From the NCBI GenBank assembly GCA_963702845.1, contig OY969763.1:1792001-1856000 (forward strand): a stretch of 64,000 nt of DNA, read 5' to 3'. The DNA is from an uncultured Verrucomicrobiae bacterium. Lineage in GTDB: Bacteria; Verrucomicrobiota; Verrucomicrobiia; Limisphaerales; Palsa-1400. Position 1 is the stretch's first letter. Each line of letters starts with the position of its first letter. A program made the position numbers and the translations under genes. This document shows positions 1 to 64,000 of the stretch, one piece after another. A model generated the notes under the pieces. It made no database searches. It was not told the DNA's origin and worked only from the letters and a program-made list of their open reading frames with translations.

Positions 1-8
1 CGGCACAC

Positions 9-800
9 ATGGGCTTCACGACGTGGTTCCAGATGGGCGCAAGCGCTGGCGTGACGAATCTGGTCGCCATAACCAATCTGGATGGCCGTATGGAAATCTG
101 GGGTATCAAGAACGGCACGACCTGGCATGATTACCAAACTGCAGCTGGCCAAGGCTGGAATGGTTGGGTCAGCCACGGTGGAACGGTTAAGGCTGGCTAT
201 GGGATCGCTCGCAACCCGGATGGTCGTCTGGAAATCTTCGGCGTCGGAACTGATGGCGCCGTCTGGCACGACTATCAAACGGCGGCGGGCAGCGGCTGGA
301 ACGGTTGGGTCAGTTTGGGTGGCGCAACGATGGATGGAAATATCGCCGTCGCCAACAATGCTGACGGTCGTCTAGACCTTTATGCTTGCCACAGCGACGG
401 TCACGTTTGGCACAACTACCAGGTTAAAGGCGGCGGCGGCGCGTGGAATGGCTGGGGTGATACCGGCGTTCCTGGCACCGGCGGTCGCGGCGGCATGTGC
501 ATCGGCATCAACAAAGATGGACGCCTCGAAGTGTTCGTCAGCACGCCTTCTGGTGTTGTCTGGCATCGCTATCAGAACACCAGGAACGGCGATTGGACGT
601 CATGGTCTAGCCTGGGCAGCAGCGCCATTGATCAGCATCTGTTCTGCGCGAATAACGCGAACGGTGCGCTGCAAGTCTTCGGCATCCATACTGGCGACAA
701 CGTCATCTATACCAACTACCAGAATCCGCCCGGCGGTGGTTGGAATGGTTGGTTCAGCATGGGCAATGCTGGGACGATGTTCTACTACGGTCAGCCGTAA
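9..800 (+). CDS. PLL-like (fucose-binding lectin type) beta-propeller repeat protein; probably the C-terminal part of a gene starting before the window
   Basis: About 6 tandem ~47-aa repeats GRLE(I/V)F...W(H)xYQ...W(N/S)GW.S(L/M)G; the frame is open to the window edge. Confidence 0.8.
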   Translation: MGFTTWFQMGASAGVTNLVAITNLDGRMEIWGIKNGTTWHDYQTAAGQGWNGWVSHGGTVKAGYGIARNPDGRLEIFGVGTDGAVWHDYQTAAGSGWNGWVSLGGATMDGNIAVANNADGRLDLYACHSDGHVWHNYQVKGGGGAWNGWGDTGVPGTGGRGGMCIGINKDGRLEVFVSTPSGVVWHRYQNTRNGDWTSWSSLGSSAIDQHLFCANNANGALQVFGIHTGDNVIYTNYQNPPGGGWNGWFSMGNAGTMFYYGQP

Positions 801-822
801 ATAATTCGAACCTAACCAACTC

Positions 823-862
823 ACGCCCGCGCGAGCCAACAACCCGCGCGGGCGTTTTCTTT
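823..862 (+). terminator. Rho-independent terminator
   Basis: Stem ACGCCCGCGCG / CGCGCGGGCGT followed by TTTCTTT, just after the lectin stop codon. Confidence 0.8.
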
Positions 863-926
863 GCTTCTGGCTTGAAAATGTGTCCGAGATTCGCACCCTA
901 AAAGCTTGCGCAAATCCCCTTCGAAA

Positions 927-2831
927 ATGCCCCCGACTTCTCGAATAGCGTGGAAGGATTATGCCCCGGGTTTGCTGATATTCTGCGCCGTGGTCGTCGT
1001 GTTCTGGCCGGTCTATTCGGCTGGGTTCATTTGGGATGACAACGTGATGTTGACGGAAACGCCGTTGATGCACGGGCCGTTCCACGCGCTTTGGACTGGA
1101 GCGTCGGGCGTGGATTACTTTCCGGTGACGTATTCCAGTCTTTGGATTGAATGGCGACTGTGGGGGTTGAATGCGGCTGGTTATCACGTGACGAATGTAT
1201 TGTTGCACGCAGTCAGTTGTGTCGTTCTGTGGCGAGTTTTTGTGCGACTCAAAATTCCCGGAGCGTGGCTAGCAGCACTACTTTTCGCGGTGCATCCGGT
1301 GAATGTGGAATCGGTCGCATGGATCGCCGAGCGGAAGAACGTGCTCGCAATGTTATTCTACGCGGTGACGGCGTGGGCGCTCATCAGATTTGTGCAGGGC
1401 GGGGAACGCAGATGGTATTTTATTTCGCTTGCCGCGTTTTTGTTATCGCTGCTCGCTAAACCAGCGGCGGTGGCGTGGCCGTGTGTGGCGTTCGGGATTG
1501 TATGGTGGATGACGAGGTTCAAGTCTGAGGACCAAAGTGCCGGCAGTCGGAGCAGTGCTGTGCCCACACCGAAGATTATTGTCTGGGTAGCGCCGTTTTT
1601 ATTGATGGCGGTCGTGCTGGCGCTGGTTACGGTTTGGTTCCAAAATCATTTCGCGATTAAGGGGGATGTGGTTTATGAGCGGGATTTTTCGAGCCGAGTC
1701 GCGACCGCGGGTCTGGCAATTTGGTTTTACCTCGGGAAAGCACTGGTTCCGTGGCCGCTCTCGTTTATCTATCCGATGTGGAAAATGACGCCGCTTTCAT
1801 TGGTTTATTTTCTGCCGCTCATTGGGTTAGTCGTCACGTTTGTGGTTGGTTGGGTATTTCGAAAGCGCTGGGGGACACCGGTTTTATTGGGGCTTATTTA
1901 TTTTGTTTTGTTGCTCGCACCGATCCTGGGGATTTTCAAGATTTCGTTCCAAAGATATTCGTATGTTGCCGATCATTGGCAATATTTTGCGTTGCCGGCA
2001 ATCACGGTTGTAGTCGCGCTGACAATAAGGAGGTTGCCGTATTTCCGGTTCGTCGGAGTGATGCTTGTCATGCTGTTTGGTTGGCTGACGATCTTGCAGG
2101 CGCGCATTTATCACGACAGTGAAACGATTTGGACGGATACATTGCGCAAAAACCCGGATTCATGGGTCGCCTTGGGAGGGCTTGGCCTGAAGCGGATGCG
2201 GGCCGGACGGTTGGAGGAGGGGATTGTGTTATGTGAGCGATCGCTCGAAATCTATCCGCACCAGGGAGAATCTCATGCGAATTTGGGGCTCGCCTTGTTA
2301 AAGCTGGGCCGGGTGGATGAAGGCATTCAGCATCTGCGCAACGCGATTCAAATCGAACCTGATTATGTTCCCACCTACTGCAATCTGGCGGATGCCTTGA
2401 AGGCGCAAGGGAAGTTCGACGAAGCAATTGCCTTGTATAAAGAAGCGATCCGGCTGGGGCCGACTGTGCCGCTGTCCTACAACGCCCTCGGATCGTTATA
2501 TGCAGAGCAGCGCCGGAAAGATGAAGCGCTCGAACTGTTTCGGAAAGCGGTGGCGCTCTGGCCGAATTACATGAATGCGCTCTCAAACCTCGGCGCGATG
2601 TTGACGAGCCAAGGCAAACCCAAGGAAGGACTTCCATATCTCAAAAAAGCGGTTGCCCTGGACCCGAACTATGCCGGTGCCCGCGCGAATCTAGGGAATG
2701 CGTTGCTGGATTTAAAACAATTCACAGAGGCGCGCGAGCAGTTTGAAGTCGCGCTACGAATTGATCCCGAGCTGGTGCCGGCAAAATATGGTTTGGCCGA
2801 TTGTCTCAAGATGGCGGCAGAAAGCAACTAA
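927..2831 (+). CDS. TMTC-like GT-C membrane glycosyltransferase (protein O-mannosyltransferase-like) with C-terminal TPR repeats
   Basis: GFIWDD, YHVTNVLLH, LFAVHPVNVESVAWIAERKNVL and ADHWQY motifs; many TM helices; ~7 TPRs. ATG 927 chosen over TTG 906. Confidence 0.85.
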   Translation: MPPTSRIAWKDYAPGLLIFCAVVVVFWPVYSAGFIWDDNVMLTETPLMHGPFHALWTGASGVDYFPVTYSSLWIEWRLWGLNAAGYHVTNVLLHAVSCVVLWRVFVRLKIPGAWLAALLFAVHPVNVESVAWIAERKNVLAMLFYAVTAWALIRFVQGGERRWYFISLAAFLLSLLAKPAAVAWPCVAFGIVWWMTRFKSEDQSAGSRSSAVPTPKIIVWVAPFLLMAVVLALVTVWFQNHFAIKGDVVYERDFSSRVATAGLAIWFYLGKALVPWPLSFIYPMWKMTPLSLVYFLPLIGLVVTFVVGWVFRKRWGTPVLLGLIYFVLLLAPILGIFKISFQRYSYVADHWQYFALPAITVVVALTIRRLPYFRFVGVMLVMLFGWLTILQARIYHDSETIWTDTLRKNPDSWVALGGLGLKRMRAGRLEEGIVLCERSLEIYPHQGESHANLGLALLKLGRVDEGIQHLRNAIQIEPDYVPTYCNLADALKAQGKFDEAIALYKEAIRLGPTVPLSYNALGSLYAEQRRKDEALELFRKAVALWPNYMNALSNLGAMLTSQGKPKEGLPYLKKAVALDPNYAGARANLGNALLDLKQFTEAREQFEVALRIDPELVPAKYGLADCLKMAAESN

Positions 2832-2837
2832 CGGTCA

Positions 2838-5800
2838 TCAGAACAGCACCTTAACCTGATGCGCTTGACCATCATCTTTCAGCGAGAGCGCATCGCCAGA
2901 TTGCTCCGCGCCATCGACTGAAATCGCTTTCACCTTTTGCCAACCCGCCTCGGCCTGTAGTTCAATGTCGTAAAGCGTTTTGCCAACGCGGTAATGAACC
3001 TTGAACGATTTCCATTCCGGTGGAATGCAGGGAACAAATCGCAGCCTGTCACCTTCGCGACGTAACCCCAAAAGGTGTTCGAGAGTCAATCGATACAACC
3101 AGCCCGCCGAGCCGGTGTACCAGGTCCAACCACCACGCCCGACGTGCGGCGGAACACCGTAAATATCCGCGACTGCAACGTAAGGTTCCACGCGATACAT
3201 CCCGGCTTCATCAGCGTTTTTACTGTGGTTGGGCGGCAGAATCATTCGGAACAATTCCCAGGCACGGCGATGATCGCCCATCATTGTGAACGCGATAATC
3301 GTCCAAACGGCGGCATGCGTATATTGGCCGCCATTTTCGCGAATGCCCGGGACGTAACCTTTGATGTATCCGGGGTTGAGCGCCGATTTGTCGAATGCGG
3401 GCGTGAAAAGCTGAATCAACCGGCCATCGCGGCGGACGAGTCGTTGATCGACCGCATCCATTGCTTTGCGGGCACGGCCCGAATCGCCTGCGCCGGAAAT
3501 CACCGCCCAACTTTGTGGCAACGAATCGATTTGGCATTCCTCGTTTTCTGCCGATCCCAGTGGTGTTCCATCATCGAACCACGCCCGTTTATACCAGTTA
3601 CCGTCCCATGCGTTCTCTTCGATGTAGTGGTGGAGCTGCTCTGCTTCTTCAACGCACTTTTGCGCGAACGCGTCATCGTGACGTTGGCGTGCGACCTGGG
3701 AGAACTGCGTCAACACATTGTGCAGGAAGAACCCGAGCCAGACGCTTTCGCCCTTGCCGTGTTCACCGACGAGATTCATGCCATCGTTCCAATCACCACA
3801 GCCGATCAGCGGAATTCCGTGCGCGCCGAATTTGAGCCCATTTGTTACTGCGCGGACGCAATGTTCGTAGAGCGTCGATGACGGGCCGACTCGCGGAAGA
3901 TCAAAATACGCTTCTTCATCGGGCTTGAGTGGCCGCCCTTCGATGAACGCAACCGTCTCGTTGAGGATGTCGTAATCACCGGTCGAGAACACGTATCGGC
4001 AAACCGCGAACGGCAACCACAAATAATCATCCGAAAAATGCGTGCGAACACCACGATTGGTCGGCGGGTGCCACCAATGTTGCACGTCACCTTCAACGAA
4101 CTGGTGCGCGGCGGCGTATAATATTTGATCGCGGAGCGCGCGCGGATTGCAGTGAACGAGCGCCATCGCGTCCTGGAGTTGATCGCGGAATCCAAACGCG
4201 CCGCTCGATTGATAATAGCCGGAGCGCGCCCACATCCGGCAACCGAGCGTCTGGTAGACAAGCCATTGATTCGCGAGTAAATCCAGCGCGGGTTCAGGCG
4301 TTTCGACCTGCACTGCGCCGAGCGTCTCGTTCCAATACGCCTTGACGGCATCGAGCTCGGCATGCACCGCCGCAGGATCTTTGAAGCGCTCGATTAACTG
4401 TTGCACTTCACCAGCATCGCGGGCCGCGCCGAGGCGGAAAATAATTTCGCGCTCCTGTCCTTCGCCCAAATCGAAGGGCACTTGCATCGCCGCACAAGGA
4501 TCAAATCCTGCGCCGACTCTGCCGGATAATCGCAATCGCCGCAAAGCCGCCGGTTGTGCAAGAGTGCCATTCCTTCCAATAAATTCGCACCTATCACCGG
4601 TCAGCGTGCGCGTCGGAACTTGGACGTCCACGAATGCGACGCGCCCTGGGAAATCGGTGTTGTAGGCATTGCGAGCAAGTAACGCGCCCGTTCGCGTATC
4701 TAGTTCGGTGATGACGTGCGGCAAGTTCTTCGACCGCAACTCGCCGAGCACCCATTCCCAATAACCAAATGCTGACAGCCGTTTCGCACGATTCGATGTA
4801 TTGCGGAATTTCAATACCGCAAATTTCACCGGAGCATCTTTGGCGACGAATATCGTTAGCTCGGATTCAACGCCGTATTCGCTGTAAGTGAAAACCGAGT
4901 AGCCGGCCCCGTGACGAATGCCATACGGCTGCGTGCCGCGGGCGGGCAGGGGAGTCGGCGACCAAAACTCGCCGGTCTGTTCGTCGCGAATGTAGAACGC
5001 CTCGCCCGTCGTATCCATGACCGCGTCATTGCCCCATTTCGTCAGGCGATACTCGTGGCTGTTTTCGAACCACGTGTAAGCGCTGCCGCTCTCCGAAAGC
5101 ACGGTGCCGAAGTGGGGATTAGCGATCACGTTCACCCACGGTGCAGGTGTCACCTGACCGGGCTTCAACGTGATGACGTATTCGTCGCCTTCCGGGCTGA
5201 AGCCGCCGAATCCGTTGTAAAACTTTAATCGTTGCTCCGGCGATCGAGGTGGAAATTGTCGATCTTGTTCCGCGCGTCGAACCGGAATCAACTGCGGAAT
5301 TGTTGGTTCAGGTCGAACGCGGCGATTGGTTTGATCGACTAAAGTTCCCGCTGAATCCGACAGCACCAGGCGCGCGACAGTTTGCAGCAATACCTGGTCG
5401 TCGGCCTGGATCTGGTCCGATCGTCGCACGAAAATCCCACCCGGCCGATCCAGCATCGCTGCTTCCGTTGATGCCGCTACCATGCCGACAACTTGATCGA
5501 ACAGGCTTTGGCGATAAATCGAATCTTCCTGCGTCAGAATGACCATGTCGCACTGGAGTCCCTTGAGCCGCCAATACGCGTGTGCTTGCAAAATCTTTTT
5601 CGCGAAATCATTCGAATTTATATCGCTCAAATAAATCAGTGCGATCGGCAGGTCGCCGGAGATTCCATAAGCCCACAAACTGCTTTGGCCGCGCTTGTTT
5701 TTTATCAGCGTAGCGGCAGGTGCGCGCCGGAACTGATGCGCATAAATCAATGCGGTCGCAAGCCTTCCAAAAAGCTGGGCGTCAGCTTCGGTTGAATTGA

Positions 5801-8800
5801 GTTGATGCAAGACCACCTGCGAATGCGTCCAGGCCAGGTCCATGATGCGGTCGGACAATGTCGCGTCGCGATACTTCGAGACAATGTGCATTGCCCCTTC
5901 ACGCGTTTCGCACACACCAAAAATCAGATCGACCCGAGCCGATTGATCCGGCGCGAGCTTTATCACACGGCGAATGGCAATGATCGGATCAAGCACTGGG
6001 CCCTCGCTGTTTGAGAGCGGCCCCGGCGCTTCCATGGCCACGGGATTCGCGGTCGTGCGGCAGCGGCCCACAAATTTACTGCGATCAGTTTCGTAGGAAA
6101 CCTCTTCTGTGACGGCCCCGTGGGGCAGCATCAAATGAACATAAAATGGTGGGCTATCCTTCTCCGAGCGTGGCCGGCGTTTACAAAGAATCGCGGCGTG
6201 CTGGCGAAGAATTTCCGTCTCGACAAACAAATTGCTAAACGCAGGGTGGGCGAGATCCGCGTTTTGTTGCGCCAGCACAACCTCCGCGTAAGTGGTCAGT
6301 TCAATCGTCTTCGGTTTCGGTGAGCGGTTCGTCAACGTGATGCGCCGCAATTCAACGTCGTCTTCGGTCGAGACGCTGATCTCGGTGTGCATGTCCAGCT
6401 CGTCGATGCGGCGGCGGAACTCGGCGCGACCTTGCGTGAAGATCGCCTCGTAAACTTTGGAAGGCTTTGTCGTCGGCTGATACGCAATCGAGGACACTTC
6501 GTTTGATTCCAAATCGCGCACGTAACAAAACGTTCCATCACAATCGCGCGTTGCGTCTTCGCGCCATCGTGTCAGAGCCAGTCCTTTCCAGTGGGCAAAC
6601 CCGGCGCCGCTCGTCGTGACCGCTGTTGTATATCGGCTGTTTGACAACAGGTGAACTTCTGGAAACGGCGTGTTTGGATTCGTGAAAACGCGAATGAACT
6701 CTTCCTTTTTATTTTCGCTTTCCGGACGTCCGGCTGCTTCCAATTCGCCGGGATACAGTGGCGTCACCACTTTCGGCACACGCTCCTGCAACAGCAGCTC
6801 CGTCGATTTAAAGAGCGGATACGATTGGAACCGGCGCTGCATCGGTTTGTTGCGCAACAACCCGACAAGCGCCAAAAATCCCATTCCCTGGTGATGAGCC
6901 ATGAACGACCGAACCGTTGCGCTCGACTGGCCGGGTCGTAATCGAGATGGAGTGTAATCAATCGCTTCGTAAAACCCATATCGACCCTCGCGACCTTCGC
7001 GTGAGAGCCGCTGGAGATTCTCACAGGCTTCGGTTGGGCAGACCATCAACGCCATCATCGTTGCATACGGCGCAACGACGAGGTCATCGGACAGCCCGCG
7101 TTTTAAACCGAGTCCTGGCACGCCGAACGCGCGATATTGATAGTTTAAATGCGCATCGGTCAGGTAATAGCCCGATTCGGAAAATCCCCATGGCACACCG
7201 CGCTCGCGGCCATATTCGATCTGGCGTTGCACAGCCGCTTTGCAGCTTCGATCGAGCAACGTGTTTTCGTAACTCGGCATCACCAGAATCGGCATCAGGT
7301 ACTCGAACATCGAACCGCTCCACGAAACGAGCACCGGAGATCCGCAGGGCGAAACGAGAATTCGGCTCAGGGCGAACCAATGTTCCTGTTGCACCTGATA
7401 CTGCGAGATTGCCAAATAGCTCGTCAGGCGCGCTTCCGATGCGAGCAAATCGTAGAAGCTGCCGTCCATGCGATGGTCCGTCGCATTGTAACCGATCGAG
7501 AACAGTTCGCGCGATTCGTCGAACAAAAACCGGAAATCCATTTCCGCGACGTCCCCGCATCGATGTGCCAAAGCGTTGATTGCGTCCATGCGATGCCTTG
7601 CATTCCGCGAGGCTTCCATGATGCATTGCGAGGCCGACTTGAGCCACTGCAACGCTTCTTCGCTCACCGTCTTCTGCGAAGAAACTTTGTGTAGGACAAG
7701 GTTCAGCAGCGGGAGCAACGTTTGGTCAAAACGCGCGGCTTCCCGCAACGTCGGAAACCGTTCAAGCATCGCCAGAAATCCAGACAGTTCGTGCAGGCGA
7801 TTGGCATCTGGAGCGAACACCAGTTTCGTCAGTTCCATTGGAGGCCGGGGAAGCTCGACCCACGGTGTCAGCAAGCGCAACTCTTCCTGTTGTGCGACAC
7901 ACATGTTCGCCAGGTTTTGCGCCCACCATTTGCAATCGGCATCGGCGACGTCATGGGTCGCCGTGGCTACTTCCGCGGCGGCGATCGAGACTTCGTTCAA
8001 TACCGCCGCCAATTCTGTGGGCGTATGGTTCTTGCGATCGCGATGACGACTGAGAATTAAATGTAGATTGCTAAGTTTCTTTTCAACCTGCTGCCCGTCC
8101 CCATTAAGCGATGTGCTGGCCGATATAGCATCGTTCAACACCATGTAGGTATGTTCGATTGCCTGCACCCCGACGCAATTCGCCACCGGCAGATCCGGCG
8201 ACTCGAGCAGGCCCGAGCGCAACGTTAGTGTATGTGCGGCGAAGTTGCCGCTGTCGACGCTGGACAAATACAGCGGCAGCATCGGTTTTAACGTGCGTGT
8301 GTCGTACCAGTTATAAAAATGTCCACGATGACGCTCCAGTTGATCCAACGTGGTGAGTGTTCGCGTTAACCGTTCCAGCAGTTGCTGCGTTGTGATGTAA
8401 CCGAAGTCCCATGCGCCCAACGCCGCCAGCATGCTCAGTCCAATATTGGTCGGTGAAGTGCGAGTCGCCAAAACTTCTCTCGGGCTTTCCTGAAAATTAT
8501 CCGGAGGCAACCAGTGATCGTCGTCGTTGATAAATGTTTCGAAGAATCGCCACGTTTTGCGCGCAGTCTTTTGCAAAAACTGGAATTGCTTATCGCTTAG
8601 CGACGGTTTGGCCGGCTTCAACGGCAGGCTTATCCACCACGCAATCAGTGGCGAAACAAACCACAACGCCAGTAAAGCCGCGCAAAACTCGATCTGGGTG
8701 CTCTGTAATGAAAAGATCGCAACTGCAAGCATCACCGCGAAAACCGGCACACCCCACATTTTGCCCAGCACCGAGCGGAAGTCCGTCCGCGCTTTTCCTT

Positions 8801-11609
8801 CAGCGTCGGTGGATGTTTGCCATTCCAGTAATTTTTCGCGACTGGCCGACATTCGCCACAAGGTGCGAACAATTGCATCCAGGCTGAGGAACGCCTCAAA
8901 CGGCAAGAACACGATTGTGAAAACTGCAATGGCGAGTTGTTTCACCACTGCTGCCCCAACCGACCGCCAATGAGCGCTCCAGGGCAACTGCTCTGATTTT
9001 CGCGCCGCCTGGGCCAGCGACGCAAACAACCCCGGCACGACCACGATGCCAATCACCAATGCGGTCCAGAAACTGGCATTGCCCATCACGCCCAACCACC
9101 CCAGCGCCAACATCGCCGTAAGCGCGATTGGAACGACGCTGCGCCGCAGGTTGTCGAAGATTTTCCAGCGAGTGAGGAGATTTAGGCGATTCGTAACACT
9201 TCGACCGGATGCGTCGTTTACTCGCGGCCAAAGCCAGCGCGCAATCTGCCAATCGCCGCGAATCCAGCGATGGCGACGGTTCGCGTCCGCAAGAAAGCGC
9301 GAAGGATGTTCCTCGAAAAATTCCACGTCACTAACCAGCGCCGAACGGGTGTATCCGGACTCAATCAAGTCATGGCTGAGAATTGTATTCTCCGCGAACC
9401 GGCCGCTCAACGATGTGACGAACGCCTCCCTGTCATACATTCCTTTGCCAATGAATGACCCTTCGCGAAAGAGATCCTGGTAAACATCAGAAATAGCCTT
9501 TGTGTAAGGATCGATGCCGGTTTCACCGGCAAACAGGCGCACAAACCACGACCGCTCGGCGCTCGGCAGGCTCACGCCGACACGCGGCTGCAAAATGCCG
9601 TAGCCTTGCGTGACCACTCGCGTCTCAAGATCGATCTGTGGCGCATTTAAAACATGCGCCATATTTCCGATGAGCTTCCTCGCGGTATCGCGTGGAAGTT
9701 GGGTATCAGTGTCGAGGGTGATCACATGCCGCATTGATGCCAACAATTCCAGATCGCCGACGACTTCGGAGAATGCCTCCGCTTTCCCGCCCTGCAGCAC
9801 GTGATTGAAATCTTCCAGCTTGCCGCGTTTTCGTTCCCAGCCCATCCACAATTGCTCTTGCGGATTCCAGCGACGCGGACGGTGCAACAGAAAGAAAATG
9901 CAGGCACGATCACGTGAATATCTATGGTTCAACGCCGAGATGCCGCTATTGATACGGCGCAGCAACGGTTCGTCCGCTGGCTGCGTTTGTTCGGTCGAAT
10001 CAACGAAGTCCGTCAGCAGTGCGAAATACAAATTCGCATCTCGATTGGCGAGGTAATGAATCTCTAGTCGTTCAAGCATCGTATCGACCCCGCTGATGCT
10101 CGTTAGCATCGTCGGAACCACCACGACCGTCCTGTGTTCGTTCGGAATGCCTTCTGATAGATCGAGCCGTGGCAACAATTGCGGCGGCAGAACCAACATG
10201 ACGAACCAATTTATGAGGGATATCGCAACGTGACTGAAACCAATGACCAATAGAACTATGAGCAGTGCTGTAATCCACCCGGCGGCACCGAACGTGTGGC
10301 CGATGGAAATGGCCCATCCAGTTAATCCAAAGGCGAGGATTGTGATAGAACCGCTGTAAAAGAGCAGTGGACGTTTTTGCAGTGTTCGTCGCAACGTTTC
10401 GGAGATCGGTAGCCGCGCTTCGAGTTTCTTTTCTATTTCAGCTCGGCCTCGATTAACCAAATAATAACCCACGTGACCCAGCCGCTTGTCATTTGTCGCC
10501 GCAGGATGCGTCGCAAATTCAACCGCTGTTCGCGAAACTTCGCTCTCCGACCGCTTACTGTGGCGCGCGATTTGTTCGACCACGTGGCGATATAAATCAC
10601 GCGTCGGAAAATCCATTTGCGGATAGATTCGCCCGGGGTCGCCGCGCAGTGTTTGTTCAACAACGCTAAGCGTCTCGACAAACTCCCGCCAATCCAGCGC
10701 GCCAAGGTTGCGCAAGCTTGTGATACTGTTGCCGACCGAGACCTGATCGGCGGCCTGCATTTGGCTCTCGAGCTGGATCAGTTCTTCAAGATTCCTTCCT
10801 TCGTCTTCCAGGCGTTGTTCGAGCCAATGGCTGGCATGTTGCAGAACTGGACCGTGACCCTGCAAGCGCCGCGATAACTCAGCCACAAACGCGCTTGTTA
10901 ACCTCGGCTTGGATTGCGCGAGTTCAGCAATAGTAATGAACAGATCGCTCGGATTTGCTTCCGTGACCTTAATCATCCGCTCGGCCCAGCCATCCGCGAG
11001 GTCGCGCTGTTCGCGTCCGTAGGTGAGTTGCTGGACGATGCGGCGCAGGTTTTCAATCAACGCCAGGCGCAGCATGATCGGAATGGCCCACAATTCACCA
11101 AGTGTCAGTTCTTTGATCGTCTGATACGCGGCAACGAACGCGCTCAATTGGTCCATCGTCACCCGGCCGTCCACGTGGATAATCAGTTCGGTAATCAGCC
11201 CGTAAACGCGTGGAAAACCAGCAGCAGGTCCATTCAGTAACTTTGGCAGTTGCCGATTGTAATTCGATGGCAGATGCCGCCGCGTCAGCGCGATTTGTTC
11301 CTTAACGAGATAGAAGTTGTCCAGCAACCACTCCGACGCAGGCGTCAGCGGTCGTTTCGGCTCGTTCCTCGCGGCGTACAAGTTGTAGTCGCGCAGGATT
11401 CTTTCATTCTCGGTAAGGCGCGGCAGCAGTTCTTTGGGTGGACTTCGTGAGGTGACCTGGTGTTGGCCGGCCAGAATTCGCGCGTGCTGCTCCAATTGTT
11501 GCGTCCCGAACAACTCGGCACGCAGCGGGGCGTCGCTTGCGATTGGCGCACCTGTGCCGTTCGGAGTTTCTACCCGGGGTTTTCGATTTCTCCGCGCCAA
11601 AAGTTCCAT
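2838..11609 (-). CDS. ndvB: Cyclic beta-1,2-glucan synthase (GT84 synthase, glucoamylase-like domain and GH94 phosphorylase)
   Basis: 2923 aa; EWLLDNFY, WMGWERKRGKL, ILSHDLIES, RRHRWIRGDWQ, SWSGSMFEYLMP, GFRDQLQD, GDWNDGMN and ENGGQYTH motifs of Cgs/NdvB/ChvB. Confidence 0.95.
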   Translation of the reverse strand: MELLARRNRKPRVETPNGTGAPIASDAPLRAELFGTQQLEQHARILAGQHQVTSRSPPKELLPRLTENERILRDYNLYAARNEPKRPLTPASEWLLDNFYLVKEQIALTRRHLPSNYNRQLPKLLNGPAAGFPRVYGLITELIIHVDGRVTMDQLSAFVAAYQTIKELTLGELWAIPIMLRLALIENLRRIVQQLTYGREQRDLADGWAERMIKVTEANPSDLFITIAELAQSKPRLTSAFVAELSRRLQGHGPVLQHASHWLEQRLEDEGRNLEELIQLESQMQAADQVSVGNSITSLRNLGALDWREFVETLSVVEQTLRGDPGRIYPQMDFPTRDLYRHVVEQIARHSKRSESEVSRTAVEFATHPAATNDKRLGHVGYYLVNRGRAEIEKKLEARLPISETLRRTLQKRPLLFYSGSITILAFGLTGWAISIGHTFGAAGWITALLIVLLVIGFSHVAISLINWFVMLVLPPQLLPRLDLSEGIPNEHRTVVVVPTMLTSISGVDTMLERLEIHYLANRDANLYFALLTDFVDSTEQTQPADEPLLRRINSGISALNHRYSRDRACIFFLLHRPRRWNPQEQLWMGWERKRGKLEDFNHVLQGGKAEAFSEVVGDLELLASMRHVITLDTDTQLPRDTARKLIGNMAHVLNAPQIDLETRVVTQGYGILQPRVGVSLPSAERSWFVRLFAGETGIDPYTKAISDVYQDLFREGSFIGKGMYDREAFVTSLSGRFAENTILSHDLIESGYTRSALVSDVEFFEEHPSRFLADANRRHRWIRGDWQIARWLWPRVNDASGRSVTNRLNLLTRWKIFDNLRRSVVPIALTAMLALGWLGVMGNASFWTALVIGIVVVPGLFASLAQAARKSEQLPWSAHWRSVGAAVVKQLAIAVFTIVFLPFEAFLSLDAIVRTLWRMSASREKLLEWQTSTDAEGKARTDFRSVLGKMWGVPVFAVMLAVAIFSLQSTQIEFCAALLALWFVSPLIAWWISLPLKPAKPSLSDKQFQFLQKTARKTWRFFETFINDDDHWLPPDNFQESPREVLATRTSPTNIGLSMLAALGAWDFGYITTQQLLERLTRTLTTLDQLERHRGHFYNWYDTRTLKPMLPLYLSSVDSGNFAAHTLTLRSGLLESPDLPVANCVGVQAIEHTYMVLNDAISASTSLNGDGQQVEKKLSNLHLILSRHRDRKNHTPTELAAVLNEVSIAAAEVATATHDVADADCKWWAQNLANMCVAQQEELRLLTPWVELPRPPMELTKLVFAPDANRLHELSGFLAMLERFPTLREAARFDQTLLPLLNLVLHKVSSQKTVSEEALQWLKSASQCIMEASRNARHRMDAINALAHRCGDVAEMDFRFLFDESRELFSIGYNATDHRMDGSFYDLLASEARLTSYLAISQYQVQQEHWFALSRILVSPCGSPVLVSWSGSMFEYLMPILVMPSYENTLLDRSCKAAVQRQIEYGRERGVPWGFSESGYYLTDAHLNYQYRAFGVPGLGLKRGLSDDLVVAPYATMMALMVCPTEACENLQRLSREGREGRYGFYEAIDYTPSRLRPGQSSATVRSFMAHHQGMGFLALVGLLRNKPMQRRFQSYPLFKSTELLLQERVPKVVTPLYPGELEAAGRPESENKKEEFIRVFTNPNTPFPEVHLLSNSRYTTAVTTSGAGFAHWKGLALTRWREDATRDCDGTFCYVRDLESNEVSSIAYQPTTKPSKVYEAIFTQGRAEFRRRIDELDMHTEISVSTEDDVELRRITLTNRSPKPKTIELTTYAEVVLAQQNADLAHPAFSNLFVETEILRQHAAILCKRRPRSEKDSPPFYVHLMLPHGAVTEEVSYETDRSKFVGRCRTTANPVAMEAPGPLSNSEGPVLDPIIAIRRVIKLAPDQSARVDLIFGVCETREGAMHIVSKYRDATLSDRIMDLAWTHSQVVLHQLNSTEADAQLFGRLATALIYAHQFRRAPAATLIKNKRGQSSLWAYGISGDLPIALIYLSDINSNDFAKKILQAHAYWRLKGLQCDMVILTQEDSIYRQSLFDQVVGMVAASTEAAMLDRPGGIFVRRSDQIQADDQVLLQTVARLVLSDSAGTLVDQTNRRVRPEPTIPQLIPVRRAEQDRQFPPRSPEQRLKFYNGFGGFSPEGDEYVITLKPGQVTPAPWVNVIANPHFGTVLSESGSAYTWFENSHEYRLTKWGNDAVMDTTGEAFYIRDEQTGEFWSPTPLPARGTQPYGIRHGAGYSVFTYSEYGVESELTIFVAKDAPVKFAVLKFRNTSNRAKRLSAFGYWEWVLGELRSKNLPHVITELDTRTGALLARNAYNTDFPGRVAFVDVQVPTRTLTGDRCEFIGRNGTLAQPAALRRLRLSGRVGAGFDPCAAMQVPFDLGEGQEREIIFRLGAARDAGEVQQLIERFKDPAAVHAELDAVKAYWNETLGAVQVETPEPALDLLANQWLVYQTLGCRMWARSGYYQSSGAFGFRDQLQDAMALVHCNPRALRDQILYAAAHQFVEGDVQHWWHPPTNRGVRTHFSDDYLWLPFAVCRYVFSTGDYDILNETVAFIEGRPLKPDEEAYFDLPRVGPSSTLYEHCVRAVTNGLKFGAHGIPLIGCGDWNDGMNLVGEHGKGESVWLGFFLHNVLTQFSQVARQRHDDAFAQKCVEEAEQLHHYIEENAWDGNWYKRAWFDDGTPLGSAENEECQIDSLPQSWAVISGAGDSGRARKAMDAVDQRLVRRDGRLIQLFTPAFDKSALNPGYIKGYVPGIRENGGQYTHAAVWTIIAFTMMGDHRRAWELFRMILPPNHSKNADEAGMYRVEPYVAVADIYGVPPHVGRGGWTWYTGSAGWLYRLTLEHLLGLRREGDRLRFVPCIPPEWKSFKVHYRVGKTLYDIELQAEAGWQKVKAISVDGAEQSGDALSLKDDGQAHQVKVLF

Positions 11610-11622
11610 GCAATAAACAATC

Positions 11623-13617
11623 TCAATCCTTCACCGACGCCTTAGCATCCAGCGCGGCACGGATTGTTTTGATCAATGCATCCTGGTGATAGGGCTTTTG
11701 CAAAAAGTTTACCTCGCTGCGAAGCGCAAAATCCTGTTGCAAAACTTCCTCGCTGTAACCGCTGGTGTAAACCACCTTCAGATCCGGCTTTTGCGCCTGC
11801 AATGTCTCAGCCAGCTCGCTGCCCGTCATGCCGTCGGGCATCACCATATCCGTAAATAAAAGAGCAATGTCCTTTCCGTGTTGCGCCCACAACCCGAGAG
11901 CATCCTTGCCGGAATTCGCCTGAATAATCTGGTAGCCTTGCCGTCGCAATTGGCGGGTGACCAATTCGCGCAGCGCCGGTTCATCCTCCACCACAAGAAT
12001 CGTTTCTGCTCCCGACGTTTGTTTGTCAGGCGCAATCGGGCGCTTGCCGGCGGTGGTGGGAGACAGGGCCACGGGAAGGTAAATTTTAAACGTTGAACCC
12101 ACGCCAACCTCACTGCTCACTTCAACCCAACCGCGATGTTGACGCACGATCCCGTATGCACTGGAAAGACCCAGCCCAAGGCCGCTTTCCTTCGTAGTAA
12201 AAAATGGTTCGAAAATCCTTTTGACCGTCTCGCGATCCATTCCTTTGCCCGTATCCGTGATCGTCAGACAAATATATTTGCCCGGGTGCGCATCTGGATT
12301 TCGCAAGGCAATGTCCCGTCCAACATCGATCAATGCCGTCGAAACAAGAATGCGGCCCCCGCGTGGCATCGCATCGCGTGCGTTCATGGCCATATTCATG
12401 ACGACCTGCTCGATCATGGTCGTATCACCCTGAATTTGTGGAAGGTTCGGCGCGAGCTTCAACTCCTGATGAATATTTTGGCCCAGCAAACCCCGGATTG
12501 TCTGACTCGTCCGATTGAGTAACTCATTCAAATCGACTGTCTTCGGCAGGAACGTCTGCTTGCGACTAAAAGTCATCAGCTGCCCTGTGAGGTAGGTTGC
12601 GCGTTCGGCCGCCGTGGAGATCTGGCGTAAGGATTCCTGTGTTTCCGCCGGCAATGCAGACTGCGACAGAAGCAGGCAGGTGTAGCCCTGAATAATTCCA
12701 AGCACGTTATTGAAGTCGTGTGCGACGTTTGAAGCGAGATGGCTCACTGTTTCCAGTTTTCGGGCCTGTTCCAATTGGGACTCCAATTGCAGCCGCTCCG
12801 TCAGATCGGTTCCGTAACAATGGACGACGTTGCCGTTCGGCACCGGGAAAAACGACCAATACAAATGCCGGTCTCCGATAACAGTTTCTTCGCGAATGCG
12901 ATTCTCCCGAGTTTTCAAACACTGCCTGACAATTTCGGCTGCGTCCGGCGGTGCAATTTGCAACGGCGAACCAAGGCCCAGATATTTTGCCAGATCCAGT
13001 GCGGAGTCGTTGAACCACGTCAACGTTCCATCCGCTGAAAATTCCAAAATCGGGTTTGGATTGGATGTCGGGAATGATGCCAGCCGAAGAATCTTCTCTT
13101 CTGCGTCTTTGATGTTGGTCACGTCCGCTAGAGCGATGCGGTAGTTCTTTTGATCCGGACCGCGCGGAAGGCAAACCAGTTGCACGTCATGGTTCGAACG
13201 TTTCAGACGAAATTCTCCTGCGAACTGCGTTTGCTCGCCTCTGCTGCAACGGTGCAGATGTTCGCGCATCTTTGGCGCGTCAGCTTCGGAAACAAATTCA
13301 ACCATTGATTTGCCGATGAGTTGTTGAGGTTCCGCGCCGAAAATTGCGGCGCCTGACTTATTGATGCGCTGGATGACTGTTGCTTCGTTGCTTTCGAGGT
13401 AGGCGACGTCGCCCTTGTCGTAAATTTCGTTGAAAGCTGCTGGAGAAGATTTCTCGAGTTGTTGACGGTGCAACTCGAGGTTTTCCAAAGCGACATAGAG
13501 AAGCCGCTCTTGAAGGTGCCGGAATGCACCCAGCAAATCACGCGCTGGAAAACTGCTGGCCTTTTGCCAGTCCACGCCTGGTTCACTTGGTGACAAAGTT
13601 GTACCTTGCTCATTCAT
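11623..13617 (-). CDS. Hybrid PAS sensor histidine kinase / response regulator (CckA-like architecture)
   Basis: PAS domains, VAHDFNNVL H-box, NARDAMPRGG, FEPFFTTK, GLGLGLS, C-terminal receiver (LVVEDE, TDMVMP). Confidence 0.92.
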   Translation of the reverse strand: MNEQGTTLSPSEPGVDWQKASSFPARDLLGAFRHLQERLLYVALENLELHRQQLEKSSPAAFNEIYDKGDVAYLESNEATVIQRINKSGAAIFGAEPQQLIGKSMVEFVSEADAPKMREHLHRCSRGEQTQFAGEFRLKRSNHDVQLVCLPRGPDQKNYRIALADVTNIKDAEEKILRLASFPTSNPNPILEFSADGTLTWFNDSALDLAKYLGLGSPLQIAPPDAAEIVRQCLKTRENRIREETVIGDRHLYWSFFPVPNGNVVHCYGTDLTERLQLESQLEQARKLETVSHLASNVAHDFNNVLGIIQGYTCLLLSQSALPAETQESLRQISTAAERATYLTGQLMTFSRKQTFLPKTVDLNELLNRTSQTIRGLLGQNIHQELKLAPNLPQIQGDTTMIEQVVMNMAMNARDAMPRGGRILVSTALIDVGRDIALRNPDAHPGKYICLTITDTGKGMDRETVKRIFEPFFTTKESGLGLGLSSAYGIVRQHRGWVEVSSEVGVGSTFKIYLPVALSPTTAGKRPIAPDKQTSGAETILVVEDEPALRELVTRQLRRQGYQIIQANSGKDALGLWAQHGKDIALLFTDMVMPDGMTGSELAETLQAQKPDLKVVYTSGYSEEVLQQDFALRSEVNFLQKPYHQDALIKTIRAALDAKASVKD

Positions 13618-13738
13618 GAAGTTCGGCCCGCCCTCTCTTGTTGAACACTAATCGCAACTTTCCCGAGACGCAATTAGCGGAGCCTGCGGGTTTATTCCTG
13701 CGCATTTGCCCCGAGCATCGTTGTGCCGAGGGCTCGAC

Positions 13739-14071
13739 TCAACTTACGAGGACCTCATCCTGTAGTTTCTCTTTCGCGCGTGAAACGAATTCGTGGTGTA
13801 ACGTCTTGGCGAGATCAGACATTTCGGGGCGCGAGATAGTAGCAGGTTCCAAAAAAATCTGCGGACGAACCCACGGCTGATCGGGAACGTCTTCCCCGTG
13901 ACGCACGTAACAGTGCTGCTCAATCTTAAGCAAACCCTGGGCGACCGCGCCTACGGTATGCACCCAAATCTCGGCGTAATCCGGTTCGGCGTAGCGAAAT
14001 CCGTTCGCCTCCAGACAATCGTAGTCGCATTTGCCGATTAATGTTTCTGATTCAAAGATCACCTTTGTCAT
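13739..14071 (-). CDS. Hypothetical protein
   Basis: 110-aa ORF of normal composition, preceded by GGAG-like/ACTCCA context; no family recognised. Confidence 0.6.
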   Translation of the reverse strand: MTKVIFESETLIGKCDYDCLEANGFRYAEPDYAEIWVHTVGAVAQGLLKIEQHCYVRHGEDVPDQPWVRPQIFLEPATISRPEMSDLAKTLHHEFVSRAKEKLQDEVLVS

Positions 14072-14249
14072 AACGTGGAGTGTATTCAGCTCTCCCTTCG
14101 GATTTTATCAACCGGTCCATCGTGAGACGTGGGTCGGTTCGATACCATTCGATTGGAAAGGGGGCCTGAAGCTGTTCGACGGACATTGTGATGAACTCCG
14201 GATTTGAGGAATCCGTTGTTTCTGTCCAATTCTCAAGCTGCCGAGCCAT
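14052..14249 (-). CDS. Small hypothetical protein
   Basis: 65-aa ATG ORF overlapping the next gene by 20 bp. Confidence 0.35.
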   Translation of the reverse strand: MARQLENWTETTDSSNPEFITMSVEQLQAPFPIEWYRTDPRLTMDRLIKSEGRAEYTPRYDKGDL

Positions 14250-14389
14250 AGTGCATGTTTACTCGTGAATGGACCACCCGCTCACGATGCCGATAGCACA
14301 CCAGATTCCTCTAGGTCCCGGAAGGGGGGCGCGTCCTCGAAGAACGAGCAAGAAATGGCTATGAGCCCTATACTGGAATGGCTGACGTC

Positions 14390-15864
14390 TTAAGCCGCCG
14401 CAATCTGCGGGGCCGCGGAGCGTTGGGCACGCAGGTCAGATTTGCGTTGGCGCAGGCTCTTGAAGAATTCGAATCCTTCGCGGCAACGGCGCACGCAAAC
14501 GTCCTTGTCCTCGAGCATCGTCTTGATGATGCGCAGAATCGGTTTCGGACGCAGATAGTAGGCGCGATAAAAACGATCCACCGCTTCGAAAATCTCGTCC
14601 TTCGGCAAGCCAGGATATTCCAGAGCGCTTTGTTGGAAGCCGTGGTCGTGCACGATGTCGGTCTTGTCCTTTTTGCGAAAACCAGCCGTTTTGACGGGCC
14701 ATCTCGAAAAGCTCCGTGCCGGGATAGGGCGCGGCGAGCGAAACCTGGATGCTGAACACGTCGAGTTCTTGCGCGAAACGAATCGTGTTCTCAATCGTTT
14801 GCTGCGTTTCGATCGGCAGACCCAGAATGAACGTGCCGTGAATGACCACGCCCGCCTTGTGGCAGGACTTGGTGAAGCGGCGCATTTCGTCCATCGTCAC
14901 GCCCTTCTTGATGCGCGTGAGGATGTCGTCGTTGCCCGATTCGTAACCGACCAGGAACAAGCGCAGACCGGAGTCCTTGAATTGTTTAATCGTATCGTAA
15001 TCGAGGTTGGCGCGGCTGTTGCAGGACCAGGTCAAGCCAAGCGGCGCGAGTTTCTTGGCGATTTCGCGAGCGCGCGGCAGGTTCGCGGTAAAGGTATCGT
15101 CATCGAAGAAGAATTCCGGCTACTTGCGGGAACAGCTTCTTCGCGTAGGCCATTTCATCGGCGACATTTTCGGGCGAGCGCACGCGGTATTTGTGTCCGC
15201 CGATCGTCTGCGGCCACAGGCAGAAGCTGCATTGCGCCGGGCAACCGCGTCCGGTGTAGAGGCTGATGTAAGGGTGCAGCAGGTAACCGATGAAATACTT
15301 TTCGATCTCGCAGGTCGCGCTTGTAGGTGTCGATCACCCACGGGAGCACGTCCATGTTCGAAATCATCTCGCGCTCTTTGTTGTGGATGATTTTGCCATC
15401 GGCATTGCGATAGGAAAGTCCATCGATTTTGTCGAGCGGGCGGCCTTCGGCAACTTCTTTGCAGGTGAAATCAAATTCTTTGCGGCCGACCCAATCGATG
15501 GATGCCGACGCCTTCAGCGTCTCGGTCGGAAGCACCGCGGCGTGTGCGCCGACGAAACCGATTTTGACTTTGGGGTTCTGCTGCTTGATCGCTTCGGCGA
15601 CTTTGCAATCGTTCTTCAACGACGGCGTCGAGGTGTTGATGATGACGTGATCGTACCTGCAGCGCCTCGGCCAGGCATTGCTTGATGTCGATGTCGATGC
15701 GGCGGGCAATCGAGCAGCCGGCTGTTCGGCGTGAGCGCGGCTGGTTGCGCGAGCCACGTCGGATACCAGTACGACGTCACTTCGCGACGCGCCTGGTAGC
15801 GCGCACCGGCGCCGCCGTCAAATCCATCAAAACTTGGTGGTGAAAGAAACAGGGTCTTGCTCAT
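14390..15864 (-). CDS. hpnJ: Hopanoid biosynthesis B12-binding radical SAM protein HpnJ; broken by several indels, probably sequencing errors
   Basis: N-term MSKTLFLSPPSFDGFDGGAGARYQARREVTSYWYPTWLAQPAA; YTGRGCPAQCSFCLWPQTIGGH (CxxxCxxC) near 15200-15260; WSCNSRAN; GYESGN; IQVSLAAPYPGT. Pieces lie in different frames. Confidence 0.9.
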
Positions 15865-15918
15865 CTTAGTAAATCGGGTCTTCGTTTGTTGAACCAACGA
15901 ACATTCGGAAATTATCTG

Positions 15919-17331
15919 CTACTCCGCTTTTTTATTGGCCGCAATTTTGGCCAGCAACTCATCGCGTTGGGTCGTGTCACCGGTGCCGCAGGAACCGCCT
16001 TCTTTGTGATCGTGCGGTTCTTCGCGGCGTTGGAAAACGGATTGCGCGCCATTCATGGCTGCACGTGGCGAATTGATCGCCGCCTTCGCTTCGGCCAGAT
16101 GGCCTTTGCCGATCGAAACGCCGTTGAACGCTTTGACATTCGCGCCAGCGTAGTAAGGTTTGGGCTTGGAACTGAAATTATATTTCATGTTCTTCCAGTT
16201 ATCGGTCGGGTTGCTCGAGAGCGCGCCGCTCGGATCGTAGCCGCAATGGACCATGCAATTCTCGCAACGCGGGTCGCGCGCGACGCCGTCCACCACGCCG
16301 TATTTGTTCCAATCCACCTTCGTGAGCATTTCCTGATAACCGGCGTAATGCCCGTCGGTCATGAGATAGCAGGGGGCCTTCCAACCTTTAATATTGCGGG
16401 TGGGAATGGCCCAGGCGGTGCAGGTCAATTCGCGTTTGCCCGCGAGAAATTCCTGGTAAACGACCGTGCCGAAAATCGTAAAACGTTCGCCCCATTCCTG
16501 AATTTTCGCGAATTTTTCGCGCGTCATTTTGCGCGTGAGGAAAAAGTCTTCGGGCTGTTTGCCCAGGCGCGAGACCATGTCTTTCTTGGCGGCGTCGTAT
16601 TCGTAGCCGGGAGAAATCGTGTGGCCATCAACTTCCATCGACGAGAAGAATTCGAACATCTCGCTGATTTCTTTGACGTCGGTTTCTTTGTAAACCGTCG
16701 TGTTGGTCGCGACCTGATAACCAAGAATTTTGGCCATCTTGATCGCTTCGACGCATTCCTTGAAAACGCCTTCGCGTTCGACAATCAAATCGTGCGTGTA
16801 TTCCAGACCGTCGATGTGGACGTTCCAATACATCCACTTCGTCGGGCGAATCACAACGCGACCATCGTTTTTGCCTTTGCGAATTGTTTCGACGTCTTTT
16901 TCGGAAACTAATTTTTTCTCGAGCAATTCCGCGATCTTCGGCTCAAGCGCCGGGCTGTAAATGGCAGCCATGTAATCGCGCATCTTTTTGCGCATGAACA
17001 TGCCGTTCGTGCAGACGTAAACGATGCGGCCTTGTTTGAGAATGCCGTCGATGCATTCCTCGATCTTCGGATAAATCAGCGGTTCACCGCCGCAAATGGA
17101 CACCATCGGCGCATCGCATTCCTGCGCGGCACCGAGGCAATCCTCCAGCGACATCATGTCCTTCAGGCTGGTGGAATATTCGCGAATACGCCCGCAGCCG
17201 GTGCAGGTCAGATTGCAGGTGTGGAGCGGTTCCAGCTGCAGCACCATGGCAAATTTTGGTGTGCGGCGGATGATCTTATGTTTGACAATATGAGCGGCGA
17301 TTTTCGCCGTCAACGCGAGTGGAAATCGCAT
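15919..17331 (-). CDS. hpnH: Adenosylhopane synthase, radical SAM HpnH (with DUF3463 C-terminal domain)
   Basis: LQLEPLHTCNLTCTGCGRI, SICGGEPL, CTAWAIPTRNIKGWKAPCYL, DPRCENCMVHCGY; adjacent to hpnJ. Confidence 0.92.
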   Translation of the reverse strand: MRFPLALTAKIAAHIVKHKIIRRTPKFAMVLQLEPLHTCNLTCTGCGRIREYSTSLKDMMSLEDCLGAAQECDAPMVSICGGEPLIYPKIEECIDGILKQGRIVYVCTNGMFMRKKMRDYMAAIYSPALEPKIAELLEKKLVSEKDVETIRKGKNDGRVVIRPTKWMYWNVHIDGLEYTHDLIVEREGVFKECVEAIKMAKILGYQVATNTTVYKETDVKEISEMFEFFSSMEVDGHTISPGYEYDAAKKDMVSRLGKQPEDFFLTRKMTREKFAKIQEWGERFTIFGTVVYQEFLAGKRELTCTAWAIPTRNIKGWKAPCYLMTDGHYAGYQEMLTKVDWNKYGVVDGVARDPRCENCMVHCGYDPSGALSSNPTDNWKNMKYNFSSKPKPYYAGANVKAFNGVSIGKGHLAEAKAAINSPRAAMNGAQSVFQRREEPHDHKEGGSCGTGDTTQRDELLAKIAANKKAE

Positions 17332-17336
17332 ATCGA

Positions 17337-17570
17337 TTAGTTGAGTTGCACTGAATCCGTTGTGTCCCCTGCCTTATGCGTCAAAGAAGCGGTCTGAGTA
17401 GCTGTAGCTGCCGCCGGTTGCTTCTCGGCAGGCTTGGTTTGTCCGATCCCCGGCAAAAAGAACATCAGAGGATTGATCGTCTGCTGGGTATTGATACCGG
17501 TGCAGCCGGTGCCGACGATTATAAGCGTCGCCACCAATCCGAACGTTCTTGTAAACCATCCTAATTTCAC
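17337..17570 (-). CDS. Small putative lipoprotein
   Basis: Hydrophobic signal ending GTGC; stops 5 bp before the hpnH start. Confidence 0.6.
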   Translation of the reverse strand: MKLGWFTRTFGLVATLIIVGTGCTGINTQQTINPLMFFLPGIGQTKPAEKQPAAATATQTASLTHKAGDTTDSVQLN

Positions 17571-17638
17571 TGATCGAAGTATAGGACTCGGTCAAGGGTT
17601 GGCAATACTTTAATCGCGTAGGGGAATACACGAGCGCA

Positions 17639-17692
17639 ACCGGTGGTCGTATGGATGCCCCGACACCGCAACGGGCAGCATACGCCACCGGT
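17639..17692. repeat. Imperfect inverted repeat (REP-like hairpin or terminator)
   Basis: ACCGGTGGTCGTATGGATGCCC ... GGGCAGCATACGCCACCGGT. Confidence 0.55.
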
Positions 17693-17766
17693 CCGCGATG
17701 CATTCTTTGACCGTCGTCAACTATTCGCAAATTCCGTGTGTTCATAGATTTGGCCTTTCTGTTTTG

Positions 17767-18462
17767 TTAGATTTTCATTTCGCGTTTGATGCGTTCCAGT
17801 TGCTCGCGTGTTATTCCGCCTTTCTGTGGGACTTTGGGGCGGTTTGGTTTCTTCGAGACGTCAGCGTATTTTTTCAATTCCAGTGCGGCGCGGTCGCGCA
17901 TGATGGCGTTGCGTTCGTGGACGGCATGGGCGCGGATGAGACGAAAAAAGTTTTCGGGTTTTTCGTTCATGAGGGCGCGCAGTTCCTGGATGTTGCAGTT
18001 TTTGATGATGTCGTGGATTTGCAGCGCGATATCGAAGTCGGAACTGTCGCGGACGGCTTCGCGATTGGATTTGTCGGATTTTGTGCGCGAGGCGGCCAAG
18101 GCTTCGGCATGGAGACGTTTGTTTTCGGTCGCGACTTGTTCGGCGAGCCAATCGGTGTAGCCAGAGTTTTTCCAGGAGCGGAGTTGTTTGTGAGTGATGT
18201 TTTCGCAGTGGCGCTCTTTCAAGCCGGCCAAAATTTGGGTGTAGGTGAGGCCGTCGCGAAAGGCGGTGTTGATCCATTTGCGAGTGCGCGGGGAAAGGCT
18301 TTGGATAGTGCCCCAGCGGCGGCGATTTGACGCGGGTTTGGTTGTTTCACTGGTGGCGTTGGGTTCAGCCGTCCCTTCGGGACAGGTCGCCGGAGCAGAC
18401 GTAGGAGTGATGTTGTTGACGTTGGCAACATCGGTGTTTTCAAGTTGTTCAGGTGTGTTCAT
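17767..18462 (-). CDS. DUF3486 / phage Mu gp27-like (small terminase-like) HTH protein, orphan
   Basis: GTIQSLSPRTRKWINTAFRDGLTYTQIL...ITHKQLRSW N-terminal HTH pattern and GGITREQLERIKREM C-terminus resemble the Mu gp27 family (recalled pattern, no HMM run). Confidence 0.55.
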   Translation of the reverse strand: MNTPEQLENTDVANVNNITPTSAPATCPEGTAEPNATSETTKPASNRRRWGTIQSLSPRTRKWINTAFRDGLTYTQILAGLKERHCENITHKQLRSWKNSGYTDWLAEQVATENKRLHAEALAASRTKSDKSNREAVRDSSDFDIALQIHDIIKNCNIQELRALMNEKPENFFRLIRAHAVHERNAIMRDRAALELKKYADVSKKPNRPKVPQKGGITREQLERIKREMKI

Positions 18463-18836
18463 AGGTTTGATACAAATATTTTTTTTGGGTTTTAGTGGAT
18501 GCAGGTGGTCGGTGTTGGGCGAGATTGGATGTTAATGAACGAAAGTGGGCACCCCCCCCCCCCTTTGGTCGAAAATGGATGAAAGTGGGCAATCGCGGGT
18601 GGTAAGCAAATCAGAGCCAGCAGCGACAAAGAATTGTCGCGGCTTGCTACGTTCGGTGCGGGAATCGGAATCGCCGCGTTGTGTTTATGTTGCATGCATC
18701 GCATAACGCGACCGATTGTGCCATAAAGTAGCTACGCGTCAAAAACTGTAGGGAAAGGAGGGAAGCCGGGGAAAGAAATGATAGTTTTTTTGAGAAAAAG
18801 GTGGTGGTTTTAGAGGGTTGGCATGGAAGTTGAGTC

Positions 18837-18911
18837 AACGCAAAGGCGCGAGGATGCAAAGACGCAAAGAGGACTGGAAACACGGACGGAGAAAACCACG
18901 GAGACACAGAG
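18837..18911 (+). repeat. Short ~9-nt periodic intergenic repeats (ACGCAAAG x2; CACGGAGACACAGAG)
   Basis: aacgcaaaggcgcgaggatgcaaagacgcaaag ... cacggacggagaaaaccacggagacacagag. Confidence 0.5.
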
Positions 18912-19000
18912 GTTGTTGGAAAGGAAATATTGCCATCCTTGGCCTGCTTTCGGTTGACTGTCCGCAGACACGGGTCCAGCATCAACCAACACGCGAATAC

Positions 19001-19061
19001 ACCTGAAACTGAGGCATATGTTATTATCAGGTCAAATCAGCATAATAATGAATAGTTAGCC
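19001..19061 (+). promoter_or_regulatory. Putative attI-like entry site of array 1
   Basis: AT-rich stretch ending in core GTTAGCC, with no upstream RYYYAAC partner; ACCTGA/TCAGGT inverted repeat; GCATA twice. Confidence 0.45.
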
Positions 19062-19074
19062 GTTTTCACGCGCC

Positions 19075-19635
19075 ATGATTTTCGGAGACCCAAAAGACTT
19101 TGCGATTGAGGCGTATCACGAACCCTCCGGCTCTCAGTATGGTGGGTTTGGTAGAATGTGCATTCACATCCAGGGCATGTCCCTCGGCGATATTCGCGAC
19201 AATCACTGCTCATTGGTTCACGCTACGGACCGCATTCGAGAGGTGGCTGCTGATTTCGAGTCGCTCTGGCATGCTAGTTTCGCCGGCTTATCGGACGCGG
19301 ATGTGTTTGGTCTCATTGACCGGGAGATTTACACGGGTGATGCGTCCGAGAGTGGTCCGAGCTATGATGCCTCCGATTTTCTCACAAACACAGGCGAGAT
19401 GTTCGATGGCACGAAGACCTTCATCATCTTCCGACCGCCCGACCGGATTCACATTCTGTTTCGTCTTCGGGATGACACGTTTGGAGCTGCTTCATGTAGC
19501 GTCCAGAGTTTCCGCGGAGTTGCCGACGCCTTTGTTAGCTGGTTCGAGGAGCAGGTGCGAATGACTGCTCCACCATTTTTTCCCATCAACCCATTTGACC
19601 TGAATGAGAAAGTTCCAGACGACCGAAACGGCTAA
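19075..19635 (+). CDS. Cassette 1: Imm42-like immunity protein
   Basis: MIFGDPKDFAIE...FGRMCIHIQGMSLGD N-terminus typical of Imm42; the stop codon lies in the attC inverse core GGCTAAC. Confidence 0.7.
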   Translation: MIFGDPKDFAIEAYHEPSGSQYGGFGRMCIHIQGMSLGDIRDNHCSLVHATDRIREVAADFESLWHASFAGLSDADVFGLIDREIYTGDASESGPSYDASDFLTNTGEMFDGTKTFIIFRPPDRIHILFRLRDDTFGAASCSVQSFRGVADAFVSWFEEQVRMTAPPFFPINPFDLNEKVPDDRNG

Positions 19636-19722
19636 CCATCGCGCTACACTCAAAGTCGGGAATGCCTTCTGTTACATATCGGGCGTCATTGGCACAGCGC
19701 GAGTAAGCGCGGGTCGTTAGGC
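19630..19722 (+). repeat. attC site
   Basis: GGCTAAC...GTTAGGC, 93 bp, imperfect palindrome; the inverse core is the exact complement of the cassette's leading GTTAGCC. Confidence 0.85.
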
Positions 19723-19734
19723 GGCATCACGCGT

Positions 19735-20241
19735 ATGCAATGTTTTACACCAAGTGAGTGTTCGGAATGGTTGCAGCAGCGTGGGATTATTGAGTTTCCA
19801 TATGGCACCAAACGAGAGGCGATGACGCTTCAGTTTGAACCGCCACGCAACCCTCGGAAGCTTACTGCGTTTACTCGTGAGTTATTCGGCGCTTTTGGAG
19901 AGTTTTCAGGAGCGTTGTTGCAGTTCACGGATTGGCCGCTTTACCAGCCGGATGAGATGGCTTTGATTGTTTCGTTACGGCGCAGTCATGGCGAGCAGCG
20001 TTGGTTGATTGATGCCCCCGGCCATTTATTTGCTCCCACAGAGATGGCAGAAGCTATTGGGCATTATTATTTGGCTTCGATTTTTGATTGGAGCGTCTAT
20101 TTGTATATGGCATCTGGAGCGGGCACAGTTTATTTCTGGGAAGGCGACCTGATTGATGTATTTGGATTCGACAAAAGTATCAGCCAAAACATTCACGAAC
20201 TTGTTAAGAGTTATGATTTGCGAGTTACATATGGCGCGTAG
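19735..20241 (+). CDS. Cassette 2: hypothetical protein
   Basis: 168-aa ORF filling the space between two attC sites; GC lower than the backbone. Confidence 0.8.
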   Translation: MQCFTPSECSEWLQQRGIIEFPYGTKREAMTLQFEPPRNPRKLTAFTRELFGAFGEFSGALLQFTDWPLYQPDEMALIVSLRRSHGEQRWLIDAPGHLFAPTEMAEAIGHYYLASIFDWSVYLYMASGAGTVYFWEGDLIDVFGFDKSISQNIHELVKSYDLRVTYGA

Positions 20242-20335
20242 CAATCCGCTGGGGACAACGCCGGTTGGGTGTTGCCAGTTCCGCTTTGCGGACTACGGTT
20301 TTAGGTCCGGCGCGCCGGAGCTCTGGACGTTAGGA
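20236..20335 (+). repeat. Degenerate attC site
   Basis: GCGTAGC (mutated inverse core) ...ACGCCGG...CCGC TTT GCGG...CCGGCG... GTTAGGA, 100 bp. Confidence 0.65.
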
Positions 20336-20346
20336 AGCGGCAAAGT

Positions 20347-20487
20347 ATGCGAAGTGTCCTGTCGATATTTTCAGCAATTTGGTCGGCAACATTAGGGCGG
20401 CCTCTGTCATGGCAGACCGCTCTCGTGGTGGTGATCATTATTGCGCTTGCGATTGCAGTGCTGCTCCCATTTCTAGCGTCGACATGA
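20347..20487 (+). CDS. Cassette 3: 46-aa single-TM small protein (not in the ORF track)
   Basis: MRSVLSIFSAIWSATLGRPLSWQTALVVVIIIALAIAVLLPFLAST; ATG 11 bp after the core site; stop 16 bp before the next attC. Confidence 0.6.
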   Translation: MRSVLSIFSAIWSATLGRPLSWQTALVVVIIIALAIAVLLPFLAST

Positions 20488-20503
20488 ACAATTCAATTTT
20501 ATT

Positions 20504-20663
20504 GCCTAACCAGAGCGCTGGAGATTTGAACAAATTATTTTGCTCTTCGCTGCCGCGAAGTGCGGACGGCGAGTTGACGATTCCTCCTTCGCCATGGCTA
20601 TGGAGGACGGGGCTTTTACAATCCGTGAGTCAGTGGGCGGCCGCCGTTGAGTTTGAGTTAGGT
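20504..20663 (+). repeat. attC site enlarged by two internal insertions
   Basis: GCCTAAC...CGGACGGCG...CGCCGTTGAG...GTTAGGT, 160 bp; homologous to the attC at 20897. Confidence 0.75.
20521..20559 (+). mobile_element. 39-bp mini-insertion element, copy 1 (inside attC)
   Basis: GAGATTTGAACAAATTATTTTGCTCTTCGCTGCCGCGAA. Confidence 0.7.
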
Positions 20664-20667
20664 GAAC

Positions 20668-20892
20668 ATGAAGAACATTCAGCTATCTTCGCAGGAGAGT
20701 GACCGCAAAGTCGCAAGAATTGCATCACTCATCTTTATGGGTGTCGCTTGGCTGTCTCTGACGGCATTTTTAGCCTGGTACCTCACCACAAATGGAAATG
20801 CGTTGAGCCACAGCATCGTCGTCGTTAGCATCTTTTCGATTCCCCTGCTGCTTATTCCATTTCAGTTGTGGCGCTATTTCAAAAACAAATGA
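20668..20892 (+). CDS. Cassette 4: small two-TM membrane protein
   Basis: 74 aa with two hydrophobic helices, bounded by attC sites. Confidence 0.7.
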   Translation: MKNIQLSSQESDRKVARIASLIFMGVAWLSLTAFLAWYLTTNGNALSHSIVVVSIFSIPLLLIPFQLWRYFKNK

Positions 20893-20896
20893 CTAA

Positions 20897-21028
20897 GGCT
20901 AACCAGAGTGCTGGAGATTTGAACAAATTATTTTGCACGTCGCTACCGCGAAGCGCGGACGGCGGGACGACGCCGCCTTTGCAATCGTTGAGTCAGTGGC
21001 CCGCCGCCGCTGAACTGAATATTTAGGC
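20897..21028 (+). repeat. attC site with 39-bp insertion and mutated core
   Basis: GGCTAAC...CGGACGGCGGG...CCCGCCGCCGCTGAAC...TTTAGGC (G>T in the core). Confidence 0.7.
20914..20952 (+). mobile_element. 39-bp mini-insertion element, copy 2 (inside attC)
   Basis: GAGATTTGAACAAATTATTTTGCACGTCGCTACCGCGAA. Confidence 0.7.
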
Positions 21029-21044
21029 GACTAGCAAACGTCAC

Positions 21045-21209
21045 ATGAAACGCCATTTTTACGCAACAAACGAGGATTTGCTACAGGTTATCGAAATGCC
21101 GAACGAAAGCACAAAGTTGCCTATACGCTCACAGGCGCTTACGACCAATCCGCCCAAATCGCTCGTGGCGCCATCATTGATGGAACGCAGACCGGCGAAA
21201 TTGACCTGA
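21045..21209 (+). pseudogene. Truncated fifth cassette gene remnant
   Basis: ATG 16 bp after the last core site (MKRHFYATNEDLLQVIE...); short, with no following attC. Confidence 0.45.
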
Positions 21210-21334
21210 ATTGATCAGAGCGGTCTCGCGATATCCGTTTCGAATCGGGATGCAGAGCATCGCCGACAAAATGGCTGGCGGCGCGAGGTCGACTAAGTGA
21301 GGTCCTTAATCGGAGTCGCGCGACGTGCGCTGGG

Positions 21335-21820
21335 CTACTGTTTAACTTCAGTCGCGATCCGTTTCTCCGGCGGTTTCCAATTGACGTTGATGCCGCCGGC
21401 GGTGATGAGTTTGCAGCTCTGGATTTCTTTCAGGGCATCGGTCTCGGTCACCGGCTTGGGCGCGACGTGCAAGAAAGTCGCTCCGGGAAGGACGGTCAAT
21501 CGGATGTATTGGACCTGGTTTTCTTTGAGTGTCAGTTGCGTTTTTTCGGCCGATTCGGTCGTGCATTGAACCGTGTAATCGCCGGGTTTGCGGTCGACAT
21601 AGAAGAAGCAGCCGGGCTGACATTTGCCGATGGCTGTGTCGTTGATGAAAACTTCCGGCTGCGTCATGGTGCCGAAGAGCTTGCTCGGGCGATAGAACCA
21701 GACGCGGGCGTCGCCTTTGGGCGGCGGTGTCAGGGCGGTGGTATAGGTTTTATAACTTGGTCCGCTGGCGCAGCCGGCAAAGCCGGCGCAAAGAATAACG
21801 AGAAGTGTGACATGTTTCAT
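21335..21820 (-). CDS. DUF2846 domain lipoprotein
   Basis: Lipobox FAGC; ARVWFYRPS; PGCFFYVDRKPGDY; RBS GGAGG before the ATG at 21820. Confidence 0.85.
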   Translation of the reverse strand: MKHVTLLVILCAGFAGCASGPSYKTYTTALTPPPKGDARVWFYRPSKLFGTMTQPEVFINDTAIGKCQPGCFFYVDRKPGDYTVQCTTESAEKTQLTLKENQVQYIRLTVLPGATFLHVAPKPVTETDALKEIQSCKLITAGGINVNWKPPEKRIATEVKQ

Positions 21821-22010
21821 CTGGTTCCTCCTGTTAACGTTGATTTTACAACCAACGTTGTCGGCGCACCGCCGACGCGTGGAACGAAACACGAAAAGCC
21901 TTGGTTTGACAGTGTGGATTTTCTTGGTTGTTGGCTGCTGGAATCCCTGTGGTTGATTGAGGCTTTGTCCGCGTCAACAAGCGAGTGCGGTGCGTCAAAT
22001 CGGGACGAAC

Positions 22011-22108
22011 AACAGAGGCCGTGAGCACGCGGTTGCAGGAATGAGGCCGATTGGTTGCAGGGTTAGGTCGATGGCAGAAAACCGCTTGCTCACGCGCGCG
22101 CCTCTGTT
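22011..22108. repeat. REP doublet (inverted pair)
   Basis: AACAGAGGCCGTGAGCACGCGGT ... ACCGCTTGCTCACGCGCGCGCCTCTGTT. Confidence 0.7.
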
Positions 22109-22166
22109 CGCGTTCGCGCTGCGAACTTACTTGACCGGAATGGCCTTCCATTGCCAAATCACATCT

Positions 22167-23246
22167 ATGCGAACATACGTTCTCTCCAAATTGCGCCTAC
22201 TCTGGCCCGTCCTTCTCTTGAGTTTAATCATCAGTGGCTGCGTCACGCGTCCGGGAACAATGGCGAAGCGCACGGGAGATGAAATTATGGTTGCGGGCAA
22301 CTACGTTCACACCGGCACGCCGGTTGTGCTCTGGACGGATCCGGGTGGTTACGACGCGTATCGCGTGGATCGCCGCTTTGCGCCGATCGCTGATTCGGGC
22401 TGGGACAAGACCAAGGAAAAGGTCAAAGGGATGGATTCGCCGGCCCGCTATTCGATGCGCCAAGGCGATCTGAACGATGCCGAGATCGAACGCGTTCGTG
22501 GCGGTGGCTGGGATTTGCCAACGCTTCAACGTGTGGTTGACCAATTCGTAATTCATTTCGACGTCGCGGGCACGTCTCGCACTTGTTTCAAAGTTTTGCA
22601 CGATTCGCGCGATCTGAGCGTTCATTTCATGCTGGATGTCGACGGCACTCTCTATCAAACACTCGATTGCAAAGAGAAAGCATGGCAGGCGACGATTGCC
22701 AACGGCCGCTCGGTCGGCATCGAAATCGCGAACATGGGCGCGTATCCGTTGAACGACAACAAGACTTTGGGCGAATGGTATAAAACAGATGCAACCGGCC
22801 ACACCGCGTTGACGATTCCGGCACGTTACGGAAAGAATCCGGTGCGTACGGCTGATTTCCACGGCAAGCCGGCGCGCAAAGACGCGGTCGTCGGTGACAC
22901 GCAGGGACATCACCTCAAGCAATATGATTTCACGCCGCAACAATATGAGGCTTTGGCGCACTTGACGGCGACCTTGTGCACGGTGTTTCCGAAGATCACC
23001 TGCGACTTTCCGCGCGACAAAGATGGTAAATTAATTCCTCACAAATTGCCGAAAGAGGAACTCGATAATTATCACGGTGTGCTGGGTCACTTCCACGTGC
23101 AAACGAACAAGACCGATCCCGGTCCGGCGTTTCAGTGGGATTACGTGATCGGTCGCGCGCGCCAGCTCATGGGCAAACAGCCTGAACACGGCGCTGAAGG
23201 ATTGGTGCATCCGGTTCAGGCCACGTTGTTGTACGACAATCGATAA
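22167..23246 (+). CDS. N-acetylmuramoyl-L-alanine amidase (Amidase_2), lipoprotein
   Basis: Lipobox ISGC; FVIHFD, LSVHFMLDVDG, SVGIEIAN, LGHFHVQTNKTDPGP. Confidence 0.9.
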   Translation: MRTYVLSKLRLLWPVLLLSLIISGCVTRPGTMAKRTGDEIMVAGNYVHTGTPVVLWTDPGGYDAYRVDRRFAPIADSGWDKTKEKVKGMDSPARYSMRQGDLNDAEIERVRGGGWDLPTLQRVVDQFVIHFDVAGTSRTCFKVLHDSRDLSVHFMLDVDGTLYQTLDCKEKAWQATIANGRSVGIEIANMGAYPLNDNKTLGEWYKTDATGHTALTIPARYGKNPVRTADFHGKPARKDAVVGDTQGHHLKQYDFTPQQYEALAHLTATLCTVFPKITCDFPRDKDGKLIPHKLPKEELDNYHGVLGHFHVQTNKTDPGPAFQWDYVIGRARQLMGKQPEHGAEGLVHPVQATLLYDNR

Positions 23247-23251
23247 TTGAA

Positions 23252-25282
23252 TTAGTGGTCAGGACGGTGTTGCTGTGCTGGCGGCGGTGCAGTGTGCACT
23301 TGAACGCTGGGGGCCGCTGCCGGTGGAGCAGGCGCAACATGCACCTGCGGTGGCGGCGCTGAGACGTGGGCAGGCGGGGCTGACACATGCGGAGGCGGCG
23401 CGGAGACGTGCGGAGGGGCGGAAACGTGTGGCACTGGTTCAGCGTGTGGCACTGCCTCCGGCGGTCTTGTTGCTCCCGCAGGTTCATGAACGGGTGCCTG
23501 AGGTGGTGCTTCAACTCGCGGAGCTTCAGGGGAAGCGCGATGAACTTCGGGCGCTGGTGTCGTCACGTGCGGTGCGGGAGCAGGCTTCGGGTGTGGAACT
23601 TCCGTTACTTGCGGATTCGTCGGATGAGGAGTCTCTGTCACGCGCGGAGTTGTGCTCGGATGCGGCACCTCTGTGATATGCGAATTAGGCTTTGGGACCT
23701 CTGTTGCTTTCGGATTTGTTGGTCGCGGAGTTTCGGTTACGCGCGGTGTTTCACTCGGGTGCGGCACTTCACTGGGATTTGTCGTTTTAGGAACCTCACT
23801 CACTCGCGGGTTGGTCGGATGAGGCGTTTCTGTCACGTTCGGAGTTGTGGACGTTCCCGGTGTGTGCGTCACGTTCGGATTGGTCGGATGCTGAGTTCCG
23901 GTGGTGCGACGAGTATTGCTCGTGCGCGGCGTTTGCAACGGTTGTTGCGTGGTCGTGTGCGGTTGCGTCGTTGTGGTCGTGCGCGGTTCTGTTGTCGTGG
24001 TTCGCGGAGTGGTCGTAGTTGTGTTTCGTCCCGCGGGCGCGTTGTTCACGCGGCCGGGACCGGTGTTATTGATCGGTGTAGTTGGAACCGAACGAGCATT
24101 CGGAGGAAGCCGGTGCCCAACAATTTGCGTGTTCCGAACAGGCGTCGGCGCTTGTTGCGGACGGACGATGGAAACTTGTGATCCATTGCGCACCACTCCA
24201 GGACGTGCCACGCGCGGGTCTTCTGTCGAGGTTCGAACTTGCGCCACATGCACTGGTCCCGTGTAACGCTGGACGGTTTGACGCGAGATGCCAGGATTGC
24301 GGGCATAGTTATTGTTTACGACGGTGACGTTGTTGATTACGCGCGTGCGGTTGTAAAACTGGTTTACGTCGTGGTGAGACAGCTCGTGGCGGTGATAGTC
24401 GCCGTGGAACATATCTCCAAAATGGATGAACGTGAATAAGTTCGCGCCGATTCCAAATCCAATGTCAGCGCCCACACCGAAATGGAATCCTGCCCGGCCA
24501 TAGCCGCGGAAGCCGGAAGGCGGCAGCGGTGCCCAGCCGCAATAGTCGCCGGAATCGCGCCACACGACCCAGCTCGGCGCCCAAATGGTGTCCGGGAACC
24601 AAACCCATCCGCACGACGCCTGCCACCAGCGGCCGTAGTGGAATGGTGCCCAACCCCAGTTGTAGCCGGATTGCCAATACCAACCGTCATCGCAATAAAG
24701 CCAATTGCCATTGTCGCAGTAAGGTTGCCAGTTCACCGAGGTGCGGACTACAGACGGCTGCCAGCACCAGCCGTAGCCTTCGAGGTAAATCCAGCTACCG
24801 TACGGTCGTAAGTCATTATAAAATGAAGCGACCTGCGGCGGTGCCTGGTCCGGTGCGACCTGCATGACTTGAGCCGATTGATCTGAATAGGGCTGTTGAT
24901 TGGCATAACCGTTCGCATACGCATCCGGCGGATTGACTTGCGCCGTTTGGTCGGTCGGAGGGCTTTGGTCGTAATTTTGTGGCTGCTGAGGATAATTCGG
25001 TTGCGCGGTGTTTTGCGTTTGCCCCTGCGCAATAGCGGTATCGTGCGCGATCATTGCAGAAATGATCGACTGCGGCACGCCGTTGTTTTGCAGATATAAT
25101 ATGTCGTCCGCATTTAGATTATAGGTCGCGCTGGAATTATTGACGTAACCTTCGAGCACTTGCTCGCTGACGCCCGATTGCGCCATTCGCAGAACGTCTT
25201 GGCTGGCGGAATTGATTGCGCCCGATGTCGAGAAACCAACGATTGCAATACACACCACAGGAAAGATGACCCAAGTTCTCAT
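23252..25282 (-). CDS. Secreted DUF6600-like Trp/Gly-rich domain protein with long Pro/Thr/His-rich tail
   Basis: Signal peptide; FYNDLRPYGSW...WQPYCDNGNW...WGWAPFHYGRW...WAPSWVVWR...GWAPLPP; GGAGG RBS. Confidence 0.85.
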   Translation of the reverse strand: MRTWVIFPVVCIAIVGFSTSGAINSASQDVLRMAQSGVSEQVLEGYVNNSSATYNLNADDILYLQNNGVPQSIISAMIAHDTAIAQGQTQNTAQPNYPQQPQNYDQSPPTDQTAQVNPPDAYANGYANQQPYSDQSAQVMQVAPDQAPPQVASFYNDLRPYGSWIYLEGYGWCWQPSVVRTSVNWQPYCDNGNWLYCDDGWYWQSGYNWGWAPFHYGRWWQASCGWVWFPDTIWAPSWVVWRDSGDYCGWAPLPPSGFRGYGRAGFHFGVGADIGFGIGANLFTFIHFGDMFHGDYHRHELSHHDVNQFYNRTRVINNVTVVNNNYARNPGISRQTVQRYTGPVHVAQVRTSTEDPRVARPGVVRNGSQVSIVRPQQAPTPVRNTQIVGHRLPPNARSVPTTPINNTGPGRVNNAPAGRNTTTTTPRTTTTEPRTTTTTQPHTTTQQPLQTPRTSNTRRTTGTQHPTNPNVTHTPGTSTTPNVTETPHPTNPRVSEVPKTTNPSEVPHPSETPRVTETPRPTNPKATEVPKPNSHITEVPHPSTTPRVTETPHPTNPQVTEVPHPKPAPAPHVTTPAPEVHRASPEAPRVEAPPQAPVHEPAGATRPPEAVPHAEPVPHVSAPPHVSAPPPHVSAPPAHVSAPPPQVHVAPAPPAAAPSVQVHTAPPPAQQHRPDH

Positions 25283-25536
25283 GAAAACCTCCACCCCAAG
25301 TTACGATTGTTTTGGCGCTGGTCAAAGGGGGTTCCACCTGAATTTATTGGTCACATTGAAAGTTTTTTTTGAAGAAAAGGCAGGTTTGGTTTCGTAAAAA
25401 AGTTGACCGAACCGTTCATTGGCAACAACTTCTAGAGAGGGTAGGCAAATCAATTTGAACATTCGTAAGGAAAACCCTGTCATTAAGTTGAAATTACGGC
25501 GTACTTAGGCGACCCTATTCCGCTAAACAAATTGAA

Positions 25537-28089
25537 ATGAGATTAAGATTCTTCTCCATTACGGCACGGCTTTTTGCCGTTCTCGCTGCTTCGGCAATTT
25601 TCGCTCACGCAGAGCAAAAACCGTCGCAGGAACAAATCGAAAGCATCATCGCTCGCGTCACGGGTGAGCTGATGCAGCGCTCCCACTTCTCGCATCACCC
25701 GCTGGACGCGGAGATGTCGGCGAAGTTTTTGGACCGCTACCTCGACACGCTCGATCCGGTTCACCTGACCTTTCTTCAGAGCGATGTTCAGGACTTCGAG
25801 AAATATCGCACCACGCTCGGGCCGCTGACCAAAAAGGGCGACACCAAGCCGGCGCACGTCATTTTCGAGCGTTTTCTCCAACGCGCCGAACAGCGTAATG
25901 AACTGTCCACCAACCTGCTCGCGAAAGGTAATTTCGACTTCACCGGTCACGAAAAATTCCTGGCTAGTCGCAAAAACGCGCCCCAACCCAAGGACATGGA
26001 CGAAGCGAAAAAGATTTGGGAAGAAGAAGTGCGCTACGAATTCTTGCAGGAAAAACTTTCCGCGCCTGACATCAAATTGTCCGGTGATTTGAAGTCTGAG
26101 CCGTCGAAGTTCGTCATTACGATCACGACGAATAAAATGCATCCGCAGAATTTCGATCTGTTGCCGAAGAATTTTTACGATGCTGATGGCAAACCCGTTG
26201 CGTTCCTTCACGTTGAAGCGAATAAAACGAACGCAATCGTCGAAATTCCGAAGTTAAAAGGGGACAACCTGCAAAACTTCAAACGACCGTTCTATAGCGA
26301 AGACGGCAAAGAAATCGGTTCGATCATCTCGACGAATAAATCGACCAATTTCGTTGGCACGGTGCAGTTGAATCGCAAGAACTTCACGGACATTACGGAT
26401 ACATTGATCAAGCGCTACGGCCGGTTGATGAAGAGTTACAAGGATCTCGACCCGGATTCGGTTCTCGAACTGTATCTCGGTGCGCTCGCGCGCGCCTACG
26501 ACCCGCATTCTGAATACATGGGCCATGCCCAAACCGAGAACTTCAACATCTCGATGAAGCTTTCGCTCTTCGGCATCGGCGCCGTGCTCACCTCGGAAGA
26601 CGGTTTTTGCAAGGTCAAGGAACTCGTGCCCGGGCCTGCGATGAAGAGCAAAAAGATCAAGGCAAACGACAAAATTGTCGCTGTCGCGCAAGGTGATAAA
26701 GAAGCCGTCGATGTCATCGGTATGCGTCTCGATAAGGTGGTTGAGCAGATTCGCGGCCCGAAGGGCAGCGAAGTGCGCCTGACCATCGTTCCGTCCGATG
26801 CCCCGGATACTTCCACTCGCGAAGTGGTCACGCTCTATCGCGATCAAATCAAACTTGAAGACCAGGAAGCCAAAGCGCGTGTCTATGATACGAAGGCCGC
26901 CAATGGCAATCCCGTTCGCATTGGTGTTATTGATTTGCCATCCTTCTACGCTGACACGACGGGCGGCAAACGTTTGGCTAGCCAGGACGTCGCGTCCACC
27001 GCGACCAGCACGACGCTCGATTGCGCGCGTTTGATTCGTCGCATGAAAAAAGAGGGCGTCACCGGTATCATTCTCGACCTCCGCAAAAACGGCGGCGGTT
27101 ATCTCGAAGAAGCCATTGGTTTGACCGGGCTGTTCATCACCAAGGGGCCGGTTGTTCAGACCAAAGAACATAACGGTGAAATCGTCACTGAATCTGATCC
27201 TGATCCCGGCGTTCTTTGGGACGGTCCGTTGATCGTGCTCACGAGTCGCTTCAGCGCTTCAGCCTCGGAAATTTTGGCCGGTGCATTGCAGGATTACGAC
27301 CGTGCGTTGATCGTCGGTGAAAAATCGACCTTTGGCAAAGGCACTGTGCAAACGCTCGCCGGGCTGGCTAATTATATTGATTCGAGCCGCCTGCCCAAGG
27401 ATTACGATCCCGGCACGCTGCGCCTGACCATCCGCAAGTTCTATCGCGCGGGCGGTTCCTCGACGCAGCTGAAAGGCGTCGTTTCCGACATCGCGATGCC
27501 ATCCGTTCACGACGAATGGGAAGTTGGCGAAGGTTCGATGGAAAACGCGCTGCCCTGGGATGAAGTGCCCAGCGCCGATCCAGATAATCTCCGTCGCGTG
27601 AAGCCATACGTCACTGCCTTGCGCGAACACTCGCAAAAGCGCGTGAACACGGAAAAAGATTTTCAATACGAACGCGATCGTATCGCCGAGTACAAGAAAA
27701 CTCAGGCCGACAAAACTGTCTCTTTGAACGAAGCTGATCGCCTCGCCGAAAAGAAGCAGCAACAGGTCAAAGAAGATGCGCGCACGAAGGAAATCGCGTC
27801 TCGCAAGAAGCCGACGGAAAAAGTTTACGAAATCACTCAGGAAAACGTAAACCTCTCGACATTGCAGCCGCCGAAATCGAAAAACAGCGACACCGCGAAA
27901 AACGACAGTCCCACTCCCGCTCCCACGACCAGCGCTGCTGCCACCGATGAGGACGCGCCTGACGTCGGCGAAGAAGCCGTGGCCAACGAAGCCCGCTTGC
28001 GCGAGGCAAAGAACATCCTGATCGATTACATTTCGATGTTGAAGAAGGCCGACTCAGTCGTTGCGCACGAAGCTACGACTGCGAAGTAA
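25537..28089 (+). CDS. prc: Carboxy-terminal processing (tail-specific) protease Prc
   Basis: YDPHSEY, GIGA, PDZ (IRGPKGSEV), LDLRKNGGG, SASASEI, TFGKGTVQ, STQLKGV. Confidence 0.93.
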   Translation: MRLRFFSITARLFAVLAASAIFAHAEQKPSQEQIESIIARVTGELMQRSHFSHHPLDAEMSAKFLDRYLDTLDPVHLTFLQSDVQDFEKYRTTLGPLTKKGDTKPAHVIFERFLQRAEQRNELSTNLLAKGNFDFTGHEKFLASRKNAPQPKDMDEAKKIWEEEVRYEFLQEKLSAPDIKLSGDLKSEPSKFVITITTNKMHPQNFDLLPKNFYDADGKPVAFLHVEANKTNAIVEIPKLKGDNLQNFKRPFYSEDGKEIGSIISTNKSTNFVGTVQLNRKNFTDITDTLIKRYGRLMKSYKDLDPDSVLELYLGALARAYDPHSEYMGHAQTENFNISMKLSLFGIGAVLTSEDGFCKVKELVPGPAMKSKKIKANDKIVAVAQGDKEAVDVIGMRLDKVVEQIRGPKGSEVRLTIVPSDAPDTSTREVVTLYRDQIKLEDQEAKARVYDTKAANGNPVRIGVIDLPSFYADTTGGKRLASQDVASTATSTTLDCARLIRRMKKEGVTGIILDLRKNGGGYLEEAIGLTGLFITKGPVVQTKEHNGEIVTESDPDPGVLWDGPLIVLTSRFSASASEILAGALQDYDRALIVGEKSTFGKGTVQTLAGLANYIDSSRLPKDYDPGTLRLTIRKFYRAGGSSTQLKGVVSDIAMPSVHDEWEVGEGSMENALPWDEVPSADPDNLRRVKPYVTALREHSQKRVNTEKDFQYERDRIAEYKKTQADKTVSLNEADRLAEKKQQQVKEDARTKEIASRKKPTEKVYEITQENVNLSTLQPPKSKNSDTAKNDSPTPAPTTSAAATDEDAPDVGEEAVANEARLREAKNILIDYISMLKKADSVVAHEATTAK

Positions 28090-29030
28090 GCAATTGTTCG
28101 CCGATGCGGATGGGGTTGCCCTGAAGAAATTCAGCGGCACCCATCTGCCGGCCGCCTTCGCGTTGTAACCTGACAATGCGCAAAGCGTCCGCTCCACACG
28201 CGACGGTGATTCCTGAATTGTCAGCCGCGAGCACGGCCCCGGGTTTGCCTTGAGCATCCGCGACCTCCGCTTGCCAGACTTTTAACAGGCGTGCCTTGTC
28301 GTTGGTTTTTTGGAAAGTGAAAGCTCCCGGCCACGGCGTGAATGCGCGAATTCGGTTTTGCAACACGCGAGCGGGTTGCGTCCAATCAAGCTGGCCGTCT
28401 TCCTTTTTGATTTTTTTAACATGCGTCGCATTGAGCGTGATCTTGCGCGCGCGCCTGGATTTTTCCCGCCGCAAAATCAATCAAGGTCGGTAGTAAAAAC
28501 TCCGCGCCGACAATCGCCAACTTATCGTGCAACGTCGCCGCGTCGTCATCGGCCTCAATGGGGATCGCGCCCTGGCTGATAATCGGCCCGGTATCCAACC
28601 CTTCATCCATCTGCATGATCGTGACGCCAGTTTCAGGATCGCCATTGAGCAACGCCGCCTGGATCGGGGCCGCGCCGCGGTATTTTGGCAGCAACGACGT
28701 GTGAACGTTAATACAACCAAACTTCGGCGTGTCCAAAATGGCACGTGGCAATATTTGGCCGTAGGCAATGACCACGATGTAATCCGGCGCGAACTGTTTG
28801 AGTTGTTCGATGAACTGCGGTTCGCGAGCGCGTTCCGGTTGCAGCACAGGAATGTTGGATGCCAGTGCGAGTTTCTTCACTTCGGACTGTTGCAGCTTGA
28901 GGTCCCGTCCTTTCGGTCGATCTGGCTGCGTGACGACCGCTTGCACGACAAATTCCGGCGAATTCAGCAACGCCTGCAAACTGGCGCAAGCCAGTTCGGC
29001 GGTTCCCATGAAAATGACGCGCAAAGGCAT
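28073..29030 (-). CDS. fmt: Methionyl-tRNA formyltransferase (frameshift near 28420-28480, probably a sequencing error)
   Basis: VIFMGT, VVTQPDRPKGR, INVHTSLLPKYRGAAPIQ, MDEGLDTG; C-terminal domain KIKKEDGQLDW...RAFTPWPGA in another frame. Confidence 0.93.
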
Positions 29031-29034
29031 GAAG

Positions 29035-29100
29035 CAGTATTGAGTATTCAGTATCCAGTTTTCAGTAAAGCGCAGTTATGAACTGATTACTGATCGCTTA
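29035..29100. repeat. Heptamer tandem/inverted repeat (AGTATTG/AGTATTC/AGTATCC/AGTTTTC ... ACTGATT ACTGATC)
   Basis: Intergenic 7-nt periodic arms in inverted orientation. Confidence 0.55.
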
Positions 29101-29103
29101 AAA

Positions 29104-29298
29104 CTACTGGATGGTCACAGCCGGTCGCTCTTGCGACACAGTCCGTTCCCCGAGAGAAGTTCCGCACTTGCGGCAAAGATATTCGTAAAGTTCGCCCGTT
29201 GGCAGCAGCAACAGCAATCGTTCGCGCACCGGTTGCGAGCATTTGCATTTTGGGCAATACAGTTCGCTGGCGACGAATGATCCAAATTGTTGTCCCAT
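29104..29298 (-). CDS. Small zinc-ribbon protein
   Basis: CPKC...CRKC, 64 aa. Confidence 0.75.
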   Translation of the reverse strand: MGQQFGSFVASELYCPKCKCSQPVRERLLLLLPTGELYEYLCRKCGTSLGERTVSQERPAVTIQ

Positions 29299-29326
29299 AA
29301 TCAATTTTCCCCGCGCTTCAAGAACG

Positions 29327-29908
29327 TTACACCGTTGCCAAAATTCGCAAGATGTCGCGCAATACGTTGATCGGCGATTGCGTCGAATCGATCGTGTGCA
29401 TCAGTTCTTTGCCGTAGAACTCCAACACCGGCTTGGTCGTCTGGTCGTAGGTGTCGAGCCGCTGGCGGATGATGTCCATATTCGCATCATCAAGCCGGTT
29501 CTCGCTCAAGGCGCGACGCTGAATGCGTTCCACCAGCTTGCTCAGGTCGGGGCAGCTCAAATAGAACAACGCTTTGACATCAATTGTGTCCTTGAGCATT
29601 TCAGCTTGATGGACATTTCGCGGAATGCCGTCGAGCACCATCGTATCGAATTCGCGACTGAAACGGCCGACACTTTCGGCGTTGTCGATGGTGTGCTGCC
29701 AAAGTCTTATCGTGTGCTCATCGGGCACCAGCTGGCCTTTGCTGGAATATTGGAGAAAGATTTTTCCCAGGGCGCTTTCCGACCTGACGTTCCGGAACAC
29801 TTCGCCACAGGAGAAATGGTAAAAGCGGGGAATGGTGCCGAGGATTTTGCCCTGCGTGCCTTTGCCTGAGCCTGGCGCGCCAAATAGAAGCACTGTGCGA
29901 TATTTCAT
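29327..29908 (-). CDS. adk: Adenylate/nucleoside monophosphate kinase (short LID)
   Basis: LLFGAPGSGKGTQ, GQLVPDE, LDGIPRN, RLDD. Confidence 0.88.
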   Translation of the reverse strand: MKYRTVLLFGAPGSGKGTQGKILGTIPRFYHFSCGEVFRNVRSESALGKIFLQYSSKGQLVPDEHTIRLWQHTIDNAESVGRFSREFDTMVLDGIPRNVHQAEMLKDTIDVKALFYLSCPDLSKLVERIQRRALSENRLDDANMDIIRQRLDTYDQTTKPVLEFYGKELMHTIDSTQSPINVLRDILRILATV

Positions 29909-29942
29909 AACATCAGCTCGAACCTTGCCGTTGTATTTTTAA

Positions 29943-30995
29943 TTAAGCAAAGTTTTTGTGTCGGATCTGCACTTCGAACACGTCGTTAAAGGAATCACTT
30001 CGTTCGCCGTAGCCTCGGCCTTGAACGTCTGCAGCGTGAATTCGTTGGCATTGATATTCACGATTCGACGTCCCGAAAAATCGCCTCGCGCCGACTTGAT
30101 AAAAACAACCATGTCTTTGTCGGCTTCACTCGGGACTAACCTGAAAAAGCTCGCCAGCTTGGTTTCAAAAAACCGGCGGTTGAAAGAAAACTCACCGCGT
30201 TTGAAAACGATCGGCTGCAGGAATTGGTGCTGCCGCCGGGGCCGCGCGGTTGTTCATGCGCAAGGTGCAGAGCGGAATGTGCGACGCCGGACGGTGGCGC
30301 CAATGGATCTGAAACGTCTTGCGCAGCTGCGTCGCCAACCGGTGCTGGTTCAGGGTGTGGATGCGCGACTGCTTCCGCCGTGGAATCACCAGAAGTATGC
30401 GGCACCCGGCTGGTGCTTGCTCGACTTGCAGATTCGTCGGCATCGCGAGGAATATAATCGGACTCAACACTCCCAAAAATGGAACGGCCGCCAGCCCGCA
30501 CACCAGGCCCACCGGTTGATTGCGGAAAATCGCCACTTCAAACGCGGCAAAAATCGTCGCGCAATACAGCACGAAGAACAGGAACAATCCAATGCGGAGT
30601 CGAGAATAACGCGCGGAAGCCGATATTTTGCGTCGGTCGGGTCGCTTTGGGCGGTTCCTTGATGTGCTGGTTCATGTCGTCGATGCGCTGCTCGCGTTGC
30701 TTGGCTTTCGCATCGGCAGGCTGCTCGATCATCGGTTCGATAGAATGGCTTCGCCTTCTCAGGCGCGTGGCGGCCAGGATTGCTTGCAGACTATCCTGGC
30801 TGAATTTTCCCATCCAATGATGCTGGCGGGTCGCGCCGCTGTCGGGACTTAAACACGACGCCATTGGCATTCGCCGTATCCCAACTTAAATCCCCGGAAA
30901 TTTGCGTGCTGTCCGATCAGCGTGTAGGTGGCCCCGAAGGTCGCGCTGGAAAACAACGCGAGCCAGCAAAGCACAATGAGCGAAAACCTCGACAT
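29943..30995 (-). CDS. Hypothetical membrane protein, heavily frameshifted in this sequence
   Basis: Pieces: signal MSRFSLIVLCWLALFSSATFGATY; IEPMIEQP; TM block AAFEVAIFRNQPVGLVCGLAAVPFLG; C-term FKRGEFSFNRRFFETKLASFFRLVPSEADKDMV. Confidence 0.65.
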
Positions 30996-31024
30996 TCAGT
31001 GGACTTGGATAACAGACAGCGATT

Positions 31025-32447
31025 TTACAATGAAAGCACTTTTCGACCTAACTCACTTATCAGGTCTTCTACTGTCCAGTTTGAGCGTTGCCTGTGAAAG
31101 CCGATCGGCGGCTGCGCCATGTTCAAATACGGCGTAACGCATGCGTCGTGAGCGGATCCCGTTGCAACTCCGGTTGCGCGAGCAAGCCCGTGATAAATCC
31201 CGCCAACGCATCGCCGCTGCCGCCTTGCGCCAGGTACGCGTTGCCGCTGCTATTTATATAAAGGGCACCGTCGCTGCGCCCGACCAACGTCTGATGGCCT
31301 TTCAACACGACGAAGCAATCGTGAAACCTCCGGGATAATTCGCGCAACGCCCCAATGCGATCGGACTGCACCGCCGCACTCGAACTGCCCAATAATCGCG
31401 CTGCTTCACCGGGATGCGGAGTCATCACCCGAACCGCTTTGCCCACGTTGGCCCCGGCGCGAGCCACGATAAAGCGCTCGCATCCGCCACAACCGGCAGC
31501 AACGACGTTTGCCAGAGGGACCGCAGAAAATCTTTGTTGCGCTGCGGAAAATCGTCCGCAGCCAAACCGGGTCCCAGAGCCGATCGCACTGGTCGTTTTC
31601 GGCAACACCGGATCTGTATCTTTAATCCACGGATGCACCATCGCCGATTGCAATTGCGACGCCACCGGCAGATAAACTGCGTCTTGCGGATAGACCGTGA
31701 CCAACCCCGGTTGCGCCCGTTGCGCTCCGTGCGCCATCAACACCGCCGCGCCGTGATACCCGACGCTCCCCGCAAACAGCGCCGCGTGGCCATACGTCCC
31801 TTTGTGCGACGCCACCTTGCGCTGCGGCGGCACATTTTTAAAATCATCGGCAATCGTCCACTGCAAATCGGATTGCGTAGGGCAGGGGACGAGTCCCACG
31901 CCGTGCGCGACGTCAAGTCGGCCGACAAATTCCGTCGCATCCAACATCGCCCGTTTCGGCGCGCCGACCGTCAAAGTAACTTCCGCGCGAATCGCCGCAC
32001 CTTCTGGTTTGCCAGTGTCGGCGTTTAACCCTGACGGCACATCAATCGCCAGCACGCGAACTCCGCTCGAATTAATCTTTTCAATGAGCGCCTTCCAATT
32101 CTCATCGAGCGATCGATTGAGCCCGATCCCAAATAGCCCATCCACAATCCACTGTGGTTCCCGGGAAAGTTCATTCTCCAGCTGAGCAAACGCAGCCTTG
32201 GGATCAGTCACTTCGATGACTCGCATCGCGCGCCCTTTTAAATGTGGAACAGCCGCCCGCGCGTCATCGCCGTTATGACCCTTGCCCGCGAGAACAAGAA
32301 TCGCATCGCCCTCGCGCGTCAGTTCCAGCAAGCGCTGCGCAACAGCGCGCCCGACATTCTCGATGACATCCTTTCAGATACACCAGCCGCCCAAGTGGCC
32401 TTCTCCCACTCCCGCATCTGCGCAACTGTAACAACCGGTATCGGCAT
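31025..32447 (-). CDS. nnr: Bifunctional NAD(P)H-hydrate epimerase/dehydratase (YjeF/Nnr), several frameshifts
   Basis: MPIPVVTVAQMREWE, GKGHNGDD, VDGLFGIG, IDVPSG, SHKGTYG, TPHPGEAARL, LAQGGSGDALAG. Confidence 0.9.
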
Positions 32448-32566
32448 TAAAGTAATTCACTCCCGCACCATCGCCGGGTCAAGAGCCAACGTGAACATCG
32501 GGCGTCGCAAATGACGTCGACTAGTTGGCATTTCGACGCTCAGGCCTACATTGCATTGAGGTATTT

Positions 32567-33049
32567 ATGATCACACACGACCAAACCACACACGAAGCGT
32601 TGCGACGGTTTCCTTACGCGATTTATATCCTGGGCGTTGCCAACGATGGCGAAACGAATGCGATGGCCGCAAGCTGGGTCACCCAATGCTCCTTTGATCC
32701 GCCCTTGCTCATGGTCGCCGTGCGCCGAAGAACTCACACCTACGAGCTCGTCAAAAGCGGTCGCACATTCTCAATCAATCTTGTCGATAAAAAAGAGCGC
32801 GACATCATCCGCACACTCGAAAAGCCGTTCGATATGATTGGCGACAAACTCAACGCCGTCGGACACAGTCAGGGAAAGAACGGCGCTCCGATTCTCGATC
32901 AAGCCTTCGGCTACATCGAATGTAACGTCGTCGAAATCTACGAACCCGGCGACCATGCCCTCGTTATCGGCGAAGTCACCCACGCCGAACTGCGCCAAGA
33001 AGGCGAACCGATCATGTGCGCTGACCTCAAATGGCACTACGGCGGTTGA
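32567..33049 (+). CDS. Flavin reductase-like family protein
   Basis: NAMAASWVTQCSFDPPLL, GAPIL, PGDHALVIGEV, WHYGG. Confidence 0.9.
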   Translation: MITHDQTTHEALRRFPYAIYILGVANDGETNAMAASWVTQCSFDPPLLMVAVRRRTHTYELVKSGRTFSINLVDKKERDIIRTLEKPFDMIGDKLNAVGHSQGKNGAPILDQAFGYIECNVVEIYEPGDHALVIGEVTHAELRQEGEPIMCADLKWHYGG

Positions 33050-33360
33050 ACCGTGCGTCTGTCGATGTCTCCGTTCTGAACTTATTCTGTCGGAACAGTT
33101 TCGAATGAGTAGCGTTGCGTTCGGTGTTGCTTCACTTAAACGGTGTAACAACGTGCGAAAAAATATCATCGAAATGTTGCAACTTCCTGCAACTTCCGCC
33201 TCCTTCCTGCAATTAGTTGCAAAGCGGAGCGGGTTTGTAACAGAAAATCCTGCAACTTTTATCAAAGATCATATCCGGGTTGCACTTCCCTGAATGCCGG
33301 TAAGGACAGGCGGCCGAGGGATTATAACGTGAAGCAGCGGCGTGTCAACGTTGTGTAATA

Positions 33361-33425
33361 AAACCCCAAAGGGGTTTAGTTACTCAGTCTAGGGATGCAG
33401 AGAGCAGCGGGGAGACTTCCCTTGG
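33361..33425. repeat. Degenerate REP-like element
   Basis: Hairpin AAACCCC AAA GGGGTTT, then CTAGGGA...TCCCTTG. Confidence 0.4.
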
Positions 33426-33591
33426 CAAAAACTAAAAACGAAGTCTCACTTTCGCGAAGCGGCGACGAAGGAGTTAAATGTCTTTTGTTTCGCAGGTAAT
33501 TGGCGCACCACATTTCCTGAACAATTGATATACGATAACTGGTCGCATAATTTTAATCGGCAAACAATGGTTTTATAGGTGGCGTGATTTG

Positions 33592-33804
33592 TCAACGAGA
33601 GGTTCGAGGCGGCTTTGTTTCCAGGACCGGTTCTGGTGCGTCTTTGAATTTGTCGTACTTCCCGAGAAGTCTCCCAACGGCCAGAAGAACTGGAAACACC
33701 ACCTTTTGCACGACCGCTGGAATGTCGAGCATGCGTATTTCCGACCGATAGCGCGTCAGAAGGAACGCCGCGTCGAAGAATCCCGGGCGTTTTCGTCCAC
33801 TCCT
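33592..33804 (-). pseudogene. 3' remnant of a cupin-domain protein gene, next to the last attC
   Basis: Startless frame RPGFFDAAFLLTRYRSEIRMLDIPAVVQKVVFPVLLAVGRLLGKYDKFKDAPEPV, recalled as the C-terminus of a cupin family. Confidence 0.6.
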
Positions 33805-33838
33805 TCATATCTGACGAGCCAAAACCGCTGATTCGTCT

Positions 33839-33933
33839 GTTTAACGTTTCAGCTCACCGACCGCCGCCCGTCCTGCGCACCGAACTCGCTGCCGACGCAG
33901 CGGGCGGCGGGTCGGTGGAGCGGCTGGTTCGGC
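33839..33933 (-). repeat. attC site
   Basis: Minus strand GCCGAAC CAGCCGCTCCACCGACCCGCCGCCCG...CGGGCGGCGGTCGGTGAGCTGAAAC GTTAAAC, 95 bp, with extrahelical bases. Confidence 0.88.
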
Positions 33934-33940
33934 GCGTCCC

Positions 33941-34306
33941 TCAAGCTCTGCGAAAATGTCCTCTGTGGAGTAGCCGCCCAATTTGGCGGCAGCAATGACG
34001 TGCGCAGGGACGTGAACCAGCGTGGAGATAACCGCTGCGTTGGATCTCCGCGTCGGTAAACCTCTCAGGAAACAAGTGTAGCGCTACCAGGAAAGCAGCG
34101 TCAGCGTTCCAATCCGCGAGGTTAAATGCAATGTGCCTCGCCACTTTCTTTGAGTATCCGGATTTGGATCCAATGGCCTTGGCAATCTGGTCAAAGCAGC
34201 GTGACGGGACACGAGGCTCAAGCCATTTGGCGCGCTGAGGACCCGCAAGTTCGCGGAAGATAGCCGCCACCTTTTTCTGATAAGAATCGATTGCTTTGGT
34301 GCTCAT
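33941..34306 (-). CDS. Cassette gene, hypothetical protein (probable +1 frameshift near 34040)
   Basis: GGAGA RBS; HIAFNLADWNADAAFLVALHLFPERFT; a protein-like continuation AAVISTLVHVPAHVIAAAKLGGY lies in the next frame. Confidence 0.7.
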   Translation of the reverse strand: MSTKAIDSYQKKVAAIFRELAGPQRAKWLEPRVPSRCFDQIAKAIGSKSGYSKKVARHIAFNLADWNADAAFLVALHLFPERFTDAEIQRSGYLHAGSRPCARHCCRQIGRLLHRGHFRRA

Positions 34307-34315
34307 GACATCTCC

Positions 34316-34407
34316 GTCGAACGTTTCAGCTCAGCGACCCGGCCCACGGGACGCGTCGATTGCAACAGTGACGCAATGGCCGGGTTCGCTGCAGCGCTTG
34401 GTTAGCC
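34316..34407 (-). repeat. attC site
   Basis: Minus strand GGCTAAC CAAGCGCTGCAGCGAACCCGGCC...GGCCGGGTCGCTGAGCTGAAAC GTTCGAC, 92 bp. Confidence 0.9.
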
Positions 34408-34845
34408 GTCATTGTTGAGGGTCTCCTGCAACTCTTGCACGAACGTCTCCACGCTCGCAAAACTCGCGAGTGGTCGTGCTGTCAGATTGCCGTGATCCGT
34501 CTTCACAATCGTGCCATCACTGCAACGCAGCGCATACGGGCAAGCGTCGTCGTCATCGCCAATGTGGACGTAGTCCGAAGGCCAAGGTGGACGTAGTCCG
34601 AAGGCCAAGGTGGACGTAGTCCGAAGGCCAAGGTGGACGTAGTCCGAAGGCCAAGGTGGAGCACCGCCGTAACCTTCGCGATATTCCAGCGTGCGCTCGA
34701 CGTTGAGAGCCGCGTCGTCCCAAAGACTGAACTCCGTCCCGCCTGCAAACTCTGGCCAAGGAAAAGCGCTCAGGACCTGCTTGTAGGCGCTGGGCAGTGT
34801 CACGTGAAGTTTCTCTTCCATCATCGTGAGTTGTTCGGGTGTCAT
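34402..34845 (-). CDS. Cassette gene: SMI1/KNR4 (SUKH) family immunity protein with internal tandem duplication
   Basis: MTPEQLTMMEEKLHVTLPSAYK...WPSDYVHIGDD...YAL...IVKTDH...FASVETFVQ; the stop lies in the attC inverse core. Confidence 0.85.
   Translation of the reverse strand: MTPEQLTMMEEKLHVTLPSAYKQVLSAFPWPEFAGGTEFSLWDDAALNVERTLEYREGYGGAPPWPSDYVHLGLRTTSTLAFGLRPPWPSDYVHIGDDDDACPYALRCSDGTIVKTDHGNLTARPLASFASVETFVQELQETLNNDG
34564..34660. repeat. Perfect 23-bp tandem repeat x4.2
   Basis: GTGGACGTAGTCCGAAGGCCAAG at 34564, 34587, 34610 and 34633, then GTGGA. Confidence 0.95.
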
Positions 34846-34858
34846 GGCGCGTGATGAC

Positions 34859-34940
34859 GGCTAACGATTAATATACGACAATTGTTCGCATATTTTTTAA
34901 TATGCGAACAGCGGGTTGTATATCAACCAACCCGCTGTTC
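34859..34940 (-). promoter_or_regulatory. Putative attI-like tyrosine-recombinase site with XerC/dif-like boxes
   Basis: TGTTCGCATAT-N6-ATATGCGAACA (34883-34910); on the minus strand TTGTCGTATAT-TAATCG-TTAGCC; overlapping 13-bp IR GAACAGCGGGTTG/CAACCCGCTGTTC (34906-34940). Confidence 0.6.
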
Positions 34941-35120
34941 ATCAAGATTCCTCACGTTTTTTTGACAGTGGAAAGGGCGGGGGCTAGTGAAAAGGCTAAA
35001 GGCTAAAGAGGAACCCCGACGCGAAGGCGTTTGGGTTGGTCATGGAAAGGGTTTCGGTGAATGCGGCGAACTCCATCGCCAGCTCGATTGCTGGTGGTGA
35101 GGTTGGTGGAACCCACTTCG

Positions 35121-35642
35121 TTATATGTTGCTTTCGGATCTCGGTGGAGTGCTCAAGGCTCGTAATGCGGAAAGCCATCCTGCCGAATACAAAACGACTC
35201 GCACCCAATTTAAGCCGACCCACCACTTGGTTAAGTTCGTTACCTGGTCGGCACTCATCGCCATGACGTCTTTGCTAGTCAGTCGGATGATGTTTGGCAC
35301 AAACCACGCGAAGGTGGACACGACAACGACCAGAGCCAGAATGGTTCCTGCCATTCGCCATTTGCGATGTTGGGGGCGAGTCCGCAAACCCGAGAGCAAT
35401 GTCGCCAGCGCCAACAGGCCGACCAGCGGAGTGTTGAACATCCAGAACCTGCCGCCGGCGTTCAGGGTAAACTGCGGATTTGCGACGTTGTGCTGATAAT
35501 AAGCCGTGACCGACTCGGGTGGCGCACTGGTCCACAACGGCAATACAACCAATGTTTCATACAATCCTGCGCCGATCTCGATTCCCAGCGCGATCACAAG
35601 AAGCCACAGAAAAAGTTGTGCGAATGAAAATTGTCTTCTCAT
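35121..35642 (-). CDS. DUF1772 (anthrone oxygenase-like) membrane protein
   Basis: GAGLYETLVVLPLWTSAPPES, TFAWFVPNI, WVGLNWVR; 4 TM helices. Confidence 0.8.
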   Translation of the reverse strand: MRRQFSFAQLFLWLLVIALGIEIGAGLYETLVVLPLWTSAPPESVTAYYQHNVANPQFTLNAGGRFWMFNTPLVGLLALATLLSGLRTRPQHRKWRMAGTILALVVVVSTFAWFVPNIIRLTSKDVMAMSADQVTNLTKWWVGLNWVRVVLYSAGWLSALRALSTPPRSESNI

Positions 35643-35788
35643 CTTTTCAGGTTTGCCCGCCACGTTAGGCCTTGCCCATGACCGGTCAAGCGCAATAGCC
35701 ATAGGCGTAGATCACCTGAGGCCACGAACGGCATACGGCTGATTGTAGAGTTCGGGGTCTTCGAGTTGGGTTACTTGAAGGAGGGAAT

Positions 35789-36190
35789 ATGACCTACGAG
35801 CATTTCATCGGTCAGGTGCAACACCGGGCCAAACTCCCATCGGAAGGAGACGCGCTGCGCGCAGTTGAAGCGACGCTTCAAACGCTCGCCGAACGACTGG
35901 AGGAACACGAAGCCAAACATCTGGCGTCACAATTGCCGATGGCGTTGCGGCCATTTGTTGAAGGCGGAGAACACCGCATTCGGCGTTCGCTGAATGAGTT
36001 TCTCCAGTGCATCAGCGAGCGCGAAAAGGTAGGCCTGCCGACATCCACGTATCATGCGCGCGTCATCATGGAAGTCTTGCAGGAAGCCGTGTCTCCCGGA
36101 GAAATCGAAGACGTTCTAGCCAATCTGCCGGCAGATTGGGCGCCGCTTTTTGGTGGCAGCCGCGGGCGCATGAGATCCGCCGTCGTATAG
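35789..36190 (+). CDS. DUF2267 family protein
   Basis: MTYEHFIGQVQHRA...ATLQTLAERL...LASQLP...AVSPGEIEDVLANLP; GGAGG RBS. Confidence 0.9.
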   Translation: MTYEHFIGQVQHRAKLPSEGDALRAVEATLQTLAERLEEHEAKHLASQLPMALRPFVEGGEHRIRRSLNEFLQCISEREKVGLPTSTYHARVIMEVLQEAVSPGEIEDVLANLPADWAPLFGGSRGRMRSAVV

Positions 36191-36244
36191 TGGCGAGCGA
36201 TCGCTTCGCGCCTAGCCTCGCGTCATCGGCGGCTATCAGCATTT

Positions 36245-37351
36245 ATGCTGCGCTTATTCCTCTGCGGCGATGTCATGACTGGCCGCGGTCTGGACCAGGT
36301 GCTGCCGTTTCCTGCTGACCCGCAGCTCTATGAATCGCACGTGAAAGACGCGCGCGATTATGTCGCACTTGCTGAACAGGCACATGGCCCCATCGTTCGT
36401 CCCGTCAGCTTCCGCTACATTTGGGGCGGCACCATCGCCGAACTCGACCGGGCCAACGCCGACGTTCGCATCATCAACCTGGAGACCAGCATTACCACGA
36501 GCGCACAACCGTGGCCGAAAAAGCCGATCCAATTCAAAATGAATCCCAGGAACATCGGTTGTCTAACTGCCGCGCGAATCAGCGCGTGTGCCCTGGCAAA
36601 CAATCATGTCCTCGATTGGAATTACACCGGCTTGATCGAAACGCTTGAAACACTCGACCGCGCCGGCATCGCTCACACCGGCGACGATTGCGTTCGGCGA
36701 GACTCGAATCCTGCTTTTTTCTATCGGTTAAACAACCAGCGGGATCCCGCCAGACTGGGCCGCAACCGACAACAAACCCGGTGTATTCCTCGTCGATGAC
36801 CTTTCAAGTTCAACCGCCGAAACCATCGCCGCCGACATGCGCGTTTATCAAAAGCCCGGCGATATCGTCATCGCTTCGGTTCATTGGGGTAACAATTGGG
36901 GCTACGACCTTCACCGGAACAAATCACTTTCGCGCACACCTTGATCGACGAAGGCGTCGCGCTCGTGCACGGCCATTCATCGCACCACATCAAAACTCTC
37001 GAAGTTTATGACGACCATCTGATTCTTTACGGCTGCGGCGATCTGATTACGGACTACGAAGGCATCGCAGGCTACGAAGTGTTCCGTGGCGACCTCGCGT
37101 TCTTATATTTGCCGGAACTCGCGCGCGATGGCCGCCTGCGATCGCTGCGACTGGTCCCGGTGCAAACACGCCGCTTTCAATTACATCGAGCTTCAACCGA
37201 AGACTCAAAATCTCTCTGCGCGTTGATGAATGATTTGTGCGTCGGGGTCGCGCCCGGGTTCCAGTTCGCAGATGACAATAGCCTCGTGTTCAGTCCAGAT
37301 TCCGCGCACCCGCTCTTCCGGGCTGCTGACGGTCACGATCATGGCCGGTAG
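36245..37351 (+). pseudogene. CapA/PgsA-family metallophosphatase (poly-gamma-glutamate biosynthesis-like), disrupted
   Basis: LFLCGDVMTGRG, IINLET, LANNHVLDW, SVHWGNNWG, HGHSSHH, LYGCGDLITDYEGI; frameshifts/deletion near 36685 and 36915. Confidence 0.8.
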
Positions 37352-37428
37352 GGATTTCGACAATTGAATGAAAAGCACTTCTGCTCTACCGCGGCAGAGT
37401 AGTCCGCCAGCAGTCATTCCATTTATCA

Positions 37429-37776
37429 TTATGTTTGCTGCTTCAGGAATTCGTCGAGAGCGCGTTCGAGGGCATCTTGGTCCAAGTCCCGTCGGTTTTC
37501 CACGAACAGGGTGAGGCACTGGCCATCGTCCCGGAGAGCAAGAAGGATGCGCGCGTGTTCGAATATCCAGCAGAGGCGCAATGGTACGATTTGGTGCTGC
37601 GCCAGGTTTTGAGCAGCAATCGACAATCGTTTGACAGTCTGCTCCACCTGAGTCGTGGTGAACCAATTGTTGTAACACTGGCTGGCGAAGGTGCGGTCGG
37701 GAAGCTGCGCGCCCCAGGCCGCCAGTCCCGCCTTCGGGACGTTGGCTTCAATGAAATTGCCGAGGGTGTCGCTCAT
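37429..37776 (-). CDS. Hypothetical protein (possible roadblock/LC7-like fold)
   Basis: 115 aa; 4-bp overlap with the upstream gene; alpha-beta-beta-alpha-beta-beta-beta-alpha pattern by eye. Confidence 0.65.
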   Translation of the reverse strand: MSDTLGNFIEANVPKAGLAAWGAQLPDRTFASQCYNNWFTTTQVEQTVKRLSIAAQNLAQHQIVPLRLCWIFEHARILLALRDDGQCLTLFVENRRDLDQDALERALDEFLKQQT

Positions 37777-39044
37777 AGGCTCTGTTTTTTGCCGCGGGTG
37801 CTGCGGACGAATATCCGGCGCTGCGGTTGTACCTGGCAGACGACCCGTCCTCGAGGGGTAATGATCTCGAGACGGTCGAACACCCCGACTTTAACGGCCT
37901 CACTCACCTCCCTGGCCTGCTGCTCGATCTGTTCCATCAGTTTTAGGCGTCCATCGACCCTTTTGCAGCCCCACTCATAGAGGACATTGCCTGCGTTGGA
38001 ACCGAGCAGGATCTCCTCAATTTGCGGCCCGGTGTCAATTTGAATGGGTGCCGCGGGGGCAGGTTCGGCCGGCGGTTTGGCGGGCTGAAACTGTGGCTTG
38101 GTTGCGGCCACGGGCGGCGCTGCCGGTGGCGGTTTGGCGGTTTGGGACTGCGCAATCTGAGATGCGATTTCAGGCGCAATTTGAGGTGCGACCTCACGTG
38201 CGACTTTGGAAAAAAATTCGGGGGCAACTTCGGGTGCAACTTTGGATACGACCTCAGGTGGCGCTTCAGATGCAATTTCAGAAGCAACATCAGATGCCAC
38301 TTCGGGGTTTTCCGATTCCAAAGATGTCGTCTGGCCTTCGTCGAGGAGCTGGGCTGCCGCCATCAACAAACCCTCCCACTGTCCTTCGATCGTGCGGCAG
38401 GGTGGTTCGGTGTATTCGGAAAAATTAAATTCACCCCCGCGCAATCCGAGCAGTCCAAAGAGTGCAGTCTCGCCCTGGATCGCTCCCGACTCGGCATGAA
38501 TGATGGCACCTTCACGGATGAAGATTCGTCCCCGCACGCGGCCGGTAAATATCTCGAGGACAGAAGACTTGAGGCCGAGGCACTCCATCTGAATTACGTC
38601 CGAAATCCCCAAGCGCCGCATGACGCCGGAGAATCCCTCGTGATGCGCGGCGCCTGCCAGGGCGTCCAACGCCGAGAACGCCATTTCAAAGCCCTCATGC
38701 GCGACCGGCTTTTGAAGAACCATGGCGGCGCCGCTTTCCTCGCAGGCTTTGCGGTCTGCCCCATTGGCGTGGCCACTAAGGACAACGGCTTGTTGTCCGG
38801 GGTGGGTGCGGGCCAGCAACTTCAGAAACTGGAGGCCATCCACAACCGGCATTTTGAAGTCAAGCACGACGAGATCAACTTGGCCCCTGCGCAAGATCTC
38901 CAGCGCCTGGGCATGATTGTTCGCTGTGGAAATGTCCCAGGAACCTTTCGACATTTGCAAAAACAACGTCTGGATGACGGCCAGGAATTTGGGATCATCA
39001 TCTACGAAGAGAAGTTTTTTTCGTTTGTTTGATTCGCTTGGCAT
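37773..39044 (-). CDS. Response regulator with DUF4388 (PatA-N) domain, low-complexity linker and C-terminal domain
   Basis: LLFVDDD, LDFKMPVVDG, LQKP receiver; GFSG...SDVIQM...GRIFIREGAIIHAE...GGEFNF DUF4388 pattern. Confidence 0.85.
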   Translation of the reverse strand: MPSESNKRKKLLFVDDDPKFLAVIQTLFLQMSKGSWDISTANNHAQALEILRRGQVDLVVLDFKMPVVDGLQFLKLLARTHPGQQAVVLSGHANGADRKACEESGAAMVLQKPVAHEGFEMAFSALDALAGAAHHEGFSGVMRRLGISDVIQMECLGLKSSVLEIFTGRVRGRIFIREGAIIHAESGAIQGETALFGLLGLRGGEFNFSEYTEPPCRTIEGQWEGLLMAAAQLLDEGQTTSLESENPEVASDVASEIASEAPPEVVSKVAPEVAPEFFSKVAREVAPQIAPEIASQIAQSQTAKPPPAAPPVAATKPQFQPAKPPAEPAPAAPIQIDTGPQIEEILLGSNAGNVLYEWGCKRVDGRLKLMEQIEQQAREVSEAVKVGVFDRLEIITPRGRVVCQVQPQRRIFVRSTRGKKQSL

Positions 39045-39185
39045 CGGTTGCAGTTTGCAGACTGAGAACACTCTGGCAATGCGCTCAGCATTTGTCGATT
39101 TCAAAGGGCCGGGCCAGCGGCAAAAAATTCGTTTGGCGAAGCGCGCTGTTGACCGGAATGCGCCATCGCCGATCGATTGACGTTG

Positions 39186-40571
39186 TTATCTACCGCGTGA
39201 TGCGAATTGTGTCAGCGCTTTTTCGACCGTCGAGCGAACTCCGGGGTCTGGATCCGACAACGCTTGCATTAGAGCAGGGTATGGGGTCCGGCTGCCGCCC
39301 AGCAGACCCAGGGCATGCGCGGCCGCCTGACGAAAGTCCGGGTCCGGATCGGCAAGCATGGATAAGAACTGGTTAATTGTCAGTTTATAGCCCATTTCCG
39401 GGGGAAGAGCGACCTGTGGTAGCGATAGATCGCCTCTGAAACTTCTTGCTTTCATCACGCCCAAACCCACGAGCAGATCCATCACGAAATAGCGGACATC
39501 CTCCTCTTCCGTATCAAGATTGGCTTTGAGTTTCTCGAAGGAGTCCTCAGCTGCGGGCGAGGAACTCCACTCGTCGTCGATGCGAGACAGACTCCCGGCT
39601 GCGAAACGGCGCACGCTGCTGTTTTTGTCTCTCAGAACAAGAACGAGCGGCCCGATTGCGCGGCGATCGCCTATTTGACCCAGCGCTATGACGACGGCCT
39701 CACGCACGTCGGCATCGGAGTCCGGCAGTGCTTCTATCAAAGCCTTGGCGGATTCTTGGTCCTTCAATCGGCCCAGCGATTCTGCTGCCTGGCGGCGGAC
39801 TTCCCAGACCTTGTCTTGCAGGCAATCCCTGATTTGCTCCAAGGCATCTTTCGCGCGCAAGGTGTATAACGCCTCGATGGCGGCAATACGCACATTGGTG
39901 TCGGAATGGCGAAGCTGCGGGGCGATCTGGCGGATAATCTCCTCCCCTCCCACCGAGGCCAGCGCGCTCAGGGCGGCTACGCACGCGGTGCTGTCGTCGG
40001 ATTTCAAGGCCTTTTTCACCAGGTTCAGGGCGCGCGGGCTATCGATTTTGACGAGAGCTTTTATCGCGCCGGCACGAATGCCGGAAGGACCGGAATTGAT
40101 GACGGATTCCAGCGGCGCGATGGCCTTGTCCCCAAAGGAGGCGGCACGACTAAGGTGGCCCCTGGCTATGTTTTGCCAGATTTCATCTTCCTTATTGGCG
40201 GGACGCCAACTGAACCGATCAAGCGTCTGGACAGCGCCGCCCCGAACGCCCGCATCCGAATGCCGCAGCAAAGGCACAATCGGCGCGATGATTTTCGAAT
40301 TGGAACAACGTTTCAGAGAGGAAATCGCGGACTTTATCACCTCCGCATCGGAATCCTGCAAGGCGCTCAGAAGCGTATCGAAAATCCGATCATCGTCGAG
40401 CCTTCCCAGCGCGGTCGCGGCGAATTGGCGGACGAGGGCATCGGAATCACGGAGAGCGTCTTTCAGCGGTTCGAAGGCTTTGGGGTCGCGTGAGCGGCAG
40501 AGTTGCTCGGCCGCCTCGCGACGGCTCTTGACATTAACGGACTTGAGCTGACGTCGAATTAACCAAAGCAT
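39186..40571 (-). CDS. HEAT/PBS-lyase repeat protein
   Basis: Repeated L.D.D..VR..AA.ALG.L units. Confidence 0.9.
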   Translation of the reverse strand: MLWLIRRQLKSVNVKSRREAAEQLCRSRDPKAFEPLKDALRDSDALVRQFAATALGRLDDDRIFDTLLSALQDSDAEVIKSAISSLKRCSNSKIIAPIVPLLRHSDAGVRGGAVQTLDRFSWRPANKEDEIWQNIARGHLSRAASFGDKAIAPLESVINSGPSGIRAGAIKALVKIDSPRALNLVKKALKSDDSTACVAALSALASVGGEEIIRQIAPQLRHSDTNVRIAAIEALYTLRAKDALEQIRDCLQDKVWEVRRQAAESLGRLKDQESAKALIEALPDSDADVREAVVIALGQIGDRRAIGPLVLVLRDKNSSVRRFAAGSLSRIDDEWSSSPAAEDSFEKLKANLDTEEEDVRYFVMDLLVGLGVMKARSFRGDLSLPQVALPPEMGYKLTINQFLSMLADPDPDFRQAAAHALGLLGGSRTPYPALMQALSDPDPGVRSTVEKALTQFASRGR

Positions 40572-40837
40572 AAGAACACACTATATCCCTACTCAACAAA
40601 GCCGGTTCACTTCAAGGAGAACCTGCGATGAACGGTCAGGATTATTCGATTGTCGATGGTGATTTACTTTGTGGACTAGTCAAGTGGACCGCTTGCGGGC
40701 GCTAGCGAATGCTGTATGATAGAGGTGTCACGGTGCAGCAGGGGGGAACACAAAGAGCAACTGAGCAAAACCCTGACAAACAAATACTGTCGCCATCCGA
40801 TTGACCTCGTAGGGAATCACCTTATAGGCTCTGCAGC

Positions 40838-42829
40838 TTGCACACCCAAGAGTTAATGCCGCCGTGCTGCTTTGATGAAACGCTCGAAGTGCCATGTCTT
40901 CCAACCGCGCTATTACAGACTCAACAAAAACTTTCGCAGACGGCCCAAAAACTTAAGCTGGCTATCGACGCCGCTGAGATGGGGACTTTCGAATGGAATC
41001 TTAATAACGACCACGTTGAATGGAATCCTTACCACTATCGGCTTTACGGTTACGAACCAGACGAACACCCGGTCAATTACAAATTCTGGCATAAACATGT
41101 TCTGGCGGAGGATGTGGACGGGGAATTGAAAGCATACGAAACAGCCAAAGCCAATAAGACACCATGGTCGAACGAATATCGTATCCGCCGAAAAGATGGT
41201 CAGATCCGATGGCTCTCGGTCCGCGGGCAATTTGTCTACAATGAAAACGGCGCGCCCGGTCGTGGTTATGGCGTTGTTTTCGACGTCACTGAAAAAAAAG
41301 AACAGGAAGAATCTTTGCGTCGTAGTGAATCCATTGCCCTTTCTCGCCTGGCTGAAATACAAACCCTATATTCTGCCTCGCCGGTCGGACTGGGGTTCGT
41401 CGACCGTTCGATGCGTTATGTCCGTGTCAACGACACGCTAGCGCGCGTCAACGGTGTCTCAACAAGCGAGCATGTCGGTCGAACGGTTGAGCAAGTCGTC
41501 GGCGCCGAAATTTGGAAAAGTATCAAACCGATCTACGACCGCGCCGTCAACGGCGAAACTATCCTGAACATGGCTGTTGAAGGCGCGCTCACTGCCGACC
41601 CGGAGCATTGGCGGCATTGGCTGGTGAGCTATTGTCCGGTTTGCACTGCTAACGGTCTGACGCTTGGCGTCGCTCTCGCCATTCAAGAAGTGACCGAACT
41701 GCGGAAAGCCCAGGAGGAATTGCGCCTGAGCGAAGCCCGGCTCAGGGCAGCTAAGACAGCAGCACGACTCGGCGTTTACGAGTGCGATCTTATCGCTAAT
41801 ACCACTCGATGGGACGAGAGAATGTGCGAGTTGTGGGGATTCGATCCCGATTTTGAAGTGACACCTGAAAAGGCGTTTGAATGCATTCATCCCGATGATG
41901 TCCAATTCGTCCGAAATGCGATGGAACGGGCGTTCGACCAGCCTGTCACAAAAAACTTTTCCGCCGAATATCGCGTGATAAGCGCGAAAGACAAGAAGGT
42001 GCGATGGATTTCTGCGAACGCCTTGCCCCTGTCAAAGGAAGGTAAGCGCCTTGTCGGTACCGTCCAGGATATCACCGAACGTAAAATGTTCGAAGCCGAG
42101 CTGGAACGTTCGGTTGCGGAACGCACGGCTTCGTTGCGTGAGGCCATGGCGCAGATGGAAGAGTTTTCGTATACGGTCTCTCACGATCTTCGCGCTCCGT
42201 TGCGCGCACTGAGAGTTTATGCAGACGTTCTTCTTGAGAATTTTGCCAAGGATTTGCCAGAGGAAGCGCGCGAATGTTTAAGCCGTATCGAAGTGAACGC
42301 CAATTCGCTCGATAAAATGGTGGTGGATGTCTTGACGTTCACGAAAGTTGCGCGAACAGAGATGAGAATGGAACGCATCGCCATGGACCAGTTGGTGCGC
42401 AAGATCGTCGAACAACATTTGGCGATGGCACATTCCAAGGTGACGATTCACGTCGAACCGTTGCCAGACGTTCTTGGACACGAGCCCTCACTGACGCAGG
42501 CGTTCTCGAATCTGTTGAGCAACGCGGTGAAATTCGTTGCGCCGGGCGTGGCTCCTTTTGTGCGCGTCTGGAGCGAACGCCATGGAGACAAGATTCGTTT
42601 TTGGGTCTGCGACAACGGCGTTGGCATCGCGCCAAAGTACCATCACCGTCTTTTCAGCATGTTCGAGCGGATTCATCCGGATTTGATCTACGAAGGAACG
42701 GGCGTAGGACTGGCCATCGTACGGAAAGCCGCTGAACGGATGGGGGGCAGAGTGGGTGTCGAATCCGACGGGACGCACGGCAGCAGATTTTGGATAGAAC
42801 TCCAAGCTCCGATTCCCGATGAAAACTGA
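40838..42829 (+). CDS. Multi-PAS sensor histidine kinase
   Basis: 3 PAS/PAC; FSYTVSHDLRAPLR; NLLSNAVKF; DNGVGI; GTGVGLAIV. Start uncertain. Confidence 0.92.
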   Translation: MHTQELMPPCCFDETLEVPCLPTALLQTQQKLSQTAQKLKLAIDAAEMGTFEWNLNNDHVEWNPYHYRLYGYEPDEHPVNYKFWHKHVLAEDVDGELKAYETAKANKTPWSNEYRIRRKDGQIRWLSVRGQFVYNENGAPGRGYGVVFDVTEKKEQEESLRRSESIALSRLAEIQTLYSASPVGLGFVDRSMRYVRVNDTLARVNGVSTSEHVGRTVEQVVGAEIWKSIKPIYDRAVNGETILNMAVEGALTADPEHWRHWLVSYCPVCTANGLTLGVALAIQEVTELRKAQEELRLSEARLRAAKTAARLGVYECDLIANTTRWDERMCELWGFDPDFEVTPEKAFECIHPDDVQFVRNAMERAFDQPVTKNFSAEYRVISAKDKKVRWISANALPLSKEGKRLVGTVQDITERKMFEAELERSVAERTASLREAMAQMEEFSYTVSHDLRAPLRALRVYADVLLENFAKDLPEEARECLSRIEVNANSLDKMVVDVLTFTKVARTEMRMERIAMDQLVRKIVEQHLAMAHSKVTIHVEPLPDVLGHEPSLTQAFSNLLSNAVKFVAPGVAPFVRVWSERHGDKIRFWVCDNGVGIAPKYHHRLFSMFERIHPDLIYEGTGVGLAIVRKAAERMGGRVGVESDGTHGSRFWIELQAPIPDEN

Positions 42830-43289
42830 ATTGAGCAACACAATATTGCTGGTCGAGGATAGCCGGGACGATGCTTACGCTTTTCGCTACGCTCTCAAGC
42901 GCAGCCGCATCATGAATCCGCTGCAAGTCCTCACCGATGGTCAGCAGGCTATCGACTATTTGTCAGGCGTGGGCCACTATGCTGATCGGAACGTCTACCC
43001 GCTTCCGTTCGTCATTTTTCTCGATTTAAAGTTGCCCTACGTTGACGGCTTTGACGCGCTTTCATGGATCCGCGCACAGCCTGAGCTCCGGTCGATCGCA
43101 GTCATCATGCTAAGCGGCTCAGCCGAAGATCGAGACCAGGATAGAGCACATGAACTCGGGGCTCGCCGCTACCTCGTGAAACCGCCAACGGCCGAAACGT
43201 TGCTTTCGGTTTTCGATTCACTCCTCAGCTTCCCGCACTCTAATCACTGGCTTCCGAAGAATACCGCTTCTCCCGCCGCTCGCGTTTAA
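42819..43289 (+). CDS. Single-domain response regulator (Rcp1-like)
   Basis: ILLVEDSRDD, FLDLKLP, YLVKP; overlaps the kinase. Confidence 0.92.
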   Translation: MKTELSNTILLVEDSRDDAYAFRYALKRSRIMNPLQVLTDGQQAIDYLSGVGHYADRNVYPLPFVIFLDLKLPYVDGFDALSWIRAQPELRSIAVIMLSGSAEDRDQDRAHELGARRYLVKPPTAETLLSVFDSLLSFPHSNHWLPKNTASPAARV

Positions 43290-43492
43290 CGCACCTTTCC
43301 GTTAAGACCATTCGGTAAAACACTTTATAGGCCAAAAGTGAAAACCGCATTAAATTCAGGGTGGTATCATTTTATTGCGGTATTGCGCGACGGTTGAAAA
43401 CGTTCCGGTGCTTGGTGTTTGGGATTTAGCTTTCCTCGTTACTTCCCTTGTTCTCTCGCCAATTCAACGTCATTCCGCTACCGTTCGAGCGG

Positions 43493-44113
43493 ATGAGTCT
43501 GGATACGGAAGCGCTTCTGATTGCCCGATGCCGACGCGGCGATGCCAAGGCATGGGACGAATTGTTTGATGCGCATTATGCTGCCACCGGTCGATTCGTG
43601 TTCCAACTCGCGCCCGATTTCACACACGAAGATGTTGAGGAAGTTTGCCAGGAGGTTTTTCTGGCGATCATTCACAATATCAAAACGTTCGAAGGCCACA
43701 GTCATTTGCAAACGTGGGTGTTCCGCATCGCCGCCAATAAAGCGCGCGATTATCGGCAACGTCAGCATGCCGCCAAACGCGGTGGCGGCATAGCGCCGCT
43801 GTCGTTGCAGGCGGAACATCCGGAAACAGGGCTGACGATTGACCCGCCCAGCACCGCGCTGGCTCCGGACGACTCGCTGATGACGGCGGAACGCGCAGGG
43901 CAGGTCGGCGACGCGCTTGAGGCTTTGGGCGGCCCGTGCCAGGAGATCATTGAGTTGCGTTATTTTGCCGATTTGAGCTATGAAGAAATTTCCACGGCAC
44001 TGAAACTGAATCCGAAAACGGTCAGCTCGCGCCTGAGTAAATGTTTGGATCGATTGGAAGAAGTGATGCGCGTTGTGATTTGTGGGAAGAAACCGAAGCC
44101 TTTTTCCGTCTAA
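43493..44113 (+). CDS. ECF sigma-70 factor
   Basis: GDAKAWDELF, EDVEEVCQEVF, TWVFRIAANKARD, LSYEEIS...KTVSSRL. Confidence 0.92.
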   Translation: MSLDTEALLIARCRRGDAKAWDELFDAHYAATGRFVFQLAPDFTHEDVEEVCQEVFLAIIHNIKTFEGHSHLQTWVFRIAANKARDYRQRQHAAKRGGGIAPLSLQAEHPETGLTIDPPSTALAPDDSLMTAERAGQVGDALEALGGPCQEIIELRYFADLSYEEISTALKLNPKTVSSRLSKCLDRLEEVMRVVICGKKPKPFSV

Positions 44114-44118
44114 CTATT

Positions 44119-45456
44119 ATGCCGTCAGAGCCGCCAAACGAAAACATGGATAAGGTGCTGAAGGCGTATGCCAAGAAGCGACGGGAAGATGCGTCTCAAA
44201 TCGAGATGGATCTGGCCACTCGCAACATGCTCCAGTCGGAAGTGAAGCGGAGGCTGGGCGAAGTCCCTGTACCGGCGACGGCGCGTTCGCGTCCACGATT
44301 TGCATGGTGGCCGCAAATGATTATCGGCGTGGCTAGCGCGGCGGCTCTGGCAATTGCAGTGTTCTTTTGGAAATTGCCGTCGCGTAACGAAAGGACTGAT
44401 TCAAGTGTCGCGATGGAGAACAGGGCACCTGCTACTTTTGACACGACCATCCCTGCATCCAAGTCCAAGGCCGAATCCGAAGAGTTTAAGAAAAACGAAG
44501 CGCCGGTTGCGACGTTTAAGGACCAAGTTGCGCCGTCGTCGCCTGCGAAGGAGCTGAGCCGAAGCGACGATTTGGCGAAACAAGCTGAACCGCACCGTCG
44601 CGAGTCGGACACTCTTAAGGTGGGCGACGTTCCGGTGGTAACGAATAGTATCGTGGCGAGTGCGGCACCGTCCGCGCCGACGACAATTCCAGCTCCAGCT
44701 ATCGCGTCAGCCGCACCAGTCGAAGCGCCGTTAGCTAAATCCGTAGTAGCCGACGCCGCGCCCGCGACTCCTGTGCCACCAGCTGCCGCGCCAATCGGAT
44801 CAATCGCTGCGTCGACTGAGGCCCCGAAACTCGCAACGCGAAATATTGCGAAAAGCGAATCTATGTATTTTGATCGCAAGACCGACGCGATCCAACAGAA
44901 ACAATCCCAACGGCAACGCATGCAGTTTTCTCAGGTTGATAACAGGGCGCAATATCGAGCGAATCTGAACTCGCCGCCGTTGCCGAAGGTGCTGACGAAT
45001 TTTGCACTCGATCGCACCGGCAGCAATGTGTTGGTAGTCGATGCGGATGGTTCGACTTATTCCGGCAATGTTCTTCCCGCGATGGCAGGTTATGGCGGCC
45101 AGCTCGGCATCGCCAATGGAACCGGCAAATCAGCATCAACTGCGGCGGCTGTAGGTGGCGAGGCGATACCGGATGACAACTTCGCTTTTAAGGTGAGTGG
45201 GTATAACAAAAAGCTGCGGGCGAAAGTTATTTTCAGCGGCTCCGTTATCAACGGTGCGCAAAATGGAATCGTTGCCGGTGGCGCAATCCCGCAAACGCAA
45301 TCTGGTGCTCAAAACCAAACCAGTAACACGCCGCAACAATCGCCGGCTCAGAATGCGCAGAACGCCCAGAACGTGATGCTGAATGGTCGTGTGCAAGTCG
45401 GCAAGACGACGGAATTTCAAATCCAGGCGGCTCCGGCAGCTGCCTCGACGAAGTAA
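44119..45456 (+). CDS. Putative membrane anti-sigma factor
   Basis: 5 bp after the ECF gene; short cytoplasmic N-term, one TM, long Ala/Pro-rich periplasmic region. Confidence 0.7.
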   Translation: MPSEPPNENMDKVLKAYAKKRREDASQIEMDLATRNMLQSEVKRRLGEVPVPATARSRPRFAWWPQMIIGVASAAALAIAVFFWKLPSRNERTDSSVAMENRAPATFDTTIPASKSKAESEEFKKNEAPVATFKDQVAPSSPAKELSRSDDLAKQAEPHRRESDTLKVGDVPVVTNSIVASAAPSAPTTIPAPAIASAAPVEAPLAKSVVADAAPATPVPPAAAPIGSIAASTEAPKLATRNIAKSESMYFDRKTDAIQQKQSQRQRMQFSQVDNRAQYRANLNSPPLPKVLTNFALDRTGSNVLVVDADGSTYSGNVLPAMAGYGGQLGIANGTGKSASTAAAVGGEAIPDDNFAFKVSGYNKKLRAKVIFSGSVINGAQNGIVAGGAIPQTQSGAQNQTSNTPQQSPAQNAQNAQNVMLNGRVQVGKTTEFQIQAAPAAASTK

Positions 45457-45500
45457 CAAAAAGATTGCCTGCACTGGCAAACGAGCGAGAAATTACTGTA

Positions 45501-46202
45501 ATGGCATTGCTCTTCAGGAGACCAAAACGTTTTCGCTACGAGTACGATCTGCTCCAGCAGGGCACGACGTTGATCGCCGGCGTTGACGAAGCCGGGCGCG
45601 GTCCGCTGGCTGGCCCGGTCTTTGCCGCTGCTGTCATTTTCCCGCAGGAGTGGATTGCCGATCATCTGCCGAAGCCGTTGCGCAAAATCAACGACTCGAA
45701 ACAACTCACTCACGAGGCGCGTGAAATGTTTTTTACCGAACTGACTTCGCGGCCCGAAGTGCGCTACGGTATCGCGCAAGTGGATGTTGCGTTGATTGAT
45801 CAGATCAACATTCTGCAAGCGAGCCATCGCGCGATGAATCTCGCTCTCGCGCAATTGAACCCGGCGCCGCAGCACGTGCTGGTTGACGGCCTGCGCGTGA
45901 ACTCGATGCAGTTCCCGCACACACCGATTGTGTCCGGCGATGCACTGAGTTATTCGATTGCCGCCGCCAGCATTCTTGCGAAGGTGAGTCGCGATCGGTT
46001 GATGGTCCAATTCGACGCGCAGTATCCGGGATACGGTTTCGCCGCTCACAAAGGTTACGCGACGCCCGACCATTACGCGGCCATCAAAGAACGCGGTGCG
46101 TGCCCGATCCACCGCCAAAGCTTTGCGCCGTTTCGGCCTGTGCAGGTGGAGATGCTTGTCGATCCGAATGCGCCAGCCGCAAGGGTAGCGCCTCAGGCAT
46201 AA
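45501..46202 (+). CDS. rnhB: Ribonuclease HII
   Basis: AGVDEAGRGPLAGPV, NDSKQL, LVDG, SIAAASILAKVSRD, HKGY. Confidence 0.96.
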   Translation: MALLFRRPKRFRYEYDLLQQGTTLIAGVDEAGRGPLAGPVFAAAVIFPQEWIADHLPKPLRKINDSKQLTHEAREMFFTELTSRPEVRYGIAQVDVALIDQINILQASHRAMNLALAQLNPAPQHVLVDGLRVNSMQFPHTPIVSGDALSYSIAAASILAKVSRDRLMVQFDAQYPGYGFAAHKGYATPDHYAAIKERGACPIHRQSFAPFRPVQVEMLVDPNAPAARVAPQA

Positions 46203-46204
46203 AC

Positions 46205-46630
46205 ATGAGCTTCCTCGCTCGATTAACATTCTGGCGTCGAGAAGAGATCCATTTGAACTTGCGCCATGGCAGGTTGGGCGAAAATGCCGCGAAGAAATAT
46301 CTCGGTAAAAATGGCCTAAAATTTCTTACTGCCAATTTCAAATCCAAACGCGGCGAAATCGATTTGGTGTTTCGCGATGCCGACTGCCTTGTGTTTGTTG
46401 AAGTGAAAACGCGCTCGTCGGAAGATTGGACTCGGCCAGCAGCGGCTGTTGATTTTGATAAGCAACGGAAGTTGTCCTTGTGCGGACTCGATTACCTGCG
46501 GCTCTTGCGGAACCCGCAGATCAAATTTCGGTTCGATATCGTTGAGGTATTGTTGGCCGATGGCGTTGTCTCCGAAATTCGCCATTTGCCAAACACCTTC
46601 ACGCTCGCTCAGCCGCTGCGTTGGGGATGA
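46205..46630 (+). CDS. yraN: YraN/UPF0102 family endonuclease-like protein
   Basis: GRLGENAA, GEIDLV, LVFVEVKTR, RFDIVEV. Confidence 0.92.
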   Translation: MSFLARLTFWRREEIHLNLRHGRLGENAAKKYLGKNGLKFLTANFKSKRGEIDLVFRDADCLVFVEVKTRSSEDWTRPAAAVDFDKQRKLSLCGLDYLRLLRNPQIKFRFDIVEVLLADGVVSEIRHLPNTFTLAQPLRWG

Positions 46631-47491
46631 TTATTTCAGCGACGCGAATTGCGGGTGTTTGATGAGCTTCTCCCAACTCGCATGCGTCAGTGGCACCTGG
46701 CGGTAAACGCCATCCCACATCGGCTCGGCACTTCCAGAGATGCGCGCGCGGCGAAGCCAATCAAGCCCGAGTGGTTCGGTGAGCAACGAGAGCGTGTTCG
46801 CGGCAATTGTTGTTTCTTCCTTTTCGCCAGTCGCATGTCCGGCACCGACGTAGAACCCGGCAAGGAGCAGGGTGACTCGCAGCATCGTGCTGCGCGAATA
46901 GGTTGGCACGGCGCAGGGTTGCTTGGGATTCAATAATCCGAACACATTCGAAAACACTTGTGGCGACCACATCGTCGGATTCTTTGCGAGTGAGAAAGGA
47001 TCGTAGAGGATCGCATCGGGTGTCGACGTGCTTCTTGTCTTTGCCTCGTTAGTCAGCCACAGCGGAAAATCAGCGACACGCAGCTCCCAGTGAATCGATT
47101 GCTTGCCGTTTAAAAACTGAGTTTGTCCATTGGCCAGCAAATCGCGAATAGGCTCTTCATAACCGGCGACATATCCCAGTTCGCGCGCGTGCTGCACCGC
47201 AAAGTTCAGAGGCTCGATTGTTCGATCGAAGCTGATGACGCGCAGTGAGCAGTTGATGTTAGCTGTTGCGGTGAACACCGTCAGAACATTTGCCGCCGAC
47301 CCGAGTCCCACGTCCCAAATGACGAATTCCCGTCCATGCGCTGCGATGCGATCCGGCAAGTGCAATTGGCGCACATAGAGAGCTTGTGCTTCGGCTGCGG
47401 GGCCGATTACGGGATGAAAAGTTTCATCCTCTGCAATCGCATGCACGCTGAAGGTGCCGTTCGCTAGTTGGACCAATTCGTAATCGCTCAC
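46631..47491 (-). CDS. MnmC/MnmD-type SAM methyltransferase (tRNA mnm5s2U-like)
   Basis: ETFHPVIGP..EA..LYV, WDVGLGSAAN, ILYDPFS..KNPTMWS, TYS, GEKEETT. Confidence 0.8.
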   Translation of the reverse strand: MSDYELVQLANGTFSVHAIAEDETFHPVIGPAAEAQALYVRQLHLPDRIAAHGREFVIWDVGLGSAANVLTVFTATANINCSLRVISFDRTIEPLNFAVQHARELGYVAGYEEPIRDLLANGQTQFLNGKQSIHWELRVADFPLWLTNEAKTRSTSTPDAILYDPFSLAKNPTMWSPQVFSNVFGLLNPKQPCAVPTYSRSTMLRVTLLLAGFYVGAGHATGEKEETTIAANTLSLLTEPLGLDWLRRARISGSAEPMWDGVYRQVPLTHASWEKLIKHPQFASLK

Positions 47492-47561
47492 CGAGTCAGT
47501 CTAATGAAGGCAGAGATTTTTTACTTCTTAATTCTGCCGAGTTCGTCCTTAATTCGTGGCC

Positions 47562-48041
47562 ATGGATCCTTTGCTCAAGCTCCTGCACGAAAACGCGGCG
47601 CTCAAACCGGCGCAGCTTTCGAAAATGCTCAACGTCACTGAAGCGGACGTCGCCGCGAAAATTAAGGCTTACGAGGACGACAAAGTTATCCTCGGTTATC
47701 GCGCGGTGTTGAATGAAGAAAAGACGGGTGACGAGATCGTTCGCGCCGTTATCGAAGTAAAAATCACGCCAGAGCGGGGCGGGGGATTCGATCGGTTGGC
47801 CGAGCGCATCGCCAAATACAGCGAGGTCCACTCCTGCTACTTGATGTCTGGCGGATATGATTTGCTCGTGATCATCGAAGGGCGAAACCTGCGCGAAGTC
47901 GCAACGTTCGTTTCCGAAAAGCTCGCCACGGTGCAGGGCGTCATTTCTACGGCCACCCATTTCATGCTCAAGACCTACAAAGAGCAGGGCGTGCTCATGA
48001 ACGGTGAGCAGAATGAAGAGCGGTTGGCTGTGTCGCCGTAA
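47562..48041 (+). CDS. Lrp/AsnC family transcriptional regulator
   Basis: VILGYRA, AVIEVKITP, CYLMSGGYDL, TATHFMLK. Confidence 0.92.
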   Translation: MDPLLKLLHENAALKPAQLSKMLNVTEADVAAKIKAYEDDKVILGYRAVLNEEKTGDEIVRAVIEVKITPERGGGFDRLAERIAKYSEVHSCYLMSGGYDLLVIIEGRNLREVATFVSEKLATVQGVISTATHFMLKTYKEQGVLMNGEQNEERLAVSP

Positions 48042-48083
48042 GGTTACGGCGAAATACCTAGAACTCTGGCAATGTTGACGCCT

Positions 48084-48169
48084 GCCGATTTGGAAATCGG
48101 CGATACGGGAGATTTGAACAAATTATTTTGATGTTCGCTCCCGCGAACCGGTTTGGAAACCTGCGATAC
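48084..48169. repeat. Two-hairpin REP element interrupted by the 39-bp element
   Basis: GCCGATTTGGAAATCGGCGATACGG [39 bp] CCGGTTTGGAAACCTGCGATAC. Confidence 0.75.
48109..48147 (+). mobile_element. 39-bp mini-insertion element, copy 3 (inside REP)
   Basis: GAGATTTGAACAAATTATTTTGATGTTCGCTCCCGCGAA. Confidence 0.7.
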
Positions 48170-48172
48170 GGT

Positions 48173-49264
48173 TTACAGCACCTTCATCGCATTATCGAGC
48201 GCGGCGTAGAGTTCGCGCATGGTGGCTTCGGTTTCGTCGCCCATGTTCGAAATTCGGAAGGTCGTGCCTTTGATTTTTCCGTAGCCGCCGTCGATGAGGA
48301 AGCCTTGATCTTTTACCAGCTTCTGGAGTTTGGCGACGTCGATAGTCTTGCTGTTGCCGGGCTTTGCGCCGTTATTCACGCAGGTAAGCGTCACGGATTC
48401 GTAGCCTTTTTCAGGGAAGAAGTTGAAGCCGTGTCCGGTCGCCCAATCGCGTGTCATTTGCGAGAGCTTCTTGTGACGGGCAAAGCGCGCGTCCAAACCT
48501 TCGGTGAAAAAGTCTTCGAGCTTTGAGGCAAGAGCGTAAATGTGGCCAATGCTCGGAGTGCTCGGCGTCATGCTTTGTTCGGCGTTTTTCTGGAACTCGA
48601 CAAAGTCGAAATAGTAACCGCGATCTTTGGTTTGCGCGGCTTTTGCCAAAGCGGCGGGCGAGCAGACGAACACGGCGAGGCCGGGCGGCATTGCAAAGGC
48701 CTTTTGCGTTCCGGCCAACAGCACGTCGATGCCGAGTCCGTCGAAATCAATCTTCACGGCGCTCATTGAACTGACGGCGTCGACGATGAACATCACGTCG
48801 GGATATTTCTTTTTGAGCGCGGCGATCTCTTCCAACGGGCTCATCACGCCAGTGGATGTTTCGTTATGGATGAGAGTGAGCGCGTCGAACTGACCGGTGG
48901 CGAGTTTGGCATCGATCTGTTCGGCGCGGATGGGCGAACCCCACGGCACCTGGAGCGCATCGGCTTCTTTGCCACACTTCTTGGACACGTCAAACCACTT
49001 GTCGGAAAACGCGCCGCACATGCAGTTGAGCACTTTTTTGTGCACGACATTGCGAATCGCGCCTTCCATCACGCCCCAGGCGGACGAGGTGCTCAGATAC
49101 ACGAGTTGCTTCGTGTAGAGCAGTTGCTGCAATTGCGGTTGAATCTTCGCGTAAAGGTCTTTGAAGCCTTGACCACGGTGGCCGATCATGGGCGAGCAAA
49201 AGGCTTTGAAAGTTTTAGGGCTGACTTCGACCGGACCTGGAATATGCAATTTGGCGTGTGGCAT
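48173..49264 (-). CDS. Class V PLP aminotransferase (serine-pyruvate/alanine-glyoxylate family)
   Basis: LHIPGPV, IHNETSTGV, IVDAVSS, GTQKAFAMPPGL, TPSTP, FRISNMG. Confidence 0.92.
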   Translation of the reverse strand: MPHAKLHIPGPVEVSPKTFKAFCSPMIGHRGQGFKDLYAKIQPQLQQLLYTKQLVYLSTSSAWGVMEGAIRNVVHKKVLNCMCGAFSDKWFDVSKKCGKEADALQVPWGSPIRAEQIDAKLATGQFDALTLIHNETSTGVMSPLEEIAALKKKYPDVMFIVDAVSSMSAVKIDFDGLGIDVLLAGTQKAFAMPPGLAVFVCSPAALAKAAQTKDRGYYFDFVEFQKNAEQSMTPSTPSIGHIYALASKLEDFFTEGLDARFARHKKLSQMTRDWATGHGFNFFPEKGYESVTLTCVNNGAKPGNSKTIDVAKLQKLVKDQGFLIDGGYGKIKGTTFRISNMGDETEATMRELYAALDNAMKVL

Positions 49265-49383
49265 AAAAAGTTTAACGCATGGTTAATTGCGCTCGTGAAA
49301 TTTTTCACAAGCGGCGAAACAACGCAAGCAGTTTGAGCATGATTGCTGCTTATGTTGACATTTCTTACGCTTTTTGCGGTAAC

Positions 49384-51273
49384 ATGACCTCAATAGTGAA
49401 AATCAGAATCCTGCGGGCCAAGACCATGGCAGCAATGACTTTGCTGACGTTTGCAAGTCTCGGCCACTTCGAAGTTTGCGCGTCTACGAACGTCGCCGTC
49501 ATCACGGTTTCTGGACAACCTTTGTCCAACGGAAGAATCGATCCGAAGCTGTTTGGTAATTTTGTGGAATTGCTGGAGGACGTGGTGCCAGGGATGTGGG
49601 CTGAAATGTTGATTGGTCGCTCGTTCGAAGGGGTCACACCCGCTGCTGATTGGTGCTATTACGATGGACGGCCAACAATTTGCGACCGTGTCTGGGAAAC
49701 GAATTCGACGTGGCGCTATGATGTTACCAACGCATTTAACGGTGATCGATGCGCAGAACTATTGCCCCAGCGGTCGCGCATCGCGACGCTCAGGCAAACT
49801 GGTCTGACGGTCAAGCGCGGGATGTCGTACGATTTTTCGGGATATTTCCGGACAGACAACCCGAAGCTCAAAGTTACGGTTAATTTGCGCGCACCACTTC
49901 CGGACGGAAATTGGTTCACGTTGGCGTCCGCTAAGTTTTCGAAACTATCAGATTCGTGGGAAGCTCGGCTGTGTTCATTGGATTCGGTCGGCGAATCCGA
50001 ACGTGCTGTTTTTGAAATTCGCGCTGAAGGGGAAGGGCATGTATGGCTGGACAAAGTTTCGTTGATGTCTGGCGACAACGAATTTGGCTGGCGTGCTGAT
50101 GTGGTGAAGGCGATCAAGGAAATGAAGTCGGGGATTATTCGCTGGGGTGGTTCGGTCGTCGATCCCGGCGGCTACAAATGGAAGAACGGCATTGGTAATC
50201 GCGATCTGCGCACGCCGTTTTTGAATCATGTCTGGGGTCGAATTGATTCGAACGATGTTGGAATCGATGAGTTCTGCCGGTTTTGTCAATTGGTCGGCGC
50301 CGAGCCGCTGATTTGCGTCAGTTTTGCCGACGGAGCGCGCAGCGCGGGTGAGTTAGTCGAATATTGCAATGGAAGCAGCAAAACGCTTTGGGGCGCGAAA
50401 CGTGCGCACAATGGTTTCTTAGCGCCGCATCATGTGAAGTATTGGCAAATTGGAAATGAGATCAGCGGTGACGATCCGCAGTATCTGGCGCAAATTCCCG
50501 ACTTCATCGCCGCCATTCACAAGGCGAGTCCAACAGCTCAAATTATTTCGTCATTTCCCTCAAAGAAGCTATTGGAACGTGCCGGTAGAGATCTGGCGTT
50601 TGTTAGTCCGCATCAATACACCACCGATTTCGCTGCGTGCGAACGCGAGTTCAACAATTTGTCTGAGCTGTTCACCAACACTGCCGAATGTGAAGACGTC
50701 GGTGTGGCCGTCACCGAATGGAATATCAGCGCTGGTGATTGGGGAATCGGGCGCGCGAAACAGATGACATTGCAAGCGGCGCTATTGAACGCGCGTTACT
50801 TGCATGTGCTGATGCGGCATTGCGACAAAGTGAAAATTGCCTGCCGCTCGAATCTCGCTAACAGTTTTTGTGGCGCCACGATTGAGACGAGCCCGGGCGG
50901 CGTGCTGAAGCGGCCGAGCTATTATACAATGCAGCTTTATGCAGCCCACACGTTGCCGCTGCCATTGCAGAGCTCGGCTTCAGTTGAGGGTTTGGACGTC
51001 TTCGCTTGCGCGACCGAACGACACGATGCGGTAACGGTCTTTGTTGTAAATTCCAATACTGATCCGGTGACTTGCACGCTCAATTTCGAGCGGTTTGCGC
51101 AACCTGTCCAAACCGAATCGATTGTAACACTGACCGACCAGCAAGGGGCGCGCGAACCGGATGTTATGAATCACTGGGACGTTCCCGATCGCGTTTCGCC
51201 GAAGGCGCTGTCGCTGATCGGCAATCACGTGATGTTCGCACCGCTCTCAGTGAATGTCATTAGATGTCGTTGA
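49384..51273 (+). CDS. GH51 alpha-L-arabinofuranosidase with CBM-like insert
   Basis: LFGNFVELL, IRWGG, Y.WKNGIG, NDVGIDEF, YWQIGNE, VTEWN. Start uncertain. Confidence 0.88.
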   Translation: MTSIVKIRILRAKTMAAMTLLTFASLGHFEVCASTNVAVITVSGQPLSNGRIDPKLFGNFVELLEDVVPGMWAEMLIGRSFEGVTPAADWCYYDGRPTICDRVWETNSTWRYDVTNAFNGDRCAELLPQRSRIATLRQTGLTVKRGMSYDFSGYFRTDNPKLKVTVNLRAPLPDGNWFTLASAKFSKLSDSWEARLCSLDSVGESERAVFEIRAEGEGHVWLDKVSLMSGDNEFGWRADVVKAIKEMKSGIIRWGGSVVDPGGYKWKNGIGNRDLRTPFLNHVWGRIDSNDVGIDEFCRFCQLVGAEPLICVSFADGARSAGELVEYCNGSSKTLWGAKRAHNGFLAPHHVKYWQIGNEISGDDPQYLAQIPDFIAAIHKASPTAQIISSFPSKKLLERAGRDLAFVSPHQYTTDFAACEREFNNLSELFTNTAECEDVGVAVTEWNISAGDWGIGRAKQMTLQAALLNARYLHVLMRHCDKVKIACRSNLANSFCGATIETSPGGVLKRPSYYTMQLYAAHTLPLPLQSSASVEGLDVFACATERHDAVTVFVVNSNTDPVTCTLNFERFAQPVQTESIVTLTDQQGAREPDVMNHWDVPDRVSPKALSLIGNHVMFAPLSVNVIRCR

Positions 51274-51408
51274 GGTGGTTGCGTCAGTGGGAAGTCTGAG
51301 GAAAACGTAAATCCCGCAGTGATGGATTGTCCGAGGACGGTCTGCGCTTTGTTTACTCTCGTGGGATGTGATGTGCCCTGATTGGAAGCTTCCGGAGCTT
51401 TGCTCATT

Positions 51409-53967
51409 ATGAGCCGCATGATGCGGCGGTGGGCGGCCTTCATCTTGATGTTCGCTGCAATTACGATCTGTGGCTTGGCGCAACAATACGGGTTGGATTC
51501 ACGCGCGCCGATCGCCGCGTTCGTGAACGGTCATCTACCCGGCTTTTTGGTATCAGCATCCGGGCCATGGCAGGTGGTCAGTGCATTTCCAGGCCTACAA
51601 TACGCGTTCACCGATCCGACGCTCATCACTGCCGCCCCTCGCGACACCAACCGTCTTTACGTCGGCTGCCGTCAGGGGAAAATTTATTTTTTCACGAATA
51701 ACCCAGCGACAAGCAACGCGACGGTTTTTCTCGATCTCACCGCGAGCACGCAAGGGGGCGGCGATTGTGGATTGCTCGGCCTGGCGTTTCATCCGGAGTT
51801 CGGTCTCGCTGGGTCCACCAATCGCGGTTACTTCTACGTTTACCGGAATTACTCCGCGACTCCTACTCCAACTCCATTTCTCGACACACCGACTTACGAT
51901 CGTTTGTCTCGTTTCACTTTGGCCGATAGCGCAACCACCGTTGATCCCGCAACCGAACTCATCCTCGTCAATCAATACGACCAAAGTACCTGGCACAATG
52001 GAGGCGCGATGTTCTTCGGCGATGATGGCATGTTGTATTTCACCGACGGCGATGAAGGCGGCTCAGACGATCAGTATAACAGCACGCAACGGATCAACGT
52101 CGGATTGTTAAGTGGTGTTTTCCGTATCGACGTGAACAAGAACCCGACCAAAAGCCATCCCATTCGTCGGCAACCGAAATCGAGCAGTTCCAGGTTTCCG
52201 GCCAGTTCCAGCGGGAACTACTACATCCCCAATGACAATCCATTCGTCAACCCAAACGGCAGCAACCTGGAAGAATTTTGGGCGCTCGGTTTGCGCAGTC
52301 CGCACCGGATGACGGAGGATTATTTCACGCAAAAAATCTGGCTCGGCGATGTCGGTGACGTGAGTCGCGAGGAAATCGATATCATTCAAAAAGGCGGCAA
52401 CTATCAGTATGCCTATGAAGAAGGATTTCTCAGCGGCCCAAAAACCAAGCCTTCCCCACTCATCGGCACGGACACCCCGCCCATTTACGATTACGACCAT
52501 TCAACCGGAAACACTTGTGTCATCGGGGGCTATGTCTATCGCGGTTCGCTGTATCCGGAATTGTTTGGGCAATATATTTTCGGCGACAACACTTCCGGTC
52601 GAATTTTCGCTATGACCTACGACTTCGTGCACGTGCCTGTCGTAACGAATCTTGCGTCGCTTCCTTCCGGTTTGACCGCTTACACGGGGTTGTCCTCGTT
52701 TGGGCTCGATTCGAGCAACGAACTTTACATGTGCCGCATGGGTGCCCCGGGCGACATCTTGAAACTGGTGCGCTTGACCGTGACCAATTCGCCGCCGCCG
52801 CAGCTTTCGAAGACCGGCATTTTTTCGAACCTGACGACTTTAACGCCGACCAATGGCATCATCCCATACACCGTGAACGTTCCGTTCTGGAGCGATGGCG
52901 CGGTGAAACAACGTTGGATTGCTTTGCCCAACGACGGCTCGCCGTATGGCACAAATGAACAAATTGCGTTCGCACCCACAGGTGAATGGAGTTTTCCGAT
53001 GGGGACGGTGTTCATCAAACATTTCAGCCTGCAAACGAACGATGCGGATCCAAATGCGTTGCATCGCCTCGAGACGCGCGTGCTAGTCTTGGACACGAAT
53101 CACTCCGTTTACGGCGTCACTTACAAATGGCGTTCGGATCAAAGCGATGCCGACTTGCTAAATACCAACGTCACCGAAGCGATCACGATTCAGACCGCAA
53201 GCGGAACGCGCACTCAAAATTGGTATTACCCGAGCCCGCACGATTGCGTCACGTGCCACAATCTGAATGCGAATTTTGTTCTTGGCGTCAAAACGCGCCA
53301 ATTGAATTGCACGTTCACGTATCCGACAACCGCCCGAACCGACAACCAACTTCGAACGTGGAATTACTTGGGCATGTTCAACCCGGCGATCGTTGAATCG
53401 AACATCGCCACCTATGCCGCGGTGAATGTGACGAACACATCGCTGTCTCTGGTGCATCGCGCAAAATCCTACGTCGATGTTAACTGCGGCTTTTGCCATC
53501 GTCCCGGCGGCGTCTCCCAGGCCGCGTGGGATGGCCGTTTCGACACGTCGATTACCAACCAGAACATCGTGAACGCGACAGCCCTCAACGCCTTGGGAAT
53601 CGCCGACGCTCGCATTATCCGCTCTGGCAGCATTACTCAATCGGTGATGCGTGCGCGCATGAATTCCATCGGAGGGCCGGCCATGCCGCCACTGGCGAAG
53701 ACAACCGTCGATACAAATGCTGTCGCGCTGTTCGACTCATGGATTCTCAGTCTGACCAACGCGCCCTGTTTCGAAACCAGCGCCGACACCAATGGCCCGT
53801 TCATCCTCGTGCATGGACAACCTGGTATGAGTTACGCGTTGCAAGCCACCGCGGATTTTACCAACTGGCCTGCGATTTCGACGATGTTCGACCAGACTAG
53901 TCGCTACATCAACGGTGACACGCCCGACGCTGCGCTCCGTTTCTACCGGCTACAACTGCCGCCGTAA
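51409..53967 (+). CDS. Secreted PQQ-dependent glucose/sorbosone dehydrogenase domain fused to a diheme cytochrome c region
   Basis: GLLGLAFHP, WHNGG, GLRSPHR, GDVG, IGGYVYRG; PFWSDGAVKQRW; CVTCH and CGFCH; MPPLA. Confidence 0.88.
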   Translation: MSRMMRRWAAFILMFAAITICGLAQQYGLDSRAPIAAFVNGHLPGFLVSASGPWQVVSAFPGLQYAFTDPTLITAAPRDTNRLYVGCRQGKIYFFTNNPATSNATVFLDLTASTQGGGDCGLLGLAFHPEFGLAGSTNRGYFYVYRNYSATPTPTPFLDTPTYDRLSRFTLADSATTVDPATELILVNQYDQSTWHNGGAMFFGDDGMLYFTDGDEGGSDDQYNSTQRINVGLLSGVFRIDVNKNPTKSHPIRRQPKSSSSRFPASSSGNYYIPNDNPFVNPNGSNLEEFWALGLRSPHRMTEDYFTQKIWLGDVGDVSREEIDIIQKGGNYQYAYEEGFLSGPKTKPSPLIGTDTPPIYDYDHSTGNTCVIGGYVYRGSLYPELFGQYIFGDNTSGRIFAMTYDFVHVPVVTNLASLPSGLTAYTGLSSFGLDSSNELYMCRMGAPGDILKLVRLTVTNSPPPQLSKTGIFSNLTTLTPTNGIIPYTVNVPFWSDGAVKQRWIALPNDGSPYGTNEQIAFAPTGEWSFPMGTVFIKHFSLQTNDADPNALHRLETRVLVLDTNHSVYGVTYKWRSDQSDADLLNTNVTEAITIQTASGTRTQNWYYPSPHDCVTCHNLNANFVLGVKTRQLNCTFTYPTTARTDNQLRTWNYLGMFNPAIVESNIATYAAVNVTNTSLSLVHRAKSYVDVNCGFCHRPGGVSQAAWDGRFDTSITNQNIVNATALNALGIADARIIRSGSITQSVMRARMNSIGGPAMPPLAKTTVDTNAVALFDSWILSLTNAPCFETSADTNGPFILVHGQPGMSYALQATADFTNWPAISTMFDQTSRYINGDTPDAALRFYRLQLPP

Positions 53968-54045
53968 ACGCGTCGAAGTGAAGCGGGACAATCGGCGTTC
54001 ATTCCAGCGTTCGTCGTGCGGTTCCGATTGTTAGCTGCTGCGCTT

Positions 54046-55998
54046 CTAAACGCCCACCGGTTCCTGGACTTGCTCGGTCGTCGGAACATCCGGATCACCG
54101 ACCGGCGTATTGGGATCGCGTCCGATCAGTTCGTTGAAGGCGTGCGAATCGAGTGTCTCGTGCTTGAGCAGTTCGGCAGTGACGGTAGCCAGTTGCGACT
54201 GGTGCGCCAAAAGAATTTCCCGCGCTTCCACGTAGGCGAGATCAAGAATGCGTTTCACTTCTTCGTCGATTTCGCGCGCGGTCTGTTCGCTGCAATCACG
54301 TTGAAGACTCGCATTGCCTTGCATGAATACCGGCCCCGGATGCGTTGCGCAATGAGCAAGGCCAAGCTTTTCGCTCATGCCATAGATGCAGACCATTTGC
54401 CGCGCAAGCGCCGTGGCTCGTTCCAGATCGTTCTCGGCGCCGGTCGTGATATCGTGGAAAATGATTTCTTCGGACGCGCGTCCGCCGAGAATTCCGCGAA
54501 TCTTATCCATCAACTCTTCCTGGCTGAGAAGGAACTGGTCGTCCGATGGCAACTGCATCGTGTAACCAAGCGCCGCGCGCCCGCGTGGAATGATGCTGAT
54601 TTTGTGCACCGGATCCGCGTGCTTGCTATAAGCCGCGACGAGGGCGTGGCCGACTTCGTGAAACGCCACACGCTTTTTCTGGTCCTGATTCAAACGCCGA
54701 CTCTTGCGTTCGGGTCCGGCGACGACTTTCTCGATCGCCTGCTCCAAATCATGCTGATCAATCGCTTTGCCATGCCGTCTGGCAGCGAGAAGCGCGGCTT
54801 CGTTCAAAGCGTTGGCAAGGTCAGCGCCCGAAAATCCCGGCGTTGCCTGCGCAATCTTTCGTAACTCCACAGTGCTCAATAGCGGAATGTTGCGCGAATG
54901 CACTTTGAGAATGGCCTCGCGACCATCGATGTCTGGTGCGTCCACGACGACTTGTCGATCAAATCGGCCAGGGCGCAATAACGCGCGATCCAAAACATCG
55001 GGACGGTTTGTCGCAGCCAGCAAAATCACACCGGCGTTCGCTTCGAAGCCATCCATCTCGACGAGCAATTGATTCAGTGTCTGCTCGCGTTCGTCGTTGA
55101 CGGAGCCAACGTGGACACCGCGTTGACGACCGATCGCGTCCAGTTCGTCGATGAACACGATGCATGGCGCTTTGACTTTGGCCTGTTGAAATAAATCGCG
55201 AACACGCGCCGCGCCAACACCGACAAACATCTCCACAAAATCGCTGCCGCTGAGTTGGAAGAACGGCACCTTTGCTTCACCGGCAACGGCGCGGGCCAAT
55301 AAAGTTTTCCCGGTACCCGGCGGGCCGACCAGTAACACGCCTTTTGGAATTTTCGCGCCAAGTGATTTGTAGCGGTCTGGATTGCGCAAGAAATCAACGA
55401 CTTCTTGAAGCTCATATTTAGCTTCGTCACAACCGGCGACGTCGTTGAAAGTCACGCCGGTTTCCTGGTCTGCTACCATGCGGGCGCGGCTCTTGCCAAA
55501 TGACAAAACCGATTCGCCAACGGACCCCATCCGTTTGCTGAGGACCATCCACAAAACCATCATGATTGCGATTGGGAATATCCACGCCCATATAAAAGTG
55601 GTGAGCATGCCCGGCCGCACGCCTTGATATTGGACGTGCTTGGCTTCCAGCTCTGCCACGAGATTTGGGTCTTCGACTCGGACGGTGCGGAACTCGAAGG
55701 GTGTGGTCGGCCAGTTTAAATTAGTGTGCGTTTGTGAATAGTGCGGACCGGGCTTGGGCGTGATGGTGCCGCTGATTTCGTCGCCGCGGATTTGAATGGA
55801 TTGAACTTCGTTGCTGGCGAGTGAGGTTTTGAAATCGCTGTACGTGATTTGCCGCACCGTCATGCGCGTGAACAATTCCTGCCACGCCAGCAGTAAAACC
55901 AGCATCAAAAGAAAATAGCCGATTGAAAAGCGCCACCCGGGCTTATTGCTGCCTTCGGGCGGCTTTTGCTGCTTCGGCTCCGACTTACGATCCAACAT
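54046..55998 (-). CDS. ftsH: ATP-dependent zinc metalloprotease FtsH
   Basis: 2 [40 protein letters not shown]. True start taken as ATG 55998. Confidence 0.95.
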
Positions 55999-56147
55999 AC
56001 GTCCTTGTTCGGCCTGTGCCGCATGTAAACTTACCCTGTCGCAACTAAATAGCAAAAGCGGGGGGCACGGTGGTTGGGGACGCATGAAAACCCCACTTAT
56101 GCTTAAGGGTTGCTCCCGAAAGCAGCTTCGGGCGTGTGCGCGCCACA

Positions 56148-56176
56148 TTGACACACCTTCGCACCGCTGGTACAGT
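56148..56176 (+). promoter_or_regulatory. Sigma-70 promoter of ileS
   Basis: TTGACA-17 bp-TACAGT with extended -10 TG, 14 bp before the ATG. Confidence 0.7.
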
Positions 56177-56190
56177 TCGCTCCTTTGTCG

Positions 56191-59037
56191 ATGGATTACA
56201 AAACTACATTGAACCTGCCGCAAACCGGTTTTCCGATGAAAGCCGATTTGATCGCGCGCGAACCGCAACGCCTGCAAAAATGGGAATCGGCCAAACTTTA
56301 CCAATCCATTCAGCAACAACGCGCCTCGGCCGAGAAGTTCGTCTTGCACGACGGCCCGCCGTTTGCGAATGGCGACGTCCATGTCGGCACTGCCCTTAAT
56401 AAGATTCTCAAAGACATCATTGTTAAATACCAAACGTCCCGCGGCAAAAATGCGCCCTACGTCCCGGGTTGGGATTGTCACGGCCTGCCTATCGAGTTCA
56501 AAGTCACGCAGGAAATGCGTAAGGCCGGTGAGAAGGCGACCGATGCCGCGACTGTGCGAAAAGCCTGCGACGCTTACGCGCGCAAGTTCATCGACATCCA
56601 GCGCACGCAATTCAAGCGCCTCGGTGTTTTAGGTGATTGGGAAAACCCATACCTGACGCTCAATAAAGAATACGAAGCCGACGAGCTTCGCTTGTTTGCC
56701 GATATCGTGGAAAAAGGTTTCGTCTATCGCGGCAAAAAACCGGTGTATTGGAGTATTCCGGCTCGGACTGCTTTGGCCGAAGCCGAAGTTGAATATCACG
56801 ATCACGTCAGCCAGAGTATCTACGTAAAGTTTCCAGTGGTCGGTGAGCCGAACACATTCGTGCTCATCTGGACGACAACTCCGTGGACGTTGCCGGCGAA
56901 TCTCGCTGTCGCTTATAATTCCACGCTCGAATATTTTTTGGTCCAGGTCGGAGAGGAAAAATATTGGGTGCTTTCGCAGTTGCTCGGGACGGTCGCCGAA
57001 AAAGCAAAATGGGACGACCACAAAGTCATCCGCAAAGCTCCCGGTGCGGAACTTGCGTCTTTGCAATATCAGCATCCGTTTTGCAATCGCACCGGCAAGC
57101 TGTTCGCAGGCGATAATTTTGTCGAAAGCTCCACCGGCACTGGCTTCGTTCACATTGCCCCCGGTCACGGCTTGGACGACTACAACGTCGGACGACAAAA
57201 CAATCAACCGATCTACTCGCCGGTCGACGACGACGGCGCGCTCGCTTACACGAGCGATCTTCCTCGCGAGCAACAAATGCCGCAGGAGATGGTTGGCAAA
57301 TCCATTTTGGAAAAACATGGCAAGAGCGACGCTAACGAAGCGGTTCTGCATGAACTGCGCGTTCGTCACGCCTTGTTGCACCAGGAAAATTATCACCACA
57401 GCTATCCGTTCTGTTGGCGCAGCAAGACGCCGATTATTTTTCGGGCGATGGACCAATGGTTCGTTGCCATCGATCATCAGATCCGCGCGCGTGAGCAAGC
57501 GGTTTCCGCGGAAGCCATTCCCTTTCGCCAGCAAGCTTTAAAAGAAATCGACCGCGTAAAATGGATCCCCGAATGGGGCGTTAACCGCATCAAAGGCGCT
57601 GTCGAAGGCCGTCCCGACTGGTGCATCTCGCGTCAACGCACTTGGGGCGTGCCGATTCCCGCATTTTACGATGCTCAAGGCAACCCGAGCCTCGACGCCG
57701 AAATCGTCCGCAACACCGCAAAGCTAATCGAACAACACGGCTCCAATGTGTGGTTCGAAAAATCCGTTTCCGAACTCTGGGCTTTAGTGAAACCTGCAAA
57801 TTGGGAGGGCAATGATCCAGTCGCAAAGTCGAATGACACGCTCGACGTCTGGATCGACTCAGGTTCGTCGTCACGTGCTGTGCTGATGCGTCGTTCGGAA
57901 CTGCAACATCCGTCAGCGAAGGATGCGCAAAAATGGCAAGCGGACGTTTACCTTGAAGGCTCCGACCAACACCGCGGCTGGTTCCAATCCTCATTGCTTC
58001 TGTCTCTGGCCGGCAACGGCGTCGCCCCATTCAAAACCGTTCTCACCCACGGTTTCATGGTCGACGCCGATCGCGAAAAAATCTCCAAGAGCAAACAAGG
58101 CGCAGGTGCATATGAAAAACCCCAGACCGCCGAAGCCTACGTCAACAAATACGGCGCAGACATCGTCCGCCTTTGGGTTGCGTCACAAGATTATCGCAAC
58201 GACATCGTTGTCAGCGACGAACGCATCGCGAAGGTGAGCGAGACCTATCGTAACCTGCGCAACACATTGCGCTATCAACTTTCGAACCTCTACGATTTCG
58301 ACCCGGCGAAACACACCGTCGCCGATGACAAACTGACCGGTTTCGATCGCTGGATTCTCGCGCAATTTGCAAACCTGCAAAAAGAAGTCTTGGCTGCGTA
58401 CGACAACTACGAGTTCCATGTCGTCTATCAAAAGATCAGCCAATTCGCCGCCGTCGAACTTTCCTCGATCTATCACGACATCGTCAAAGACCGTCTCTAC
58501 ACCGACGCCGCAAATTCAGCGCGCCGTCGCTCCACGCAAACTGCGTTGAATCGTATGATCACCGGCGTGTGCCAGATGCTTGCGCCGGTTCTGGCGTTTA
58601 CTGCTGATGAAGCGTGGGAATTCATTCCCGGCGCGAGTGGTTCTTCCGTTCACCTCGCCACTACGCGACCGGAAACGATCGCGCTCAGCGACAATGAGAA
58701 GGTCCAGTGGGAAGTCATGTTCAGCATCCGCGACAAAGTGTTGCCAGTCCTCGAAAAAGGCCGACAGGAAAAACTTATCGGCAAAGCTTTAGAAGCTAAA
58801 GTCGAATTATTTGGTGTTGTTGATAAGGAAATCATGGATGCAAAACTCCAGGATGACCTGCGCGAAGTTCTGAACGTTTCGCAATTGAAACTCCACGGCG
58901 GCAACGAAGAATTGCGCATCGTCGTCTCGAAAGCCGATGGCGAAAAATGCGAGCGTTGTTGGCACTTTGAAACAACCATCGGCGCTAGCAAGGAACATCC
59001 GACTCTCTGCCACCGTTGCGTTGAGGCTGTACAATAA
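56191..59037 (+). CDS. ileS: Isoleucine--tRNA ligase (type 1)
   Basis: LHDGPPFANGDVHVG, GWDCHGLP, WTTTPWTLP, WCISRQR, EGSDQHRGWF, KISKS, C-terminal CERC...CHRC. Confidence 0.97.
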   Translation: MDYKTTLNLPQTGFPMKADLIAREPQRLQKWESAKLYQSIQQQRASAEKFVLHDGPPFANGDVHVGTALNKILKDIIVKYQTSRGKNAPYVPGWDCHGLPIEFKVTQEMRKAGEKATDAATVRKACDAYARKFIDIQRTQFKRLGVLGDWENPYLTLNKEYEADELRLFADIVEKGFVYRGKKPVYWSIPARTALAEAEVEYHDHVSQSIYVKFPVVGEPNTFVLIWTTTPWTLPANLAVAYNSTLEYFLVQVGEEKYWVLSQLLGTVAEKAKWDDHKVIRKAPGAELASLQYQHPFCNRTGKLFAGDNFVESSTGTGFVHIAPGHGLDDYNVGRQNNQPIYSPVDDDGALAYTSDLPREQQMPQEMVGKSILEKHGKSDANEAVLHELRVRHALLHQENYHHSYPFCWRSKTPIIFRAMDQWFVAIDHQIRAREQAVSAEAIPFRQQALKEIDRVKWIPEWGVNRIKGAVEGRPDWCISRQRTWGVPIPAFYDAQGNPSLDAEIVRNTAKLIEQHGSNVWFEKSVSELWALVKPANWEGNDPVAKSNDTLDVWIDSGSSSRAVLMRRSELQHPSAKDAQKWQADVYLEGSDQHRGWFQSSLLLSLAGNGVAPFKTVLTHGFMVDADREKISKSKQGAGAYEKPQTAEAYVNKYGADIVRLWVASQDYRNDIVVSDERIAKVSETYRNLRNTLRYQLSNLYDFDPAKHTVADDKLTGFDRWILAQFANLQKEVLAAYDNYEFHVVYQKISQFAAVELSSIYHDIVKDRLYTDAANSARRRSTQTALNRMITGVCQMLAPVLAFTADEAWEFIPGASGSSVHLATTRPETIALSDNEKVQWEVMFSIRDKVLPVLEKGRQEKLIGKALEAKVELFGVVDKEIMDAKLQDDLREVLNVSQLKLHGGNEELRIVVSKADGEKCERCWHFETTIGASKEHPTLCHRCVEAVQ
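57478..57505 (+). repeat. REP copy inside the ileS coding sequence
   Basis: CAGATCCGCGCGCGTGAGCAAGCGGTTT matches the reverse complement of 22079-22106 at 26/28. Confidence 0.75.
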
Positions 59038-59063
59038 AACAAAAAGCTAACGCGCTTGATATT

Positions 59064-59155
59064 TGTTACGCCTCCGCAGAGGGTTTGTAACGCCTTTTGT
59101 AACGGATAAAAACGCAAAAATCACCAATGTTTACAGGGGTTGTAACGATGTAACG
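59064..59155 (+). repeat. Cluster of TGTAACG heptamers
   Basis: TGTAACG at 59086, 59098, 59141 and 59149; TGTTACG at 59064. Confidence 0.7.
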
Positions 59156-59230
59156 GGTCAAACCCCCTGGAAGGGTGGGGGTGCGGCATTTTGAGGTTGC
59201 TCCATCCCTACAAACCGATAACTTCGCCCC

Positions 59231-59545
59231 ATGCCTGTTGAGACGTTTGTAGCCAGCCGATGGACGACCGGCAACCTGTTCTTCCCGACGATCATCGAAG
59301 TTTCTGAAAAGGCCGTCGTCCGTCGTAAGAAGCGATTCTTCGGCATGGACGAAATCAGCATGAGCATCAGCAAGGTCGCTTCGGTTCATATCAAGACCGG
59401 GATGGTGTGGTCCGAAATCCTGATCGAATCCAGCGGCGGCAGCGACCCTCTTCGAAGTCACGGCCACACCAAAGAAGACGCTCGCCGCATCCGCGACCTC
59501 ATCGAAAGCTACCAATCCCAGTTCGTACAGAAACAAAACGAATGA
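59231..59545 (+). CDS. Bacterial PH-domain-like protein
   Basis: ASRWTTGNLFFPT...ISKVASVHIKTG...ILIESSGG. Confidence 0.75.
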   Translation: MPVETFVASRWTTGNLFFPTIIEVSEKAVVRRKKRFFGMDEISMSISKVASVHIKTGMVWSEILIESSGGSDPLRSHGHTKEDARRIRDLIESYQSQFVQKQNE

Positions 59546-60192
59546 ACTCCTTCAAACTCATCTTTGCGAGCCTCTGTGTTCTCTGTGTCACTGTGTTAAT
59601 GCAGCCGCTCAGTCGCACGTTCACGATCAATATTTTGTTTCACTCAAGCCCACCAAATCCTTCGCAGGTTGGGAAGGCGACACCAATTTCTGGCGTTATC
59701 GAAAAAGGCGCGTTCGTTGGCGGTTCGCTGAAGAAGACCGTTCCTCACAACGATTTCCTCTGCACCAAAACGCAATTCACCAACTTCGTCCTGACATTAA
59801 AGTTCAAGCTCGTCGGCACAAATGGCTTCATCAATGGCGGCGTCCAATTCCGCAGCCAACGCGTCCCGAACAATTTCGAAGCGAGCGGTTATCAGGCTGA
59901 CATGGGCGACCCTGCCTGGTGGGGCTGTCTTTACGACGAGTCCCGCCGCGACAAAGTTCTCGTTCATTCCGACATGGCCAAGGTGAACAAGGTCCTGAAG
60001 CGAAATGATTGGAACGACTACAAAATCCGTTGCGAAGGAAAACACATTCAACTTTGGATCAACGGCGTTCAAACCGTTGATTATACCGAGTCGGACCCGA
60101 ACATTCCCGAATACGGCATCATTGGTCTCCAAATCCACGGCGGCGGTAAAGCTGAAGCGTGGTATAAAGACATCGCTGTCGAGCTGCTGTAA
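59542..60192 (+). CDS. DUF1080 (3-keto-disaccharide hydrolase) family secreted protein; compensating indels near the N-terminus
   Basis: NGGVQFRS, GYQADMG, WNDYKIRCEG, WINGV, GIIGLQIHGG; KSFAGWEGDTNFWR lies in another frame near 59655-59697. Confidence 0.85.
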   Translation: MNSFKLIFASLCVLCVTVLMQPLSRTFTINILFHSSPPNPSQVGKATPISGVIEKGAFVGGSLKKTVPHNDFLCTKTQFTNFVLTLKFKLVGTNGFINGGVQFRSQRVPNNFEASGYQADMGDPAWWGCLYDESRRDKVLVHSDMAKVNKVLKRNDWNDYKIRCEGKHIQLWINGVQTVDYTESDPNIPEYGIIGLQIHGGGKAEAWYKDIAVELL

Positions 60193-60223
60193 CTGGCATC
60201 ACTGATCCTGAGTCTTAACACGC

Positions 60224-61600
60224 ATGCGCACCTGCTTCCTTTCACTGCTAACAGTTTTATTCTGCGTCGCTGCATTCGGCGCTGGACGAAAACCGAACGT
60301 CCTTTACGTCGTTGCCGACATGCAACGCCCCCAATCGATGGGCTGCTACGGCGACCCATACGCGCATACTCCGAACCTCGACAAGTTCGCTAAGCAAGGC
60401 CTTCAGTTGAACGCCGCTATTTCTGCGACGCCGGTTTGCTGCCCGTATCGCGCCGGATTGATGAGCGGTCAATGCTCGCATCACAACGGCATGTTGAGCA
60501 ACGGTTGCAAATTCACGCCGACCACGAAGTGCATGGGTGAAACCTTCCGCGACGCTGGTTACGAAATGGGTTATCTCGGCAAATGGCATCTTGGTCATCC
60601 GCAGAAAGATGGCAAGACGTGGGGTTTCCCGGCGCCCGGGACCGAATATGGCATTTATGATTTCGAACGCAACCCGACTCCGACCACCGATGTCGGTCTG
60701 AAATTCATCGCCGAAAAAAGTAAAGCCGAAAAGCCATGGTTCCTTGTCGTTTCATGGATCATGCCTCACGAACCTTACAAAGCTCCGAAGGGCTACGCTG
60801 ATCATTTCCCGCACCCGTCCATTCGTCCAAACGTCCCGCCCGGCAAGCCCCACGATTTCGCCGTTAAGAACATGCCTGATTACTACGGCATGATCGAAAA
60901 GATCGACGAAGAGTTCGGTCGTCTCATCAAGGCATTGTCCGACGCTGGAGTCGCCGATGACACGATCGTTATTTTTTCATCGGACCATGGTGACATGATC
61001 GGTTCGCAGGGCTACAAAGCCAAACGTTGGCCCTATGAAGAGTCCGCCCGCATTCCCTATCTCATCCGCTACCCGCGTGCGTTGAAAGCCGGGCGGGCAA
61101 TTGATGAACCGTTTTCAAATATCGACGCGTATCCGACCATTGCGGGTCTTTCTGGATTGTCCGCGCCGAAGAAGGTCGATGGTCTCGATTTCTCAGCCTT
61201 TTTCACCGGAAAAGTTCCGAAACCACCGCGCGACTTCGTCTACCTGGAAATGCCTTATGCCTTTGTGCCATGGCCTGGTTGGCGCGCCATCCGCACCGCG
61301 GATATGATGTATTCCCGCATTTCCGACAAATCATGGCTCCTCTACAATCTCAAGAATGATCCTTACGAAACGAACAACCTTATCTCAACCGACCAGACGC
61401 TCACGAAGGAAATGGACGAGCGCCTAACCGCTGCGATGAAACAATATGGCGACTCGTGGTCGGAGAAAGCTACGACCGGCGATATCGATGCCTGGTTGCC
61501 CGGCGCCTCCAAACAAGCCAGCCAATCACTAGGCGTGCCGTATCCAGGTGAAGCGAAAACAGCTTCGGCCGTTCGCAAGAAAAAGAAGAAAAATCAGTAG
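60224..61600 (+). CDS. Sulfatase (S1, Cys-type)
   Basis: PNVLYVVAD, CCPYRAGLMSG (CxPxR), GKWHL, SSDHGD. Confidence 0.93.
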   Translation: MRTCFLSLLTVLFCVAAFGAGRKPNVLYVVADMQRPQSMGCYGDPYAHTPNLDKFAKQGLQLNAAISATPVCCPYRAGLMSGQCSHHNGMLSNGCKFTPTTKCMGETFRDAGYEMGYLGKWHLGHPQKDGKTWGFPAPGTEYGIYDFERNPTPTTDVGLKFIAEKSKAEKPWFLVVSWIMPHEPYKAPKGYADHFPHPSIRPNVPPGKPHDFAVKNMPDYYGMIEKIDEEFGRLIKALSDAGVADDTIVIFSSDHGDMIGSQGYKAKRWPYEESARIPYLIRYPRALKAGRAIDEPFSNIDAYPTIAGLSGLSAPKKVDGLDFSAFFTGKVPKPPRDFVYLEMPYAFVPWPGWRAIRTADMMYSRISDKSWLLYNLKNDPYETNNLISTDQTLTKEMDERLTAAMKQYGDSWSEKATTGDIDAWLPGASKQASQSLGVPYPGEAKTASAVRKKKKKNQ

Positions 61601-62004
61601 TTGGAACCGCTTGACTGTTTCGGGGGCACCGGAGTTTGCGAATGCGGTTGTGCTCCCGCAGATTCCTTAATCTGGTAGTGTTTTTGGTACTGGCATTGGG
61701 GCGGGTTCGAGACAACAAGTCGGCGAGACTCCTTGATAATCGAGCCGTTTGACGCAACCCACAACGTTGGATTGAGTCCCAGTTGCTCAACTTCGACGCG
61801 GTATGACGGGTCGCCATACTTCCTTTCCCGAGTGATCGCGGTAATTGGCTGGTTTCCGATCTCGTTGCGCACCGTAGCTTGCACGGCCGGCGGCATCGCG
61901 TTGAAATTCACTGACTGAGCGCCCTCGAAGCGTTCGTTCCATTGGGCACACCCGGCGAGGATCGTCGCGGCAGCGGTTATAGCGAGAATATGACTGAGTT
62001 TCAT
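61594..62004 (-). CDS. Lipoprotein with PepSY-like domain
   Basis: Lipobox LAGC; MPPAVQATV...YRVEV...LWVASNGSI. Confidence 0.75.
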   Translation of the reverse strand: MKLSHILAITAAATILAGCAQWNERFEGAQSVNFNAMPPAVQATVRNEIGNQPITAITRERKYGDPSYRVEVEQLGLNPTLWVASNGSIIKESRRLVVSNPPQCQYQKHYQIKESAGAQPHSQTPVPPKQSSGSNY

Positions 62005-62130
62005 AGACTTTCTTTCCTGAGGAAACCAGTCAAACACGAGCCCGGACGAGCACCAATCCGTGGATTGCTGAAATCGAATTAAGAGAAACAGGGAGACATC
62101 GAACCGAATGGAACCGTAGAGTTGCCCGCG

Positions 62131-63528
62131 CTATTTTTCCACACGACTCCGAACTTCTCCGTCGCTCAAAGTCGTCTTAAGCGTTTGCCCTTCCTTCGTT
62201 TCACCCGCATTGCGCAAAATTCTCCCGGTCTTCTCGTCAACCGTGATCGAGTAACCACGTGCCAGAACCTGTTGCGGGCCCAAGAGGCGCAGGCCTGATT
62301 GAACTGCCGAAAAGCGGTGCCGCACATTGCGCAATTGGTGCGCAAGCAAATCGCGCAGTCGCTGCTGCTGTTGTTGTAGAGTTTGTCGTCGTTCAAACAG
62401 TAGCTGGGCCAATCGAACACGCGTCAGTTGCGAACTCGCACTCTGCTGGCGTTGTCTAAAATCTTTCAATGCCTGCCGAACACAACGAGTGAGCCCCAAC
62501 TGCAGGTCATCGATCTGTTGCGCGCTTTCGTTCAGTTGCCGACGCGGATGAAACGCCTGCAGGCGTTCGCCAAGTTGTTGGTAATGCCGGCGTTCACCTG
62601 CGATCCGTTGTCGCAGACGATCTCGCAAAACATTTGGAACCTGCGTCATCCAACGGCAACCGGCGAACACGCCTTCAGTCAGAAGTTCGGCGGCAGCGCT
62701 TGGTGTTGCCGCGCGCAAATCAGCGACGAAATCGCTGATGGTGAAGTCGATCTCATGACCGACTGCGGAAACGACCGGCAACGCAGAATTGAAAATAGCA
62801 CGCGCAACGACCTCTTCATTGAAGGCCCAAAGATCTTCCAGGCTTCCGCCGCCGCGGGTAATCAGAATCAAATCGAGTTTCGCGGCAGACTCGTTCGACC
62901 AATCATTCAGCAGCCGGATTGCTGACGCGATTTCTCCGCCGGCGCCTTGTCCCTGGACAGCGGACGGTGCGAGAATAATTTCCAACGAAGAATTTCTACG
63001 TGCGATCACGTGCAGCACGTCACGAATGGCCGCACCCGTCGGCGATGTCACCAGCCCGATCCGCGCAGGGTAGGGCGGCAGCCGCCGCTTTCGCTCCGGC
63101 GCAAACAGCCCTTCACCATCCAACTTTTGCTTGAGCTTTTCGAACGCGATTTGCAAAGCGCCGACACCGTGTAGTTCGACGTCGAGCACATGCAACTGAT
63201 ACTGCCCGCGCGCTTCGTAGACCGTCATCTCGCCTTTTAGCACAACCTTCCGGCCGTCCTCGAGATATTCGCGATGCGCGATCGGGTCAGTGCGAAAAAC
63301 GATGCAGCTCAGTTGCGCGTTGGCATCTTTCAGCGTGAAGTAAACATGGCCCGAACTTTGAGCGCGGAAGTTTGTAATTTCGCCGGTGACCCAGATGGTT
63401 CCGATTTGCTTCTCAAGCAGTCGGCGAACTTCGGTATTGAGCTCCGAGACTGAGAAAACGCGGCGCATCTCCGCGACGGAGAACAACTCGTCTCCAAAGT
63501 CCCATTGCGATGTGCTCGATTTCGGCAT
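62131..63528 (-). CDS. xseA: Exodeoxyribonuclease VII large subunit
   Basis: SGHVYFTLKD, VTSPTGAAIRD, RGGGSLEDLWAFNEE, SAVGHEIDFT, TPSAAAE. Confidence 0.96.
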   Translation of the reverse strand: MPKSSTSQWDFGDELFSVAEMRRVFSVSELNTEVRRLLEKQIGTIWVTGEITNFRAQSSGHVYFTLKDANAQLSCIVFRTDPIAHREYLEDGRKVVLKGEMTVYEARGQYQLHVLDVELHGVGALQIAFEKLKQKLDGEGLFAPERKRRLPPYPARIGLVTSPTGAAIRDVLHVIARRNSSLEIILAPSAVQGQGAGGEIASAIRLLNDWSNESAAKLDLILITRGGGSLEDLWAFNEEVVARAIFNSALPVVSAVGHEIDFTISDFVADLRAATPSAAAELLTEGVFAGCRWMTQVPNVLRDRLRQRIAGERRHYQQLGERLQAFHPRRQLNESAQQIDDLQLGLTRCVRQALKDFRQRQQSASSQLTRVRLAQLLFERRQTLQQQQQRLRDLLAHQLRNVRHRFSAVQSGLRLLGPQQVLARGYSITVDEKTGRILRNAGETKEGQTLKTTLSDGEVRSRVEK

Positions 63529-63577
63529 GCCTCACCGCGACTTTACGTGAAGAGGCAGCGATGCGAAACGAGAAAAG

Positions 63578-63817
63578 CTATGCTCGATCCTGCAAAGCCA
63601 TTACGCCTTGATGATGAGCGCAATTGGCGCAGCAATACATAACACCGCTCGTCTCAACGCCATGACCAATGATCCGGCAATCGCAATGCGCGCATCGCGG
63701 CGCAAGCGCATGGATCGCGCATTCAAACGAATCAAAATAATGCGAGATGCCATCCACTATAATCTCGAGCGTTTTATCGTATTCGTTCCCGCAAACTTCA
63801 CACACGTCCTGTGGCAT
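63578..63817 (-). CDS. Cys-rich metallothionein-like small protein
   Basis: CEVCGN...FDSFECAIH...CAHCDC...CCANC; GAGG RBS. Confidence 0.8.
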   Translation of the reverse strand: MPQDVCEVCGNEYDKTLEIIVDGISHYFDSFECAIHALAPRCAHCDCRIIGHGVETSGVMYCCANCAHHQGVMALQDRA

Positions 63818-63826
63818 AAAACCTCC

Positions 63827-64000
63827 TCATGCAATAAACGGCTCTTCCTGCAAACTGGCAATGAACTCCAGCGCACGATGCACCTCAGTAACGATCCCCG
63901 CGGCATCAATGCCGAAACGCGCCATCAGCTCTTCCGGTTTTGCCGAATGCGCCAGCGATGACACCGCCAATCTACGGACCGCAACGCGATCTTCACTTAA
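63827..64000 (-). CDS. Transketolase C-terminal end (partial, runs off the window)
   Basis: VRRLAVSSLAHSAKPEELMARFGIDAAGIV pattern of the transketolase C domain. Confidence 0.7.
   Translation of the reverse strand, partial: LSEDRVAVRRLAVSSLAHSAKPEELMARFGIDAAGIVTEVHRALEFIASLQEEPFIA

What the first reader, a model, noticed from the sequence alone, without database searches (positions are those of the whole stretch)
20521..48147. A 39-bp mini-element that appears to target DNA hairpin elements (attC sites and a REP)
Seen: three copies of exactly 39 bp at 20521-20559, 20914-20952 and 48109-48147. They share an identical first 22 nt (GAGATTTGAACAAATTATTTTG), 4 variable nt, then TCGCT-N-CCGCGAA, with two mini-hairpins (ATTTG-AA-CAAAT; TCGC-N4-GCGA). 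Removing it restores a contiguous attC arm (CAGAGYGCTG|GYGCGGACGGCG) in two cases and a contiguous two-hairpin REP (GATACGG|CCGGTTTGGAAACC) in the third. There are no terminal inverted repeats and no convincing target duplication. Established: attC and REP both act as ssDNA hairpins and are targeted by IS110/IS1111 elements, group IIC introns and HUH (Y1/RAYT) enzymes. Inference: this is a non-autonomous, structure-targeted element, or the scar of one, that parasitises both site classes and may inactivate attC. The two attC copies may come from one event, so there are at least two independent insertions.
Basis: partly seen in the sequence, partly recalled or inferred. Interest (0 to 1): 0.85.

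Follow-up and report, generated by a model that had tools for sequence, protein, structure and literature searches.

The report
Tiny mobile insert inside DNA hairpins
A roughly 40-base piece of DNA with no gene has copied itself into many unrelated hairpin-forming repeats, into integron cassette sites and into copies of itself in one family of Verrucomicrobia, usually overwriting two bases of its target; it behaves like a very small selfish element whose enzyme is still unknown.

Summary
The three copies are real (0 expected by chance), but the unit here is 41 bases, not 39. It replaces the host dinucleotide CA, so deleting 39 bases does not restore natural empty sites. The genome holds 27 curated copies: 24 in six REP-like repeat families, 2 in attC, 1 unassigned. 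It is mainly a REP parasite; attC is a minor host in a genome with no integron integrase found. Relatives of 36-41 bases occur patchily in 7 of 31 genomes of the family, none in 382 genomes of other families, and also nest inside themselves. Conserved parts are an AT-rich core and an 8-base mini-hairpin that reads GCGNNAGC on the minus strand, which is the attC bottom strand and the GTAG strand of most host REPs. That points to a single-stranded DNA intermediate. Best guess: moved in trans by a RAYT-type HUH transposase (0.45). No partner gene was found; IS110 and intron origins are disfavoured. The scan noted similar micro-inserts in other genomes, not shown to be this family.

The parts
20521..20561 (-). 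Micro-element copy 1 (41 nt) in place of the CA of the attC L'' arm; core 20528-20542, mini-hairpin 20549-20556 (GCGNNAGC on minus strand)
20914..20954 (-). Micro-element copy 2 (41 nt), same position in the next attC; core 20921-20935, mini-hairpin 20942-20949
48109..48149 (-). Micro-element copy 3 (41 nt) in place of the CA of REP family A; core 48116-48130, mini-hairpin 48137-48144
20504..20663 (+). attC-like site 1 (R'' 20504-20510, R' 20657-20663), host of copy 1 and of a second micro-element
   Evidence: natural empty relative at G000:C1:4836676
20897..21028 (+). attC-like site 2, host of copy 2; R' degenerate
20583..20608 (.). Second, unrelated 26-nt hairpin micro-element in the terminal loop region of attC site 1; a near-identical copy lies inside a REP-D repeat elsewhere in the genome
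48079..48170 (-). REP family A double hairpin (GTAT/GTAG tag on minus strand), host of copy 3, between convergent Lrp/AsnC and class V aminotransferase genes
   Evidence: same REP family flanks a RAYT gene at G000:C1:3663677
19630..19722 (+). attC-like site without the element (upstream member of the array)
   Evidence: sequence printed; boxes read by eye
20236..20335 (+). attC-like site without the element; R'' degenerate
   Evidence: boxes read by eye
19075..19635 (+). Cassette ORF, Imm42 family
19735..20241 (+). Cassette ORF, 168 aa, no Pfam match
20347..20487 (+). Short cassette ORF (46 aa) ahead of attC site 1
   Evidence: read by eye
20668..20892 (+). Cassette ORF (74 aa from the ATG) ahead of attC site 2, no Pfam match

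Best explanation
It is a family of non-autonomous micro-transposons of 36-41 nt. The working form is the minus strand as single-stranded DNA: a GCGNNAGC mini-hairpin followed by a conserved AT-rich tail. A host-encoded HUH tyrosine transposase of the RAYT/Y1 class, acting in trans on exposed single-stranded hairpins (REPs, attC bottom strands, other repeats, the element itself), joins it into the target. The target usually loses 2-3 bases, which are replaced by the element's own end bases. Once inside a repeat or an attC, the filled form is further copied with its host. Shown: family, anatomy, empty and filled alleles, junction rule, strand, nesting. Inferred: single-stranded intermediate and active targeting. 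Guessed: the enzyme. That the element is copied as a unit I put at about 0.85; the confidence given is for the whole statement.
For: The same insert is in seven host classes in one genome with a fixed junction. It nests inside itself and forms a tandem array (L093, L095, L097, L099-L102, L113). G005 holds a natural simple/nested pair differing by exactly 36 nt (L162 vs L157). Overwriting recurs: in G013, 14 of 15 empty hosts read GCCC and none GCAG or GCAC, while filled ones read GCAG or GCAC; in G012, 9 of 9 empties read RGAC while 5 of 6 inspected filled ones read RGAG. The loop reads GNNA on the minus strand in 72 of 75 copies and on the plus strand in 0; 34 are GNYA, which suits DNA better than an RNA GNRA loop (inference). 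20 of 27 genomic copies carry GCGNNAGC or GCGNAGC, against 0.9% background per window for GCGNNAGC; this is the nuclease-resistant mini-hairpin DNA motif (PMC13037366). In 17 of 17 copies in REP A, B and D the GTAG tag or a one-base variant lies on that same strand (read), the strand TnpA-REP recognises (PMC8266576). In attC it is the recombinogenic bottom strand (PMC8946536). The genome has at least 9 Y1 genes, several flanked by the host REPs.
Against: No transposase gene is bounded by the element's halves: 7 Y1 loci in G000 and 21 in G005, G012 and G013 were inspected, and only single nearby copies were seen. Y1 genes are in 31 of 31 genomes, so co-occurrence says nothing. The RAYT flanked by REP A was not found in G013, G002 or G021. 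The element has no GTAG tag of its own. I recall HUH transposition as exact, without target loss. In the 5 REP-E copies the GTAG-like word lies on the opposite strand. The automated flank-repeat test was only modestly positive, 18 of 27 against 8 of 27 random sites. No excision or circle was observed.
Confidence: 0.45

Rival explanations
1. Mosaic repeat module spread by ectopic recombination or gene conversion among REP-like repeats and attC sites (BIME-style shuffling), with no dedicated mobilisation; the 'overwritten' bases are co-converted donor flanks.
For: Junctions are fixed within a host class and differ between classes. Left-flank bases travel with the element. Element-rich genomes are often repeat-rich. 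The three copies in attC L'' share a C-x-C linker not seen in the other copies counted, as expected from one founding event followed by copying.
Against: Hosts share only about one base on each side of the junction, too little for homologous exchange. The exact 36-nt self-insertion and more than ten unrelated hosts need many founding events. G017 has 5 REP-A copies and no element.
Confidence: 0.2
2. Replication-coupled copying: the mini-hairpin plus AT-rich tail acts like a single-strand initiation signal for a primase or polymerase, and the short product is patched in at forks stalled on hairpins, skipping 2-3 template bases. No transposase is needed.
For: Mini-hairpins occur at phage G4 and ssiA priming sites (PMC13037366). 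Target loss of 2-3 nt, no duplication and no partner gene fit a template switch.
Against: No strong leading/lagging bias: 17 of 27. The short, nearly constant deletion looks more like enzyme geometry than slippage. No primase link was tested.
Confidence: 0.15
3. A protein-binding or regulatory module kept by the host inside REPs (like the IHF-binding L motif of E. coli BIME-1, recalled) and copied only passively.
For: The first 9 core bases are nearly invariant across four genera without covariation. 26 of 27 copies are intergenic.
Against: It is patchy within genera, shows no preferred orientation to neighbouring genes, breaks host stems and nests in itself.
Confidence: 0.1
4. Miniature derivative or scar of an IS110/IS1111 element or a group II intron that targets attC and REP.
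For: A 391-aa IS110 element sits in attC sites of the same family a few bases from the element's position. IS1111 members target attC and REP (PMC11187229).
Against: The IS110 ends do not match the element beyond a 5-6 base word. IS110 was not found in 5 of the 7 element-bearing genomes, including G013 and G005 (assemblies 67-94% complete). Each IS110 has one target, whereas this has many. No reverse transcriptase was found in G000.
Confidence: 0.07
5. Assembly or base-calling artefact at hairpins.
For: No sequencing run could be used to check the window.
Against: The family occurs in 7 genome assemblies and in metagenome contigs with lineage-specific variants.
Confidence: 0.02

Closest known systems
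REP / BIME / REPIN elements with RAYT (TnpA-REP) transposases
   Same: Short, extragenic, multi-copy, protein-less, strand-specific hairpin; lives in GTAG-tagged REP clusters; RAYT genes present (PMC8266576, PMC3733652, PMC3116915).
   Different: No GTAG tag, no long palindrome, not an inverted doublet, does not bracket a RAYT gene. It inserts into REPs of several families, into attC and into itself, and overwrites target bases.
IS1111-attC and REP-targeting IS110 elements (ISKpn4, ISPa11, IS621)
   Same: Occupy fixed positions in attC and REP hairpins (PMC11187229); one such element is in this genome's attC sites.
   Different: No gene or guide RNA, ends unrelated, many targets, not co-distributed with IS110.
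Non-autonomous IS200/IS605 derivatives (PATEs; definition recalled, search listing only)
   Same: Hairpin-bearing, no terminal inverted repeats, no target duplication, presumed single-stranded movement.
   Different: Only one conserved hairpin, about 40 nt in all, no matching full-length parent found, target bases lost.
Mini-hairpin DNA GCGNNAGC (structural motif; phage G4 origin, ssiA, N4 promoter)
   Same: The element's minus-strand hairpin matches the motif.
   Different: In the passages read it is a priming or promoter feature, not the core of a mobile repeat.
CALIN (attC cluster lacking an integron integrase; name from earlier scan notes and recall)
   Same: The host array at 19075-21028 has four attC-like sites after short same-strand ORFs and no IntI was found.
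   Different: This describes the host array, not the element.

Membership tests
GTAG-family REP | GTAG tetranucleotide directly 5' of the stem | tested here: not met
   No conserved GTAG in the alignment on either strand
GTAG-family REP | 20-40 bp palindrome with a stem of about 5-13 bp | tested here: not met
   Only a 3-5 bp stem covering 8-14 nt of about 40
GTAG-family REP | Multi-copy and extragenic | tested here: met
   27 copies, 26 intergenic by a crude ORF call
GTAG-family REP | Copies bracket a cognate RAYT gene | tested here: not met
   28 Y1 loci inspected, only single nearby copies; one filled REP lies beside a RAYT-like gene at G000:C1:3771382
GTAG-family REP | Bound and cleaved by TnpA-REP | not testable with these tools
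   Needs an in vitro assay
REPIN | Two inverted REPs with a spacer forming one long hairpin | tested here: not met
   Single asymmetric unit
MITE | Terminal inverted repeats | tested here: not met
   Ends are not complementary across copies
MITE | Target-site duplication | tested here: not met
   Target loses bases instead
IS110/IS1111 mini-element | Ends match an autonomous IS110 in the genome | tested here: not met
   Ends of two of the three IS110 types read; only a 5-6 base word shared; ends of the single-copy type at 4397021 were not delimited
IS110/IS1111 mini-element | One specific target sequence | tested here: not met
   Seven host classes in G000
IS110/IS1111 mini-element | Transposase present where the element is abundant | tested here: not met
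   Not found in G001, G002, G005, G013, G021; incomplete assemblies can lose IS copies
IS200/IS605 non-autonomous derivative | Left and right end hairpins matching a full-length element | tested here: not met
   One hairpin; 5' hairpin pairs in 9 of 75; no parent found
IS200/IS605 non-autonomous derivative | Exact insertion next to a short target word, no loss | tested here: inconclusive
   Exact in the G005 pair; overwriting in G000, G012, G013
Group IIC-attC intron scar | Reverse transcriptase or intron RNA domains in the genome | tested here: not met
   No PF00078 match in G000; no Rfam family over 18500-21500
IS91/ISCR derivative | Y2 transposase present | tested here: not met
   None in G000, G002, G013; one each in G005 and G012
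CALIN (host array) | Several attC sites after short ORFs, no IntI | tested here: met
   no dedicated attC model was run

The most novel reading that the evidence does not exclude
A distinct class of minimal selfish DNA (36-41 nt) built on a nuclease-resistant DNA mini-hairpin. It moves as a single strand by a substitution-insertion reaction, overwriting 2-3 target bases, that matches no described transposase chemistry. It parasitises any exposed hairpin, including other selfish repeats, integron sites and itself. Its presence at one position in attC sites of three different cassettes in two species would also mark attC sites being copied onto new genes.
Probability: 0.25. Interest if true: 0.85.

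Novelty: new variant of a known kind. Interest (0 to 1): 0.6.

Why it matters
How REP-like repeats spread is still poorly understood (PMC8266576 abstract). This family offers a substrate short enough to order as an oligonucleotide, with dozens of natural empty and filled alleles and an unusual, predictable junction, so the mechanism can be tested directly. The copies in attC act as a heritable tag: three different cassette genes carry the insert at one L'' position, which bears on how new cassettes get their attC sites. The host effect is probably small, since nearly all copies are intergenic and the attC sites here are orphans.

Tried and rejected
Viral contigs: 0 matches with two patterns. 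The first collection pattern was genus-specific and missed the G005/G012/G013 variants; its Flavobacteriaceae hit (L014) and L021 look like chance. Long repeats of G000 gave no IS end like the element, but the output was cut and only part was seen. Peptide reading: one frame is open and net gains are often 36 or 39 nt, but core-to-hairpin spacing is 4 or 5, some gains are 35 or 40, and copies are intergenic; rejected. LexA, IHF and promoter matches were judged by eye against recalled consensus sequences and rejected; no scan was run. The REP-C empty-allele pattern was too loose (130 mostly chance hits); no clean G000 empty was found. The attC census pattern gave 15 noisy hits, so no attC denominator is given. 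The loop count included false positives and was redone. Covariation on alignment A1 was blurred by misregistered loops; stem counts are partly fixed by the search pattern. The 69 of 113 count is partly circular and is not used.
Full report
1. Observation. The 22-nt head occurs three times in the window at the stated positions, with 0 matches in 100 shuffles. The 39-nt stretches are as described. The window is G000:C1:1792001-1856000 of a 6.03-Mb single-contig genome. A genome record carrying the same element is titled as a Verrucomicrobiales MAG (L013).

2. Family in this genome. The head has 15 matches at up to 3 mismatches. A weight matrix gave 26 copies above score 14, against a best control score of 10.2 on the reversed genome. 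One more came, giving 27 curated copies; a 28th weak model hit was not inspected. By inspection the hosts are REP A (4), REP B (8), REP C (1), REP D (5), REP E (5), a further short repeat F (1), attC (2) and one unassigned. An automated test of flank repetitiveness was weaker: 18 of 27 against 8 of 27 random sites. 26 of 27 are intergenic by a crude ORF call, with no clear orientation bias to genes, and 17 of 27 are on the leading strand.

3. Junctions. REP A: 19 of 19 empties read CA and 3 filled copies have 41 nt in its place. REP B: 7 of 7 empties read CA; filled copies have 41 or 42 nt. REP D: 26 empties have 2-3 variable bases; 4 filled copies have 41-42 nt. Repeat F and attC likewise trade 2 bases for 41. 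REP E gains 36 nt net. So the unit in the window is 41 nt and it overwrites two host bases. Deleting 39 nt gives alleles not seen among these empties.

4. Relatives. A covariance model found copies in G002 (9), G001 (1), G013 (40), G005 (12) and G012 (7), and single weak hits in five more genomes, of which G021 is real by pattern. That makes 7 of 31 genomes of the family, in four genera, each patchy. A strict pattern hit 5 of 401 genomes of the order, all in this family, and 0 of 382 in other families. In G005, G012 and G013 a 36-nt form sits in further unrelated repeats, inside itself and in a tandem array. G005 holds a simple and a nested allele in the same host differing by exactly 36 nt. 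Overwriting recurs: 14 of 15 G013 empties read GCCC and none GCAG or GCAC, while filled ones read GCAG or GCAC; 9 of 9 G012 empties read RGAC, while 5 of 6 inspected filled ones read RGAG. G002 has the element at the same L'' position of a different attC subtype, after a third cassette gene.

5. Anatomy. The unit is a loosely conserved (G/C)A(G/C) start, four bases, a core GAACAAATTRT, and a hairpin 4-5 bases after the 15-nt core block. The 3' loop reads GNNA on the minus strand in 72 of 75 and on the plus strand in 0; the loop was unconstrained in the search, the inner stem partly constrained. 17 of 27 genomic copies read GCGNNAGC and 3 read GCGNAGC on that strand, against 0.9% background per window for the first form. 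This is the mini-hairpin DNA motif, described as very stable and nuclease-resistant and found at single-strand priming sites (PMC13037366; abstract and passages). Nearly half the loops are GNYA, which I read as favouring DNA over RNA (inference). The same strand is the attC bottom strand, which IntI recombines (PMC8946536; passages). It carries the GTAG-type tag in 17 of 17 REP A, B and D copies; TnpA-REP recognises that strand and cuts at C|T (PMC8266576; passages). REP E (5 copies) does not follow the tag rule.

6. Effect on attC. The host is a four-site array of short same-strand ORFs, one of the Imm42 family. No integron integrase passes the cut-off in this 89.8%-complete genome. In predicted DNA folds both filled sites lose R-box pairing, whereas the natural empty site keeps it; site 2 lacks it even without the insert. 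The insert probably disables attC, but these sites are orphans, so tolerance explains its presence as well as parasitism does. The three attC copies share a C-x-C linker, which suggests one founding event later copied onto different cassettes (inference).

7. Enzyme. IS110: a 391-aa element occupies attC sites a few bases away, but its ends differ, and IS110 was not found in 5 of 7 positive genomes. No reverse transcriptase or IS91-type enzyme was found in G000. Y1 transposases are in 31 of 31 genomes and several are flanked by the host REPs. None is bounded by the element, and the REP-A-flanked RAYT, which is split over two frames in G000, does not track the element. A RAYT-type enzyme in trans is therefore the best fit by strand and host, but it is not shown (0.45). 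Rivals are repeat-to-repeat conversion (0.2), replication-coupled priming (0.15), a host binding module (0.1), an IS110 or intron derivative (0.07) and artefact (0.02).

8. Comparison and novelty. It works like a REP/REPIN-type non-autonomous element but fails the defining REP, REPIN, MITE and IS110-derivative tests (PMC3733652, PMC3116915, PMC11187229; passages). Rfam has no match. Paper searches showed no description of this family; most subscription journals are outside that library and no supplements were read, so a listing in a REP catalogue supplement cannot be excluded. Earlier scan notes describe similar micro-inserts in other genomes; I did not check whether they are the same sequence family, and look-ups by sequence and place found no note on this one. 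Verdict: a real, apparently undescribed micro-element family, a new variant of a known kind, interest 0.6.

Noticed in passing
window 20583-20608; G000:C1:5792821: A second micro-element (26-nt hairpin) lies in the same attC and, elsewhere, inside a REP-D repeat near the position used by the main element; about four related copies in the genome.
   Followed up: partly
G000:C1:1729971, 2186551, 3666306, 4071630, 4307662, 442519: Six copies of a 391-aa IS110-family element; five abut attC-like sequence on at least one side, one does not.
   Followed up: partly
G000:C1:97423, 1600580, 2835248: A second IS110 type next to attC-like sites; two of three copies have a truncated 318-aa frame.
   Followed up: no
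G000:C1:3336866 and 5844478; L016; L043:1224-1266: Longer cousins sharing the 9-nt core but with different 3' hairpins, in REP-B-type repeats and in a second attC of G002.
   Followed up: no
G000:C1:3662900-3664000 (L184): The REP-A-flanked RAYT gene has a duplicated 5' part and is split over two frames.
   Followed up: partly
G000:C1:5838251-5840133 and 4753825: Filled REP-B copies flank a duplicated 1.9-kb segment that looks like terminase gene fragments by eye.
   Followed up: no
L015:515-719; L113:1-140: Tandem amplification: three 81-nt filled units in a metagenome contig, and five 24-nt head repeats at a contig end in G005.
   Followed up: no
window 17767-18462: 231-aa ORF without a Pfam match upstream of the cassette array.
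   Followed up: no
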